This document shows, piece after piece, positions 1 through 64,000 of a DNA stretch of 64,000 bases. A program made the translations under genes and the position numbers. Source of the DNA: Polyangiales bacterium (GTDB lineage: Bacteria; Myxococcota_A; Polyangia; Polyangiales; Ga0077539); NCBI GenBank assembly GCA_044229975.1, contig JBGARZ010000011.1:128001-192000 (forward strand), in the 5' to 3' direction. Each line of letters starts with the position of its first letter. Positions within the stretch are counted from its first letter, which is position 1. The notes below the pieces were generated by a model. That model ran no database searches. It had not been told where the DNA came from and saw only the letters and a program-made list of their open reading frames with translations.

Positions 1-211
1 CCAGGTGCTCTACGCCCGCACCTACGCCATCCAGGTGCAGGACCGCGCGCTCTACACCCGACTTCTCCAGGAGGTCATCGACGCGGGGGACGTGCTGCCC
101 GACGAGCGCCTCGCCAACCTCGTCGCCAAGCGCCGCGCGCTGCGATATCTCACCGAGGCCGACGCGCTCTTTCCCCCCGCCGAGGCGCCCGCTGCCGAGG
201 TGCCCCCTTGA
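1..211 (+). CDS. TRAP transporter TatT (TPR) component, 3' fragment (gene starts before the window)
   Basis: C-terminal YARTYA..QDRALY..LL..V..A....P..RLAN..AKRRA pattern typical of the TatT family; stop overlaps the start of the DctP gene. Confidence 0.7.
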   Translation, partial: QVLYARTYAIQVQDRALYTRLLQEVIDAGDVLPDERLANLVAKRRALRYLTEADALFPPAEAPAAEVPP

Positions 212-1209
212 CCCGCACCGCCCTCGCCCTCGCTCTCATCGTCCCGGCCGCGGTCGTCGCGCAGCCCGCGGCCACCGCGCCCGCGCCGCGCACGCTCTCC
301 GTCGCCACGCTCGCGCCCATCGGCTCCACCTGGATGCGCGGCTTCGACGCCTGGAACCGCGAGCTCCGCCGGCGCACCCACGGCGCCCTCGCGCTGCGCT
401 TCTACCCCAACGGGGTGCAGGGCGATGAGGCCGAGGTGGTGCGGAAGATCCGCGCGCGACGGATCGACGGCGCGGCGCTCACGGGCGTCGGGCTCGGGGA
501 GATCCACCGCCCGACGCTGGTGTTTCAATCACCGGGGCTCTTCGCGGACTACGCGCAGCTCGACCGGGCGCGCGACGCGATGCGGCCCGAGCTCGACGCG
601 GCCTACGCGCAGGCGGGCTTCACGCTGCTGGGGTGGGGCGACGCCGGGCTCGATCGGGTGTTCTCCACGCGGGCGATTCCGGGGCCCGCGGAGTTTGCGT
701 CGACGCATCCGTTTCAGTGGCGCGAAGACCTCGTGGCCGAACCGCTCTACGCCGAGCTGCATGCGCGGGGGGTTCCGCTCCAGATCGGCGAGGTGCTCAC
801 GTCGCTACAGACGCACCAGATCGACACGATCATCGCGAGCCCCATCGCGGTGGCGTCGCTCCAGTGGGCCGCGCAGCTCTCGCACATGACCGACCACCCG
901 GTCGCCATCGAGATCGGCGCGCTGGTGTTCGGCCGCTCGCAGGTGGAGGGCCTCGCGCCTGAGTTGCAGACGGCGCTGCGCGAGACCGCCGCGCAGTATG
1001 CGGGTCTCCTCCAGCGCAACGTGCGCCGCGACGACGACGGAACCGTCACCCCGCTCCGCGCCCACGGCATGGTCGTCGACACGCCGACGGCGGCGCAGCG
1101 GGAGCAGTGGCAGTCGGCCTTCGCCCGAACGCGCGCGCGGCTGGTGGGCACGCTCGCCGACGCGGCCTTCTTCCAGCGGGTCGAGCGGGCGCGCGACCAG
1201 GGTCACTGA
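208..1209 (+). CDS. dctP: TRAP transporter substrate-binding protein (DctP/TatP type)
   Basis: Signal peptide; ATLAP.GS.W, FYP.GVQGDE..VVRKIR...IDG and GF.LLGWGD.G motifs. Confidence 0.85.
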   Translation: MTRTALALALIVPAAVVAQPAATAPAPRTLSVATLAPIGSTWMRGFDAWNRELRRRTHGALALRFYPNGVQGDEAEVVRKIRARRIDGAALTGVGLGEIHRPTLVFQSPGLFADYAQLDRARDAMRPELDAAYAQAGFTLLGWGDAGLDRVFSTRAIPGPAEFASTHPFQWREDLVAEPLYAELHARGVPLQIGEVLTSLQTHQIDTIIASPIAVASLQWAAQLSHMTDHPVAIEIGALVFGRSQVEGLAPELQTALRETAAQYAGLLQRNVRRDDDGTVTPLRAHGMVVDTPTAAQREQWQSAFARTRARLVGTLADAAFFQRVERARDQGH

Positions 1210-1578
1210 GCGGGCGACGCGGGCTGATCGACCCGGAAGACGAACACCCGCGAGCGGGCGGTCTCCACGGGCCCGCGCTCGTCCCCCGCGACCTCGACGC
1301 GATGCCAGCCGCCGCCTTCGCCCACGAGCTCGCGCGCCCCGAAGTGGCGCCGCCCGACCCGGCGATGGTCGAGCGGTGGCTGCAACAGACCTGCGGCGTG
1401 GGCCGTACCGCCGACGCGGCGTGGGGCGCGGCGCACGTGCGGGTGCCGGTCGCCATCGACGAGTGCTCGGGCGAGTCCCGCCGCCGGTGTCGTCATCGCA
1501 ACGAGCGCAACGCGGCCGCGGCGCTGACCATGGCGTGCGAAGCCAACGTCGTCGGAGAACTCCGCCGCTGAACCCCTC

Positions 1579-2184
1579 TCAGGGCAGGACGGCGGTGACT
1601 TCGACGACACCGCTGGCGACTCCGCCGATGAGCACGTCGACGACGTCCCCGAGGCCATAGGTCGCACGCGTGCGGTAGACGGGCGTCGAGGCCGTCGCGT
1701 CGGGCGAGGCGTACCGCTCGACGCAGCGATCGACCAGGTTGACGATCCAGTACACGGGGATGCCGGCGCGAGCGTAGCTGCGCAACTTGATGCCGCGATC
1801 GCGGTCGAGCGTGGAGTCGGACACCTCGACGACCAACGCGACATCCCCAGCGCCCGGGTGACGATCGGGATAGTCCTCCGCGCGGCCACGGATCACCGCC
1901 AGGTCTGGCTCGGGCTCACCGTCGTCGAGGGTGATCGGATCTTGCGAGCGCACCGACCAGCCGTCGGGGATGTGCCCAACGAGCGCGTGCAGGAGCTTCG
2001 CCAGCGCGATGACGTGCGGCGGGTTCTTCGCCTTCTTGAGCACCAGCACCCCTTCGAGGAGCTCGATGGGATCGTCGTCCGTGAACACCCCGGCGCGGAT
2101 GGCGGCGTGATACTGCGCCACCGACATCCGGTAGACGGGCTCGACGGGGACGACCTGCCGGGAATGGAGGACGTTCGCGAACAT
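1579..2184 (-). CDS. Uma2 family (DUF820) endonuclease-like protein
   Basis: SVAQYH...IELLEG, EPEPDLAV, LVVEVSDSTL..DR..K...YARAGIPVYWIVNL. Confidence 0.9.
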   Translation of the reverse strand: MFANVLHSRQVVPVEPVYRMSVAQYHAAIRAGVFTDDDPIELLEGVLVLKKAKNPPHVIALAKLLHALVGHIPDGWSVRSQDPITLDDGEPEPDLAVIRGRAEDYPDRHPGAGDVALVVEVSDSTLDRDRGIKLRSYARAGIPVYWIVNLVDRCVERYASPDATASTPVYRTRATYGLGDVVDVLIGGVASGVVEVTAVLP

Positions 2185-2303
2185 CGACTTCCTTCCTACC
2201 ACCACCGGGTCAGTGGCGCGCCATGGACCAACGCCCGCGTCCGCACGTAGCCTCCCGACCCGATGGTGACGCACACGACGGGACCTGAAACGTGGAGGGC
2301 GCC

Positions 2304-3023
2304 ATGAGCCGCGCGGTGGCGCTCGACGACCTGGCGCGGGCGATGGCGGGCCGCGACGCGACGATGCCCGCGGAGGTCGCGCTGGCCATCGCGTTGATGG
2401 CGGTCGACGCGATGGACGACGACGCCATGACGCTCGACCCGTCCGGGGTCGAGGTCGACGGCCGCGGGGTGGTGCGTCTCAGCGCGCCGTGCGCACTGAC
2501 CGACGACGCCCGCGCCCCGCAGGTCGGCGTGCTGACCCTGCTGGAGGCGATGCGGGTGGCGCCGTCGTCGCGCGTCGCGGCGCTGCTCTCGCGGCTGCGA
2601 TCGCAGACGACCTACACGCTCACGGCGCTGCGGGCCGAGCTCGCGGCGCAGGTCCCGGCCGACCGCGCATCGGCGCAGCGAGCGGTGGGCACGACGGTGC
2701 GGGAGTTCTTCCGACCGGCGCGCGAGGAGTTCGAGGCCGAGGAGGCGCGCGCCGCGGTGGCGGCGCCGGTGGTGGCAGCGCCGGTCGCGAAGCCCAAGGA
2801 CGACGTGGTGCAGGCGCTCATCGCGGAGGCGAAGGCGGCCGAGGCCGAGGCCGCGGTGATGCCCGGTCGACAGGCGACGGTGAGCATCGTCGGGGCCGAC
2901 CCGGCGCCGCTGCGGCCGCCGCCGCCGGAGCCGAAGCGCGGCCCCAACGTGCTCGTCCTCGTCGCGGTGGTGGTGGCAGTGCTGTTGGTGCTCGCGCTGG
3001 TTGCGAGCCGACTCCGCGGCTGA
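2304..3023 (+). CDS. Hypothetical protein with C-terminal TM helix; N-terminus may be a degenerate kinase-like lobe
   Basis: ORF with high-GC3 codon usage and GGAGG RBS; hydrophobic C-terminus. Confidence 0.6.
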   Translation: MSRAVALDDLARAMAGRDATMPAEVALAIALMAVDAMDDDAMTLDPSGVEVDGRGVVRLSAPCALTDDARAPQVGVLTLLEAMRVAPSSRVAALLSRLRSQTTYTLTALRAELAAQVPADRASAQRAVGTTVREFFRPAREEFEAEEARAAVAAPVVAAPVAKPKDDVVQALIAEAKAAEAEAAVMPGRQATVSIVGADPAPLRPPPPEPKRGPNVLVLVAVVVAVLLVLALVASRLRG

Positions 3024-3068
3024 CGCGTCCTTGATGCCGCCGCTCCCGCCGTGCTCCCCTCCCGCGCC

Positions 3069-4553
3069 ATGAAGACCGTCACTCGCGCGCTGATCGTCGC
3101 GTTGTTCGTCGCCGGCTGTGGCGCTCGCACGCTGCTCCGCGAGCCGCTCGACCCCTCCGACGCGGGCGACGTGACCGACACGCCGCCCACCAACGAGCTC
3201 CCACCGCTGCCCGACGTCCCCGTCGTCGACCGACCGCCCGTGCCCGACATCACCCCAGGCTGCGCCGACTTCCAGACGCTCTGCTCGGGCCGCTGCGTCG
3301 ACACCCGCAGCGACAACGTCAACTGCGGCGCGTGCGGCCTCGCCTGCGCCGAGAGTGCATGCGTCAACGGCCGGTGCCGCACGGCGCCCTGCACGGCGCC
3401 CACCTCGCTCTGCGGCGTCCGCTGCGTCGACCTCTCCACCGACCGGTCCAACTGCGGCGGCTGCAACACCGTCTGCGCTCCCGGGCAGACCTGCACCGGC
3501 GGGCGCTGCTTCAGTGACTGCGGCGGGCCGGGGCGCACCCTCTGCGGGAGTCTCTGCGTCGACCTCTCCACCGACTCCGCCAACTGCGGCGCCTGCGGCC
3601 GCGCCTGCCCCTTCGGCGCGGCGTGCAGCGGCGGCGTCTGCGCCCCGATCTGCGCGCCCGGCACGATCTTCTGCGGCGGGCTGTGCGCGGACCCGCGGTC
3701 GGACTCCACCAACTGCGGCGCCTGCGGCCTGGTCTGCCCGGCCGGCATGACGTGCCAGGCGGGCGCCTGCGGGAGGGCGCCGCCGCTCACGGGCGTGAAC
3801 TTCCAGATCACGCGCCTGCTGCCCACGAACTGCGTCTCGGTCGATCACGAGCGGGCGACGGGCGACGACCGCGGCGGCATCGCCATCTCGCGCGAGAGCG
3901 TCTTCTACAACGGCGACATGAGCGTCGGGCGCTTCGACCTCGACACGCTCGCGGTCCGCCCCATCGGGCGCGTCGACGACGGGCTGCTCTCCGACCTCGC
4001 GTCGGGGCAGGTGTACTCGCTTCGACAGATGGGCATGCCCGTGCCCATGGCCGGGGCCGCCACGATCACCGACCTCGCGCTCATCAACGGCCTCACCGGG
4101 GCGCCGCTGGGGATGTCGCAGCAGCTCTCGACCCCCATCCGATTGCCCGGCCTCTCACCCGTCGGAATCTTCTCGGGCTACGGCCGCGCGGTGATCTTCA
4201 CAGGCCGACGCGCCTACAACATCGACCTCCCGTCGGGGGTCGTGACCGACCTCGGGTCGATCGACGTCTCGATCGTCATGGCCTCGTGCGAGACGTGGGC
4301 GTCGTGGGGCGTCGCGGAGTTCTTCGAGGGAGCGATCTCGCTCGTCTACATCAACGGCCCCAACGCCATCCGGCGCACCCGCCTCCCCGCCGGCCCGACC
4401 ACCGACGTCGCGACCTTCCGGCAGCTCGGCGACATGTGCTCGTTCACCGTCGACCCGAACCGCAACCGCTGGTACTGGCACCACGAGGTCTCGTCACAGT
4501 TCGCGAGCGGCGCCGAAAACCTCGGGTACTGCGACGCCACGTTCGCCAGGTAA
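3069..4553 (+). CDS. Cys-rich repeat lipoprotein (four CVD....NCG.CG..C repeats) with C-terminal beta-rich domain
   Basis: Lipobox-like FVAGC; myxobacterial Cys-rich (MXAN_6577/Stig1-like) repeats. Confidence 0.8.
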   Translation: MKTVTRALIVALFVAGCGARTLLREPLDPSDAGDVTDTPPTNELPPLPDVPVVDRPPVPDITPGCADFQTLCSGRCVDTRSDNVNCGACGLACAESACVNGRCRTAPCTAPTSLCGVRCVDLSTDRSNCGGCNTVCAPGQTCTGGRCFSDCGGPGRTLCGSLCVDLSTDSANCGACGRACPFGAACSGGVCAPICAPGTIFCGGLCADPRSDSTNCGACGLVCPAGMTCQAGACGRAPPLTGVNFQITRLLPTNCVSVDHERATGDDRGGIAISRESVFYNGDMSVGRFDLDTLAVRPIGRVDDGLLSDLASGQVYSLRQMGMPVPMAGAATITDLALINGLTGAPLGMSQQLSTPIRLPGLSPVGIFSGYGRAVIFTGRRAYNIDLPSGVVTDLGSIDVSIVMASCETWASWGVAEFFEGAISLVYINGPNAIRRTRLPAGPTTDVATFRQLGDMCSFTVDPNRNRWYWHHEVSSQFASGAENLGYCDATFAR

Positions 4554-4598
4554 CGCGAGCCTCCCTCGGACCTCGCCCAACCATCGTAGAGCCGCACC

Positions 4599-5651
4599 GT
4601 GAGCGCCGCTTCCCCTCCCCTCCACGCCTTCATCTCGTCCGCGGGCTTCGAGGGTGCGCTCGCGGGCGAGCTCGGCGCCGTCGACCGCGCCGAGGGTGAG
4701 CCCCGTTGGCCTTCGATCGTCACCGTCCGTCGCGCGCTGCCGTCGCCCGTCGATCCGATCTTCGCGCGGCAGCAGATGCCCTCCGCCTCCTTCGTGCGAG
4801 GGGAGACACCCGCGGACGCAGCGGAGGCGGCGTTCGCGGTCTTTGCGCCCGTCCTCGACGCCGAAGATCGCACCTTCACCCTGCACGTCTTCGTCCCCAA
4901 CGCCGAGCAGTACCAGAGCCTCAGCGCGCGGGTGCAGGAGACCGAGGCCGCGCTGCTGGCGGTGCTGCGCGCGCGTCGTCGGGCGTCGTTTCGTCGCTAC
5001 GCCGCTCGCCCGGCGCGGGCGCGTTGGGCGGAGGTGGTGGTGTTGCAGGTCGCCATCGTCGGTCGCACCTCGCTGCTCGTGTCGGCGGCGCGACCGCGCG
5101 CGCTCCCGTCGGGCGGCTTCGACGTGATGCCCTGGCCCGCGGGCATCGCGCCCGTCGCCGACGACAAGACCGCGCCGTCGCGGGCTTACGGGAAGTTCGA
5201 AGAGGGCCTCGCGTGGATGGGCCTCGCGCCCGCCGCGGGCGAGTCGTGCGTCGACCTCGGCGGATCACCAGGAGGCTGGTCATGGAAGGCGCTGGTGCGC
5301 GGCGCGCGCGTGACCGCCGTCGACCGCTCACCCCTCGCACCGCCCGCGCTGGGTCACGCGTCGCTCGAGATGGTGATCGGGAGCGCGTTCGATTACCGCC
5401 CGCCCGCCCCCGTCGACTGGCTCATCTGCGACGTCATCTGCGAGCCGCCACGAACCATCGATCTGGTCGACCGCTGGATGAAGGACGGCCTCTGTCGACG
5501 GGTCGTCGCCACGGTGAAGTTCAAGGGCAAGGAGGGCTACGACGTGCTCGCCGCGGCACGCCTCCGCCTCGCCGCCCGGGGTTGGCCCTTCCTTCGGTTG
5601 AAGCACCTCGAACGGCACCACAACGAAGCGGTGATCCTGGCGGCGCGCTGA
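4599..5651 (+). CDS. rlmM: RlmM-like 23S rRNA 2'-O-ribose methyltransferase
   Basis: APSRAY.K.EE, VDLGGSPGGW, VTAVDR and VDWLICDV..P (FtsJ-type SAM domain). Confidence 0.75.
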   Translation: MSAASPPLHAFISSAGFEGALAGELGAVDRAEGEPRWPSIVTVRRALPSPVDPIFARQQMPSASFVRGETPADAAEAAFAVFAPVLDAEDRTFTLHVFVPNAEQYQSLSARVQETEAALLAVLRARRRASFRRYAARPARARWAEVVVLQVAIVGRTSLLVSAARPRALPSGGFDVMPWPAGIAPVADDKTAPSRAYGKFEEGLAWMGLAPAAGESCVDLGGSPGGWSWKALVRGARVTAVDRSPLAPPALGHASLEMVIGSAFDYRPPAPVDWLICDVICEPPRTIDLVDRWMKDGLCRRVVATVKFKGKEGYDVLAAARLRLAARGWPFLRLKHLERHHNEAVILAAR

Positions 5652-5709
5652 CGGGCCCTCGCCGCGCGAGCGCATTGCGCTGCGGAGCAGTGGTCACCAT
5701 GCAGGCGCC

Positions 5710-5961
5710 ATGACCATCGAGACTCTCATCACCTGGGCCGTCGTGGGACTCATCGCCGGCTGGCTCGCCTCGGCCGTCGTGGGCGGCGCGCTCGGCCTCA
5801 TCGGCGACATCGTCGTCGGCGTCGTCGGCGCCTTCATCGGCGGCTTCGTCTTCCGGCAGCTCCACGTCGCGGTTCCCTTCGGCGGCCTGCCCGGAACCAT
5901 CTTCGTCGCCTTCATCGGCGCGATCATCCTGCTCGGGGTGCTCCGCCTGATTCGTCGGTAG
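5710..5961 (+). CDS. GlsB/YeaQ/YmgE (transglycosylase-associated) membrane protein
   Basis: VGLIAGWLA...GLIGDIVVGVVGAFIGG...AFIGAIILL. Confidence 0.9.
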   Translation: MTIETLITWAVVGLIAGWLASAVVGGALGLIGDIVVGVVGAFIGGFVFRQLHVAVPFGGLPGTIFVAFIGAIILLGVLRLIRR

Positions 5962-6041
5962 CATCGAGCGAGTCACGCGGCCGACCCTCACTGGCAACGA
6001 TCCTCCTCGCGGATTCCTGTGGTACCCCGACGGCACCACCG

Positions 6042-7136
6042 ATGAACCCTCACCGGCACCTCGCGTTGCTCTGCGCCCTCTCGCTGCAACCCGCCTGCGC
6101 GCGTCGCACCCGCGATCGCGGCAACGATCAACCCGCTGCCGCGCAGCCCGTCGCGCAGCCCGTCGCACGGCCCGCCACGCAGCCCGCTGTCGCACAGCCC
6201 GCCGCGCAGCCCGCCGCGCCGGAAGCAGCGCCAGCGCCGATCCCCGCGCCGACGGCGCCGATCACCCTTCAGCGCTCCATCGCGATCGGCCGCTGGCCCG
6301 AAGGGCTCTCCGCCCATGGCACCGAAGCGTGGGTGGCCGAGAGCGGCGGACGGACCATCGCCCACGTCGACTACGTCACCGGCGTCGTGCTCGGCCGAAC
6401 CCGCGCGGGGCGCCTGCCCACCCGCGTTCATCTCTCGGGTGACGGCACCGTCCAGGTCATGTCGGTGACCGATCAGACCGTCTGGACGCAGCCGCCCGGC
6501 GCCGCCGAGGTCACCCGACTGGCGCGCCTGCCCGACGCCCCGCAAGACGCGGTCTGGGCCGAGGACGGAACCCTCTGGGCGCTGCTCTGGACCCACGGTT
6601 CGTCGGCCTCGGGCGCGATCGTCCGCGTCGGGCCGGGCGACGCGTCGGTGACCCGCGTGGCCGAGGTCGGAGCGGACGCGATGTCCCTCACGGTCGGGCA
6701 CGGCAAGGTGTGGGTCGCGCACCATGGCGGCATCGTCTCGGTGGTCGACACGACGACCGGACAGGCGCTTCCGCCGCTCGCCGTCGAAGGGTTTCACAAC
6801 CAGATCGCGGCCTGCGCCCACGGCGTCTACGTGAGCGACCGCAACGCCGTGATCCGCATCGACCCGGCGACGGCGACGGTGTCGGGGCGCCAGTCGCTCA
6901 CCGACGACCCGCGCGCGCTGGCCTGCTCGGTCGACGGCGCGCTGTGGGCCATCGGGGCGCACGGACAGATCGGCCGGCTCGACCCGGCCTCGCTCGCCGT
7001 GGTCTCCACGGCGTCGCCGCCGATGGCCTTCGAGCCCGCCGCAGCACAGGTGGCCAACGGCAGCCTGCTGGTCACCACGCACGCCTACGGCGCGGGCGAC
7101 GCGGCCGGCGCGCTGCTGGTGTTCAACGCGCGGTGA
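6042..7136 (+). CDS. Secreted/lipoprotein beta-propeller (YncE/Vgb-like)
   Basis: Signal with Cys, Pro/Ala/Gln linker, repeated WVA...V.R.DP.T blades. Confidence 0.7.
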   Translation: MNPHRHLALLCALSLQPACARRTRDRGNDQPAAAQPVAQPVARPATQPAVAQPAAQPAAPEAAPAPIPAPTAPITLQRSIAIGRWPEGLSAHGTEAWVAESGGRTIAHVDYVTGVVLGRTRAGRLPTRVHLSGDGTVQVMSVTDQTVWTQPPGAAEVTRLARLPDAPQDAVWAEDGTLWALLWTHGSSASGAIVRVGPGDASVTRVAEVGADAMSLTVGHGKVWVAHHGGIVSVVDTTTGQALPPLAVEGFHNQIAACAHGVYVSDRNAVIRIDPATATVSGRQSLTDDPRALACSVDGALWAIGAHGQIGRLDPASLAVVSTASPPMAFEPAAAQVANGSLLVTTHAYGAGDAAGALLVFNAR

Positions 7137-7602
7137 CGCTTCCGTCGAGCACCTCGGCGAGCTCGAACAGGTTGCCGAAGGGGTCGGCGAAAAACGCGAG
7201 GCGCCGACGGATCACCGGCAGCACGAAGGGCTCGGTGACGATCGTCACGCCGCGGCGGCGCAGCTCCGCGACGGTCGCGTCGACGTCGTCCACCTGAAGG
7301 CAGACGTGGTGGTAGCCAGCGACGCGGAGGCTGTCCGAGAGGTCGGTGTACGCCGCCTTCGCGGTCGGAGCGGGCGTCCCGTCGCCGAGGATCTCGACGT
7401 AGAACCCGTCGTCGTTGGGAGGCGCGACGTAGGCGAGCCGCTGGTCCTCGTAGGGCCACTCGTGGACGACGCGGAAGTCGAGCATCTCCGTGAACCAGCG
7501 CTTCTCGACCTCGTAGTCGGGGACGCGCACGGCGACGTGGTGGCCGCGCATGGAGGCGAAGGCGCTCGACGGATTCGGGGCGGGTGGATGTTGCAGGGAC
7601 AT
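7123..7602 (-). CDS. VOC/glyoxalase family protein
   Basis: HHVAVRVPD, GYHHVCLQVDDVD, FFADPFGNLFEL. Confidence 0.9.
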   Translation of the reverse strand: MSLQHPPAPNPSSAFASMRGHHVAVRVPDYEVEKRWFTEMLDFRVVHEWPYEDQRLAYVAPPNDDGFYVEILGDGTPAPTAKAAYTDLSDSLRVAGYHHVCLQVDDVDATVAELRRRGVTIVTEPFVLPVIRRRLAFFADPFGNLFELAEVLDGSVTAR

Positions 7603-7708
7603 GACGGTGCTCCTCGTAGACACGCGGGCGAAGCGCTCGCGACGTCCTCAACCTGCGCTCGCAACACTCCCCGGAGAATCGACGCAATGGTCATGGCACT
7701 CTGCACCC

Positions 7709-8653
7709 ATGGTTCAGAGTGCTGCCTCGTTTGCTGACCTCCCGCTGGGCCCGCTCGTCACCTTCGAGTGCGTGGCGCGGCACCTCCGCTTCGCGCGCGC
7801 CGCGACCGAGCTGCGGGTCACCCCGACCGCCGTCTCGAAGACCGTCGCGCAGCTCGAAGCGCACCTCGGCGTCCGCCTGCTCAACCGAACGACCCGCAGC
7901 GTCTCGCTGACCGAGGCGGGCGCCCGACTGCTCGACGCCGCCGCCCCGGCGCTCGCGGCGTTGCAGCGCGGGGTCGACGAGGCGCGCACCAGCGGCGACA
8001 GCCCGGCGGGCGCGCTGCGCGTCAGCACGTCGTACGTGGCCTTTGCGATGCTGTTCGAGCCGCACCTGCGCGGCTTCCTCGCGGCCCATCCGCGGGTCGC
8101 GCCCGAGTTCTCCATCGACAGCGCACCCAGCGACATCGTGGGCCGCGGCTTCGACGCGGGCGTGCGCCCCGGCCGCGCGTTGCAGCAGGGCATGATCGCC
8201 GTCCCCGTCGGCCGGGTGCAGCGGCTCATCGTCGTCGCGTCGCCCGACTACCTCGCACGCGCCGGTCGCCCGAAGACACCGACGAGCCTGCTCGACCACG
8301 CGTGCATCCGTCAGCGGGTGAGCGCGGGCGGTCGGCTGCTGGAGTGGACGTTGCGCGCGGGCAAGGAGCGCGCGACGCCCGACGTGACGGGCCCGCTGGT
8401 GCTCGACGACATGCGCTCGGTGCTCGGCGCCGCGCGCGAGGGCGTCGGTCTGGCGTACGTGTTCGAGCAGTTCGCGGCGCGCGACCTGGAGGCCGGGGCG
8501 CTGGAGCGGGTGCTGCCGGGGCACGCGCTCGTGCGCGAGGCGTTCTATCTGTACTACCCGAGCCGGCAGAACCTCCCGCCGAAGCTCCGCGTCTTCGTCG
8601 ACTGGTTTCGCGCGAAGAACGACTCCCCCCGCCGGGTGAAGCCCACCACCTGA
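7709..8653 (+). CDS. LysR family regulator, divergent from the VOC gene
   Basis: F.RAA.EL.VTPTAVS..V..LE..LGVRLLNRTTRSVSLTEAG HTH; FYLYYPSR..LPPKLRVFVDW. Confidence 0.92.
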   Translation: MVQSAASFADLPLGPLVTFECVARHLRFARAATELRVTPTAVSKTVAQLEAHLGVRLLNRTTRSVSLTEAGARLLDAAAPALAALQRGVDEARTSGDSPAGALRVSTSYVAFAMLFEPHLRGFLAAHPRVAPEFSIDSAPSDIVGRGFDAGVRPGRALQQGMIAVPVGRVQRLIVVASPDYLARAGRPKTPTSLLDHACIRQRVSAGGRLLEWTLRAGKERATPDVTGPLVLDDMRSVLGAAREGVGLAYVFEQFAARDLEAGALERVLPGHALVREAFYLYYPSRQNLPPKLRVFVDWFRAKNDSPRRVKPTT

Positions 8654-8695
8654 CGACGACCGTCGACTTCTGGCATGGTCGACGACGGAGACCGC

Positions 8696-9092
8696 GTGAG
8701 CCAGGACCCCGGAGCTGCTGCGGCGCCTCCTGCGCGCGAAGGACCGCATGGACGCCGCCTCGCACGAGGAGTGGCCCGTGCGGCGCCTGGCGCGGGTGAG
8801 CGGTGTGTCCGCGGCGCACTTCGCACGATCGTTCAAGGAGGCGTTTGGTGTTCCGCCGCACCGGTACCTGCTCACGCGGCGCATCGAGCGGGCCGTGGCG
8901 CTGCTCCGCGACACTGATGTGCCCGTCACGGACATCGCCTTCCAGACCGGATGGAAGAGCCTCGGCACCTTCGGTCGAACGTTTCGCGACGTCACCGGCG
9001 AGAGCCCCGGCGAGCGTCGCGAGAGAGAGAAGCTCACCCCGAGCGCGCGCGAATACGTGCCCGTCTGCTACCTGAGCGCGGCCCACCGGCCC
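8696..9092 (+). pseudogene. AraC family regulator, +1 frameshift near the start and 3' end deleted
   Basis: GGAG RBS and GTG at 8696 (VSQDP); one extra base in the C run 8707-8710; frame resumes ELLRRLLRAKDRMDAASHEEW...HFARSFKEAFGVPPHRYL...; homology ends at SAAHRP. Confidence 0.7.
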
Positions 9093-9094
9093 CG

Positions 9095-9271
9095 AAGGGG
9101 GCGATGCCGCCGCTGGTGCTGATGGTCGACGACTGCCGCGCCGCGTACGAGCGCATGCGCGCCGTCGGGGTGGAGTTCACGCAGGAGCCGGTGGAGCGCT
9201 ACGGCAGCGTGGACGCGGGCTTCCGCGACCCGTCGGGCAACGGGTGGAAGATGATCGAAGCGCGCCGCTGA
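9095..9271 (+). pseudogene. C-terminal half of a VOC family gene fused to the AraC remnant
   Basis: KGAMPPLVLMVDDCRAAYERMRAVGVEFTQEPVERYGSVDAGFRDPSGNGWKMIE is only the second VOC module; no N-terminal half. Confidence 0.7.
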
Positions 9272-9378
9272 TCGTCGGCGCCAGCGCCTCTCGGGGTTCG
9301 TTGCACGGGACAACGGCGCGCGATGGTAGAAGTGACCATCGCGGCCGCCGCGAGAGAGCCAATGGAGGCGCGGAGTTG

Positions 9379-10980
9379 ATGGACGACGGTCAGTGGTGGG
9401 TGCTGCGCGAGGGGATCACCCTGGGTCCGTACGGCCTGGAGGAGCTCAGGCAGTACACGCGGCGGGGGAAGCTGTACGCGGATGACCTCGTGAGCTCGGC
9501 GGGCGAGACCGACTGGGCCCCCGCGGGCTTCGCCCCCGCGCTGAGCGACCTCTTCCCCAAGGACGGCAGCGAGGACGCCACCCTCGCGCTCGACCCCGCC
9601 CTGCGCGCGCTCGCCGCGATGGCCACGACCCCCGTCCCCGCCCGCCGCTCGTATCCCACCGAGAGCCCGCTGCGCGGCTCGACGCTGCCACCGCGCCTCC
9701 CGACCGCCGCCGCTCCCGCCACGGTCGCCGTGCCCCCGGCACCCACCCTCGATGCACCCGCGGTCCCTGCACCCGCGGTCCCTGCACCCCCTGCCCCTGC
9801 ACCCGCTGCCCCTACACCCGCGGTCCCTGCTGTCGTCGCCGCGCCCGCCGTCGCCGCTGCACCCGCGGTCGTCGCAGCGCCCGTCGCCGTGCCCGCGCCC
9901 ACCGTCTCGGCGCCCCCGCCTCCGCCGCGCGCCAACCTCGCGACGGGCCTCGTCATCGGCCTCGTCTCCTCCGTCGCCACGCTGGCCTTTCAGCGCGCCA
10001 TCGGCGGCCCGAGCCACGCGCCGCCGCCCGCCGCCGAGGCCACTGCGACGCCCGCCGTCGTCACACCGCCACCCGTCGTGGCGCCCGTCGACGCAGCCGC
10101 TACCAGCGTCGCCGCGCGCGTCACCACCGACGCGGGCGCTCGCCCCGCTGCGGCGCGAACACAGTGCGTGGGCGCCGAGGCGCTCGCTGGCGTCGGCCGA
10201 ACGCGCGCCATGCTGCGCTCCTTCGACGAGCTGATGCGCGACGCCGCTCCGCCCGCCGACCCCTTCGACTACGACGCGCTGGCCACCACCTGTCTCACCA
10301 CCGTGGCGCGCGCCAACGACCGCTCGCGCGCCTCGCTCGACGCGGCGCGGGCGGCCGAGGCGCTGCGGGTGCGACGCGCGGCCGAGGCCCAGCAGCAGGT
10401 GCGCGCGCAGCAGTGGCGCGCGATGGCCTTCACCTGGGACGCGGCGTGGCGAACGCGCGTGGTGACCCGCCCGGCGTCGTACGGCTGCTACGACAGCGGC
10501 TGGGGCGACGAGCGGCAGGACGAGTGCGCGGGCGAGTGGCGGCAGCGCTCCCCGGCGGTCAACACCTCGGTGTACATGCTCAACGGGGTGGTCACCGAGC
10601 CCGAGCTCCAGCGACGCTGCGACGCGGCGACGGGGGTGCGCCCGGCGGCGGAGCAGTTCTGCGAGGTGCTCGACGCCGTGCTCGGCGCGCAACGGCTGAC
10701 GGTGACCTGCGCGGGCGACGATGGTGCGGCGGCGTACGATCTGTGGCTGCCGCGTGAGCTGGGCGTGGCGACGACGGGCGCCCTGGCGGGTGTGATGGTC
10801 GGCGATGTGTTGCGCGTGACGGGCCACGGGGTGATCAAGCGCGAGGCGGTCACCACGGCGGGTGCTCCGCGCGGCGCCGAGCGGTGGACCTTCGAGGAGG
10901 TCCCCGCGACGGGCGTGACCATCGCCGACCACACGCGGTGCTGCGCGCTCACCGAGCGCACGGCGACGCCGCCGCGGTAG
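9379..10980 (+). CDS. GYF_2 (DUF4339) domain membrane protein with Pro/Ala linker and Cys-containing C-terminal domain
   Basis: WWV.REG...GPY.LEEL.....G.L...DLV...G..DW; TM segment near LVIGLVSSVATLAF. Confidence 0.75.
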   Translation: MDDGQWWVLREGITLGPYGLEELRQYTRRGKLYADDLVSSAGETDWAPAGFAPALSDLFPKDGSEDATLALDPALRALAAMATTPVPARRSYPTESPLRGSTLPPRLPTAAAPATVAVPPAPTLDAPAVPAPAVPAPPAPAPAAPTPAVPAVVAAPAVAAAPAVVAAPVAVPAPTVSAPPPPPRANLATGLVIGLVSSVATLAFQRAIGGPSHAPPPAAEATATPAVVTPPPVVAPVDAAATSVAARVTTDAGARPAAARTQCVGAEALAGVGRTRAMLRSFDELMRDAAPPADPFDYDALATTCLTTVARANDRSRASLDAARAAEALRVRRAAEAQQQVRAQQWRAMAFTWDAAWRTRVVTRPASYGCYDSGWGDERQDECAGEWRQRSPAVNTSVYMLNGVVTEPELQRRCDAATGVRPAAEQFCEVLDAVLGAQRLTVTCAGDDGAAAYDLWLPRELGVATTGALAGVMVGDVLRVTGHGVIKREAVTTAGAPRGAERWTFEEVPATGVTIADHTRCCALTERTATPPR

Positions 10981-10989
10981 CTCGGTCTC

Positions 10990-11071
10990 TGCTGCGCCGC
11001 AACAATCGGCCGTTGACCGCGGTCTGAGGTCGCGGCTACGAAGGTTGCGCGGTCGATGCTGCGCCGCACAA
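10990..11071. promoter_or_regulatory. Two TGCTGCGCCGCA boxes (PhaR-like operator) upstream of hydrolase-bdhA
   Basis: Identical 12-mers at 10990-11001 and 11057-11068 in the intergenic region. Confidence 0.45.
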
Positions 11072-11119
11072 CATCCACCGCCCCGGAGGCTCTGCTACCC
11101 AGTGCCAGAACAAGCCCGC

Positions 11120-11938
11120 GTGATCGAGCTCGACCTCCCCTCGGGGCGCCTTCGCGCGCACCGCTTCGGGCCCGATGGGGGGAGGCTCACCCTCTGCGTG
11201 CACGGGCTCTCCGCCAACTCGCGCAGCTACGACTTCCTCGGCCCCGAGCTCGCGGCGCAGGGTCGCTCCGTCGTCGCCATCGACCTCCGCGGCCGCGGCT
11301 GGAGCGCCATCACCGGCCGCGGAACCTACGGCTGGCACCACCACGCCCGCGACGTCCTCGACGCCGCGAGCGCCCTCGGCGCCGAGCGCTTCGACTATGT
11401 CGGTCACTCGATGGGGGCGTTCATCGGGCTGGAGCTCGCCCGCCAGGCCGCGGGCCGCGTCGAGCGCACCGTGCTCATCGACGCGCTCGGCATCCCGGAG
11501 CCCGCGTCGCTCATCCCCATCCTCGCCGCCGTGCAGCGCCTCGGCTCGCTGCACGCCGACGCCGACGCCTACGTGAGCGCCGTTCGCAGCCTCGGAACCG
11601 TCACCCCCTGGGGCCCCGTCTGGGAATCCCACTACCGCTACGACCTCATCCCGGTGGAGGGCGGCGTGCGTCCGCGCACCGACCGCGCCGCCGTCTTCGA
11701 AGACATGACCTACGCGTCCACGCAGGTTCCGCGGGCGCTCTGGCCCTCGCTCACCATGCCGACGCTGCTGGTGCGCGCGGGCATTCCTCTCGGGGCAGGC
11801 TTCATCGTCAGCGCGGGTGATCGGGAGGACTTCCTGCGACGCGTCCCCCACTCGCAGGCGGTCGACGTCGACGCCAACCACTACGGCATCATGACCCACC
11901 CGGCGACCGCGGCCGCCATTCGGAGCTTCCTGCCATGA
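11120..11938 (+). CDS. Alpha/beta hydrolase
   Basis: VHGL, DLRGRG.S, GHSMG nucleophile elbow, catalytic H in ANHYG. Confidence 0.9.
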   Translation: MIELDLPSGRLRAHRFGPDGGRLTLCVHGLSANSRSYDFLGPELAAQGRSVVAIDLRGRGWSAITGRGTYGWHHHARDVLDAASALGAERFDYVGHSMGAFIGLELARQAAGRVERTVLIDALGIPEPASLIPILAAVQRLGSLHADADAYVSAVRSLGTVTPWGPVWESHYRYDLIPVEGGVRPRTDRAAVFEDMTYASTQVPRALWPSLTMPTLLVRAGIPLGAGFIVSAGDREDFLRRVPHSQAVDVDANHYGIMTHPATAAAIRSFLP

Positions 11939-12705
11939 GCGAAGGATTTCTCACCGGGCGCACCGCCCTCGTCACGGGCGCCGCGTCGGGCATCGGTCTC
12001 GCCATCGCGCGCGAGTTCTCCAGCGAAGGCGCGACGGTGATTCTCAGCGACGTGTCGGCCGAGGCGCTGGCGGCGATCGTGGCGACGCTGCCGGGATCGC
12101 GCGCGGTGCCGGCCGACCTCTCGCGGCGCGACGACGTGAAGCGCCTCGCGCGTGAGGCGGGCGCGGTCGACCTGCTGGTCAACAACGCCGGGCTCCAGTC
12201 GGTGAGCCCCATCGAAGACTTCGACGAAGCGAAGTGGGACCTCTTGCAGGCCGTGATGCTCACGGCGCCCTTCCTGCTCATCAAGGCGCTGATTCCAGGG
12301 ATGTACGAGCGCGGGTGGGGGCGCGTTCTCAACGTGGGGTCGGTGCACAGCCTCATCGCGTCGCCCTTCAAGTCGGCGTACGTGTCGGCCAAGCACGGGC
12401 TCGTCGGGCTGACCAAGACCGTCGCGCTGGAGGCGGCCACGCGCTCGCATCAGGTGACCGTCAACGCGCTGTGCCCGTCGTACGTGCGGACGCCGCTGGT
12501 GGAGAAGCAGATCGCCGATCAGGCCCGCGTGCACGGGGTGCCGGAGTCGGAGGTGGTGGGCAAGATCCTGCTGACGCAGAACGCGCAGAAGCGGTTGATC
12601 GAGCCCGCCGAGGTGGGGAAGTACGCGGCGTTTCTGTGCCGCGACGAGGCGTGGTCGATCACGGGCACGGCCGTGACGATGGACGCCGGCTGGCTCGCGC
12701 ACTGA
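11935..12705 (+). CDS. bdhA: 3-hydroxybutyrate dehydrogenase (SDR)
   Basis: TGAASGIG, NNAGLQ.V.PIEDF, SVH.L.ASPFKSAYVSAKHG, CP.YVRTPLVEKQI. Confidence 0.88.
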   Translation: MSEGFLTGRTALVTGAASGIGLAIAREFSSEGATVILSDVSAEALAAIVATLPGSRAVPADLSRRDDVKRLAREAGAVDLLVNNAGLQSVSPIEDFDEAKWDLLQAVMLTAPFLLIKALIPGMYERGWGRVLNVGSVHSLIASPFKSAYVSAKHGLVGLTKTVALEAATRSHQVTVNALCPSYVRTPLVEKQIADQARVHGVPESEVVGKILLTQNAQKRLIEPAEVGKYAAFLCRDEAWSITGTAVTMDAGWLAH

Positions 12706-12726
12706 AGGGGCGCGAGGCCGTGGCGG

Positions 12727-13710
12727 TCAGGGCGTCGGCGGCCGCGGGTCGGTGAGCGCGAGCTTGCGCGCCGCCTCGAAGCGGCTCTTGTAGAAGGGCT
12801 TGAGCACGGGCTTCCGCGTGCCGCGCGCGTTGGCGATCGTCTCCATCAGCTCGGCGGCGTCGCGCCCGAGGGCCTCGACGACGTCCAGCGCGACCACCGC
12901 GCCGTGGAGGTCGAGCACCATCGCGTAGCGGGCCACGAACTCCCGGGCCAGCGCGAGGTCGGTCATCGACCCGAGGATCTTTCCGTAGTGGGTGAAGGCC
13001 GACGTCGCCAGCGCCTCACGCGCGAGCTCGTGCGCCAGCGACGGATCGCGCGCCAGGACGTAGGCGACCTCCGCGCGCTCTCCGCGCAGCTCGTGGGCTT
13101 CGACGCCCGTGTCGTGTCGGCGCAGCCAGTCCAGGGCCTCGGCGTGGGCCTGCGCGAAGTCCGCCTCGGGCAGCGCAAACATCAGCCGTCGTAGCTCGAT
13201 GGTGAGGTGCTCGCTGAGACCGCCCCAGCGGTGCGAGCGGGTGCTCGATCCGTCGGGCGGACCGATCAGCGTGCGGCGCAGGCCGGTGGTGGAGATCGAC
13301 CACGGCTGCGGCGAGAGCAGCACGTCGAAGACGAAGCCGAGGCCCGCGGTGCCGACCCAGAAGGCCACCAGGGCCCGGTAGGCCGGGTCGACCACGTCGG
13401 TGATCGGGTGCGTGTGCAGCAGGGTCGCGCGCAGCCGCTCGGTCATCGGGTCGAGCGTCGCGGGCGCGGCGCCGGACGCGTAGCCCTCGGCGATCGGGGC
13501 GTACAGCGCCTCGGCCCCGGCGTTGCCGAGTTTCAGCGGGCCGCAAAGGGCGTCCTCGGCGCGCTCGACGTCGAGCAGCCGCGCCCACCCCTCCTCGCGG
13601 GTGCGAGGCGGCGGCGGCGGGTCGAGCGGGTGCGGGCGACGCGAGCCCACGAGCGCGAGGCGCTGGGCGGGCTTCCAGACGGGACCGGGCGGGGCGACGG
13701 GTTTGGGCAT
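12727..13710 (-). CDS. Hypothetical all-helical protein; loosely resembles regions upstream of DUF4132 domains
   Basis: 327-aa ORF with coding-like codon usage; family resemblance weak. Confidence 0.55.
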   Translation of the reverse strand: MPKPVAPPGPVWKPAQRLALVGSRRPHPLDPPPPPRTREEGWARLLDVERAEDALCGPLKLGNAGAEALYAPIAEGYASGAAPATLDPMTERLRATLLHTHPITDVVDPAYRALVAFWVGTAGLGFVFDVLLSPQPWSISTTGLRRTLIGPPDGSSTRSHRWGGLSEHLTIELRRLMFALPEADFAQAHAEALDWLRRHDTGVEAHELRGERAEVAYVLARDPSLAHELAREALATSAFTHYGKILGSMTDLALAREFVARYAMVLDLHGAVVALDVVEALGRDAAELMETIANARGTRKPVLKPFYKSRFEAARKLALTDPRPPTP

Positions 13711-13747
13711 TGGGGTTCGTGGACCTTTGGAGGTGAAGCGAGAGGCA

Positions 13748-14680
13748 TCAGCCCGGTGGCGGGGTGAACACCGCGCGGTCGCGGCTCACGAGATACTCCT
13801 GACAGCGCAGTTGCAGGGCATCGGCCTGCGAGCGGTCCTTCGCGTGCAACGCCGTGTAGGCGCGGGCACAGGCGCAGAAATACATCTTCGACGCGGTGAA
13901 GCCCTGGACGACTCCATCGAGACGTTGCTTCTCGGCGCCGATGGCGGACGCGCGCTCTTCGAGTTTGCCCCACAGCAGCGTGATCAAGATCGCGCGCTGG
14001 AGCATCAGGTCGCTGCGGGTGTCGAGCGCGAAGAAGTCGATGCACACCCTCGCCCGCAGATGCTCGTACCCGGACTTCTTGCGCGCGAAGGGCAGCGGGC
14101 CCACCCAGCCGAGCACCTCCTCGGGGTCTTCGACGTTCTCGCCGATCCCGAGCATCAGCAACGGACGCTCGTGGGCGTCGAGAGCGGCGTGCTTGATCAG
14201 CGACTTCTTCGTGGCGCCCGCGATCGGGAAGCTGTCGCTCTTGTGCCCCGAGTTGCACGTCTTGCACGAGAGCCCGTAGTTGTCCGGGTCGAACGCGAGG
14301 CGGACATACCCGGCGCTCTCGCCCGCGTTGATCTCGTCGTCGTAGTCGATCTTTCGCTGCGCCTTGACCGCCGCGGTCGGCCAGTCCTTCACCCGGTTCT
14401 TCGGGCGGTAGTGCTCCACGTCGTACTCGACGGCGCCCTTGCCGAACCCCGCCTCGCCGTCGACCTCCTCCTGCGGCATGGGCTTCTCGCAGTAGACGCA
14501 CTTGTAGAACTGTAGCCGCGCATACACCGCCTTGATCTCGCTCCAGATCCCGTCGTCCTCGTCGACGTGACCCTTCTTGCGAACTTCGATGGTCTTCTCG
14601 CGGGCCCGCTCCAGCCAACCGGCCTTGTGCGCTTCGATCTCTTCTCGCAGCGCCTTGGAGGTCACCGCGTATCGAATCAT
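13748..14680 (-). CDS. HNH endonuclease (PtuB/TIGR02646-like), partner of upstream ATPase
   Basis: KCVYCE...VEHYRPK...LAF...NY.LSC..CN...K.D.FP...PLL; ATGA overlap with the ATPase stop. Confidence 0.8.
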   Translation of the reverse strand: MIRYAVTSKALREEIEAHKAGWLERAREKTIEVRKKGHVDEDDGIWSEIKAVYARLQFYKCVYCEKPMPQEEVDGEAGFGKGAVEYDVEHYRPKNRVKDWPTAAVKAQRKIDYDDEINAGESAGYVRLAFDPDNYGLSCKTCNSGHKSDSFPIAGATKKSLIKHAALDAHERPLLMLGIGENVEDPEEVLGWVGPLPFARKKSGYEHLRARVCIDFFALDTRSDLMLQRAILITLLWGKLEERASAIGAEKQRLDGVVQGFTASKMYFCACARAYTALHAKDRSQADALQLRCQEYLVSRDRAVFTPPPG

Positions 14681-16089
14681 CGACCGACCCCAGCGGCCGC
14701 GCGCTTCGCAGGCTTCTTCGCGGCCGACTTCTTCGCAGCGGGCTTCTTCTTCGCGGGAGCCTTTCGTGGCTTACGACGCGATGGCTCGGACACCATCGGC
14801 GGTGCTTCGCCCGCGGCGTCACCCAGCGAGAGCAGCCTCATGAGGTGCATGGCCGCCTCGGCGTCCCCGTTGCGCGCCTGCTGCGACGCCTCCTGGAGCT
14901 TCTCGACGAAGGCGGGCGCGCGCGTGCTCTCCAGCCCGAAGGTGTCGCCGGTGAGAAGCTGCTCGGCTCCGAGACCGAAGGTCTCCGCGCCAGGGCGTTC
15001 GACGACGGTCCTGCGAACGCCGTCGCCCTCGTCCACGTCGGACAACACCAGTACGTTCTCGCGGTGCAGCGACCCGACCACGAGCGGGCTGTGCGTCGAG
15101 AAGATGAACTGCATGTGCGGCAGCGCGTCTGCCACGCGCGGAACCACCTCGCGCTGCCACGCGGGGTGGAGGTGCAGGTCGACCTCATCGATCAAGACGA
15201 TCCCCGTGGTCTGATCGAGCTGATGGTTTGGGGGAGCGCCGCGACAGATGTGGAAGAGCAGATCGGCGAACCAGCCGATGAAGGAGCGGTACCCGTCGGA
15301 GAGCGCGGAGAGCGGCAGCGAGGAGCCGCGCAGCGAGAAGAGGTAGTCGCCGTCGTTGGGCTCCGGGTCGATCGCCGCGTCGGGCAGCACCTTGTTGATG
15401 AGTTCGATGACCTGCTGGTGCCGCCCGGGGTTCTCGCTCCTCAAACGTGGCAGCCACGAGGCGACGGGGACGAGCGCGACGCTCTCCTCGAACAGCCCCG
15501 CGATGCGGTCGTAGCGGAGGGCGCGGCGCTTGTAGCGCGACTCGGTATCCGCGTGGTTCTGCGACTCGACACGACGGTCGGCGCCGTAGCCCACCACCAA
15601 CGCAGCGCCGGAACGATCGTCGAAAAGGGACTCGGCGAAGTCTCGACCGATGCGGTCCGTGGGTGGTGGCGTGAGGCCGCTCGCGATGCGGTCATTGAAC
15701 GAACTGCCCGGCCGGAGCAGGAGTTCGAAGGTGATGTCGCCGATCTCCTTCTCCTTGCCCACAAACGCCGGATTGTCCTGTCGCGGATACAGCGAGAACG
15801 AACCTCGAACGGACGCGGCGGGTGCTGGGACCCCTTTGACTCGACGCACGAGGCTGTACGGCACGAAGCCCGAGCCAGAAAGCAGAACCGGCGCCATCGC
15901 CGCCATCGCGATGGCCCGCAGCACGGTGGTCTTCCCCGAGCCGTTGTTGCCGAGCAGCACGGTGAGGTTGTCGCGAGACCCGTCCGTCGACGATGGAGCA
16001 ACCGCGCCCGGGAGCCGAGGCGCCTTCAGCGCGATGGACTCCGACGCGATCGTCCGAAGGTTCTCGATGGTGATCTTGGTGACGTACAT
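14677..16089 (-). CDS. ABC-type AAA ATPase (AAA_21/PtuA-like) with Lys/Ala-rich tail
   Basis: Walker A GNNGSGKT, signature LSDGY, Walker B LIDEVDLHLHP.WQ, H-loop STHSP. Confidence 0.88.
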   Translation of the reverse strand: MYVTKITIENLRTIASESIALKAPRLPGAVAPSSTDGSRDNLTVLLGNNGSGKTTVLRAIAMAAMAPVLLSGSGFVPYSLVRRVKGVPAPAASVRGSFSLYPRQDNPAFVGKEKEIGDITFELLLRPGSSFNDRIASGLTPPPTDRIGRDFAESLFDDRSGAALVVGYGADRRVESQNHADTESRYKRRALRYDRIAGLFEESVALVPVASWLPRLRSENPGRHQQVIELINKVLPDAAIDPEPNDGDYLFSLRGSSLPLSALSDGYRSFIGWFADLLFHICRGAPPNHQLDQTTGIVLIDEVDLHLHPAWQREVVPRVADALPHMQFIFSTHSPLVVGSLHRENVLVLSDVDEGDGVRRTVVERPGAETFGLGAEQLLTGDTFGLESTRAPAFVEKLQEASQQARNGDAEAAMHLMRLLSLGDAAGEAPPMVSEPSRRKPRKAPAKKKPAAKKSAAKKPAKRAAAGVGR

Positions 16090-16136
16090 CGCGCGGGAGC
16101 ATAACCCCCACCGGACTCAACTCTCCGCCGCGTAAG

Positions 16137-17360
16137 TCAGGAGCAGCCGAAGACGATGCGCACCTGCGCGGCGGCGTCGTTGCGTACGCGCTCGCAGGCC
16201 GGGCCGTAGAACACCACCGAGCGCATGCCCGCCGAGTAGTCCCAGCCGTCGGTATGACCTGGGTCGCGCGCGACGGTCAGCGGAGCGCCGGTGGCAGAGG
16301 TCACGCCGACCGAGACCCGCGAGAAGTCGACCCGCGAGGGGTCGACGTCGATGGCGAAGTCGCAGCTCGTCGCGCGGGCGCGGATGTCGTCGAGGGCGCG
16401 GGTGAGGTCGGCCTCGAAGGTGCTGGTCTCCAGGCGGTAGTGACAGGTGTTGGTCGCCTGGCAGCCGGGCGCGCGCGGCTGATTGCCCGTGTACGCCAGG
16501 TCGGAGAGGAACACGTCCGACGCCTCGGGCGTGCCCGCGATGAAGTACCCGATGGGCGGCGTTCCGCGGGCGCCGCGGGCGACCGAGACGCGCACGGCGT
16601 CGGAGGCGATGCGCTCCTGGTTCATCACGCACGCGAGGAACTCACGGATGTCGCCTGGGCCGGGCGTGCAGGTGGGGGCGCCGGTGCACTCCTGGGTGGG
16701 CGCGCCGTCGGTGATGAGGATGACGTTGCGCGAGCCGTCCATGGTGAAGGATTCGTAGTAGGAGCGCGTGCCCTCCATCGCGCAGTTCATCGGCGTGTTG
16801 CCGTCGGGCGACGAAGAGTCGAGCAGCGACTCGATGCGCGGGCGGCTCACGCTCAGCTCCTGGATCGGGATGTTGGGTGTGCCGTACGTCGCGACCGCGT
16901 CGGCCATTCCAGTGGGCGCGGGGAACAACGTGATCCCCACCCTGGTGCTGTCGTCGAGCCGCGTCAGGAGCGCGCGTAGCCCGCGGACCGCGGACGTCCA
17001 CCGAGACGGCATGCCGGTGGTCATCGAGCCCGAGCGATCGAGGACGATCAGGAGGTTCATGGGTTGGCGCCGGGCGGCGACCGTCGTGGTGCCGCAGGTC
17101 GCATCGGGCGACGCCACGTCCGGGCCGCCGTCGACCGCGGGCGCCGCATCCACGGGGGCCGTTGCCGTGTCCACGGGCGCATCGAGCGCCACTCCCGCAT
17201 CGTTGGCTACGGGCGCGTCCCCCGGCATGGCCGCACCCCGATCGACCGCAGCAGCAGCGTCGATCGGAGGCAGCAGGTTCAGCCGCTCGTGGCAACCGCT
17301 CGCCGTTGCCAGCGTCGCCAGCACCATCCACTCCGTCCAACGTCGTGCGCGCGTCCTCAT
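16137..17360 (-). CDS. VWA domain lipoprotein
   Basis: Lipobox ASGC; MIDAS DRSGS, NTP, ILITDG; myxobacterial C-terminal DGWDY...G.AC....V.IVFGC. Confidence 0.85.
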   Translation of the reverse strand: MRTRARRWTEWMVLATLATASGCHERLNLLPPIDAAAAVDRGAAMPGDAPVANDAGVALDAPVDTATAPVDAAPAVDGGPDVASPDATCGTTTVAARRQPMNLLIVLDRSGSMTTGMPSRWTSAVRGLRALLTRLDDSTRVGITLFPAPTGMADAVATYGTPNIPIQELSVSRPRIESLLDSSSPDGNTPMNCAMEGTRSYYESFTMDGSRNVILITDGAPTQECTGAPTCTPGPGDIREFLACVMNQERIASDAVRVSVARGARGTPPIGYFIAGTPEASDVFLSDLAYTGNQPRAPGCQATNTCHYRLETSTFEADLTRALDDIRARATSCDFAIDVDPSRVDFSRVSVGVTSATGAPLTVARDPGHTDGWDYSAGMRSVVFYGPACERVRNDAAAQVRIVFGCS

Positions 17361-17421
17361 CGGCGCACCCTACTGCCGCACGAGCGCCGTCACCAGCCAC
17401 GCACGCTGTGAAGCCGATGCG

Positions 17422-18084
17422 TCAGACGTCTCCTCGCATGAGCTGCCCCTGCCGTCGAAGCTCGGACGCGATGAACGGGGCGCGGTACTCCAGGTACGCC
17501 AGGTCGATGCCCCTGACACCCGGCCCGCGTCGGTACTCGTCGACGTACCGCCTCCGCTGCACACAGCAGTCTCGAATGTTGAGCAGCGGCAACGTCGCGT
17601 CGATCTTCGGGTGCTGCGCCTTCGGTGCAGCCGCGCCCCGAACAACGCGGTAGCTGGCGAGGTCCAGAGCGAACCAACCGACCTTCGCATCGACGGGGTC
17701 GACGAGACCGAGAAGCTCGCCCTTCTTCGAGTTCACGACGCCGGTGCAGAGTCTGTAGTTAGACCACTCGTACACGCGGTCCCACGCGAGCGACTTCGGA
17801 AGGACGTGGTCGACGGTCGGGCTTCCCGTCTCCTCGATGAACATCGCCAGGTACGCGCAGCGCTGCTCGTACACCTTCATCATGTCGTCGAGCGCCTCAC
17901 GCCAGAACGGCGGGAACTTGTCGCCCGGGATCGTCGACTCGGAGTCGGCGATCTTGGCGCGCCGAGGTCCACTCCGCTTGATGCGCGGCGCACGCCCCAC
18001 CAGCTCGTCGATCGCCGAGAGGCCCGGCTGACGGATCTTCGCGTCAAAGCTCTTTGGCTCCCGTGCCAGGGCGATCGGGATCAC
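17422..18084 (-). CDS. HNH-like endonuclease, partner of second ATPase
   Basis: RCAY...TVDHVLPKS....YEWSNYRL....NSKK; GTGA overlap with the ATPase stop. Confidence 0.78.
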   Translation of the reverse strand: MIPIALAREPKSFDAKIRQPGLSAIDELVGRAPRIKRSGPRRAKIADSESTIPGDKFPPFWREALDDMMKVYEQRCAYLAMFIEETGSPTVDHVLPKSLAWDRVYEWSNYRLCTGVVNSKKGELLGLVDPVDAKVGWFALDLASYRVVRGAAAPKAQHPKIDATLPLLNIRDCCVQRRRYVDEYRRGPGVRGIDLAYLEYRAPFIASELRRQGQLMRGDV

Positions 18085-19415
18085 GACCTCGGCTCCCGCT
18101 TTCCGTCGCCCCGGGCCGTGGACTTCTTCGAGGCCTTCTTCGTGTGCTGCTCCCTGAAGTAGCCCCACTGCACCCAGAACGGATCGATGTCGGGGAGGCC
18201 CGCCCTCCGAAGTCCCTGGTCTGCCTTCTCGATGGCTTTCGCCGAAGGGGCCACCGCGTCGAGGACGGCCTGGGCCGCCGCGATGGCCTGTTCTCCTTCG
18301 AGCGAACGAGGCTCCTTCAGGTCAAACGCCTCGCTCACGAGCCAGTTTCCGATTTCGCCGTGGCGGATGAACGGACGCTTCCTGAGCACGACCTGCTTCT
18401 TCTCGAGGTCCAGGTCGAACCACGCGTCCTGGTCGACGTCGAAGACGGGCTCCACCGAGGCGAGCACGAGGGGCGAGTGCGTCGCCGCGATGAGCTGAAG
18501 CCGAACGTCCTTGCCAAGCGCTCGGAGCAGGCTGGGGAGGATGGTCCGTTGCCACTTCGGGTGGAGGTGGCCTTCGACCTCGTCGACGAGCAACACCAGC
18601 GAGTCGTTCGGTGCGCGCTTCTTGAGCGACGCGGCGACCCTGTGTTCGCGCCATGCCCACACCACCAGGTACGCGAGCCCCAGGATACGCCGCATCCCTG
18701 CTGGTGCGTGGGCCACCGGGAGTTCACCGGCGGGGCCCTGGAGGAAGGGAAAGTCGCGCGCGTCGTCGACGTAGACGCGCCCGACCTTGCGCGTCAGGCG
18801 AAACGACTGCTCGTCGGCAAGGTCTCCCACCAACGCGGCGAGGCGCTCGAACTCGACGCTGTCGGGTTCCACCGCCCAGCGAACGACGTCTCGCACGAGG
18901 CCCTCACAGATGCGGGCCGCCCTGTCGTCACCGTCCAACGCGAGGCCATCCCAGACCTGCGCTTCGTTGAACTGGAACGCGTTGCTCCGCCCCCATGCCG
19001 CCCGCCGTGACGGGAGGCGGAAGGCCTCACCAGCACGGAGCGGATCATGGACCGAGATGCCACCGTCGACCCGGACGTAGACGACGAGCCCGCCTCCGTA
19101 TTGGTCCTGTCGAGGATGCTCAGCAAGCGTGGTCGTCTTCCAGGCCGAGCCGTCAAAGTCGTACCGAGCCTGGGCTTCGATCGCGACACCGCCGCGGCGC
19201 TCGACCCATTCAATCGCGGCATCCTCCCTCTCAGGAACGGCACCCTTGCCGGACCAGGTCGCGGGCCACGTCCGGGTCAGCGCCCACCATGCGCTGTCGA
19301 GGAGGAGCGTCTTCCCGAGGCCGTTGTCGCCGGTGATGAGGTTGAGCCGCGGCGCGAGGTCCAGCGTCATCTCGGGTGCAGGTCCGACGCCCCGGAGGTG
19401 GAGAGACTCAAGCAT
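18081..19415 (-). CDS. ABC-type AAA ATPase (AAA_21 family)
   Basis: GDNGLGKT, variant signature APAGMRR, LVDEVEGHLHPKWQ, ATHSP. Confidence 0.88.
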   Translation of the reverse strand: MLESLHLRGVGPAPEMTLDLAPRLNLITGDNGLGKTLLLDSAWWALTRTWPATWSGKGAVPEREDAAIEWVERRGGVAIEAQARYDFDGSAWKTTTLAEHPRQDQYGGGLVVYVRVDGGISVHDPLRAGEAFRLPSRRAAWGRSNAFQFNEAQVWDGLALDGDDRAARICEGLVRDVVRWAVEPDSVEFERLAALVGDLADEQSFRLTRKVGRVYVDDARDFPFLQGPAGELPVAHAPAGMRRILGLAYLVVWAWREHRVAASLKKRAPNDSLVLLVDEVEGHLHPKWQRTILPSLLRALGKDVRLQLIAATHSPLVLASVEPVFDVDQDAWFDLDLEKKQVVLRKRPFIRHGEIGNWLVSEAFDLKEPRSLEGEQAIAAAQAVLDAVAPSAKAIEKADQGLRRAGLPDIDPFWVQWGYFREQHTKKASKKSTARGDGKREPRS

Positions 19416-19536
19416 CGGCCTTGCCTCGCTGGCCTTTCGTGTTCCACCACCTCGCGAGGTCCATCTCGCCGAAGCGGGCGACGGCGAGTCGAAGCTTCGG
19501 CACACGATCGAGGTCGATGGTCGGTGACGGCTTCAC
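19408..19536 (-). pseudogene. brxE: N-terminal remnant (42 aa) of a BrxE family protein
   Basis: TIDLDRVPKLRLAVARFGEMDLARWWNTKGQ matches the BrxE N-terminal motif as recalled (KLR..VAR.GEMD.A.WWNT.GQ), then stops. Confidence 0.6.
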
Positions 19537-19609
19537 GGCGCGCCAGCGTACGCGAGGCATCGATTTTGTCGCAATGAAGAGCACTCGTGCCCCTGCGGTA
19601 GACCGACGG

Positions 19610-21991
<2,382 letters not shown>

Positions 21992-22109
21992 CGGGTCTCC
22001 ATTGGGGGGAATGCGGGGTCGCGCGCGTTGTCCCATGGCGCACCAGAGGCGGTCGAAAATCGGTCCATCGTCCTATCTCGCCAACGCCTACTTCCCTCAA
22101 GGAGTCTCT

Positions 22110-22535
22110 CTACCGCGGTGCGATGGGCGCCTTCGACCAGCGCCCCCACGCGACGAACAACGACAGCCCGACCATCAGCACATTGAAGGGCGTGTTGGCC
22201 GTCTCGCCCCGCGAGACGTGGAAGACGATGGCCGAGACCTGGAGCGCGGCGCACCCGATCGCAGCGAGCACCGTCACCCGCGGCAGGATGCACGTCGCCG
22301 ACGGCAGCACCACGCCGAGTCCACCGAGCAGGTCGACGACCGTGGTCATCAGCAGAAAGCCCGGCGAGACCTGCCCCGCCCACGGGATCTTCGCGGCGAG
22401 CTCAGGCACCGGCGTGAAGAACTTCCACAGCGCGGTGCCAACGAAGACGAGCCCGAGGAGCCCCTGCACCACCCACAGACCGATGTGCAGCGCCCTCGAC
22501 GGCTTCGCGTCGGCGCCCGTTGCATCCGTGCTCAT
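22110..22535 (-). CDS. DoxX family membrane protein
   Basis: LWVVQGLL...F..T..WK, DLLGGLGVVLP, AIVFHVSRGE. Confidence 0.85.
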   Translation of the reverse strand: MSTDATGADAKPSRALHIGLWVVQGLLGLVFVGTALWKFFTPVPELAAKIPWAGQVSPGFLLMTTVVDLLGGLGVVLPSATCILPRVTVLAAIGCAALQVSAIVFHVSRGETANTPFNVLMVGLSLFVAWGRWSKAPIAPR

Positions 22536-23119
22536 GGGCGCCTCGTAACCGCTCTCGTCTGCTTGGCCGCGCTCCGAACGACGCCCACCAGCGCCTCGAC
22601 GTAGGCCGCCCGGTCGTCCGCGGTGCCGAGCCCGATGCCCAGCGCGTCGAGCTCGCCGACCCCGAGCGTCGCCGCGTGCACCAGCCTCGCCGCGGCCTTC
22701 GAGCGCCGCGCGTCGAGCCCCATCTCCTTGAAGCCCGCCAGCAGAAACGCCTGCCGCCGCGCCGCCTCGGCCTTCACCCTCGCCCCGAGCGCGGGGTGCG
22801 CCGCGAGCGTGCCCATCGCGCGCAGCGCCCTCACCCCTTCGGGCGACCCGTGCACCGCCACCACCAGCGCCTCGACGCGCGCCGCGGGGGACGCGACACC
22901 CTTCACCCCGGCGAGGAGCTCGTCGGTGCGCGCCACCCAGCGGTCGACCAGCGCGCCGAGCAGCGCGTCGCGGTCGCGGAAGTGCCAGTAGAAGCTGCCC
23001 TTGGTGACGCCCAGCGAGCGCGCCAGCGGCTCCACGGCCACCGCCGCGAGGCCGCCTGCGAGGATGGCCGCGAGGGCGCCGTCGACCCACGCGTTTGCGT
23101 CCAACACCTTCGTCGCCAT
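22532..23119 (-). CDS. TetR/AcrR family regulator
   Basis: WV..AL......G..AVAVEPLAR.LGVTKGSFYWHF.DRDALL; ATGA-coupled to doxX. Confidence 0.9.
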   Translation of the reverse strand: MATKVLDANAWVDGALAAILAGGLAAVAVEPLARSLGVTKGSFYWHFRDRDALLGALVDRWVARTDELLAGVKGVASPAARVEALVVAVHGSPEGVRALRAMGTLAAHPALGARVKAEAARRQAFLLAGFKEMGLDARRSKAAARLVHAATLGVGELDALGIGLGTADDRAAYVEALVGVVRSAAKQTRAVTRRP

Positions 23120-23138
23120 GGTTTGCGACCATACACCA

Positions 23139-23150
23139 TACGGACCCGTA
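23139..23150. promoter_or_regulatory. Palindromic TetR operator candidate TACGG-AC-CCGTA
   Basis: Perfect inverted repeat 20 bp upstream of the tetR start, within a CCATAC-repeated context. Confidence 0.5.
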
Positions 23151-23269
23151 CTGACTGCAACCGCCGCCGCGTCGCGAGGGCGACGCAGAAGCCGGGGATG
23201 CTCGGGTCGTCGAGGTCCCCTCACGCGCTCAGCGGGCGTCCACGAGACGCGACGGGTTACCCTCGACGG

Positions 23270-23551
23270 ATGTGTCGCAACATCCGCCTGCTCTTCAACT
23301 TCGAACCACCCGCCACGGACGACGAGGTTCGCGCGGCGGCCCTCCAATACGTCCGCAAGGTGAGCGGCTCGACGCGCCCCTCCGAGGCGAACCGCGCGGC
23401 CTTCGATCGGGCGACCGCCGAGGTCGCGCGCATCACGAGTGAGCTGCTGCGCGAGCTGGTCACCACGTCGTCGCCGCGCGATCGGGCGAAGGAGGCCGCG
23501 CGCGCCATGGAGCGGTCCCGCAAGCGCTTCACCGTCGTACCGTCGCGGTGA
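23270..23551 (+). CDS. DUF2277 family protein
   Basis: MCRNI..LFNFEPPAT.DEV.AAALQYVRKVSG. Confidence 0.9.
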   Translation: MCRNIRLLFNFEPPATDDEVRAAALQYVRKVSGSTRPSEANRAAFDRATAEVARITSELLRELVTTSSPRDRAKEAARAMERSRKRFTVVPSR

Positions 23552-23638
23552 GCCGCCGACGGCTCGTCCTCTTCCGGAAATCCGTGCGCCATTTCGCCGC
23601 ATTGCGGTGCACACGGCTTGTCCACATCCTCGCCCCCC

Positions 23639-25945
23639 ATGGTGAACCCCCGCACGGCGCTCCTCGAAGACCCGCAGCTCCGCCCCTTCCTCCCGCTGCT
23701 GTGGGTCGCCTGGTCGGACGGTGACCTCGAAGACGCCGAGCTCGACGCCCTCCGCGCGCGCATCGAGGCGACGCCGTGGCTCCGGCCCGCCGCCCGCCTC
23801 GCGCTCGCTGCCTGGCTCGACCCCGCGCGGCCGCCCTCCGCCGCCGAGCTGCGCTCCCTGCTCGCGACCCTCGAGTCCGTCGCCGGAACCCTCAGCCCCG
23901 AGCACCGCCGCGACCTCGTCGCCCTCGGCGCGTCGATGGCCCCCGATGGCATCGACCCAACCGCCCTCACCGCTTCGCTCGTCGAGCTCGAAGAGCGTCT
24001 CGGCGGCTCTGCGGGAGCACCGTTCCTCGTCGCCAACAAGGGCGAGCGCAAGGTCGCCGCCGCCACCTTCGACGTGTCGTCTCTCGCCGCCGTGCTCGAC
24101 GGCGCCTACGCCGCGCCGCGCGCCGAGGCCCGGGCGTTTCTGTCCGACCCGTCGCGCCGCGCCTACGGCCTGCCCCTCGCGGAGTACCGCGCGAAGGTCT
24201 CCGGCTGGCTCGCGGAGGCCGCCGCTCTCCACCTTGGTGAGGGCGCGTACCCCGGCATCACCACGAAGGAGCACGACCTCGCGGCCTTCGTCTCCACCTT
24301 CGAGACCCTCGCGTTGGGCGACCTGTCGCTGGTGATCCGCTTCGGGGTGCAGTTCGGGCTCTTCGGCGGGAGCATCTACTCGCTCGGCACCGAGGCGCAG
24401 CGCCGCGAGTACCTGCCGCGCGTGGCGAGCCTCGCGCTACCGGGGTGCTTCGCCATGAGCGAGGTGGGCCACGGCTCCGACGTGGCGTCTCTCGAAACCG
24501 TCGCCACCTGGGACCGCGCGACCCGCACCTTCGTCGTGCACACGCCCCGCGAGGCCGCGCGCAAGGACTGGATCGGCGGCGCCGCCCACAACGCCCGCAT
24601 GGCGACGGTCTTCGCGCAGCTCGAAGCCGACGGCGAGCGGCACGGCGTGCACGCCTTCCTCGTCCCCATCCGCACCGACGCGGGCGAGCTGATGCCGGGC
24701 GTCCGCGCGGGCGACTCGGGCCACAAGATGGGCCTCAACGGCGTCGACAACGGGCGGCTGTGGTTCGACCAGGTGCGGGTGCCCGAAGCATCGCTGCTCG
24801 CCCGCTTCGCGCACATGGACGCGGCGGGCGCGTACGCGAGCCCCATCGCCAACCCCAACAAGCGCTTCTTCACCATGCTCGGGACGCTCGTCGGCGGCCG
24901 CATCTCCGTCGCCGCGGGGGCCGTCTCCGTCGCCAAGGTAGCGCTCACCATCGCCATCCGGTACGCGACGGCGCGACGACAGTTCGGCGCCACGGATGGA
25001 AGGGAGGTTCCGCTGCTGGCGTATCCCACGCACGCGCGACGACTGCTCCCGCGGCTCGCGACCACGTACGTGCTGCACTTCGCACTCGACGCCCTCAAGG
25101 CGCGCTTCGGCGAGCTTCAACGTGGAGGCGACAACCCCGACACGCGCGAGATCGAGGCCGAGGCGGCCGCCCTCAAGGCGCTCGCGAGCTGGCACGCGGT
25201 CGACACGGCGCGCGGCTGCCGCGAGGCGTGCGGCGGTCAGGGGTACCTCTCGGTCAACCGGCTGCCCGACCTCTGCGCCGACGTCGAGATCTTCACCACC
25301 TTCGAGGGCGACAACACGGTGCTGCTCCAGCTCGTGGCCAAGAGCCTTCTGTCGGGCTTCCAGCGCCGCTTCGAGGGCGGTGGGCTCGGCAGCGTCGCGC
25401 GTCACCTGTTCGGCATCGCGCGCACGGCCGTCACCGAGATGAACCCCGTGGCTGTCCGTCGCACCGACAACGAGCACCTGCGCGACCGCGGGTTTCACCT
25501 GGCCGCGCTTCGCTACCGCGAGGAGAAGCTGCTGGTCACGGCGGCAGCGCGTCTGCGTAAGCGCCTCGGCGCCAAGATGGACCCGCACGAGGCCATGCTC
25601 GACGTGCAGGAGCACCTCGTGGCGCTCGCGCGCGCCCACGCCGATCGGGTAGCGCTCGCGTGGTTCGACGAGGCGGTGTCGGCGCTACCGGAGGGACCGG
25701 TGCGCGATCGGCTCGACCGGCTGGGCGCGTTGCATGCGCTCACGGTGCTGCGCGCGGAGGGGGCGTTCTTCCTGGTCGAGGGGTACTTCGACGGGGTGAA
25801 GGAGCGGGCGATTCGCGAGGAGGGCGAAGCGCTGTTGCGCGAGTTGCAGCCCGACGCGGTGGGGCTGGTGGAGGCGTTCGGGATTCCCCCGGCGTGCCTC
25901 GCGGCGCCCATCGCCTTCATGGACCCGGCGCACCCGCGCTGGTGA
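23639..25945 (+). CDS. Acyl-CoA oxidase/dehydrogenase with N-terminal TerB-like extension
   Basis: GVQFGLFGG, GCFAMSEVGHGSDV, KMGLNGVDNG, CREACGG.GY, FTTFEGDNTVL. Confidence 0.88.
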   Translation: MVNPRTALLEDPQLRPFLPLLWVAWSDGDLEDAELDALRARIEATPWLRPAARLALAAWLDPARPPSAAELRSLLATLESVAGTLSPEHRRDLVALGASMAPDGIDPTALTASLVELEERLGGSAGAPFLVANKGERKVAAATFDVSSLAAVLDGAYAAPRAEARAFLSDPSRRAYGLPLAEYRAKVSGWLAEAAALHLGEGAYPGITTKEHDLAAFVSTFETLALGDLSLVIRFGVQFGLFGGSIYSLGTEAQRREYLPRVASLALPGCFAMSEVGHGSDVASLETVATWDRATRTFVVHTPREAARKDWIGGAAHNARMATVFAQLEADGERHGVHAFLVPIRTDAGELMPGVRAGDSGHKMGLNGVDNGRLWFDQVRVPEASLLARFAHMDAAGAYASPIANPNKRFFTMLGTLVGGRISVAAGAVSVAKVALTIAIRYATARRQFGATDGREVPLLAYPTHARRLLPRLATTYVLHFALDALKARFGELQRGGDNPDTREIEAEAAALKALASWHAVDTARGCREACGGQGYLSVNRLPDLCADVEIFTTFEGDNTVLLQLVAKSLLSGFQRRFEGGGLGSVARHLFGIARTAVTEMNPVAVRRTDNEHLRDRGFHLAALRYREEKLLVTAAARLRKRLGAKMDPHEAMLDVQEHLVALARAHADRVALAWFDEAVSALPEGPVRDRLDRLGALHALTVLRAEGAFFLVEGYFDGVKERAIREEGEALLRELQPDAVGLVEAFGIPPACLAAPIAFMDPAHPRW

Positions 25946-26013
25946 CGAGCCCGGTCAGCGCTGTCGTCCGCGCAGTGGATGGCGGACGCCTCGGACGCGC
26001 CATCGCTGGTCGT

Positions 26014-26460
26014 TCAGCCGATGACCTGCTGCCAGTCGCCGTGTTCGCGTGACCACTCGTAGACGATGCGCGCCTTGACCCGCACACAGAACAGTCGGCG
26101 CACTCCCCTCGCGGCGAACTTCTCGATCTTGCGGGTGACGTGGCTCAAGAGCTCGGTGTCGAGCACCTCGAAGGCGATCTCCTCCAGCTTGCGCCCGCCG
26201 GTCACCGGGTCGGCGCCGGATGGGTACACCGAGATGTCGGGCGCCGCGTCGCTGTTTTCGTCGGCCCGCGTGAGCATGTCGACGGCGCCCAGGTAACCGT
26301 CCGCCAGGCAGCCCGCGAACACCATCGTGGCCTCGAAGTGTCGCGTGCCATGGGGCTCGTTGGCGCCCATGGTCAAGAACACCGTCCCGTCGAGCACCTC
26401 CGCGCGCGACTCCGGCGCAACGATGCGCTCATCGACCGCGTAGGGGTATTTCGGGTCCAT
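26014..26460 (-). CDS. Uma2-like protein, probably C-terminally truncated
   Basis: RAEVLDG, VDMLTR....D.APD.SV, LEE.AFEV, K...ARGVRR.F; ends early at 148 aa. Confidence 0.6.
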   Translation of the reverse strand: MDPKYPYAVDERIVAPESRAEVLDGTVFLTMGANEPHGTRHFEATMVFAGCLADGYLGAVDMLTRADENSDAAPDISVYPSGADPVTGGRKLEEIAFEVLDTELLSHVTRKIEKFAARGVRRLFCVRVKARIVYEWSREHGDWQQVIG

Positions 26461-26516
26461 CAACGTGGACGATACGCCGGACGAGCGCGAGCGCGGCGGT
26501 CTTCGGTCGAGGCCCG

Positions 26517-27740
26517 TCAGCGGATGTCGAAGTGGCACTCGTAGGCGCCGCCCGCGCGGAACGCCCCCGACAAGATGGTGTACCGCCCGCCGCTCGGACA
26601 CGTGAACCCGACGTTGGAGCACAGGTGCGTGTCGGGGCCGCCGTCGCCGCCCGGGCACGAGTCGTCGTTGGCCGCGATCTGATCGGCGCGCATGCACGGA
26701 CGGTCGCCCGCGCAGATGCGCAGCATCGGGTCGCCCGCGCACAGGCCGATGGGCGGCGAGCAGCCGGCGTTGCAGCCGATCTGCACCCGAGCGCCCGGGG
26801 TGCACGTGCGCACGGCTCCCTCGACGGTCCACCCGCAGTCGCGGTCGAGGCCCTCGTCGGGGCCGCCGCACCCGAGCGTCGGGTCGTTGAGCAATCCCCC
26901 GTCGGGTGCCAGCGGACGCGCCGGGATCACCACCGTCATGAAGGTCTCGTTGTCGTCGTAGCGGCTCTCACTCACCACGCGCTCGACGTTGACCTGCGCG
27001 CGCAGCCGGTACGTCCCGGCCGGCACGCCGGTGATGTCCACGTACTGGCAATCGAGCGCCCGCCCGTAGAGGTCGTACCAGCCCGCGTGGATGCCCTGGT
27101 TGCTGCAGTTGTACCGCTCCGCCGCGGGGATGTCGGTGCTCATGCCCATGTAGCGCGCCGTGTCGAGCAGGCAGAACGACTGCTTGTGCCCGCGGCCCAC
27201 CTCCGCCCCCGCCATGTCGAAGAGCCGGTAGTCGGCGTAGCCGCGCAGGTGCCAGTGGTTGTGGCAGGTGCCGAACTCGAACATCGCCGACGGTCGACCA
27301 CCCGTGGTCGGCGCGCCGAGGTAGAGGTCGGCCTCGCCGACGTTGGGCGTGAGCAGGTCGAAGCGCAGCAGGCGACGGCTGCCCGCGACGGTGCAGCCCT
27401 CCATCACCTCGCACGCCGAGGCGCTGAAGGTGCGCTCTTGAATCTGCGTGTTCTGGATCACCGGCGTGAGGTTGGGCAGCGGCCCGGCGTCCGTCGGCGC
27501 CACGACCGGTGCGTCCGTCGCCGCCACGTCGGCGCCCGCCGCGACATCCACCGCGAGCGGCGTGTCGATGCTCACCGCGGGAACGTCACTGCGCTTCGTC
27601 GTGCCGGTGTCCGTCGGCGTCCCGGTGTCGGAGGTACCTGCGTCCGTCGAGGGAGTGGACGGCGTCGAGCCGTTGGCCGTGCAACCCACCGCGGCGATCG
27701 CGAGAAGGCCCACGAGACCGTACGCAGCCTGTGTCGACAT
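26517..27740 (-). CDS. Lysyl oxidase family lipoprotein with Cys-rich C-terminal domain
   Basis: Lipobox AVGC; LLRF....PN.G.AD; Cu motif CHNHWH; GHKQSFCL.DT; QGI..GW.D.Y...LDCQY.DIT.VP.G.Y.L...VN.....ES.Y..N. Confidence 0.9.
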   Translation of the reverse strand: MSTQAAYGLVGLLAIAAVGCTANGSTPSTPSTDAGTSDTGTPTDTGTTKRSDVPAVSIDTPLAVDVAAGADVAATDAPVVAPTDAGPLPNLTPVIQNTQIQERTFSASACEVMEGCTVAGSRRLLRFDLLTPNVGEADLYLGAPTTGGRPSAMFEFGTCHNHWHLRGYADYRLFDMAGAEVGRGHKQSFCLLDTARYMGMSTDIPAAERYNCSNQGIHAGWYDLYGRALDCQYVDITGVPAGTYRLRAQVNVERVVSESRYDDNETFMTVVIPARPLAPDGGLLNDPTLGCGGPDEGLDRDCGWTVEGAVRTCTPGARVQIGCNAGCSPPIGLCAGDPMLRICAGDRPCMRADQIAANDDSCPGGDGGPDTHLCSNVGFTCPSGGRYTILSGAFRAGGAYECHFDIR

Positions 27741-27941
27741 GGTCCGTGACTCCGTGTGCGAGGTGGGTCCCCGAGCGCGACCAGCGCCCGGCGCAACCAC
27801 GAAGGTATCGACCGCTGCAACCGCGTCGCCAGCGAAATCGCGACTTGACCGACGAGGGCGATCGGCCTCCCATTGCTCGGGTCCGCGCTCGTGCTTCTGC
27901 CTTCCTTGAGATCGCCTTCACCAAACGGGGCCTACGTCATC

Positions 27942-30899
27942 ATGAGACCTTCCATCAGCGCGCTGCTGTGCGCACTCACGCTCGCCGCCTGCGCGCCCAA
28001 CGCTCCCGTCTTCCCCGGCGACGCGGCCCCTGTCCTCGACGTCCCTGCCCTCGACGTCCCTGCCCTCGACGTCCCTGCCCTCGATGTTCCCGGCACCGAC
28101 GCACTGACCGCCGACAGGCCCGATGCGCTGCCCGCCGTCGACGTCGCCCCGGTCGCAGACGCGGACGTGGTGCCCGTCGTCGACGCGCCGCCGGTCCGGT
28201 GCACGGACAACGCCGACTGTCGCGGTCAGGTGTGCGAGCGCCTGTCGGGGCGCTGCATCGAGTGCCTCGGCCAGGGCGACTGCACCATGGGGCGCGTGTG
28301 CAGCCTCAACCGCTGCGTCGCACCCGTGATGTGCACCTCGTCGCGGATGTGCCCCGGCCAGGTCTGCGACCTCCTGCGTGGCCTCTGCGCCGACTGCAAC
28401 GCGGACGTCGACTGTAGTGGCGGCCAGATCTGCCGTAGCAACGTCTGCGTCCTGCCGCCGCGCGCCTGCCGATCGTCGCGGGAGTGCAGCGACATCGGGC
28501 TCGTGTGCAGCACCGCGCTCGGCCAGTGCGTCGAGTGCGCGGGCGACAACGACTGCGCCATGGGGCAGTTCTGCGGGACGGACACGGCGTGCCACGCGCA
28601 GGTGTGCGTCCCCAACGCGACCACCTGCATCAACGCGCGGCAGTCCAGGGTCTGCGACGCGCGCGGCTCGGCCCTCAACGACGTGGCGTGCCCGTCGGGC
28701 CAGTACTGCCGCGAGAGCCGCTGCCAGGCGCCCAACTGCGCGCCCGGTTCGGCGAGCTGCTCCGCGTCGGGCGTCCGGCAGGTGTGCAGCGACGACGGGG
28801 CTGCCCCCATCCCGATGCCCTGCGGCGCCGACGAGAGCTGCCTCGGCGGCGTGTGCATGACGCGGGTGTGTGTTCCGGGCGCGCCCTCGTGCACGACCGC
28901 CACCACGAGCCGCCGCGTGTGCCGCGCCGACGGCCTCGGCTACGACACCCTCCCCTGCGCCTCTCGCGAGAGCTGCCAGGGCGGCGCGTGCACCGCGTGG
29001 TCGTGCACGCCGGGTGAGAGCGTCTGCGCGAGCTCGACCGCGCGGTCGGTGTGCAACGGCGATGGGCTCGGGCAGACGACGATCGCCTGCACCTCCACGC
29101 AGCGATGCAACGGCGGCGTGTGCCAGGAGCAGATCTGCGCGCCGGGGACGGCGTCGTGCGTCGACGGCCGCACCGTGCGCGCGTGCAGCGACGACGGCCT
29201 GCGGTATGGGACCAGCACCTGCCCCTCGATGTCGACCTGCGCGAGCGGCGCGTGCTCGTCGTGGGTGTGCACGCCGGGCACCGCGACCTGCGCGGGGAGC
29301 ACCGCGCGCAACGTCTGCAACGCCGACGGGCTCGGCCAGACCAGCGCGCCGTGTCCGCTGGCGCCCAACGCCTCGGCGACGACGTGCACGGGCGGGGCGT
29401 GCGGGTTCGTGTGTCAGGCGACCTTCGGCGACTGCAACGCCAACGCGTCGGACGGCTGCGAGACGGCGCTCAACAACGCCTCGCGGCACTGCGGGGCGTG
29501 CGGCAACGCGTGCGCCTCGGCGCAGGTGTGCCGGAGCGGCGCGTGCGTGCTCGACTGCCCGAGCGGGCGCACCGCGTGCGGGACGGTGTGCGTCGACCTC
29601 CAGGGCGACGCGGCCAACTGCGGCGCGTGCGGCGTGGCGTGCGCGACGGGCCAGGTGTGCGCGGGGGGGAGCTGCCGGGTGGGCTGCTCGGACGGTCGCC
29701 CGGTGTGCGGGAGCGCGTGCTGCGCGACGGGGCTGTCGTGCGCGGCGGGGGTGTGCGCGCCCTTTCCGTCGACGGGCGCGGACGGGGCCTTCGCGCCGAC
29801 GTCGAGCCAGTCGCTGCCCGCGCGTATCTACAACTTCACGACCATCACCATCCCCGCAGGCGTGATCATCACGACGAGCGGCAACGCCACGCTCGACCTC
29901 CGCGCGACGGGCGACGTCCTCGTCGCGGGCACCGTCGACGTGAGCGGATCGCGCGGCGGCAACGGGACGACCTACACCGGCTGCGACGCGGGCACCCGGG
30001 GCGGCGGCGGCGCGACGGGCACACCGAGCTCACCGGGCCGCGACGGGCAGACCACCTGCGCGAGCGCGGCGACGGGCGGCTCCGGCGCGGCGGGCGGGTC
30101 GTCGAGCACGTCGCGGTACTGCATCAACGTGGGCGGCTCCTTCGGCGGCGGCTCGGGTGGCGGCATCTGCGAGGGCGGCGGTGGTGGCGGCGGCTACGCG
30201 GGCGGCGGCGGCGGCGGTGGCTACACGGCCTACTCCGGAGGCAGAGGCGCCTCGTCGGGCGGCTCGATGGGCGGCGCGGCGGGGGCCGGTGCCACCAGCG
30301 GCGGAGGCTTGGGCGGCGGCGGCGGCAACGCGGCGGGCGGGTACTCGGGCGGCGTCGGCAGCCGGTCGTCGACCTGCGACACCTACGCGGGTGGCGGCGG
30401 CGGCGGCGGCTCCATCGGCAACGTGGCGGCGGGTGACCTGGCGATGGCGACGACGTTCTATCCGGGCTCGGGGGGTGGTGGAGGCGGGGCTTCGTGTACG
30501 TGCAACCGACCCGGCGGCGGCGGTGGTGGTGGAGGCGGCGGCGCGCTTCGCATCGCGACGGTCGCGACGCTCACGGTATCCGGGAGCCTCCTGGCCAACG
30601 GCGGCGTGGGCGGCAACTCGGCCCAGGGGTCGGGCGGCGGCGGCGGCGGGTCGGGCGGCGCGATCTTCCTCTCGGCTCCCACGCTCACCGTCTCCGGAAC
30701 GCTGTCCGCGGTGGGCGGCGCGGGCGGCACCACGGGCACCTGCACCAACTTCGGCGGCGCGGGCGGCACCGGGCGCATCCGCGTCAGCGCGGCGACGGCG
30801 ACGTGCATGCTGGGCGGGACGTTCAACCCGCCGCTGGTGAGCGGCTGCGCGGCCGCGAGCACCAGCGGCCGCACCTACGTCGCGGCGTATCCCGACTGA
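27942..30899 (+). CDS. Large Cys-rich repeat lipoprotein with Gly-rich C-terminal domain (985 aa)
   Basis: Lipobox LAAC; C.PG...C.....R..C..DG.G repeats, NCGACG repeats, YNFT.ITI and GGGGG.GGAI Gly-rich head. Confidence 0.85.
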   Translation: MRPSISALLCALTLAACAPNAPVFPGDAAPVLDVPALDVPALDVPALDVPGTDALTADRPDALPAVDVAPVADADVVPVVDAPPVRCTDNADCRGQVCERLSGRCIECLGQGDCTMGRVCSLNRCVAPVMCTSSRMCPGQVCDLLRGLCADCNADVDCSGGQICRSNVCVLPPRACRSSRECSDIGLVCSTALGQCVECAGDNDCAMGQFCGTDTACHAQVCVPNATTCINARQSRVCDARGSALNDVACPSGQYCRESRCQAPNCAPGSASCSASGVRQVCSDDGAAPIPMPCGADESCLGGVCMTRVCVPGAPSCTTATTSRRVCRADGLGYDTLPCASRESCQGGACTAWSCTPGESVCASSTARSVCNGDGLGQTTIACTSTQRCNGGVCQEQICAPGTASCVDGRTVRACSDDGLRYGTSTCPSMSTCASGACSSWVCTPGTATCAGSTARNVCNADGLGQTSAPCPLAPNASATTCTGGACGFVCQATFGDCNANASDGCETALNNASRHCGACGNACASAQVCRSGACVLDCPSGRTACGTVCVDLQGDAANCGACGVACATGQVCAGGSCRVGCSDGRPVCGSACCATGLSCAAGVCAPFPSTGADGAFAPTSSQSLPARIYNFTTITIPAGVIITTSGNATLDLRATGDVLVAGTVDVSGSRGGNGTTYTGCDAGTRGGGGATGTPSSPGRDGQTTCASAATGGSGAAGGSSSTSRYCINVGGSFGGGSGGGICEGGGGGGGYAGGGGGGGYTAYSGGRGASSGGSMGGAAGAGATSGGGLGGGGGNAAGGYSGGVGSRSSTCDTYAGGGGGGGSIGNVAAGDLAMATTFYPGSGGGGGGASCTCNRPGGGGGGGGGGALRIATVATLTVSGSLLANGGVGGNSAQGSGGGGGGSGGAIFLSAPTLTVSGTLSAVGGAGGTTGTCTNFGGAGGTGRIRVSAATATCMLGGTFNPPLVSGCAAASTSGRTYVAAYPD
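28035..28092 (+). repeat. 15-bp coding tandem repeat (LDVPA, about 4 copies)
   Basis: ctcgacgtccctgcc x3 plus a variant. Confidence 0.85.
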
Positions 30900-30913
30900 G
30901 CGGTGTCCCGCTC

Positions 30914-32215
30914 CTAAGGTGATCCTTCGTGGCCGGAGGACACCCGATGGAACTTCAACGTGGCGATCGACGCGACGAAGTCGGGCAGCCGACCCGACGC
31001 CGAGTCGGTGAGCTTGCGCGTGAGGTACCACGGGCGACTGGCCGTCGCGCTCAGCGGGAAGAGGAGCAGCAACGCGAAGCTCACCAGGGCCAGCAGCCCG
31101 GCGCGCCCGTCGGTGAGCTGCGCCCCGTCGCCCACCTGCACGACGTCGTCGGAGAGCGACGAGACGGTGTACCGCACCTGCGGGCACTGGCCGCTCCGCA
31201 CACAGCCCCAGAGCGCCTCGCTGCACTCGTCGGTGAGCACCTGGCGACGGCCGTCGACCACACGCTCGCTGCGCAGCCCGTAGTGCTGCGCGTAGTAGCC
31301 GGGTCGGTTCTTGGGCTTGCGGTAGACCTGCCAGTGGCGCGTGGCGACGGGCGTGGCGAGCGCCGCCTCGCCCGTCAGCTCCAGCAGGGCGACGCTCGGA
31401 AACACCGTCGCCGCCAGGACGACCGCGAGCGCGAGGGCGCCGACGAGCCACGCGCGGTAGACGCCAGCGCGCCCATCGGAGACGTCTCCGGGTCGCTCGG
31501 TGGAGACCACCATCCGCTCGCCGCGCGGGGGCCGCAGCACGGGCTCGACCGCCGCCGCGCGGTAGGCCGACCCCATGGCGGGCACGACCCCGAAGAGGAC
31601 GCCGGAGACGTGGGCGGTCTCACCGGGTTCGAGCTCGGCGTAGCGGATGCGCTCGGTGTGGGACGTGCGCTCGATGCGGGAGAGATCGTCGCGCAGCGCC
31701 ACGCGGTCGCCGGGTTCGACGCGCACGCGCGACCCGTCGGCGAGGCGCAGCCAGAAGGTGCGGGCTTGGAGGGCCCGGGACTCTTCGGTCCAGGTGTGAC
31801 GCCTGCCGTGCTTGCTCTTCCACTCGTGGCCGCGCTGGTAGATCGCCAGCGCGATGGCCGCGCCCTTCGCCCCGTCCTCGAGCTCGACCTGACCCATCAC
31901 GATGCGGTGACCGTTGGCGAGCGGCGCCTTCGGGTCGAAGTCGCGCTCGGCCGCCGCGCGCTTGCGGTGGTGCAGCCACCAGAACAGCGACCACCCCGCC
32001 ACGAGCCCGCACGGCAGCGCCCACAGGAAGAACAGCAGCCCCGCCGTCGTGTCGGGGTTGATGCGCGCCCCGGCGACGGTCGCGCGGGGGTGGAGGCTGC
32101 GCGCGACCGCCGACTGCGGGGGCGCCTGCTCCCACGGAGCGTCAGGCTCACTACACCCAGCGAGCGCGACGACGACCGCCAGTACCCATCCCCATTGAGC
32201 GCGCGCGGCTGCCAT
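30914..32215 (-). CDS. Multi-pass membrane protein with lipoprotein-like signal
   Basis: LAGC lipobox, three further hydrophobic segments. Confidence 0.65.
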   Translation of the reverse strand: MAAARAQWGWVLAVVVALAGCSEPDAPWEQAPPQSAVARSLHPRATVAGARINPDTTAGLLFFLWALPCGLVAGWSLFWWLHHRKRAAAERDFDPKAPLANGHRIVMGQVELEDGAKGAAIALAIYQRGHEWKSKHGRRHTWTEESRALQARTFWLRLADGSRVRVEPGDRVALRDDLSRIERTSHTERIRYAELEPGETAHVSGVLFGVVPAMGSAYRAAAVEPVLRPPRGERMVVSTERPGDVSDGRAGVYRAWLVGALALAVVLAATVFPSVALLELTGEAALATPVATRHWQVYRKPKNRPGYYAQHYGLRSERVVDGRRQVLTDECSEALWGCVRSGQCPQVRYTVSSLSDDVVQVGDGAQLTDGRAGLLALVSFALLLLFPLSATASRPWYLTRKLTDSASGRLPDFVASIATLKFHRVSSGHEGSP

Positions 32216-32227
32216 GGCGTCGCGTGA

Positions 32228-32464
32228 CTCTATACCAGCCACCGACGCGCCGCGGGCGACGTCGGCGTCGACAGCGGCCTTGCCGACCTCCCCGCCAGCA
32301 ACGACCTCGCTTCGACGGAGGTAGCGATCGCCGCACCCGCGGTCGACGCACTGGTGGTCGCATCGCAGCACCGGCGGATGCATCGAGCACGCGGTGCACA
32401 TGGCACCACCGACGGCGGGACGATCCCGGCGACGACGGCGTACGTGCTCTGCTGCGCGCCCTGA
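32228..32464 (+). pseudogene. Possible remnant of a secreted-protein gene (ends GGTIPATTAYVLCCAP*)
   Basis: 78 open codons with no convincing start; stop abuts the displaced permease 3' copy. Confidence 0.25.
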
Positions 32465-32465
32465 A

Positions 32466-32495
32466 CGTCACCCCCGCGGGTCGACCGCATCGCGC
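32466..32495. repeat. Direct repeat copy 1 (att-like): duplicate of the permease 3' end
   Basis: cgtcacccccgcgggtcgaccgcatcgcgc, 29/30 identical to 34308-34337. Confidence 0.9.
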
Positions 32496-32633
32496 TCGAC
32501 ATGGGGCGCGTGTTCAGTCAGTGAGGACAGAGCTGATCGTCATCGACCGACATGCGTGAGAGGAGACGCCGTCCGCCCGACACCGTTGCTATCGCGCAAT
32601 CACCCCAACGCCGCCCCGTGGTAGCTTCGCCGC

Positions 32634-33257
32634 GTGCGTAGGCGATCGACACCTTCGAGTGCAAGCCCCACATCGACGAAGCAGGTTCAATACGAGCTCG
32701 CTCGACTCTTCACGGATCAGGATCCTGACCTCGTGACCGACTGCATCGCTCCCCTGCTCGCATGGTTGCCGCAGGGCGGAGCGACGCCGCTCGTCGTTGC
32801 GGTCGAGCACCGTACGGTCAACCGCTCTGAAGACGTCACCCTCACCACGAGCTGGAGCCTGCCGACGCTCCAAGGTCTCATCCCTGGCCTCTCCGACCAC
32901 ACGCGACGTCTTCGGAAGGCGACCTCTCCGCAGCGCGAGCACGTGACAGAGCTCGCGTCCTACGCGCTGGCGTTCGTTGCCATCTCCGCGCTCATGCCGG
33001 GACGTCGTGTGGTGCGCTTTCACAAGGGATACGCGCCCGACCTGCTCTTTGACATCACCCCAACCGCGTTGAAGGGCGTCGAGGTCGCGGGCCGCACCTC
33101 CGGCGGTCGGGCGGCGTTGCGCGCCGTTCGCGATGGCTCAAAGAGCCAACCGGGCAAGGCCCCTCAGCTTCGCGCGGAGCCGACCATCGTCGAGGCACAT
33201 CTGTCCCTCTGGTGTGCGACGCCTTGCGTTGGTCTCTGGGAGCAGGTGAAGCCATGA
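32634..33257 (+). CDS. Putative PD-(D/E)xK-fold nuclease-like protein
   Basis: TE.A.Y helix, APDLLFD, GVEVAGR spacing resembles a restriction-fold active site (inference). Confidence 0.5.
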   Translation: MRRRSTPSSASPTSTKQVQYELARLFTDQDPDLVTDCIAPLLAWLPQGGATPLVVAVEHRTVNRSEDVTLTTSWSLPTLQGLIPGLSDHTRRLRKATSPQREHVTELASYALAFVAISALMPGRRVVRFHKGYAPDLLFDITPTALKGVEVAGRTSGGRAALRAVRDGSKSQPGKAPQLRAEPTIVEAHLSLWCATPCVGLWEQVKP

Positions 33258-34270
33258 GTTCGACGACGGACCTGTACACACACCTCCTCGCCGGCGCCGG
33301 AAAGCTCGAGCTGCGTGCGACGGCGAAGCTGGCCGAGGGGTCGTCCGAGTCCATCTTTGAGGCGTGTGTGCTGCTCCACGAGGCGGCCCGCATCGAGCGC
33401 CGTGCGCTTCGTGCGTTGCCCGCCCCTCCCCCGGCCATCGTTCGGCTCGCCGCCGCGGTAGAGGAGTGCTTCTGCCTCGTGGAAGGGCTCGACCCGACCG
33501 GCGCCGCGAGCGCGTGGGAGGGCGTGGTTCGCGAGCGCGCCCTGGTCCCGCACGACACGACGCTGCTGACGCGTGTCGAACCGCGATACCAAAGAGCGAT
33601 TCAGGACTTCCAAGCGCTCCTGTCGCAGTGCAAGACGCTCATGGCCCACCTACAAGTCGGCCATGGGGTACCGCCCACGTCATCGGCGCGCGCGGCGGAA
33701 CTGCGAGATGTTCGCAGGGTATTGAGAAGGTTTCCCGGCGCCGCGATGTTCTGGTGGAGGGCGTATCGGCTCCAGGAGGCGGAGGAGTCTTTCGCGGACG
33801 CGTGGCTTTCGCTGTCCAAAGCGCGACGACTGGCGCCCGACAACCCGACCTATGTCGCGTTGAGCCTCGTGCTGGCGGTCAAGGCGTTGCCTCCGCGCGA
33901 GGCCGACGCGCAGCTCCAACAAGCGCATGCGACGCTCGACGACCTCGGTCCGGAAGCGTGCCTCATGTACGCACACGCGGAGCTGGAGCGTGCGGAGAAG
34001 ACGGGCGAGCGCGAGCGTTGGCTGCGCGCACGAGATGCCATCGAGCAAGGACTGGCAGCGTCCCCGGCGGGCAACCTCTACCAGAACCTCAAGGCCACTC
34101 GGCTCATCATTGAGTGCCTGCTTGATGGCCGCGCGCCATCGATCGACATCCTCTACCGAGTTGGCCTCGGCGAGGAGGTGGCCGCAGCGCCCCAGGGCGG
34201 CAACGTCATCGATCTCGTCGCTCGGCGCTCGAAGCAGCAGATCTCGGCGAGCCCGTTGGCCGCCGCGTAG
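33254..34270 (+). CDS. All-helical TPR-like protein
   Basis: ATGA-coupled to the upstream gene; A...L..A.RLAPDNP.Y type helical repeat. Confidence 0.55.
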   Translation: MSSTTDLYTHLLAGAGKLELRATAKLAEGSSESIFEACVLLHEAARIERRALRALPAPPPAIVRLAAAVEECFCLVEGLDPTGAASAWEGVVRERALVPHDTTLLTRVEPRYQRAIQDFQALLSQCKTLMAHLQVGHGVPPTSSARAAELRDVRRVLRRFPGAAMFWWRAYRLQEAEESFADAWLSLSKARRLAPDNPTYVALSLVLAVKALPPREADAQLQQAHATLDDLGPEACLMYAHAELERAEKTGERERWLRARDAIEQGLAASPAGNLYQNLKATRLIIECLLDGRAPSIDILYRVGLGEEVAAAPQGGNVIDLVARRSKQQISASPLAAA

Positions 34271-34307
34271 CACTCCGACGAGCTTATTTGCCAGTCACCA
34301 CTCGCCG

Positions 34308-34337
34308 CGTCACCCCCGCGGGTCGACCGCGTCGCGC
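34308..34337. repeat. Direct repeat copy 2 (att-like), forming the functional permease 3' end
   Basis: cgtcacccccgcgggtcgaccgcgtcgcgc encodes RDAVDPRG* on the minus strand. Confidence 0.9.
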
Positions 34338-35170
34338 AGCGCTTCACCCAGCAGGTTGAAGCCCACCACCGTCATCAAGATCGCCAGCCCCGGCACCAGC
34401 GTGAGCCGCGGCACCACGCGCGTCAGCGACTCCGACTGCTGGAGCATCGACCCCCACGACGCCGCGGGCGGCACCACCCCGACGCCCAGGTACGACAGCG
34501 CGCTCTCCGCGACGATCATCCCCGCCACCTGCGTCGTCGCGATGACGATCACCAGCGGAACCACGTTGGGCAGCAGGTGCTTCGTGATCACGCGGGCATG
34601 CGAGGCGCCGAGCGCGCGCGCGGCCATCACGTAGTCGAGCTCCTTGAGCTGGAGCGCCTTGCCCCGAATCTGCCGCGCCATGGAGGGCCACGAGAGAGCG
34701 CCGAGCACCACGAAGATCACCCAGAGGTCGGGCTTGTCGATGATCTTGTTGAGCGTCATCACCACGAGCAGAAATGGAAACGACAACAGCGCGTCGACGA
34801 GGCGCATGAGGATGGTGTCGGTCCATCCGCCGAAGTAGCCCGCGAGGAGGCCGACGAGGGTGCCCACCAGCACGACGAGGGCCGTCGCGGCGAAGGCCAC
34901 GGTGAGCGACACGCGCGCCCCGTAGAGCAGGCGAGAGAGCTCACAGCGACCGACGACGTCGGCCCCGAGCGGAAACTCCCACGTCGGCCCGATGGGGACG
35001 CCCTGCGTGGTGAGCGTTCGGCTCTTGAAGGGGAGGTTGGGGTCGTGCGGCGCGAGCAGCGGGGCGAACACCGCGGCCGCCAGCGCGAAGAACACCAGCA
35101 TCAGCCCGAAGCGGGCCCCGCGGTTGCGACGGAAGCGGGCGACCGCGCGCGGATCGAAGAGTGCTGCCAT
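34310..35170 (-). CDS. Peptide ABC transporter permease (DppC/OppC)
   Basis: [54 protein letters not shown]. Confidence 0.92.
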
Positions 35171-35251
35171 GCGTGCGGCCGCGACGATACACGAGCCGCC
35201 CGCCCAACACTCTCTCAACACCACCGGCCTATGGTACGGAGCGTCCCCATC

Positions 35252-36796
35252 ATGGACCGCCCCCACGTCCTCATCCTCGACTTCGGCTCGCAGTACACGA
35301 TGCTCATCGCCCGGCGCATCCGGGAGCAGTCGGTCTACTGCGAGATCCACCCCTGCACGATGCCGCTCGCCGAGGTTCGCCGACGCGCCCCCGTCGCGAT
35401 CATCCTGTCGGGTGGTCCTTCGAGCGTCTTCGAGGAGGGCGCGCCCTCCGTCGACCCGGCGATCTTCGAGCTCGGGATTCCGCTCCTCGGCATCTGCTAC
35501 GGCGAGCAGCTCACGGCGCACCTCGGCGGCGGCAAGGTCGAGCCCTCGGACAGCCGCGAGTACGGCCCCGCCAAGGTCACCGTCCATCGCAACCAGGGCA
35601 TCCTCGCGCGCTTCATCGCGGGTGAAGTCCTCGACGTGTGGATGTCCCACGGTGATCGTGTCGTCGCGATGCCGCCGGGCTTCGAGGTGCTCGCGACCTC
35701 ACCGCACTCCCCCTTCGCGGCGGTGGGCCACGCGGCGCGGCGCATCTACGGCGTCCAGTTTCACCCCGAGGTGGTGCACACGGCGCGCGGAACGGACGTG
35801 CTCCGGGGCTTCCTCTTCGACGTCGCGGGCTGCCTCCCCGACTGGAGCGCGGGGGCGTTTGCCGACGAGGCCATCGCGAAGGTGAAGGCCACGGTGGGCG
35901 ACGGCCACGCGCTCTGCGCGCTGTCGGGCGGCGTCGACAGCTCGGTGGCGGCGATCCTGTGTCAGCGGGCGCTGGGCGATCGGCTGACGTGCATCTTCGT
36001 CGACAACGGCGTGCTGCGCGCGGGCGAGCGCGACCAGGTCGACCGGGTGTTTCGCGGCAACTTCGGGCTCGACCTGCGGGTCATCGACGCGCGCAAGCGC
36101 TTCCTCGACGCGCTCGACGGCGTGAGCGACCCGGAGCAGAAGCGGAAGATCATCGGGCGGGTGTTCATCGAGGTGTTCGAGGAGGAGTCCGCGAAGATCG
36201 AAGGCGTGACGCACCTCGTGCAAGGGACGCTGTATCCGGACGTGATCGAGAGCGTGTCGTTCAAGGGGCCGAGCGCGGTCATCAAGAGCCACCACAACGT
36301 CGGCGGTCTGCCCGAGCGCATGAAGCTCGCCCTGGTCGAGCCGCTGCGCGAACTCTTCAAGGACGAAGTGCGGGCCGTGGGCGACGCGCTGGGGATTCCG
36401 CGCACCATCCTGTGGCGGCAGCCGTTTCCGGGGCCGGGGCTCGCCATCCGCGTGCTGGGCGCGGTGAGCGAGACTTCATTGGACATCCTGCGCGCGGCCG
36501 ACGCCATCGTGGACCACGAGATCCGCGAGGCCGGGATGTACGAGTCGGTGTGGCAGGCGTTTGCGGTGCTGTTGCCGATTCGCACCGTCGGCGTGATGGG
36601 CGACGGCCGAACCTACGACCAGGTCTGCGCGATTCGCGCGGTGCAGAGCCAGGACGGCATGACCGCCGACTGGGCGCGGCTGCCGCACGAGCTGCTGGCG
36701 AAGATCTCGTCGCGGATCATCAACGAGGTCCGCGGCATCAACCGGGTGGTCTACGACATCTCGTCGAAGCCCCCGGCGACCATCGAGTGGGAGTGA
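35252..36796 (+). CDS. guaA: GMP synthase (glutamine-hydrolysing)
   Basis: [48 protein letters not shown]. Confidence 0.98.
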
Positions 36797-37134
36797 TGCC
36801 GGGGCGGGTGGACGAGGCGAGCAGCCCGTTGGGCGTCTCAACCGTTGGCGTGATGCTCGCGCTGGCGCTCGCGGGCTGCGCCACGACGGTCCCGCGGGCG
36901 CAGCGGGCGGCCGGGTCACTGGTGTTCACGTGCGACCCCATCGACGCGCGGCTGTCCATCGATGAGACCGACCTCGGGCCGTGCGCGCTCTGGTCGTCGC
37001 GCGCGGTCGCGCTGGGCCCCGGCGCGCATCGTGTGGTGGTGTCGCGCGAGGGCTACCTGCCCGCGGAGTCGGAGGTGGTCCCGACGGGGAGGCGAGTCAC
37101 GGTGGCGGTGACGCTGCGTCGGGTGCCGGAGTAG
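36796..37134 (+). CDS. PEGA domain lipoprotein
   Basis: LAGC lipobox; P.DA...ID, L.PG.HRV.V.REGY.P. Confidence 0.7.
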   Translation: MPGRVDEASSPLGVSTVGVMLALALAGCATTVPRAQRAAGSLVFTCDPIDARLSIDETDLGPCALWSSRAVALGPGAHRVVVSREGYLPAESEVVPTGRRVTVAVTLRRVPE

Positions 37135-37852
37135 CGTCGACCTCCTCCATCGCCTTCGCGAGCGCGCGCTTCGCGAGGCGCCCGATGAGCGTCAGCAGGC
37201 CCGCCGTCACGCAGAGCAACAACACCCCGAGCACGATGTTGCGCGGCGTCAGCGCCTTCGAGCGGTCGTTGTCCATGAGCTCGAACACCGAGCGCACCAG
37301 CGAGCCCAGGTATGCGTGCACCGCCGTCGCCGGGAGCATCCCGATCATCATCGACAGCACGAGGTGCCGCAGCGGCAGCGCCGTCGCGCCGAGGAGCAGC
37401 GACAGCAGCGGCTGCGGCATCATCGGCGCCATGCGCAGGAGGATGGCGATGCGCAGCCCGTCGACGCGCACCACCGCGTCGAGCTGACGAAAGCGCGGGG
37501 TCTCGGTGATGCTGCGCCCATAGCGGGTCTTGGCGAGCACGCGCCCGAGGACGAAGGAGCAGCACGCCCCGAGCGTCGCCGCGGGCAGCGCCACGCACAG
37601 GCCCTTGAGCGGTCCGTAGGCGTAGCCCGCGAGGCCCGAGAGCAGGGCCTTGGGCAGCAGCAGCATCGCGCCGACGCAGTACCCGATGACGTACTGCATC
37701 AACGCGACACCGTCGCCGCGGTGCATCCGCGCGGTCAGGTCGACGATGGCGTGGCGGACAAAAGGTGCTTGCAGCACGGCCCACTGTGCGAGCAGCATCA
37801 CGGCAACGGGCCACGCGCGGGCGAGGGTGCGCAGACGATCGCGCGCCGTCAT
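37097..37852 (-). CDS. TVP38/TMEM64 (VTT/DedA) family membrane protein
   Basis: LP..LL...AG..YG...G, GA...F.LGR, LLR..P..P, GMLP......YLG. Confidence 0.8.
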   Translation of the reverse strand: MTARDRLRTLARAWPVAVMLLAQWAVLQAPFVRHAIVDLTARMHRGDGVALMQYVIGYCVGAMLLLPKALLSGLAGYAYGPLKGLCVALPAATLGACCSFVLGRVLAKTRYGRSITETPRFRQLDAVVRVDGLRIAILLRMAPMMPQPLLSLLLGATALPLRHLVLSMMIGMLPATAVHAYLGSLVRSVFELMDNDRSKALTPRNIVLGVLLLCVTAGLLTLIGRLAKRALAKAMEEVDATPAPDAASPPP

Positions 37853-37909
37853 GACACCCGCGGCGGGCGGCGCCCCACACGACAACGATCACGGAGGACA
37901 GGGCTGCTC

Positions 37910-39472
37910 ATGCGTAACGGAAGCGGACGGAAGGTGCGGTTCATCGGTGTCGTGGCTTTGGCAGGGATGGCCTTGCCGGCGCTCGGCTTCGGCTACGGCG
38001 TCGAGGTGCCGGAGAATGGCACGGTGGCCCATGGCCGCGGCGGCGCATTCGTCGCCCGCGCCAGCGACACCTCCGCGGTGGGGCTCAACATGGCCGGTGT
38101 GCTGGGCCTGCGGGGCTTCCAGCTCGGGCTCTCGGTCAACGTGGGCGCCTCGTCCAACTGCTTTGCGCGCCTGGGTAACTACGACTCGGGCCCCGACGCG
38201 ACCATCAACACCGACGGCTCGCGCTTCGCCAACCGCAGCGGCGGCGACGCGGCCTACCTCGGTCGGCCGTACCCGCGCGTGTGCAGCGACCAGGCCCTCG
38301 CCCTCGCGGCCAACCTCTTCGCCACGTACCGCCTCAACCGCCGGCTCGCCTTCGGCCTCGGCATCACCACGCCCAGCACGCCAGGCTCGGGCCAGGTCTT
38401 CGGCGACCAGGTGCGCTTCGCCGACGGCGCCTACGCCCCGACGCCCGCGCGCAGCATGCTCTTTGAGAAGAACCTCCTGGTGCTCTACCCCACCGTCGGC
38501 GTCGCCTTCGCACCGCACCCGCGCGTGCGCCTCGGTCTCACGGCGGGGCCCGGCATCGCCAGCTTCAAGTTTGGCGTGATGGCCAACGTGGACTTCAACG
38601 CGCCCCAGTCCCCCGCGACCGACCTGTTCATCCAGCTCAACGCCAGCGGCATCTTCTTCCACACGTCGCTGTCGACGCAGATTCTCTTCAACCGCTACCT
38701 CTCCTTCGGCGCCAACGTCCGCTACAACGCCCCCATCTCGGCCTCGGGCACCGCCGACACCACCGCGAACTACTACACCAACAGCCCCGTGCGCGGGTCG
38801 TTCAACATCGACGAGATGGCCGTCCAGCTCCCGTGGAACCTCCGGGCAGGCGTCCGCTTCGCCCTGCCCCGCGCCGGTCGCCCGACGCAGGACGACGAGA
38901 GCGGCAACTACGACCCGATGACCGATGACGTCTTCGACGTCGAGGCCAACTTCTCCTTCGAGCACACCAGCGACCTCGGGGTCACCAGCCTGCGCAACAG
39001 CGGCATCATCCGCGCCGACGCGGCCTTCGAGCGCCCCGCCCCGGCCACCCTCGCCATCCGCAGCAACCTCAGCGACGTGTACGGCTTCCGCATCGGCGGT
39101 GACTACAACATCATCCCCGGCACCCTCGCGGTCCGCCTCGGCGTCTCTTATGAGACCCAGGGTCTCTCCAACACCACCGCTGTCGTCCACCTCCCCGCCT
39201 ACGCCGGCACCAGCGTCCACGCGGGGCTCTCCTTCCGCCGCGGGCCCATCACCATCAACCTCGGCTTCGGACACTTCTTCATGCAAGAGCTCGACGCCAG
39301 CTCCTCGCGCGGCATCATCATCACGGCGGGCAACCCCACCATCGCCGGCAGCCCCCAGATCGACCCCACCGGCTGCACCACCATGCAGGGCCAGGGAGCC
39401 TGCACCACCAGCCGCGGAACCTTCCAGGGCTACCTCACCAACGGCTCCATCGGCGCCACCTACCGCTTCTGA
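37910..39472 (+). CDS. OmpP1/FadL-like outer-membrane beta-barrel
   Basis: Signal peptide, G.....GRGGAFVARA.D..A...N.AG, amphipathic strands, C-terminal YRF. Confidence 0.8.
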   Translation: MRNGSGRKVRFIGVVALAGMALPALGFGYGVEVPENGTVAHGRGGAFVARASDTSAVGLNMAGVLGLRGFQLGLSVNVGASSNCFARLGNYDSGPDATINTDGSRFANRSGGDAAYLGRPYPRVCSDQALALAANLFATYRLNRRLAFGLGITTPSTPGSGQVFGDQVRFADGAYAPTPARSMLFEKNLLVLYPTVGVAFAPHPRVRLGLTAGPGIASFKFGVMANVDFNAPQSPATDLFIQLNASGIFFHTSLSTQILFNRYLSFGANVRYNAPISASGTADTTANYYTNSPVRGSFNIDEMAVQLPWNLRAGVRFALPRAGRPTQDDESGNYDPMTDDVFDVEANFSFEHTSDLGVTSLRNSGIIRADAAFERPAPATLAIRSNLSDVYGFRIGGDYNIIPGTLAVRLGVSYETQGLSNTTAVVHLPAYAGTSVHAGLSFRRGPITINLGFGHFFMQELDASSSRGIIITAGNPTIAGSPQIDPTGCTTMQGQGACTTSRGTFQGYLTNGSIGATYRF

Positions 39473-39499
39473 TCGTTTACCGCTCCCGGTAAACGTCCC

Positions 39500-40864
39500 T
39501 CACCCCTCGACCCTCGCGGCCAGCAGCCTCCGGAGCCGGTCGGGCTCCGGTCGCAGCGCCAGCACCCGCTCGCGATCGACCACCACCTTGCCCGCGGCGA
39601 AGCCCTTCGGCTTGCGCACGTAGCGCCGCTCCGCCCAGGTCACCTCGGCGAAGTCCGCGCCCTTCGCGTCGCTGTGGTGCACCGCCAGCGTCGCCGCGTC
39701 CAGCAGCAGCTCCGACGGGCACTCCGTCCCCTTCACCAGCGGCACCACCACGTGCGCGCCCGCGACGCCCCGCGCGTGCATCCACACGTCGTGCATGCGC
39801 GCCACCTTCGTCGTCAGCCGGTCGTTGTCGGCCGCCCCGCGACCGACCAGGATCTTCATCCCCCGCCAGCCCTCGTACGCGATGTACGGCTGCCGCGGCG
39901 CCGCCTTCGCCCGGCCGCGCGCCACCACCGTCTGGGCCCGCGACACCCCGAGCGCCTGCGCCCGATCGGTCCACGCGCGCAGCACCGACGGAACCACCTC
40001 GCCCTCGCCGTCGACCTCGGCGAGCAGCGCCCGCACCGCGTCGAGCATCCGCGTCGTCGCGTCGAGGCGCTCCCACATCACCTCGGCCCCGCGCTGCATC
40101 CGACGCGCCTTCTGGAAGTACCCCGCGGCCTGCTGCTTGGCGCCCACCGCGGGGTCGAGCGTGACCTCGATGGTCCCGCCCTCCTCCCAGTCCTCCAGCG
40201 TCGCGCGCTTCGCCCCGCGCGGAACCTTCGCCCCCTGTGCGAGCAGTAACCGCCCGATGCGCTGCAGGCGCTCCACGTCGTCGAGCCGCGCGAGGTCGCC
40301 CTCCACCGCCGTCGCCCGCTTCACCAGGCGCTTCGCCTGCGCCCCGAGCGCGTGGGAGAGCGCCGCCCGCCGCAGCTCGCCCGCCAGCGCGTCGCTCATC
40401 GCGCGCAGCCCCTCGCCCGCCGCGTCCCAGTCCGCGTGCGTCGTGTTGGCGTCGTAGACCCGCGCCACGCTCGTCGCGTCGCCGCGCCACGTGAGCACCG
40501 CCTCGCCCGCCTCGTCGAGCACCCGCGCCTCGCCGTGCGCCCCCGCGAACAACCGCACGCGCGCCGTGATGCGCTCGGCGCCGAGGGCGATCCACACCGC
40601 GTCGTCGTCGTCGCGATGGGCGCCGCGCACCAGGCGCCCCACCGCGTGCGCCTTCAGCGCCGCCACCAGCGGGTGCGTCGACGCTGCCCGATGCGCGGGT
40701 TCGCGCTGCGCCCAGCCGACGCCGACGACCCGCGGGCCGACGCCGACCACCAACCGCCGCGCGCCGCCGGGGCACCACACCGTCAGCCCGACGAGCCCCG
40801 TCTCGGGCGTCACGAACGCCCCGTCCACGCGACCGCCGATGAGGAGCGCGAGCGCATCGTCCAT
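39500..40864 (-). CDS. NFACT (RqcH/FbpA-like) RNA-binding domain protein
   Basis: LDP......A..YF.KARR, ILVGR.A.DND.LT, D.W.HARG..GAHVV, DAA.LA.H.S, YVRKPKG...G.V. Confidence 0.85.
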   Translation of the reverse strand: MDDALALLIGGRVDGAFVTPETGLVGLTVWCPGGARRLVVGVGPRVVGVGWAQREPAHRAASTHPLVAALKAHAVGRLVRGAHRDDDDAVWIALGAERITARVRLFAGAHGEARVLDEAGEAVLTWRGDATSVARVYDANTTHADWDAAGEGLRAMSDALAGELRRAALSHALGAQAKRLVKRATAVEGDLARLDDVERLQRIGRLLLAQGAKVPRGAKRATLEDWEEGGTIEVTLDPAVGAKQQAAGYFQKARRMQRGAEVMWERLDATTRMLDAVRALLAEVDGEGEVVPSVLRAWTDRAQALGVSRAQTVVARGRAKAAPRQPYIAYEGWRGMKILVGRGAADNDRLTTKVARMHDVWMHARGVAGAHVVVPLVKGTECPSELLLDAATLAVHHSDAKGADFAEVTWAERRYVRKPKGFAAGKVVVDRERVLALRPEPDRLRRLLAARVEG

Positions 40865-41006
40865 CGGGATCTCTGTCACGCTCGCTTCCGCAGTTGGGTG
40901 CTTTCGCAAAGAGACGCGAGCCCTGCAAGGCGCGACGACCGACGCGTGGTCAATCCACGCGAGGGAGGAGCAACGCCGCAGGGCGACGCGGATCTGCCGC
41001 GAAAGC

Positions 41007-41576
41007 TTAGGAGACCTTCCGCCGCAACGCGACCGCCGCGTCGCGCGTGGCGCTCTCCTCGGCGTGCTCTTCGATGCGCTTCAGGCGCTGCACCAGCACC
41101 GGCTTGCGCTTCGGAACCTGCCCCATCAGCAGGTGCTCCAGCTTGCCGATGGCGTCGCGCACGCGGTCTTCGTTGCGGTGCTCGAGCATCTGGAGAAACA
41201 CCTCCTGGTCGTCGGGCAGCGTGTGCCCGGCGTTGAGGAAGCCGTCGATGGAGTCGGAGATGGACTTGGTGCTCTGCGCCGCGAGGATCTTCCGGAGCTG
41301 GTCTTGCCGGCGGTTGGGCCCGGGCTCGCCGACCGCCGTCGCGGTCTCGACCACCTTGGGCATCCTGATCGCGGGAGCCAGCTTCTCCATCGCCTCGACC
41401 GCGTCGGGCTTCTTCTGGAAGAGCGCCTCGAGCGCCGCCTTGTACTCACGGTTGGCCGTGGTCGCCGCGCCCTTCTGCTCGTGACGCGCGAGCGTCTCGG
41501 TCGCATGGAAGCTCGACGAACGCGCGCGATCGATGTCACGCCAGCTCTTCTTCGCGGTGCCTGGTTCACGCGGCAT
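41007..41576 (-). CDS. Conserved-looking hypothetical helical protein
   Basis: KKSWRDIDR, YK.ALEALF, LPDDQEV..Q.LEH; coding codon usage. Confidence 0.7.
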   Translation of the reverse strand: MPREPGTAKKSWRDIDRARSSSFHATETLARHEQKGAATTANREYKAALEALFQKKPDAVEAMEKLAPAIRMPKVVETATAVGEPGPNRRQDQLRKILAAQSTKSISDSIDGFLNAGHTLPDDQEVFLQMLEHRNEDRVRDAIGKLEHLLMGQVPKRKPVLVQRLKRIEEHAEESATRDAAVALRRKVS

Positions 41577-41763
41577 GCGGCATGGTCCTCGGTTGCATGG
41601 ATGGGGGAGTGTTTTGGGGGAAGGAGATGAGATTCAGTGACTGGGTGAGTGGCGCTGCGATGGCGGGGGTGTCGATGCCCGCTCTCTCGGTTGAGCCCTC
41701 TCCGGTGGGAGCCCGACGATGCCGCGTCCTCGGTGGTTCTGCAAGGGTACCCGCGCCGACCGA

Positions 41764-43047
41764 TCAACCTTCTCGCTGCATCAGCTCGGTGTACCGCTCG
41801 ATGGCCGAGATCACCGCGTCCGACGCGTCGGTGAACTCCAGCCCGAACGCGGCACGTCCACGGAGTGTTCCCGCCCGGTGACGCGCCCAGCGTACGAGCG
41901 CCGAGCACTGCACCACCTCGCCGGTCGTAGGGAGCGCGAACCGCACCACCACCCGATCACCCTGCGGCAGCTCTCCGCTCGCGATGACCAGCAGTCCGCC
42001 CGCGGAGATGTCCTCGCTGCGCCCGTCGACCACCGCACCCGTCGACGACATCACCCGCAGCGGCGTCTGATAGAACGACCGCACGTACCGTCGCCGTGGC
42101 CCCTCGTCGGCCGTCCCGCCCGTCATCCCACCGCCGCCCGTCGCGCGCCGCACCTCGTCGGGCGCCGGGGGCGTGTCGTCGAGGAAGCGCGTGGGCGTCT
42201 TGCACAGCCCCGACGTGTCGAGCGCGTCGAGCAGCGAGCGCGCCGAAGGAAACCGAAACGCCGCCACCGGGTGCAACAACCGATCGACGATGGCCGCCAG
42301 CGCCGGCGGAACATCGGGACACACCGACGCGATGGGCGTCACGCCCGGCAGCGACGCGCGCAGGTGCGCCGTGTCGAGACCGCCCGGCATCGGAACCTCC
42401 CCCTGGAGACACTCGAAGAGCGTCACGCCCAGTGAGTAGAGGTCACTGCGCGCGTCGAGCGAGAGGCCGCGAATCTGCTCGGGGGACATGTACTCGGGCG
42501 TTCCGACCAACGGCTCCGGGTCGCTGCTCGCGTCCTCGTCGTCATCGCGCGGGAGCGACGCCACGCCGAAGTCGAGGAGCTTGCTCAGCTCGCCCTGCAC
42601 CCCGCGGATGATCATCACGTTGGACGGCTTGATGTCCCGGTGCAGCACCCCCATCGCGTGCGTCGCCGCGAGCGCGATGGTCACGTGCCGCGCGATGCGG
42701 GCCACCTCCTGCCAGCGCAGCGCGCCACGCGCCGCCAGCAGACCATCGAGCGAGCGCCCCTCCAGCAGCTCGGTCACCACGTACACCCGCTTGCCGTCGA
42801 AGCCCGCGTCGTGGACCTCCAGCACATACGGGTGCCGCACCACGCCCAGCGCGCGCGCCTCGTCGAGGAGCTGCCGACGCGCCACCGGGTGCGACGCGTA
42901 CGACCCGTTGAGCACCTTCAGCGCCAGCCGCCGCGACGTGTAGCGGTGCACCACCTCGTAGACCGTGCTCATCCCGCCGCGCCCGAGCTGCCGCCGCACC
43001 TCGTAGCGATCGTCGATGATCAGCCCCGCTTCCAGGTCTTCCGCCAA
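41764..43047 (-). CDS. Ser/Thr protein kinase with C-terminal PilZ domain (start uncertain)
   Basis: LGRGGM, ALK, HRDIKPSN, DFG, GTPEYMSPE; PilZ RRRYVR...DISAGG...VRW...GLEF. Confidence 0.88.
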   Translation of the reverse strand: MAEDLEAGLIIDDRYEVRRQLGRGGMSTVYEVVHRYTSRRLALKVLNGSYASHPVARRQLLDEARALGVVRHPYVLEVHDAGFDGKRVYVVTELLEGRSLDGLLAARGALRWQEVARIARHVTIALAATHAMGVLHRDIKPSNVMIIRGVQGELSKLLDFGVASLPRDDDEDASSDPEPLVGTPEYMSPEQIRGLSLDARSDLYSLGVTLFECLQGEVPMPGGLDTAHLRASLPGVTPIASVCPDVPPALAAIVDRLLHPVAAFRFPSARSLLDALDTSGLCKTPTRFLDDTPPAPDEVRRATGGGGMTGGTADEGPRRRYVRSFYQTPLRVMSSTGAVVDGRSEDISAGGLLVIASGELPQGDRVVVRFALPTTGEVVQCSALVRWARHRAGTLRGRAAFGLEFTDASDAVISAIERYTELMQREG

Positions 43048-43250
43048 TGCCAATGCTCCAACGCCCTCGTGACGGACCGCGTCTCGTCGGTGTCGTGTGC
43101 CCGCGACGCGCCCGCAGGATAAGCCCCTCCGCCCCCCTCCCCGCAACAGGAACCTCTCTCCCGCCGCGCGACCCTTGTCGGCCGACTGTGGGTGCCTGTC
43201 AGCCCCGTCTGGAATGACGACTTCCCGTGTCGTTGGGATAACATCGGTCG

Positions 43251-46200
43251 ATGCGACGCAGCCCCCTCGCTTTACTCCTCTGTGTATTGGCGATGGTCGC
43301 CGCGTGCGCCGACCCGCAGCGCGCCAACCCCCCGGCCGACGTCGGCTACGTCAAGGACATGGACGCCGGGATCTATCCCGACATCCAGGCGGTGGAGGTT
43401 CCCAACCGGGACGAGCGCCCCGTCGGACCGATGACCGGGCAGCGCTGCCCCGACGACCGCTTCTGCCCCGCGGGCACCCGCTGCATCGGCGGTCGCTGTG
43501 CCGAAGACCCGTGCTCCACCACGCAGAACTCCTGTGGCGAGACCGCCACCTGCTACGCCCAGTGCGTCGCCGTGCGTGACCCCTGCGCGGGCGTCACCTG
43601 CGCGGCGCGCGAGACCTGCGTCGAGGGTCGCTGCGTCGCGGGCTGTTTCCCGACGCCCTGCACCGGCGTGGTGTGCGCCGACGGGCAGTACTGCGACCCC
43701 GGCACCGGCGACTGCGTGGCCGTGCGCCCCTGCACCGCGCCCTGTCCCGACGGCCAGGCGTGTCACCTCCAGTGTTATCCCCGCACGGCCTGTGATGGCG
43801 TCACCTGCGCCACCGGCCAGTACTGCGTCGAGGGCCGCTGCGTCGACAACCCCTGCGCCAGCGTGACCTGCGCCGAGGGCTCGGTGTGCGTCAACGGCCG
43901 CTGCCTCGACTCGTGCCAGTGCGACCCGGCGTGCAACCGCGGCCGCAACGACCGCTGCGTCTTCGGGATGTGCGTGTGCACCCCGGACTGCTCGCCCGAC
44001 GCGCCCTGCGGCGCCGAGGACGGCTGCGGCGGGCGCTGCCCCGGCTCGTGCTCCCGCGCGGGCGAGACGTGCAACCCGACGACGCGCATGTGCGAGTGCG
44101 TTCCGTCGTGCCCGGCGGGCGCGGCGTGCGGGTCGGACAACGGCTGCGGCGGGCGATGCGACGGCGGCTGCGGCACCAACGAGCGCTGCGACCCGGCCGC
44201 CCGCGCCTGCGTCTGCGACCCGCGCTGCCCCGACACCAACCCCTCCACCGTCGCGTGCGGCGAGGCCATCGCCAACGTCTGCCCCGGTCAGCCCGCGTGC
44301 GGCACCGGAACCCGCTGCGCCGACGGCCAGGCCTGCGTGGCCGGGCGCTGTCAGTGCACCGTCTCCTGCCCCGCGGCGAGCGCCGTCGACTGCGGTCAGC
44401 CCATCCGCACCGGCTGCACCGGCTCGCTCTGCGCGGGCACCGGAACCCGCTGCGCCGCCGGGACGGTCTGCACCGCGGGCGTGTGTCGTTGCGCGCCGAG
44501 CTGCCCCAGCGTGAGCCCGCTCTCGGTGACGTGCGGCGCGCCCATCGCCAACGCGTGCCCCGGTGAGCCCGCGTGCGGGTCGGGCCTCATGTGCCCGCCG
44601 GGTCAGCGCTGCAACGCCATGGGCACCTGCGAGTGCGTCTCGTCGTGCCCGGCACCCAGCACCGTCGCGTGCGGCGCGCCCGTCGTCGGCTCGTGCCCCG
44701 GCGTCCCCTGCCCCAGCGCCGGAACCATGTGCCCCGTCGGCCAGGTGTGCACCGACGGCCGCTGCGCGTGTGATCCGCTGTGCCCCGGCGCCGCGTCGGT
44801 CGCGTGCGGCATGCCCATCACCAACCGCTGCCCCGGCAACGCCTGCACCGGCACCGGGACGCAGTGCCCCGCGGGCCAGCGCTGCAACGCATCGAACGTG
44901 TGCGAGTGCGTCCCGGCGTGCCCGGCGGCGAGCTCCGTCGCGTGCGGGACGGCCATCCCCAACGTGTGCCCCGGCAACACCTGCCCCGGCACCGGAACGC
45001 AATGCCCGTCGGGCATGACCTGCTCGGGCGGCACCTGCGTGTGCGCCTCGTCGTGCCCGGCGGCCAACACCGTCACGTGCGGCGCGGCCATCACCAACCG
45101 CTGCGCGGGCCTCACGTGCACCGGCACCGGGACGCTCTGCCCATCGGGGCAGACGTGCACGGGCGGCACCTGCGTGTGCACCAACCGCTGCCCCACCACG
45201 AGCCCTTCGACGGTCGCGTGCGGGACCACCATCGCCAACGTCTGCCCGGGCGGCCCGTCGTGCGGGACGGGGACGATGTGCCCGTCGGGACAGACGTGCT
45301 CCGGGGGCGTGTGCGTGTGCAACCCGATGTGCCCGGCGGTGAGCACCGTCGCGTGCGGGCAGTCGCCGCCGAGCCGCTGCGCCGGCGTCACCTGCCCCGG
45401 CACCGGGACGCTGTGCCCATCGGGTCAGGCATGCACGGGCGGGGTGTGCACGTGCGTTCCGCGGTGCCCTGATGCGAGCACCGTCGACTGCGGATCCGAG
45501 GTGGCCAACGTCTGCCCGGGTCAGCCCGTGTGCAGCTTCGGCACGCGCTGCGACTCCGGGTCGCTCTGCATCTCCAACCGCTGCCAGTGCACCTCCATGT
45601 GCCCGACCACGAGTCCGGCGGCGGTTCCGTGCGGGGTGAGCATCCCCAACCTGTGCAGCGGCGCGCCCGCGTGCGGGACCGGGACGCAGTGCCCGGCCGG
45701 GCAGTTCTGCAACAGCTCGACGCGCGCGTGTCAGTGCGCGCCCATGTGCCCCGCCGTCGACAGCTCGCTCTACGACTGCGGCGCGGCCATCCCCAACACC
45801 TGCGCGGGCGGACCTTCGTGCGGCACGGGCACCCGCTGCCCCTCGGGCCAGGCGTGCACGGGCGGGGTATGCCAGTGCGTTCCTGCGTGCCCGACCACCG
45901 ACCCGGCCACCGTCACCTGCGGCGCAACCATCGCCAACGTCTGCTCGGGCGGCCCCTCGTGTGGTCGCGGAACGCTCTGCCCCACCGGCCAGGTGTGCAG
46001 CTCGTCGGGGACGTGCGTGTGCACCCCGCGCTGCGCCCCCGACGCCGAGTGCGGCGCGAGCGACGGCTGCGGCGGTCAGTGCGTCGGTCGCTGCGCCGAA
46101 GGGCGCGTGTGCACGCGGGACACGGTGGACACCACGCGGCTGTTCTGCGCGCCCGCGTCGTGCCCGACGGGTTGCGCCTGCGGGCAGGTGTGCAGCTTCG

Positions 46201-46310
46201 GGACGTGCGTCTCGCTCTGCGCGCCGGGCACCCGCATCTGCGGCTGCAACAACTGCTGCGCCGGGTCGCAGGTGTGCACCGGCGGCGTGTGCGTCGGACC
46301 GCCGCCGTAG
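43251..46310 (+). CDS. Very Cys-rich tandem-repeat lipoprotein (1019 aa)
   Basis: Lipobox VAAC; 13 tandem 8-Cys units of about 45-48 aa plus DGCGG.C modules. Confidence 0.85.
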   Translation: MRRSPLALLLCVLAMVAACADPQRANPPADVGYVKDMDAGIYPDIQAVEVPNRDERPVGPMTGQRCPDDRFCPAGTRCIGGRCAEDPCSTTQNSCGETATCYAQCVAVRDPCAGVTCAARETCVEGRCVAGCFPTPCTGVVCADGQYCDPGTGDCVAVRPCTAPCPDGQACHLQCYPRTACDGVTCATGQYCVEGRCVDNPCASVTCAEGSVCVNGRCLDSCQCDPACNRGRNDRCVFGMCVCTPDCSPDAPCGAEDGCGGRCPGSCSRAGETCNPTTRMCECVPSCPAGAACGSDNGCGGRCDGGCGTNERCDPAARACVCDPRCPDTNPSTVACGEAIANVCPGQPACGTGTRCADGQACVAGRCQCTVSCPAASAVDCGQPIRTGCTGSLCAGTGTRCAAGTVCTAGVCRCAPSCPSVSPLSVTCGAPIANACPGEPACGSGLMCPPGQRCNAMGTCECVSSCPAPSTVACGAPVVGSCPGVPCPSAGTMCPVGQVCTDGRCACDPLCPGAASVACGMPITNRCPGNACTGTGTQCPAGQRCNASNVCECVPACPAASSVACGTAIPNVCPGNTCPGTGTQCPSGMTCSGGTCVCASSCPAANTVTCGAAITNRCAGLTCTGTGTLCPSGQTCTGGTCVCTNRCPTTSPSTVACGTTIANVCPGGPSCGTGTMCPSGQTCSGGVCVCNPMCPAVSTVACGQSPPSRCAGVTCPGTGTLCPSGQACTGGVCTCVPRCPDASTVDCGSEVANVCPGQPVCSFGTRCDSGSLCISNRCQCTSMCPTTSPAAVPCGVSIPNLCSGAPACGTGTQCPAGQFCNSSTRACQCAPMCPAVDSSLYDCGAAIPNTCAGGPSCGTGTRCPSGQACTGGVCQCVPACPTTDPATVTCGATIANVCSGGPSCGRGTLCPTGQVCSSSGTCVCTPRCAPDAECGASDGCGGQCVGRCAEGRVCTRDTVDTTRLFCAPASCPTGCACGQVCSFGTCVSLCAPGTRICGCNNCCAGSQVCTGGVCVGPPP

Positions 46311-46479
46311 CGGTCGCGAGAGCCCAGCACCAGAAGCCCGGATGGGTCGGAGAGCATTCGCTCAGGTCGACCCAAGGCCCCTCACCGTCGCGAAGCGACG
46401 GGGCTCCCGCCCACGCCATCGATCGTCGAGGGCGCCCGTCCCGTGCTCGTGGACGCGCGAACGGGTCGCCGTGCCCGCG

Positions 46480-46834
46480 GTGAGCGGGACCCACGCCGCG
46501 GCGTCAGCGCGGCGCGCGACGGTCAGGCCCACAGTCCCCGCGGGCCCACGCCGCGGCGTCAGCGCGGCGCGCGTTGGTCGGGCCCACAGTCCCCGGGGCC
46601 TACGCCGCGGCGTCAGCGCGGCGCGCGATGGTGGGGGTGTCGGTCATTCGCGGGGGTAGCGATGAGGTCGTTCGTGGACGCGCGCGTGAGGGTCGCCGAC
46701 ACGTGTTCGTTGGACACGCGAGAAGGATCGCCGGCTCCGCGTTCGCGAACGCCCCGCACGCGGGGCTGCTCACGCTGAACCCGGGACCTGGTACTGACCG
46801 CCTCGCCTGCGCGAGGCTATCTGCACGAGCGTCG
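46480..46834 (+). repeat. Left arm of long inverted mosaic repeat (three 54-55-bp REP-like units plus 107-bp core)
   Basis: CC(C/T)ACGCCGCGGCGTCAGCGCGGCGCGCG at 46490, 46545 and 46599; core 46728-46834 is the reverse complement of 47819-47926 with about 6 differences. Confidence 0.88.
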
Positions 46835-46989
46835 GTCGCTGGAGCGACCGCCGAGAAGGTGTAGTGGGCCACTCGAAGACCGTGCCGTGCTCGCGTCAGC
46901 ACCCGGTGGCCACGAGGTGAAGTCGATGCGGGTGACGCGTACGCCTCAACGGTGCACGGCAGCGATCGCAGGGAAGACTCGGCCTGCGG

Positions 46990-47739
46990 CTACTTGTCGA
47001 GCGGGGCGCCCATCGCGGTCAGGATGCCGTCGCGCGTGGTCTCGCCGAGGATGGAGTCGATGAGGGTCTCCTCCTCGGTGAAGTCCGTTCGCGGCGTCTC
47101 GAACATCCCAATCTTGGTGCCGCTCTCCTTCACAATGACCACGAAGCTCTCCTCGCGATCCAATGTGTGGAAGACCCGGGTGCTGAGCTCCGCGGACACG
47201 GCCGTGGGGAACGACCCCAGCGTCCTGTTCTCGAGCCAGCCGAGTACGTGCGCGCCCTTCGGCTCCAAGCGCAGCGTCTGCCTCTCGCGTTTCACCCCTT
47301 CCCCGATCGCGTCCTCTACTGCCTCGATCGTCGCGTTCTCGACGAACATGAAGCTTCGGGTCCCCGGAGGTTTTGGGGGGAACATCCCGCCGAGCTCCAA
47401 CTCGATGACGAACAGCTCAGGGTCAGGGGCTTTGTCGTACTGCAGGTCCTTCGCGACCTTGCCGCGCCGGCACGTCGTGACCCGTTCGTCGTTCTCTCGG
47501 AAGGAGACCACGTACACCGGCCCCTCGCAGTTGGCGGACAGCTCCCGCGCGACCTCGATCTCCCGCTCGTCGTGCGGATCGCCCGGTTCGTAGTCGACGA
47601 GCGCGAGGTAGGTCCCCTCACCGCGAACCAGCTTGCAGCCCTTGAAGAGCCCGCTCTTCCGGCGGGTCAGGGCCTGGAGCACCTTCGCGGGTACGGCAGC
47701 GATCAACGCGCTCGTGGGGTCAGTCGTCGGGGTCGGCAT
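46990..47739 (-). CDS. Orphan hypothetical protein (249 aa) between inverted arms; possibly immunity-type
   Basis: Lys/Glu-rich, less GC-biased codons, no signal peptide. Confidence 0.65.
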   Translation of the reverse strand: MPTPTTDPTSALIAAVPAKVLQALTRRKSGLFKGCKLVRGEGTYLALVDYEPGDPHDEREIEVARELSANCEGPVYVVSFRENDERVTTCRRGKVAKDLQYDKAPDPELFVIELELGGMFPPKPPGTRSFMFVENATIEAVEDAIGEGVKRERQTLRLEPKGAHVLGWLENRTLGSFPTAVSAELSTRVFHTLDREESFVVIVKESGTKIGMFETPRTDFTEEETLIDSILGETTRDGILTAMGAPLDK

Positions 47740-47818
47740 CGCGCCGAACCATAGCCTTCGATGGCTCGCTCCCTCCACTTGCCGGACACCTACGCCCGCT
47801 CGTCGAGTGCGGAGCGCT

Positions 47819-48061
47819 CGACGCTCGTGCCGATAGCCTCGCGCAGGCGAGGCGGTCAGTTCCATGTCCCGGGTTCAGCGTGAGCAGCCCCGCGCCGCGG
47901 GGCGTCCGCGAACGCGGAGCCGGCGACCTCATCGCGCCCCCCGCGACACGACGACCGACATCGCGACGATCGCGCCGCGCTGACGCTGCGGCGTGGGCCC
48001 CGGGGACTGCGGGCCTGACCATTGCGCGCCGCGCTGACGCCGCGGCGTGGGCCCCACTCAC
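47819..48061 (-). repeat. Right arm of long inverted mosaic repeat (core plus two REP-like units)
   Basis: Reverse complement aligns to the left arm, lacking one unit and the 60-bp block 46671-46730. Confidence 0.88.
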
Positions 48062-48223
48062 TGCGTGCCGACACCCCCGCGCCAACACCCCATCCGTCAC
48101 GCCTCCACTGCCCCGAAGCACCCCGTCCCTCTCCCCATAAGTCCCCTACTTTCGCAGTCCCTGCGCGACGTCAGCCCCGCTTCGTTGGCAACCCGTCACG
48201 CTCCGTCTAGCTTCCGCGCCGCC

Positions 48224-51200
48224 ATGAACCGCGCCGCCTCCTTCTTCCTTCTCCTCGCCGCCCTCGCCGCAGCCTGCGGGCCCGCCCCGGTCAACAACAC
48301 CATCACCCCGACCGGCGACGGCGCCGTGACCTTCGACGCCCCCACCGACGACACCGCGGCCCCCGCCGACGGCACCGTCACGCCCGACGGCAACACCACC
48401 CGCGTGAGCTGTACCGACGACACGCCCTGCACCCCGTTGGGCCAGCGTTGCTATCGCCCGCTCGGGTACTGCGTGCAGTGCACCGCCGACGTCGAGTGCT
48501 CCGGCGGCGCGCAGGTGTGCACCCAGGGCCGCTGCGTCGATCGGGTGAGCTGTTCGACCTCGCGGCAGTGCCCCGGCCAGGTGTGCGACCTCGCCCGCAA
48601 CGCCTGCGCCGATTGCGTCGTCGACCCCGACTGCACCGGCGGCGCCGTGTGCCGACTCAACAACTGCGTCGCCCCGCCGACGGCGTGTACCTCCGACCGG
48701 ATGTGCGCCGCGCTCGATCAGGTCTGCAACGTCGCGCAGGGCCTCTGCGTCGACTGCAACGGCGACCCCGACTGCTCCAACGGGTACTGCACCCCGGCCA
48801 ACACCTGCCTGCCCCGCATGTGCACCCCGAGCGCCACCGAGTGCCTCGGCGTCGACCGCGTCCGCACCTGCGACGCCCGCGGAACCCGCTGGAGCGAGTC
48901 CGCCTGCACCGGCGCTACCGTCTGCTCCGAGGGCCGCTGCGTCGCCCGCGTGTGCGCGCCCGACGCCCGCTCCTGCGCCGACTCCGACAACCGCCGCGTC
49001 TGCAACGCCGACGGCCTCGGGTACACCGCCACTGCCTGCGCCGCGGGTGAGTCCTGCGACCGCGGCGACTGCCTCCCGCGCTCGTGCACCCCCGGCGCCT
49101 CCGTCTGCTCCGACGGAACCACCCGCCGCGTCTGCAACGCCGACGGCCTCGGCTTCGCCGTCTCGCCCTGCCCGAGCGGTCAGGGCTGCGTCACCGGGGC
49201 GTGTGTTCCGTTCGTGTGCACCCCCGGCGCGTCGACCTGCTCGGACGGCACCACGCGACGGCTCTGCGCCGCCGATGGGCAGAGCTTCACCAGCGCCCCC
49301 TGCGCGGCCATGCAGTCGTGCACCGGCGGCGTATGCGTCGCCTGGCGCTGCACACCGGGCGCCTCGATGTGCGTGAGCGGCGGCCGTAGCACCTGCAACG
49401 CCGACGGCCTCGCCTCGACCACCACGCCCTGCACGTCGACCGAGACCTGCCTCGTCGACCGCTGCGTCGCGCGCACCTGCTCGCCCTCCACCAACTTCTG
49501 CGACGCCATGGGCAACCGCCAGCTCTGCTCGGCCGACGGAACCTCCTCCACCCCGGCCCCCTGCACCGCGAGCCAGACGTGCTCGGCGGGCATGTGCGCG
49601 CTCCGCGGCGAGTCGTGCCCCGGCATCGACCTCGTGCCCGACGGACCCACGGCGACGGTGATCCCGACGGGCTTCTCGACCACCGCCGACGTGGGCACCG
49701 CCTGCGGTTCGAGCTCGTCGCGCACCGGGTGGACCGACGTGGTCTTCCGCCTCCCGCTCACCACCGCGCGCGACGTCACGCTCGTCGTCAACACGGGGCT
49801 CTCCAACACCCGCGTGCAGCTCCAGTCCACCTGCGCGACGGGACAGACCGCCATCGGCGCCTGCCTCTCCGGCGGTAACCCCACGCGCCGCTACCGCAAC
49901 CTCGCCGCCGGAACCTACTTCGTCGTCGTCGAGATCTACGGCACCACCGGCCCCATCCAGATCGGCGTCACCACCGCCCCGCCCAACACCCGCCTGCCGG
50001 GCGACGCGTGCCCCGGCGTGGACGTCCCCGTCGACGCCGCTGCGACCACCATCAGCACGGCGATGTTCGACACCGTCTCCGACGTCGGAACCTCCTGCGG
50101 CTCCGACGCGAGCGGCACCTCGCACGACGGCTACACCGACTGGATCGCCCACTTCACCCTCGCCACCACCCGCGACGTGAACATCACCGCCGCGCCCTCC
50201 AACGGCTACACCAGCCGCTTCGAGCTGCGCTCCGGCTGCGGCGCCGCGGGCGCCCCCATCGGCGGCTGCTACGCCCTCACCTCCCTCAACCGCCGCTACC
50301 GCGCGCTGCCTCCCGGCGACTACTACCTCGTCGGCGAGGTGGGCGGTGGCGCCGCGCCCGGCAACGTTCCGGTCACCATCACCACCAGCTCGCCCGACAT
50401 GCGCGCGACCGGCGACTCCTGCGCGTCGGCGGTGCCCGTCACCCCCGATGGCGCGGTTGCAAGCATCCCCCTCGCCACCTTCGACAACGTCTCCGACGTC
50501 GGGACCCCCTGCGGCTCCACCCGCCCCCGCGTCGACGGCTGGTACGACGTGATGTGGCGCTTCTCGCTCACGGCCCCGCGCGACGTGCGCTTCAACTTCG
50601 TCAACCTCCCGAGCACCGCGCGCTGGCAGGTCTACCAGGGCTGCGGCGCCTCCCCGATGGGCACCTGCAGCAGCACCTCCGGGAGCGCCGCCGCGGGCTG
50701 GGTGCGCGGCCTCGCGGCGGGTGACTACTACGTCGTCGTCGAGTCGCAGTACACGTTCTCCTTCCCCACCTCGCTCCAGCTCACGACGGTGGCGCCCGGC
50801 ACCCGTCTGCGCGGCGACGCCTGCTCGACCGCCGCCGAGGTCACCATGGACGGCAGCACACCCGTCGTCGGCGTCACGGGCTTCGACCTCGGCGCCGACG
50901 TCGGAACCGCCTGCTCCACTACCGGCTCGCACGCCGCGTTCAGCGATGCTGTCTGGCACTTCCGCCTCACCGCTCCGCGCGACGTGACCCTCGCCTTCTC
51001 GGGCGCGCCGTCGAGCTTCTCGTGGCAGCTCCAGCGCACCTGCGACACCGCGGGCGGCGTCGTCGCCGGGTGCCTGCTGAGCTCGTACTCGGGCACACGC
51101 CGCTACCGCGACCTCCCCGCGGGCGACTACTACGTCGTCGCCGAGTGGTCGGGATCGGTCACCAACTCGTTCTCCATCACGGCCACCAGCACGACGCCCA

Positions 51201-52174
51201 CGACCCGCGTGGCGGGCGACGTCTGCGCCACGGCGATCACGGTCACCCCCGACGGGTCGGCCGCCTCGGTCGCCGTCGATGGCCTCAGCCTCGGCGGGGA
51301 GTACAGCACCCGCTGCGGGTCGGGCCCTTCGGCGCCGACTTCGTATCGCGATGCGGTGTTCAGCTACACGCTCACGGCGACGCGCGATGTCACGGTTTCG
51401 GTCAACTACGCGAGCACGGCGTCCTTCGAGGTGTGGAGCGCCTGCGGCGACAGCACGTCGGCCCTGCTGAGCTGCGCGCTCACCAGCGGCGGCGTCGGCC
51501 GCATCACCATCCCCCGCCAGGCCGCGGGGACGTACTACATCGTCGCGCAGACCACGGCTTCGGCGGGGCCGCTCGCCGCCTCGGTGAGCACCACGGCCCC
51601 CGGCACCACGAGCGGCTACACCCTCTCCACGTCACCGTCGGGCGTCACCTACGTCAACGTGTGCGGAACCACCGGCGCCAGCTCGGTGCTCCCCAACACG
51701 GACGACGACGCCGTCACCGCGCGACTGCCCTTCGACTTCCGCTTCTGGGGAACGCTCATCCCCACCAACAGCAACGTCGGCATCTCCAGCAACGGGTTCA
51801 TCACCATGGACGGTGTCGCCTACGCGGAACTCTCCGGGGCGATCCCCGACGTCACCGCCCCCAACAGCGTCATCGCCGCCAACTGGATCGACCTCGTCAC
51901 CGGCACCACCGGCGTCTGCTACGCCACGCAGGGCACCGCGCCCAACCGCCGCTGGGTCGTGCAGTGGGCCAACGCTCGCCGCTACTCGGGCTCCGGCCCC
52001 ATCAACATGGAGATCATCCTCAACGAGTCGACCAACACCATCGACCTCGTCTACGACATCGCCATGACCAGCGGCGGCGCGGTCGGTGTCGAGAACGCCA
52101 CCGGGGCCGCCGGCGTCGCGTATCCCATCACCTCCAGCCTCGTCGGCGCGCGGCTGCGCTTCACCCCCAACTGA
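48224..52174 (+). CDS. Giant Cys-rich lipoprotein with five PPC-like beta-sandwich repeats and a C-terminal domain (1316 aa)
   Basis: Lipobox AAAC; C.PG..C...R..CNADG repeats; five GD.C...CG....D....F.L...RDV...L..G.YY.V.E units; DD....LPF.F.F.G.....ISSNG C-terminal domain. Confidence 0.85.
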
Positions 52175-52185
52175 TCCTCCACCCA

Positions 52186-53223
52186 GTGACCGCGCGCAGG
52201 AGCCTCACCACGTCGACGGTCGCGCTCGTGCTGCTGGCGGCGTGCGACGTTCCCGACCTCGTCGAGCGCCCGGTGGACGCGGGCGCGCTCGCCGACGTCG
52301 TCACCGCCGTCGACGTCGCGGACGTCCTCGCGGCAGCGACCACACCGAGCTGCCCCGACGCGCAGGAGCGCGGCTGCGAGCGGGTGCGCGTGGCCGGCGG
52401 AGCCTTCACGCTGGGAACCGAGTCCCTGGCAGACTCACGACCCCCCGTGCCCAACGTGCGCGTGTCGGACTTCACGCTCGACGCGACGGAGGTGACGGTC
52501 GCTCGCTTCCGGCGCTTCCACGACGACCTCGCGCGGTGGCGCGCGGCGCTGCCCGACCCGTCGGTCATCGTGGTGCGCTACCCCAACGGAACCGAACTGC
52601 GCGTGCCCACCACGGACGTCGACCCCGACCACCTCCAGAGCCCCCTCGAAGGCATCGGGGTCAACCGCTTCAGCGATCCGCGCGCGGGTGTCGCGTCTCA
52701 TCCCGCCAACGGGGTCGGGTGGGCGGTGGCGATGGCCTTCTGCGCGTGGGACGGCGGACGCCTCCCGACGGAGGCCGAGTGGGAGTACGCCGCGCGCTGG
52801 TGGCAGAGCGGCGCGCCCGACGGACGAACCTACCCATGGGGCGAGCTCACGCCCGTGCAGCGGTGTGATCTCGCCCACTGGATGATCGGGGTGTTCACGC
52901 CCAACGGGCGCTGCGTGGGCGCCGACAAGCGCGCGTCGCGGCGCGTGGCGAGCCTCCCATTGGGTCAGTCGCACGGCCTCCACGACCTCGCGGGCAACGC
53001 CATCGAGTGGCTCGCCGACAGCTTCGTCTCGTACGGCACCGCGTGCACCGGGCGCACGCCCGTCGACCCGATCTGCGACGCCGCCGGGGTGAACGATCGC
53101 GTGATGCGCGGGGGCTCTGCGGCGACGCCCGCGACGGAGGCCCAGCAGCTCCTCACGGCGTGGCGCATGGGCCAGGACCCTTCCCGCCAGAACGCCGCCC
53201 ACGGGTTTCGCTGCGCGCGGTGA
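52186..53223 (+). CDS. FGE-sulfatase (SUMF1/EgtB/PvdO) domain lipoprotein
   Basis: [48 protein letters not shown]. Confidence 0.9.
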
Positions 53224-53240
53224 TAGGCTGGGCGGGCACC

Positions 53241-54548
53241 GTGGCTACGCCCGACGCCGACGACCTCCTCGGACGCACCCTCGCCGGTCGCTACCGCCTC
53301 GCGCGGCTGCTGGGCCGCGGCGGTCACGGCGTGGTCTTCGAGGCGCGCGACACGCTGCTCGACCGCGACGTGGCGGTGAAGGTGCTCGCGCTACGGCCTG
53401 AGCGCGGAGACGACGAGGCGAGGTTTCTGCGCGAGGCGCGCGCGGCGGCTAGGGTGGAGCACCCGGGCGTGGTGAGGGTGCTCGACCTGGGGCGCGACGA
53501 GGCGGCGGGGTGCGTGTTCCTGGCGCAGGAGCTGGTGCGCGGCGCGACGCTGCGCGACTGGATGGAGGAGCAGCTCGTGGCCACGCCCGCGCAGGCCATG
53601 GCGCTGCTCGGACCCGTGATGGAGGGGCTCGCGGCGGCGCACGCGCGGGGGGTCGTTCATCGCGACGTGAAGCCCGAGAACGTGCTGCTGGCCGAAGGGC
53701 CCGACGGTGCGATCACACCAAAGGTGATCGACTTCGGGGTGGCCTCGCTGACGGGACGAGACGAGCCCGCGACGCCCGGCGGACGCATCGCTGGGACGCC
53801 CGCGTACATGGCCCCGGAGCTCGCTCGCGGAGAGCGCGAACCCGACGCGCGCGCCGACGTATGGGCCGTCGGGGTGATGCTGTACGAGCTGCTATTGGGG
53901 CGTCGTCCGTACGACGCGGACGGCACTCGCGCGCTGGTGGCGGCGCTCGCCCACGCCGAGCCGGTGCGCTTCTCGCGGCGTGCACCCGAGGCGTCGGCTG
54001 CCCTCTGCGAGGTGGTCGAGCGCGCCCTCGCCCCGGCGCCCGACGACCGCTACGCGACGCTCGACGCGATGCGCGCCGCGCTCGCTGCGTGCGACGAGGT
54101 GCGCTCGCCCGACGCCCCGTGGACGCCGCACACGATGGCCGCGAGCACGCGCACGTCGCGGGAGGTGGCTCCGTTGGCGCTGGCCTCGCGCCCGCCGCCG
54201 CCGCGGGTCGCGCGCTGGTTCGCGGGGGCGCTGCTCGCCGCGGCGGTGGCGGTGGTCGTGGTGGCTGTCGGGCTGCGCGCGCGACCGGCGCCGCGAGCGA
54301 CGGCGGTGCGGGTGGCGACGGTGGTGGCGGCAGCGCCGACGACGGTGGCGGTCGCGGCGCCAGCGGTGGTGGTGGTGACGCCGACGGTGGGGACGGACGC
54401 GGCGGTGGGGACGGACGCGGCGGTGGGGACGGTCGCGCGGCGGGTCGAGGCGGAGGTGCGACCGAGGCCGACGCGGCGGGAGCCGGTGAGGGCAGCGGTG
54501 GTGGGGGTCAACCAGGCGCCGATTCTGGCGCCACCTGGGTTGGAGTAG
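53241..54548 (+). CDS. Membrane Ser/Thr protein kinase
   Basis: LGRGG.G.V, VAVK, HRDVKPEN, DFG, GTPAYMAPE; TM segment. Confidence 0.9.
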   Translation: MATPDADDLLGRTLAGRYRLARLLGRGGHGVVFEARDTLLDRDVAVKVLALRPERGDDEARFLREARAAARVEHPGVVRVLDLGRDEAAGCVFLAQELVRGATLRDWMEEQLVATPAQAMALLGPVMEGLAAAHARGVVHRDVKPENVLLAEGPDGAITPKVIDFGVASLTGRDEPATPGGRIAGTPAYMAPELARGEREPDARADVWAVGVMLYELLLGRRPYDADGTRALVAALAHAEPVRFSRRAPEASAALCEVVERALAPAPDDRYATLDAMRAALAACDEVRSPDAPWTPHTMAASTRTSREVAPLALASRPPPPRVARWFAGALLAAAVAVVVVAVGLRARPAPRATAVRVATVVAAAPTTVAVAAPAVVVVTPTVGTDAAVGTDAAVGTVARRVEAEVRPRPTRREPVRAAVVGVNQAPILAPPGLE

Positions 54549-54912
54549 CGGGCGTCGCGCGTCCCGTCGGCACGTTCGCCCAAGGCGGACTTACCCGGAG
54601 GGACGCACCCACCCACGCCCGCAGCCCCCCCTTCCCTGAGTCGCCCGCGTCCTCGCCCGGAGTCGCGCGCATCCCACCCGTCTCCACCGCGCATCCCGCC
54701 CGTCTCCACTTCGCCTCCTCCCCATGAGCCGCCTGCCTCCCTCCCATGAGGGTCGCGACCCCGTGCCAACGGTCGCCCTCCTCCCCGTTCGCACAATTCG
54801 TCATCCGCCACGAAACCCCCGCAACCCCCGCCCTCGACAACCCCCCGCGAACAGTTGGTGCGCCTCGCATGTCGCGAGCCGTCGCAGCCAACCGCCCTCG
54901 CAGGTGCACACC

Positions 54913-55500
54913 ATGAACAAGTCCACGAAGTCCTCCCCCGTCGTTGCCTCTGTCTCCCATCCCCCCTGCGCCTCGGTCGACGACACCGCGGCGTACCTCC
55001 GCGCCGCCCCCGTGCTGACGGCGGTGCTCTCCGTCCTCCCCCCCGCCAATCTTCCACGGCGCGACGCCACCTTCGCCCAACAGGAGCTTCGCAAGCTCGA
55101 CGCCGACCTGCGCGCCGAAGCCGACCGCGCGCTCCAGCAGATCGCCCACGTCGATGCCGCCACCCGCGCAGCCGACCTCGGCCCCGCCACGACGAGGCTC
55201 CACGGCCTCGACGCGCTCGTCCGAGGCCGCGCCGACAACGCCGCCGTCCTCACGCGCCTGCGGTACCTCCTCGACTACGCCGAGGTGCAGCAGCGCGTCT
55301 TCGACCACGACGCCGTGCTCGTCATCGAGGCGGTCGGCGAGGCCATCGCGTTCATGGGGCAGTACGACGACTCGCTGCGCGGTCGGTACCGCGCCACCCT
55401 CGACATGCTCGCCGCTCGCCAGAGCAAGGTCACCCAGGGCCGCGCCCGAGCCCGCGCCGCCACGCCCGAACCCGAGCCCGAGCCCACGCCGGTCGAGTGA
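54913..55500 (+). CDS. Hypothetical helical protein
   Basis: AGGT RBS, coding codon usage. Confidence 0.6.
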   Translation: MNKSTKSSPVVASVSHPPCASVDDTAAYLRAAPVLTAVLSVLPPANLPRRDATFAQQELRKLDADLRAEADRALQQIAHVDAATRAADLGPATTRLHGLDALVRGRADNAAVLTRLRYLLDYAEVQQRVFDHDAVLVIEAVGEAIAFMGQYDDSLRGRYRATLDMLAARQSKVTQGRARARAATPEPEPEPTPVE

Positions 55501-55608
55501 CCTCTGGCTTCCGCCGCCGCCCGTTCCTGCCGTCTCACCTCCGCCCCCATCACTTCCATTCCCGTCAGGTTGACGCCGGACCGACCGCCGCGATACCGCA
55601 GTGGTCCG

Positions 55609-56133
55609 ATGGGCAAGACCGCGAAGATCATCCTGGGTGTGTTGGGGTTCTTCGTGCTCGCCTGCATCGTCGCGGGCGTCGTCAGCGTGACCTTCGTCAA
55701 GAAGAAGATCGGCAACGTCGCCGAGGAGATGCAGCGGCAGCAGACCGAGGCCCGCACCTGGGCTCGCGGCCACGCGCAGGCCGAGTGCCTCGACCAGGGC
55801 ATGGTGCGCGCCCGCACCTGCGCCGGCTTCACGTGTCAGATGGGGGTGCAGACCTTCACGTCCAACTGCCTGTCCCTGGCCACCCCCACGCCGGGGCTCT
55901 GCGAGGGCGTCCCCCACCCGCAGGACTTCCAGTCGGGCTCGATCTGGCGCAACGGACGGTGTCCCATCACGGGTACGCAGTCGGCTCCCGACGCGACGTC
56001 TACGGCTTGTCTCCAGGTGATGTCGATCCTCCAGGCCCACTGCGCGGCGCGCGCGGCCCGGGCCGACGCCGCGGTGGCGCCGATGCCGACGGCAGAGCCG
56101 ACCCCGGCACCGACGGCAGCGCCGACGCCATAG
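55609..56133 (+). CDS. Membrane-anchored Cys-containing hypothetical protein
   Basis: N-terminal TM helix, 8 Cys in the soluble domain. Confidence 0.65.
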   Translation: MGKTAKIILGVLGFFVLACIVAGVVSVTFVKKKIGNVAEEMQRQQTEARTWARGHAQAECLDQGMVRARTCAGFTCQMGVQTFTSNCLSLATPTPGLCEGVPHPQDFQSGSIWRNGRCPITGTQSAPDATSTACLQVMSILQAHCAARAARADAAVAPMPTAEPTPAPTAAPTP

Positions 56134-56229
56134 CGTTGGGAGAGGTGGGCGAGCGCGCCCCTCCGCTTCGCTACGGGTGAGGGCGGGGACTGTTGGCGTG
56201 AGTGGTGGGGCGGAGGGGGAAGGCGACGG

Positions 56230-56445
56230 TCAGCGGCCGAGGGCGCGCTGGTGGGCCGTGTACGCCGGGATGGCGTGGGCGATGACGCCGCTCAGCGACA
56301 GCGGCCCCGCGAGCAGGAAGAACGCCGTGTAGAACACCGACGCCACCACGAACCAGAAGAGCGCCCGGAAGAAGTCGCCGTTGTAGAGTTGCCCCGCGCC
56401 CGGGATGAAGAACGAGAGCATCGCAGCGGTACCGGCCTTGGACAT
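56230..56445 (-). CDS. Small membrane protein (LS..IPG.GQ.YNG family)
   Basis: AAMLSFFIPGAGQLYNG motif; GAGG RBS. Confidence 0.7.
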   Translation of the reverse strand: MSKAGTAAMLSFFIPGAGQLYNGDFFRALFWFVVASVFYTAFFLLAGPLSLSGVIAHAIPAYTAHQRALGR

Positions 56446-56502
56446 GGTTGCCTCGCAATCGTCGACCGTGGGTTGGTCGCGGCCGAGAGTTGTAGCCACG
56501 GG

Positions 56503-57603
56503 GTGACGAGGGCGCTCGTGGCGGGACCAAAGAAATCATCAGCGCCCACCGAGACCGCTCGGGTGGAGGCGGCGAGGGTGGCGCTGCTGCGCTGGTACGG
56601 CGAGAGTGCGCGGTCGCTGCCGTGGCGCGCAGCAGGAACGACCGCGTGGGCGACCTGGGTGAGCGAGGTGATGCTCCAGCAGACGCGGGTGGAGACGGTG
56701 GTTCCGTACTTCGCGCGCTTCATGGCGCGCTTCCCGACGCCGAAGGAGATGGCCGAGGCGACGGAACCCGAAGTGCTCGGGCAGTGGGCAGGGCTCGGTT
56801 ACTACCGTCGCGCGAGGTTTCTGCACGCCGGGGCGAAGGCGGTGTGCGAGCGGTTTGGGGGAGAGGTTCCGCGGGGGGCGGAGGCGCTGCGGAGTTTGCC
56901 GGGTGTCGGGGAGTACACCGCGGGGGCGATCGCGAGCATCGCGCATGGCGAGCGCGCACCGCTGGTGGACGGCAACGTCGAGCGGGTGCTCACGCGGCTC
57001 TTCGCCATCGCGGGTGACCCTCGCAGCGGGCCCATCAAGAAGCGCTTGTGGGCGCTGGCGACGGCCTTCGCCGACGACCCCGACCCCGGCGCCGTCAACC
57101 AGTCTCTCATGGAGCTCGGCGCCACCGTCTGCGCCCCCACCTCGCCGCGCTGCCTCACGTGTCCGGTGCGCGCGTGGTGTGCGGCGGCGCAGGAGGGAGA
57201 GCCCGAGCGCTACCCCGAGAAGGCCGCGAAGAAGGCGCCGCGCGACGAAGAGTGGACGGCGCTGGTGGGTCTGCACGGCGACCGCGCGGTGCTGGTCGCG
57301 AGCGCGATGGGGCGATGGGAGGGGATGCTGGTTCCGTGGATGGAGGAGGGTGAGGTCGACCCGAAGGCGATGGCGCGCGGCGTCGGCGGGGGCGGGGTGC
57401 GGGAGCACGGCGAGGTGCTGCACGTGCTGACGCACGCGAGGATGCGGGTGCGGGTGTTCTCGGCGGTGATGCCGACGGTGCCGACGGGCGGGACGCTGGT
57501 GGCGAAGGGAGCCTACGCGGGGCTCGCGGTGCCGAAGGTCACGCAGCGGGTGTTGTCGGCGGTGTGGTCCAGCGGAGACGAGAAGCCCAGGCGAGGGCGG
57601 TGA
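56503..57603 (+). CDS. mutY: A/G-specific adenine glycosylase
   Basis: LPWR, WVSEVMLQQT, W.GLGYY.RAR.LH, LPGVG.YTAGAI, VDGNV.RV, CAP..PRC..CPV...C Fe-S motif. Confidence 0.95.
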   Translation: MTRALVAGPKKSSAPTETARVEAARVALLRWYGESARSLPWRAAGTTAWATWVSEVMLQQTRVETVVPYFARFMARFPTPKEMAEATEPEVLGQWAGLGYYRRARFLHAGAKAVCERFGGEVPRGAEALRSLPGVGEYTAGAIASIAHGERAPLVDGNVERVLTRLFAIAGDPRSGPIKKRLWALATAFADDPDPGAVNQSLMELGATVCAPTSPRCLTCPVRAWCAAAQEGEPERYPEKAAKKAPRDEEWTALVGLHGDRAVLVASAMGRWEGMLVPWMEEGEVDPKAMARGVGGGGVREHGEVLHVLTHARMRVRVFSAVMPTVPTGGTLVAKGAYAGLAVPKVTQRVLSAVWSSGDEKPRRGR

Positions 57604-57970
57604 GCTGGAGGGAGGCCCCGACGAGGCGGGCCGCGAGGATGGCCGCGCTGCCGCCGCGGGCGTCATGGAGGACGACGCCGCGCCAGGCGGTGGCGGCGGT
57701 GAGCGCGTGGGCAGCGAGCGCGAGCAGGGCGCCGAGGCTGGCGATGGCCAGCAGCGGGCGGTGGGCGCGGCCGTCGGTGGGCGCGAGCGCGAGGGTGACG
57801 AGGCCGGTGACGAAGGCGTGCAGGGCGAGGCGCGCGGTGGCGATGGGGTAGCCACCGAGGTGCCACGGCGACGACGGTGGCTGGAGGGCGAGAAACTCCC
57901 AGACGGACGCGAGGGCGCCGACGGCGAGGCAAAGGAGCCCGAGGCGGACGAAGGCGCGCGCGGGGGTCAC
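57539..57970 (-). CDS. Hypothetical 4-TM membrane protein
   Basis: Four hydrophobic segments. Confidence 0.55.
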   Translation of the reverse strand: MTPARAFVRLGLLCLAVGALASVWEFLALQPPSSPWHLGGYPIATARLALHAFVTGLVTLALAPTDGRAHRPLLAIASLGALLALAAHALTAATAWRGVVLHDARGGSAAILAARLVGASLQLTALAWASRLRWTTPPTTPAA

Positions 57971-58020
57971 AGGGCGAGGCTCTCCGCTCCGCGGTTCGAG
58001 CGCGAGGCCAGCGGTGCGCC

Positions 58021-58185
58021 GAGCCAGACCCCGACCGTGAGGGAGGGGACGTGGTGGTGAGGCTGCCAGTCGACCCGCTCCGGCCTGGAAGACGTCGAGC
58101 CTGACGAAGCGAAAATCCGAGTGATTGGGACGGTGACTGGCAGCCTCACCGTCGCGTCCCCTCCCTCACGGTCGGGGTCTGGCTC
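58021..58185. repeat. REPIN-like long inverted repeat (51-bp arms, 63-nt spacer)
   Basis: 58021-58071 pairs with 58135-58185, 48/51 Watson-Crick; each arm contains the CCCCGACCGTGAGGGAGGGG hairpin. Confidence 0.9.
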
Positions 58186-58201
58186 CACGCGCCGAGACCC
58201 A

Positions 58202-60775
58202 TCACAGCGTCTCGCCCATCGCAGCGAGGGCACTGCGGGCGCCGCGGTGGGTGGGGTCGCGGTCGAGCACCATGCGCAGCGCACGAACCGCCTCCGCACG
58301 CTGCCCCATCGCGTTGCGGGCCTTGCCGATGAGCACGCGCGCGTCGAGGGCCCGGGCGCCGCCCTGCGCGACAGCCTCGTTGGCGCGGGCGATGGTTTCC
58401 GGGTAGCGCCCCGCCGCAAAGGACTGCTGCGCGAGGGCGTACGCGCTCGGAGCGTGGCGCGCGACAGACGGCGGCGGCGCACCAGCATCCACCACCGCAA
58501 CCACGACCGCAGCACCGGCGTCCACGACCGCGGGCGGCGGAGCAGCCACGACCACGGGCGCTGGTGGTGTTGGTGGCGCTGGTGGTGGCGACGCAGCGAC
58601 GACCGCGGGCCTCGGCGCCGGGCGAGCGGGCCGTCGCGTGGGCTTGTGGAAGATCCCGAGCACGACCACCGTGACGAGCGCGACGGCCGCGAGACCAGCG
58701 ACGGCCTTGACCCAGCCGCGCGACGGGGGCGCGGCGGCGGCGGGCGCATCGGTGACCGTGGCGAAGGCGTGCACCGGGAGGGTGACGGTGACGGGCGGGG
58801 CCTCTTCGATGACGGCGCCCGGGTCGAGCGCGCGGCCGAGGACGTCGGCGAGGATGACCGCGCTGTCGAAGCGATGTGAGGGCTCCTTGGCGAGGCAGCG
58901 GAGGATGACCGCTTCGAGCGCCACGGGGATGTTGGCGTCGGGCGCGCGGCCGCGCGGAGGGTCGGGCTCCTGGCCCATGTGGCGCGCGAGGAGCTCGATC
59001 ATCGTGGCGTCTTCGAAGAGCTGCGTCCCCGTCGCGCACTCGTAGAGCACGGCGCCGACGGCGTAGAGGTCGGTGCGCGCGTCGACGTCGCGGCCGCGGG
59101 CCTGCTCCGGGGCCATGTACGCGGGCGACCCGAAGAGCTCTCCGGCGCGGGTGACGTTGCCGTCGGTTCCGCCGAGGATCGCGCTGTTGTTGGTCTTGGC
59201 GACGCCGAAATCGAGCACCTTCACGCCGCCGTCTTCGGTGAGGAAGACGTTCTCGGGCTTGATGTCGCGGTGCACGACGCCGACGGCGTGGGCGGCCGCG
59301 AGGGCGCGCGCGATGGCCACCCCGATGCGAACGCACTCCGCCGGTGGCAGGCGCCCACGGTCGGCGCTCTTCGCGCGCTCCAGGCGGCCGCGGAGGGACT
59401 CGCCGCGGAGGCGTTCCATGGCGAAGAAGAGCCGGCCGTCGAGGGTGGTGCCGAGGTCGTAGACCTGGACGAGGTTGGGGTGCGACAGCGCCGCGATGGC
59501 CCGCGCTTCGAGCCGAAACCGCTGCACCAGCATCGGGTCGGATGAGAGCGTCGGGGACAACACCTTGAGCGCCACGGGGCGACCGAGGTCGGTGTGCTCG
59601 GCGGCGAACACCTCCCCCATGGCCCCGGCGCCGATCTGCGCCCCGAGGCGGTACGGCGTCCCCGGGAGCATCTGCGCGTCGCGCGGACCTTGCGGCTGCG
59701 TGCTCACCTGCTGGCGCAGCCGCGGCGGGTCGGCGGTCGAACCACGGTGCGCGCGGGCCTCGGCGATCCAGCGGCGGTTGCGCTCGGACTCCGTCGCTTG
59801 AGCGCCTGGGAGGAGCTCGGCGAGCCCCTCGGCGATGACCTCTCGGTCGATGCGGACCCGTAGCGTCTGGGCGATGTCGAGCAGGGCGCGGCGGGCGGTG
59901 GTGGCGTCGGGGAAGCGGTGCGCCGGGTCGAAGGCCGTGAGCCGGGCGATCCAGTCGTCGAGGAGCGGTGAGACGTCGGAGCGCAGGGTGGAGGCGGCGG
60001 CGGGGCGGTGGGTTCCGCGGGCGAGGGCGTCGAGGTGCGGGACGAGCTCGAGGGTCATCCAATCGAGCTGGGTGAGGAGCTCCCACGCGACGACGCCGAT
60101 GGCGTAGAGGTCGGTGCGCGGGTCGAGGGGCTCGCGGCGCGCCTGCTCGGGGGCCATGTAGCCGGGCTTGCCGAAGATGGCGCCGTGGATGGTATGCGCC
60201 GTGCGGCCCACGGCGAGGGCGGTGCCGAAGTCGAGCACCTTCACGTCACCGTCCCACGACGCGCGCATGTTCTCGGGCGAAAGGTCGCGATGAACGAGAT
60301 GAAACGGCACCCCGTCGAGCCCGCACGCGCGGTGCGCGTAGGCCATGCCGTCGAGGACGCCCGCGAGGCACGACAGCACCAGCGCGATGCTCGGGTACCG
60401 CCGCGATCCGCGGCAGGCGTCGATGATCTCGGCGAGGTCGGTTCCGCCGACGTACTCCATCGCGAGGAAGGGGACGCCCTGCTCGACGCCGACCTCCATC
60501 ACCTGCCCGATGTTGGGGTGCTGTAGCGCGCAGAGCACCCGGCCCTCGTCGAGGAAGCGCGCCACGAGGTCGTCGGCGTGCGTGGCCTCGGCGCGGATGG
60601 TCTTCACCACGCAGAGCTTCTGGGCGTGGGCGATGGAGCCCGCGAGCGCGAGGTGGATCTCGCCCATGCCACCGCGGGCGATGGTTCCGAGGAGGAGGTA
60701 GCGGCCGAAGTCGCGACTGGCCGCCGCCCCGGAGAGCCTCGGCTGCGCGGGGTCGGTGTCGGGGCTGTCACTCAT
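58202..60775 (-). CDS. Dual-domain Ser/Thr kinase with TM and C-terminal TPR
   Basis: Kinase 1 HRDLSPEN/DFG/GKPGYMAPE; kinase 2 HRDIKPEN/DFG/GSPAYMAPE; TM; TPR-like tail. Confidence 0.9.
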   Translation of the reverse strand: MSDSPDTDPAQPRLSGAAASRDFGRYLLLGTIARGGMGEIHLALAGSIAHAQKLCVVKTIRAEATHADDLVARFLDEGRVLCALQHPNIGQVMEVGVEQGVPFLAMEYVGGTDLAEIIDACRGSRRYPSIALVLSCLAGVLDGMAYAHRACGLDGVPFHLVHRDLSPENMRASWDGDVKVLDFGTALAVGRTAHTIHGAIFGKPGYMAPEQARREPLDPRTDLYAIGVVAWELLTQLDWMTLELVPHLDALARGTHRPAAASTLRSDVSPLLDDWIARLTAFDPAHRFPDATTARRALLDIAQTLRVRIDREVIAEGLAELLPGAQATESERNRRWIAEARAHRGSTADPPRLRQQVSTQPQGPRDAQMLPGTPYRLGAQIGAGAMGEVFAAEHTDLGRPVALKVLSPTLSSDPMLVQRFRLEARAIAALSHPNLVQVYDLGTTLDGRLFFAMERLRGESLRGRLERAKSADRGRLPPAECVRIGVAIARALAAAHAVGVVHRDIKPENVFLTEDGGVKVLDFGVAKTNNSAILGGTDGNVTRAGELFGSPAYMAPEQARGRDVDARTDLYAVGAVLYECATGTQLFEDATMIELLARHMGQEPDPPRGRAPDANIPVALEAVILRCLAKEPSHRFDSAVILADVLGRALDPGAVIEEAPPVTVTLPVHAFATVTDAPAAAAPPSRGWVKAVAGLAAVALVTVVVLGIFHKPTRRPARPAPRPAVVAASPPPAPPTPPAPVVVAAPPPAVVDAGAAVVVAVVDAGAPPPSVARHAPSAYALAQQSFAAGRYPETIARANEAVAQGGARALDARVLIGKARNAMGQRAEAVRALRMVLDRDPTHRGARSALAAMGETL

Positions 60776-60811
60776 GAACTGATGGGCGACGCGAGGCTGC
60801 GGGGGGCCTTC

Positions 60812-61522
60812 TCACCCGCGCGGGCGGATGGCGACCGAGCGCTGGAGCAGCGACCGCAGCGAGGCGGCCGGGCCCTGCGTGGGGAGCAGGCTGACGTGGG
60901 CCGAGATGGCGCCGGGCGGGAGCGACGGCGAGAAGCGCTCGGCGGTGCGCTCGACGGGCTCTTCGCGGGCGAGCACCGGGGTGGACACGGGCAGCGGCGG
61001 AATGGACACCGGCGACGGCTTGGGCAGCGGCTTGTCCATGCGAAACGCGAGCGTCTCGACGTGGTCGGCGTCGTCCTCGTCGAAGCCCGGCGAGACCTTC
61101 GCGCCGGCCGCGAACGAGGCCGCGATGTCGGCGACCGCGGGCTTGACCGGCGCGGCGGGCGTGGCGCGCGGGGCGCTGGGCGCGCGCGGAGCGTCGAGGG
61201 TGAGCGGCGCCGCGGGCTTGACCGGCGTGGGCTCGGGGCGCGCGGGCTCCGGGGTCTGCGCGGCTTCGGGAATGACGATCGCCGGGGGCCGTGCCTCGGG
61301 GGGAACGATCATCTGGACTTCGACGGTGGCGGCCTCGGGCTTCGGGGTCTCCGGGCGACGGAGCTCGGCGCGCGGCGCTTCGGGCTCGATGGCCTTGGGA
61401 GCGGGTGCCGCGACGATCGTCGGTGCGGGTGCGGCGACCGGGGCGGAAACGCGGGGCTCGGCGCTGCGGGCGACGACGCGGGCGAGGAGTGTTTCGAGTC
61501 GGGCGATGACGTCGGCGCTCAT
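60812..61522 (-). CDS. Pro/Ala-rich hypothetical protein
   Basis: ATGA-coupled to the upstream gene; low complexity. Confidence 0.55.
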   Translation of the reverse strand: MSADVIARLETLLARVVARSAEPRVSAPVAAPAPTIVAAPAPKAIEPEAPRAELRRPETPKPEAATVEVQMIVPPEARPPAIVIPEAAQTPEPARPEPTPVKPAAPLTLDAPRAPSAPRATPAAPVKPAVADIAASFAAGAKVSPGFDEDDADHVETLAFRMDKPLPKPSPVSIPPLPVSTPVLAREEPVERTAERFSPSLPPGAISAHVSLLPTQGPAASLRSLLQRSVAIRPRG

Positions 61523-62082
61523 GCGGAGGCTCCTCCCAACAGGGCGGCCAGGATCTGCGGACCGGGTTCGCCGCGGGCAGCGCGCTCGCGGACGAAGGTG
61601 CAAGCGGCCTCGGCGCCGAGGAAGAGCGTGAGCGCGTCGTCCTCGGTGGAGAGGATCGTGGCGCTGGTCTCGACGCCCGCGACGTCGCTGACCACGTCGG
61701 CGATGAGCCTCGTGGCGAAACGGTGGAAGGCGGCGTCGGTGGCGGGGGGGGAGTTCCAGTGGAGGGTGAGGGCCTCGCCGTAGCGCTCGAAGGAGCAGGT
61801 GCCGAGGCCGCGCTGACCGAGCGCGAGGGCGATGGCGTAGGCGACCTCCTCGGGGGTCGGGTCGGGCGTGGCGTCGAGGATGGTGACCGCGTCCTTGGCG
61901 ACGGCCTCGGCGAGGGACTTCGTCAGCGGGTCGACGTTGTCACCGAGGGCCGTGATGGCGCGCGCGAGCCACGTCGCAGGGACGGCGACGGCGCGGGCGA
62001 CGGAGGGGGTCTTGAGTTCGAGTCGACCGCGCGACAGGTCAACCGTCAGGGCGCTCGCGAGGGGGTGCAGTCGGGTTGCCAC
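61519..62082 (-). CDS. Hypothetical protein, V4R-like
   Basis: V..DL.RG, GLG....ERYG.AL pattern. Confidence 0.5.
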   Translation of the reverse strand: MATRLHPLASALTVDLSRGRLELKTPSVARAVAVPATWLARAITALGDNVDPLTKSLAEAVAKDAVTILDATPDPTPEEVAYAIALALGQRGLGTCSFERYGEALTLHWNSPPATDAAFHRFATRLIADVVSDVAGVETSATILSTEDDALTLFLGAEAACTFVRERAARGEPGPQILAALLGGASA

Positions 62083-62161
62083 GGCCCGCGACGATCGCAC
62101 ACCGCCCGCGGCGCCCGCAAATACCTTGGAACCTCCCCCCTCTTTGGCACACTCACCGTCG

Positions 62162-63556
62162 ATGCCCCCTCGTTGGACCGCGCTGGCGCTCGCCCTGGCC
62201 CTCTGCTCCAGCGCGGCGCAGGCGCAGTCCCCGCGCTGGCCCGAGCGGGCGTACGGGCAGGCGATTCCGATGGACGGGGTACGACCCACGGGCGAAGCGG
62301 GTGTGCTGCGCTCGTGGCGGGCGCCCGTCGACGTGCACGTGATGCCGGGCGTCGACGCGGCGACGGCGCAGGCGGTGCTCGCGGACGCCGAGGCGGTGAT
62401 GGACGGGTTGGAGCGCGTAGGGGTCGCGCTGCCGCTGCCTGACGGCAACCGCGGGGGGACGCCGTCGTTCGACCTGTACCTCGACCCGTACATGATCGCC
62501 TCGGGTCACGGTCCGATCGAAGTAGCCGAGACGTCCGGGGAGCTGCGGACGGAGGTCGACGCGTTGTCCTACGGCGGGATGTGGGACCGGGCGACTGCGT
62601 TCGCGGTGATACCCGTCGCGGCTGACCGGGCGGTGCAGCGCCGCGCGGTGGCGCAGGCGATCGCGGAGGCGTGCGTCTACGGCGCGAAGGCTGACCACCC
62701 CATCGGGTTCGTGCGGGCGATGGGCGCGAGCCTCGCGCGGCGGGCGACGGGTCTGCCGCTCGACCCCGACGACGTGCGCGAGTTCCAGCGTGAGCCGACG
62801 CGTGCGTGGTGGTCGGACGACACGCGCTCGCCCTCGGCGCAGCGTGGCGCGGCGGTGGTGCTCGACGCGATGGCGGCGCGCTGGGACAACGATCGCGCGA
62901 GCTTCCTGCGCGGCTTGATGGAGGCGCCCGTACAGCGCACGCCCCCCGGCTGGGCCCGCCTCTGGAACGAACCCGACGTGATGGAGGTCCTCCGCCGGGT
63001 GACGCGCGACGAGCCGCGTGGCTTCTGGGGGGGATTGCTGACGGCCGCGAGCGCCCGCTCCCTGGTGGGCACGCCCGGTGACGTCGGTGACGTCGGTGGT
63101 GGCGGGCTCGATGCGTCGCTGGCTGCGCTCCCGGCGCGGGTGGTGCGCTGGGGCGAGCTGCCGGCGTGGACGCTGGTGACGGGCATCGCGCCCACGGGGA
63201 GCGCGTCGATGGAGGTGACGCTCGGTGATGCGCCGGTGCAGACGGCCGTCGCGGTGTGGGTGCACGCGTCGCCGTACCACCGGTGGATGGCCTCGGTGCT
63301 GCGCGTCGCCAACGACGGCCACGTCATCGGGAGCATCGACTCGGAGCTCATCACCGACGGCGAGTGGTCGGCGCGGGTGGATGCGTTGGAGGATGTTCGG
63401 CGGCTGGTGGTGGTGGTGGTGAGCGCGGGCGACGGGGAGCTCGACCCCGATGGAGCGCCCGTGCGCGACGGCTGGGTGGCGATGAACGTCGGGGTGTCGT
63501 CAGCCGGCGGAGCCGGTGGTCAGCCGACGCGCGAGGGCCACCAGGCGGTCCACTGA
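62162..63556 (+). CDS. Secreted protein resembling myxobacterial metalloprotease N-terminus, without HExxH
   Basis: Signal peptide (AQA); P.PDG.RGG...FDLYL; no Zn motif. Confidence 0.55.
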   Translation: MPPRWTALALALALCSSAAQAQSPRWPERAYGQAIPMDGVRPTGEAGVLRSWRAPVDVHVMPGVDAATAQAVLADAEAVMDGLERVGVALPLPDGNRGGTPSFDLYLDPYMIASGHGPIEVAETSGELRTEVDALSYGGMWDRATAFAVIPVAADRAVQRRAVAQAIAEACVYGAKADHPIGFVRAMGASLARRATGLPLDPDDVREFQREPTRAWWSDDTRSPSAQRGAAVVLDAMAARWDNDRASFLRGLMEAPVQRTPPGWARLWNEPDVMEVLRRVTRDEPRGFWGGLLTAASARSLVGTPGDVGDVGGGGLDASLAALPARVVRWGELPAWTLVTGIAPTGSASMEVTLGDAPVQTAVAVWVHASPYHRWMASVLRVANDGHVIGSIDSELITDGEWSARVDALEDVRRLVVVVVSAGDGELDPDGAPVRDGWVAMNVGVSSAGGAGGQPTREGHQAVH

Positions 63557-64000
63557 GGGGTCGGGGGACGTGCCGCAGGGGGTGTTCCAGGTGACGGCGC
63601 GGGCGCCGACGGTGACGCGCTCGGCGTGCGTCGGTAGCGCCATGCAGTTGACCATCGGCGGAGGCGCGTTGCGCACGCGGGTGCGGGCGATGGCGCTGCG
63701 GAGCGACGTCATCTGCGCCGGGCGGAGGCGCCCCGGGCGCCCACCAGCGACCCAGGTGCCGTTGTTGAAGATGACGAGCTCGCGGGACCATCGCTGGATC
63801 TGGCGACGCCCGATGCCGATGGGGCCACGCGAGAGCTCGAAGAGCACCGGGCCCGTCGGGACGGGTGTCTCCTGGGGCATCTGCTGCTCGAAGGGACCGA
63901 CGTGCGGCGGAGCGCCGTAGCCCGCGGCGGGGGCGTGCTCCATCCCGATGCGGGGGTGGTCGGCCGGGTTGATCTGCGCCTCGGCCCGTTGGGTCGCCGC
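63500..64000 (-). CDS. Hypothetical protein, 5'-partial (probably secreted)
   Basis: Frame open to the window edge; C.A.P....V......W..PCG motif. Confidence 0.55.
   Translation of the reverse strand, partial: AATQRAEAQINPADHPRIGMEHAPAAGYGAPPHVGPFEQQMPQETPVPTGPVLFELSRGPIGIGRRQIQRWSRELVIFNNGTWVAGGRPGRLRPAQMTSLRSAIARTRVRNAPPPMVNCMALPTHAERVTVGARAVTWNTPCGTSPDPSVDRLVALARRLTTGSAG

Follow-up and report, generated by a model that had tools for sequence, protein, structure and literature searches.

Near-exclusion of lysine from the extracytoplasmic proteins of a Polyangiales family

The bacterial family studied here appears to have removed nearly all lysine from the predicted extracytoplasmic parts of its proteins, with much of it replaced by arginine. 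The original prediction, made from a 64-kb stretch of DNA (64,000 nucleotides, hereafter the window), held that selection acts against lysine specifically outside the cytoplasm, and this claim is now strongly supported: the contrast appears over the whole genome, inside individual proteins, throughout the family, and in comparison with relatives of similar GC content. Neither of the two outcomes named in advance as refuting the prediction was seen. We hypothesize, as the original prediction did, that the reason is self-protection from a secreted lysine-targeting enzyme. The explanation we favor, tentatively and at somewhat less than an even chance, is that lysine was removed beyond the inner membrane because an amine oxidase of the cell's own envelope would oxidise it, with lysyl oxidase lipoproteins as the prime candidate.

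Lysine in the window and the source genome

The exported proteins of the window and two cytoplasmic comparators are:
208..1209, + strand, DctP-type periplasmic solute-binding protein (PF03480), 1 Lys in 333 aa
3069..4553, + strand, Cys-rich repeat lipoprotein, 1 Lys in 494 aa, sited in the signal peptide
6042..7136, + strand, exported protein without Pfam match, 1 Lys in 364 aa
11935..12705, + strand, short-chain dehydrogenase BdhA, cytoplasmic comparator, 10 Lys in 256 aa
16137..17360, - strand, VWA-domain lipoprotein (PF13519), 0 Lys in 407 aa
26517..27740, - strand, lysyl oxidase lipoprotein (PF01186), 2 Lys in 407 aa
27942..30899, + strand, Cys/Gly-rich lipoprotein, 0 Lys in 985 aa
35252..36796, + strand, GuaA, cytoplasmic comparator, 14 Lys in 514 aa
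36796..37134, + strand, PEGA-domain lipoprotein (PF08308), 0 Lys in 112 aa
37910..39472, + strand, FadL-like outer-membrane protein (weak PF03349 match, under the cut-off), 3 Lys in 520 aa, one in the signal peptide
43251..46310, + strand, Cys-rich repeat lipoprotein, 1 Lys in 1019 aa
48224..52174, + strand, large Cys-rich lipoprotein, 0 Lys in 1316 aa
52186..53223, + strand, FGE-sulfatase-domain lipoprotein (PF03781), 1 Lys in 345 aa
62162..63556, + strand, exported protein without Pfam match, 1 Lys in 464 aa

Recounting the 12 exported ORFs named in the original prediction gave 11 lysines in 6,766 aa (0.16%), every value being identical to the first count, and the counts for the cytoplasmic comparators (GuaA and BdhA as listed, and 15 in 189 aa at 41007-41576) were reproduced as well. 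With topology classes made independently of that reading, the exported class of the window had 13 lysines in 6,415 aa, a deficit with a binomial P of about 7e-51 at the cytoplasmic rate. Twenty homologue loci of the DctP protein in the source family carry 1-4 lysines per ~300 aa. Exported proteins had also been described as rich in Asn, Ile, Phe, and Tyr. Asparagine is indeed enriched (2.82 vs 1.81% in cytoplasmic proteins), whereas Ile (2.60 vs 3.16%), Phe (2.74 vs 3.00%), and Tyr (1.85 vs 1.85%) show no more than an absence of depletion, which suffices to reject GC bias. Two caveats raised earlier carry minor weight. The alpha/beta hydrolase at 11120-11938 has no lysine, as do 119 of 2,759 "cytoplasmic" calls of at least 200 aa, a class that contains many missed signal peptides. 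The membrane protein at 30914-32215 keeps nine lysines, most of which map to inferred cytoplasmic parts (five in the first large loop and two in the C-terminal tail), with two in a predicted outer loop. An Rfam scan of the window gave no match.

The two compartments differ over the whole source genome (G000; 10 Mb, 71% GC, about a quarter of genes encoding exported proteins): lysine makes up 0.23% of mature lipoproteins vs 2.45% of cytoplasmic proteins, and Lys/(Lys+Arg) is 0.029 in exported vs 0.207 in cytoplasmic proteins. Only 6 of 1,073 lipoprotein calls reach at least 2% lysine. The same contrast is found within single proteins, since 78 single-pass kinases have 0.08% lysine outside vs 2.31% inside, and 70 of them have no outside lysine at all. 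Lysine falls in a step at the membrane, from 1.65% over the first five outside residues to 0-0.24%. The purge begins about five residues past the membrane, leaves signal peptides and the cytoplasm untouched, and extends to periplasmic and surface parts alike, to substrates of both Sec and Tat, and to every sequence context; a few conserved lysines are spared and net charge is kept. In a set of 64 multi-pass proteins the short loops on the outer side hold 1.2% lysine, and the loops of four sensor kinases have 1.6%. Low-GC3 lipoproteins, possibly recently acquired, are also purged (0.25%, 24 proteins).

One more account makes the pattern a by-product of GC-rich DNA, of lysine economy, of halophily, or of a constraint on Sec export, and we consider it very improbable. 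The GC content of the genome is in its favor, as are the weaker depletion of Tat-like substrates (0.63%) relative to Sec lipoproteins and the low lysine content of cytoplasmic AlaRS in two other low-lysine genomes, G033 and G073. However, Tat substrates are still four-fold depleted, lysA and all lysine tRNAs are present, and arginine contains more nitrogen than lysine. The Sec pathway, moreover, prefers lysine to arginine (PMC9110029). GC-matched Myxococcota were not equally depleted: references have 3.33% lysine in lipoproteins vs 0.22% here with equal cytoplasmic content (2.68 vs 2.74%), and members of the family with 57-61% GC are purged to the same degree. We conclude that these comparisons largely refute a side effect. 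Lysine auxotrophy was ruled out by the presence of lysA.

The trait across Myxococcota

Reference Myxococcota follow the usual rule, with 3.3-3.8% lysine in lipoproteins and 2.7-3.4% in the cytoplasm. The core of BamA has 4-6 lysines in 19 of 19 family members tested vs 20-52 in 64 other Myxococcota. Compared with 23 references of the same order, BamA of the family has less lysine (0.72 vs 3.47%) and more arginine (11.25 vs 8.67%); Asp, Glu, Asn, Gln, and Tyr are about unchanged and His is likewise not reduced. Asp plus Glu makes up 11.8% of BamA in the family and 12.8% in the references, without the acidic excess of halophiles. For the periplasmic POTRA part of BamA the lysine figures are 1.0% vs 6.3-6.4%. 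Cytoplasmic AlaRS has normal lysine content in the source family, and Skp retains 9-17 lysines in depleted lineages. Separate clades share the trait, including the cultured Sandaracinus amylolyticus (4 lysines in 853 aa of BamA). We conclude that the trait is gained or lost several times within one phylum, on FastTree trees with several weakly supported deep nodes and families that are not independent, several of them labelled from a single BamA.

Selection for such a purge could also come from outside the cell, through enzymes that target lysine or compounds that react with amines (quinones, aldehydes) and originate in competitors, prey, or the habitat. The purge would then be a defence, and the cell's own oxidase would be retained simply because it no longer does harm. 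Consistent with this, the outer loops of BamA are lysine-poor already in many lysine-rich, oxidase-free Myxococcota (0-2 lysines per ~174 aa in families f4, f8, and f16; 1.9% pooled vs 6.4% in POTRA), and an oxidase is lacking from ten genomes that are depleted or intermediate. Further, lpxC is absent in 14 of 14 family genomes, so the outer membrane may differ. However, 56 of 80 genomes lack lpxC, a set that includes many lysine-rich ones, and the depleted genome G036 has it. The trait tracks clades closely, and neither His nor N-terminal amines are reduced. Contractile-tail proteins, which are assembled in the cytoplasm and released, retain 3.1-5.7% lysine in the depleted genome G222, which points to an agent in the envelope rather than in the medium. 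We regard an external agent as unlikely. LPS loss as a correlate had looked promising in three of four depleted genomes and was dropped because lpxC is absent so widely. Pyroglutamate blocking of N-termini was also rejected: glutaminyl cyclase occurs only in G000 among five genomes, and Gln at +1 is not enriched (26% in G000 vs 26% in same-order references).

Under an alkaline outside or an inverted pH gradient, lysine would lose its charge or export advantage and arginine would substitute. The Lys-to-Arg swap does conserve charge, and exported proteins favor arginine over lysine as those of alkaliphiles do. The Mrp Na+/H+ antiporter has a role in alkaliphily, activated sludge and aquaculture are near neutral, and CY agar has a pH of about 7.2. 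The MnhB subunit of Mrp was not found in four of four depleted genomes searched (G000, G036, G197, and G222; 91-97% complete), with matches in 8 of 14 controls; pieces of 150-223 bases with 0-1 differences occur at low depth in activated-sludge and aquaculture metagenomes; and there is no acid shift and no loss of tyrosine. Bacillus halodurans, an alkaliphile, reverses the usual lysine preference of secreted proteins (PMC9110029), but S. amylolyticus was isolated from soil and grows on the standard medium CY agar (PMC5010890) and most myxobacteria grow at pH 6.5-8.5 (PMC6164225). Alkaline adaptation fits the source family poorly, and we consider it highly unlikely as the cause.

Lysyl oxidase and other candidate enzymes

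The lysyl oxidase of the window is a candidate cause or beneficiary of the purge. It matches PF01186 (E 1e-31, 110.7 bits vs a curated cut-off of 20.4), and its predicted structure (pLDDT 91) resembles human LOXL2 5ZE3 (TM 0.76, E 8e-12). The motifs CHNHWH (copper His motif), GHKQSFC, and GWYDLY are intact, a Cys-rich C-terminal domain is present, and the two lysines are K49 in the tether and K186 at the cofactor-forming position. The protein shares its fold, three copper histidines, and cofactor Lys/Tyr positions with prokaryotic lysyl oxidases and LOXL2, and its Cys-rich C-terminal domain with the Sorangium enzyme; the roles of these residues are assigned after PMC4448552 and PMC6452851 and general knowledge of the enzyme. 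G000 encodes two intact oxidase lipoproteins, and the C23 paralogue has a single lysine, the catalytic one; no third, divergent oxidase was found in this genome. An Atlas search gave one lead only, at 0.82.

We know of no natural substrate or role of bacterial lysyl oxidases. Lysyl oxidase would convert peptidyl lysine to an aldehyde, which cross-links, so that the envelope enzyme would attack the cell's own lysine amines wherever they are exposed outside the cytoplasm; arginine, having no primary amine, would preserve charge. An archaeal homologue acts on polypeptides that contain lysine (PMC6452851); oxidation of peptidyl lysine and inhibition by 3-aminopropionitrile are shown for that homologue only, which was poorly expressed in its host. 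In most hosts the purge would stop at the oxidase, possibly together with certain surface proteins, and in the source family and the Sandaracinus clade it would have widened to the whole envelope, letting the cell use the oxidase on prey, matrix, or free amines without self-damage. The reverse direction could also apply, with a purged envelope merely tolerating the oxidase.

The distribution of the enzyme bears on this explanation. The oxidase is carried by 22 of 24 family genomes. It occurs in 39 of the 56 genomes that belong to depleted or intermediate families and in 9 of the 90 that belong to lysine-rich families of the order; at the family level the comparison is 6 of 7 vs 0 of 9, with a 45% threshold chosen after the data were seen. 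A sensitive profile found no oxidase in the strongly depleted genomes G022, G024, G235, G073, and G222 (G222 and G073 are 97% complete) or in the intermediate genomes G028, G239, G035, G229, and G092. The oxidase is also present where BamA has 21-37 lysines (9 of 10 genomes of family f45, and G068, G228, G122, G071, G080, and G324), and within families f9, f17, and f26 its presence makes no visible difference. We conclude that lysyl oxidase is neither necessary nor sufficient for the purge across genomes.

The oxidases themselves are lysine-poor even in lysine-rich hosts (for example 3/1260, 1/779, 3/600, and 4/501, the median for lipoproteins of the references being 3.4%, n=93). Lipoproteins of the oxidase-rich family f45 are split, 9 of 25 having below 1% lysine and 15 of 25 at least 3%, with about six independent genes underlying the split. 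There may be two tiers, an oxidase-only and a whole-envelope purge, an idea that rests on small samples. It is possible, though rather doubtful, that several lineages have proteome-wide self-immunity by amino-acid exclusion: the entire envelope would use only 19 amino acids, and a self-made lysyl oxidase could then attack or cross-link foreign proteins that carry lysine and spare the cell itself. Excerpts of PMC4448552 and PMC6452851 contain no mention of the lysine-poverty of bacterial oxidases or of a link to purged envelopes, and none of six enzyme terms occurs in the S. amylolyticus supplement (PMC5010890; 44,051 characters).

Another self-made periplasmic enzyme specific for lysine (a protease, transpeptidase, cross-linker, or acyltransferase) would account for the oxidase-free depleted genomes, and a protease would digest foreign protein and spare self. 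The near-absence of lysine-rich lipoproteins in G000 resembles a hard filter, and the genome encodes two exported caspase-like and 21 exported HExxH proteins. Nevertheless, we judge such an enzyme quite unlikely. The API-type S1 motif (Lys-C) was not found in G000, C25 (Lys-gingipain) matched one of five genomes, which was not G000, and M35 (Lys-N) matched none of five, although its controls were silent too. Residual lysines in G000 show no overall enrichment next to proline (Lys-Pro, Pro-Lys; flexible linkers contain 4 such pairs where 4.2 would be expected) and no sparing in helices. Transglutaminase-like (59/60) and YkuD L,D-transpeptidase (5/5) genes occur irrespective of lysine state and were set aside as not discriminating. 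Among the same number of genomes, copper amine oxidase and LodA were each found in none (0/5), and tyrosinase in G000 only (1/5). A dedicated lysine-rich exported substrate was not found in G000, where FtsY and other proteins facing the cytoplasm ranked highest, and no lysine-repeat or tail-tag partner stood out.

Relation to known systems

According to the published rule, bacteria favor lysine in the proteins they secrete (Allen et al. 2022, PMC9110029), and the purge runs counter to it. The Lys/Arg bias seen among Sec substrates, like the reversed bias of B. halodurans, is likewise a compartment-specific shift; here, in contrast, the rule is inverted almost to exclusion, in organisms without sign of alkaliphily. 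We found no prior description of a whole-envelope lysine purge in the literature. Because a cultured and harmless species has the trait, its cause is directly testable. If the oxidase is the cause, bacterial lysyl oxidases would gain a biological role, and self/non-self discrimination would be written in amino-acid composition. Independently of the cause, lysine content marks protein location strongly in depleted lineages, whose enzymes also offer scaffolds that are naturally free of lysine.

Lysine deserts of ubiquitin-system proteins, AB-toxin catalytic chains, and pupylating Actinobacteria (PMC13696103, PMC10665810) are likewise long lysine-free stretches read as protection against a reaction directed at lysine. 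The known deserts concern individual proteins or proteomes of the cytoplasm that are exposed to ubiquitin or Pup, whose ligases act in the cytoplasm, whereas here the extracytoplasmic compartment is purged and the cytoplasm, AlaRS included, is normal. The words "secreted", "extracellular", "periplasm", and "compartment" appear nowhere in the text of a 2026 lysine-desert review. By the relative definition of Szulc, under which a stretch without lysine must span at least 50% of the sequence and the protein must have at least 150 aa, 954 of 1,058 lipoproteins are lysine deserts vs 845 of 3,142 cytoplasmic calls.

Lysine in exported proteins of the source genome

The original prediction held that the exported proteins encoded in the window are almost free of lysine, and our recount of the 12 proteins that it named bore this out, with 11 lysines in 6,766 aa. 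For the draft source genome (G000; 10.0 Mb, 71% GC, 93% complete; the window is C2:128001-192000), a self-trained caller gave 7,820 genes and 88.6% coding sequence. We split this proteome with a hydrophobicity-based topology classifier that did not use the lysine content of the mature part as input, and found that exported lysine was far below cytoplasmic lysine genome-wide. The lipoprotein class was clean and the signal-peptidase-I class carried many false positives, so our headline figures come from lipoproteins, kinases and orthologues. Mature lipoproteins contained 0.23% lysine and 7.96% arginine (n = 1,040; 437,099 aa), compared with 2.45% and 9.37% in cytoplasmic calls (n = 3,583), and just 6 of 1,073 lipoprotein calls had at least 2% lysine. 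In single-pass Ser/Thr kinases (n = 78), lysine was 2.31% on the cytoplasmic side and 0.083% on the outer side, which was lysine-free in 70. Over residues 1-5 of the outer part the kinases had 1.65% lysine, and 0-0.24% farther out (n = 85). Lysine was also scarce in the large loops of RND-like proteins (0.62%, n = 16), in Tat-like proteins (0.63%, n = 19) and in exported CxxCH proteins (0.33%, n = 75). Residual exported lysines had hydrophobic neighbours, and the five in BamA occupy conserved positions.

Skp was the one consistent periplasmic exception, retaining 9 lysines in 203 aa (C11:281638-282249), with 9-17 in other depleted lineages versus 18-33 in most references. Pilin N-terminal helices also bore lysine. 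In multi-pass proteins, whose orientation is uncertain, short outer loops had 1.2% lysine versus 1.5% inside (n = 64), and four sensor-kinase loops had 10 lysines in 609 aa.

Two lysine-rich, lower-GC gene pairs in the window, each an ATPase-like gene with a partner, are probably acquired cytoplasmic modules:
13748-16089, first pair
17422-19370, second pair
Elsewhere, an FtsY-like protein (C11:494159-495583) combines a membrane anchor predicted at its N-terminus with a Pro/Ala repeat linker that contains lysine (36 lysines).

Comparison across Myxococcota

We compared 100 BamA sequences over 743 core columns. All 19 members of the source genome's family (f1) had 4-6 core lysines at locus GC of 0.57-0.73; outside f1 the count was 3-7 in five genomes, 9-19 in twelve and 20-52 in 64. 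Because these counts define the genome groups, independent measures matter. At GC of at least 0.66, lipoproteins had 0.22% lysine in depleted genomes (19 proteins) versus 3.33% in references (38), and cytoplasmic proteins 2.74% versus 2.68%. Signal peptides were alike (lysine share 0.09 versus 0.11, all loci). Lipoprotein depletion was thus not common to GC-matched Myxococcota, as the original prediction anticipated, and a side effect of composition is very improbable. AlaRS had 3.8-5.9% lysine in six f1 genomes (one partial) versus 2.8-5.6% in 14 references, and the loss was compartment-specific in G036, G197 and G222 too. Two other genomes, G033 and G073 (loci L172, L180, L145 and L097), had little lysine in either compartment (AlaRS 1.0% and 1.5%), which is a different, whole-proteome depletion.

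Lysine and arginine in BamA were 0.72% and 11.25% in f1 versus 3.47% and 8.67% in references, and Asp, Glu, Asn, Gln and Tyr hardly differed; the change is a replacement of lysine by arginine. That pH produced the pattern is improbable. Every sequence context was 12- to 21-fold depleted, and Cys-rich stretches 70-fold (G000 set filtered at 2% lysine). Mapped on a predicted structure (pLDDT 87), the periplasmic POTRA part fell from 6.3-6.4% lysine in relatives to 1.0% in f1, and the outer loops from 1.4-1.9% to 0.16%. The loops are therefore already lysine-poor in many relatives, and the distinguishing mark of f1 is a loss reaching into the periplasm.

The loss also occurs beyond f1. A BamA that its source assigns to Sandaracinus amylolyticus contains 4 lysines and 90 arginines in 853 aa, in a clade with mostly 2-5 lysines that lies apart from f1; BamA of Labilithrix luteola has 29. 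From 63% BamA identity, family f64 would be the Sandaracinus clade, and its exported proteins had 0.08-0.89% lysine (seven loci, four genomes). G197 and G222 form another depleted group, outside the order, which is probably Polyangiales. The tree, whose deep nodes are weak, is compatible with loss on several occasions or with an early loss followed by regains. In G222, a contractile injection system (L154-L155, C150; two sheath proteins and a tube) has normal lysine.

Within the limits of sequence evidence, we regard it as established that lysine exposed beyond the inner membrane is selected against. In the literature searched, with subscription papers mostly outside it, neither Myxococcota nor any other neutrophilic bacteria were described as having an envelope purged of lysine. 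The literature covered included PMC9110029, PMC13696103, PMC10665810, PMC6452851, PMC4448552, PMC6164225 and PMC2932507, and a term search of PMC11928666 gave no "lysine". These taxa may be included, without comment, among the 8,881 proteomes tabulated in PMC10665810.

Lysyl oxidase and other candidate agents

The original prediction went on to propose self-protection from a secreted lysine-targeting enzyme; such an agent is still a candidate, with counter-examples. G000 encodes two lipoprotein lysyl oxidases, both with their catalytic motifs intact, one on contig C23, where the catalytic lysine is the protein's only one, and one in the window:
26517..27740, minus strand, lysyl oxidase (PF01186)

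A first phylum-wide search found lysyl oxidase in 35 of 201 genomes and spoke against a link, because the gene coexists with lysine-rich BamA in f45, f26 and part of f9. Within the order, the gene and depletion were strongly associated. Leaving aside G294 and four families that comprise one genome each and lack a lysine measure, carriers were 22/24 in f1, 11/24 in f64, 3/3 in f15, 1/1 in f10, 1/1 in f13, 1/2 in f14 and 0/1 in f5, all depleted or intermediate, versus 9/90 in nine lysine-rich families. A bacterial oxidase profile newly found divergent copies in G244, confirmed those in G061, G067 and G056, and had no match in a further ten genomes of depleted or intermediate status. Pooled homologues had 0.52% lysine (n = 97), with one or two lysines in 77; long multidomain oxidases of lysine-rich hosts had 0.1-1.4%, with two exceptions near 2%. 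Such composition fits selection against lysine close to an active enzyme, though surface location or a purged-donor origin could contribute too. Lysine in f45 lipoproteins looks bimodally distributed, in contrast to Polyangiaceae-like loci, where 3 of 63 were below 1%. At four f45 loci (L281, L282, L283 and L284) the oxidase gene adjoins the gene of a conserved exported protein (457-519 aa, 2-4 lysines), a possible partner.

A self-made amine oxidase best matches the amine-specific, charge-conserving, context-independent pattern, and among the candidates tested it alone has a distribution tracking the trait. We favour it tentatively, at somewhat less than even confidence, because the counter-examples are real. 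Another self-made enzyme is rather unlikely. Searches of G000 found no Lys-N, API-type Lys-C, gingipain, LodA or copper amine oxidase. The genome encodes lysA, and Mrp had no match in four depleted genomes. An external agent is also unlikely, if worth weighing.

As to habitat, matching pieces of 150-223 bases (0-1 differences, depth 2-4, none covering the whole stretch) came from activated sludge (three runs) and aquaculture (one run), and one of these may be the source sample. According to PMC5010890, S. amylolyticus was isolated from soil and cultured on CY agar at 28-30 C.

Searches of 80 Myxococcota genomes gave no lpxC, the lipid A synthesis gene, in 56, among them G000 and 13 of 13 other f1 genomes tested, and outer membranes without LPS may be common in the phylum. 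G000 also encodes an exported caspase-like pair with His-Gly/Cys motifs and 1-2 lysines (C20:34001-36070 and C26:106562-108088). Four other depleted genomes lacked a counterpart of its sole tyrosinase-domain gene (C19:242513-243016), and its glutaminyl cyclase genes (C14:49658-50365 and C14:35212-35550) had none in four other genomes tested. Across the order, about a quarter of signal-peptidase-I products have glutamine as first residue.
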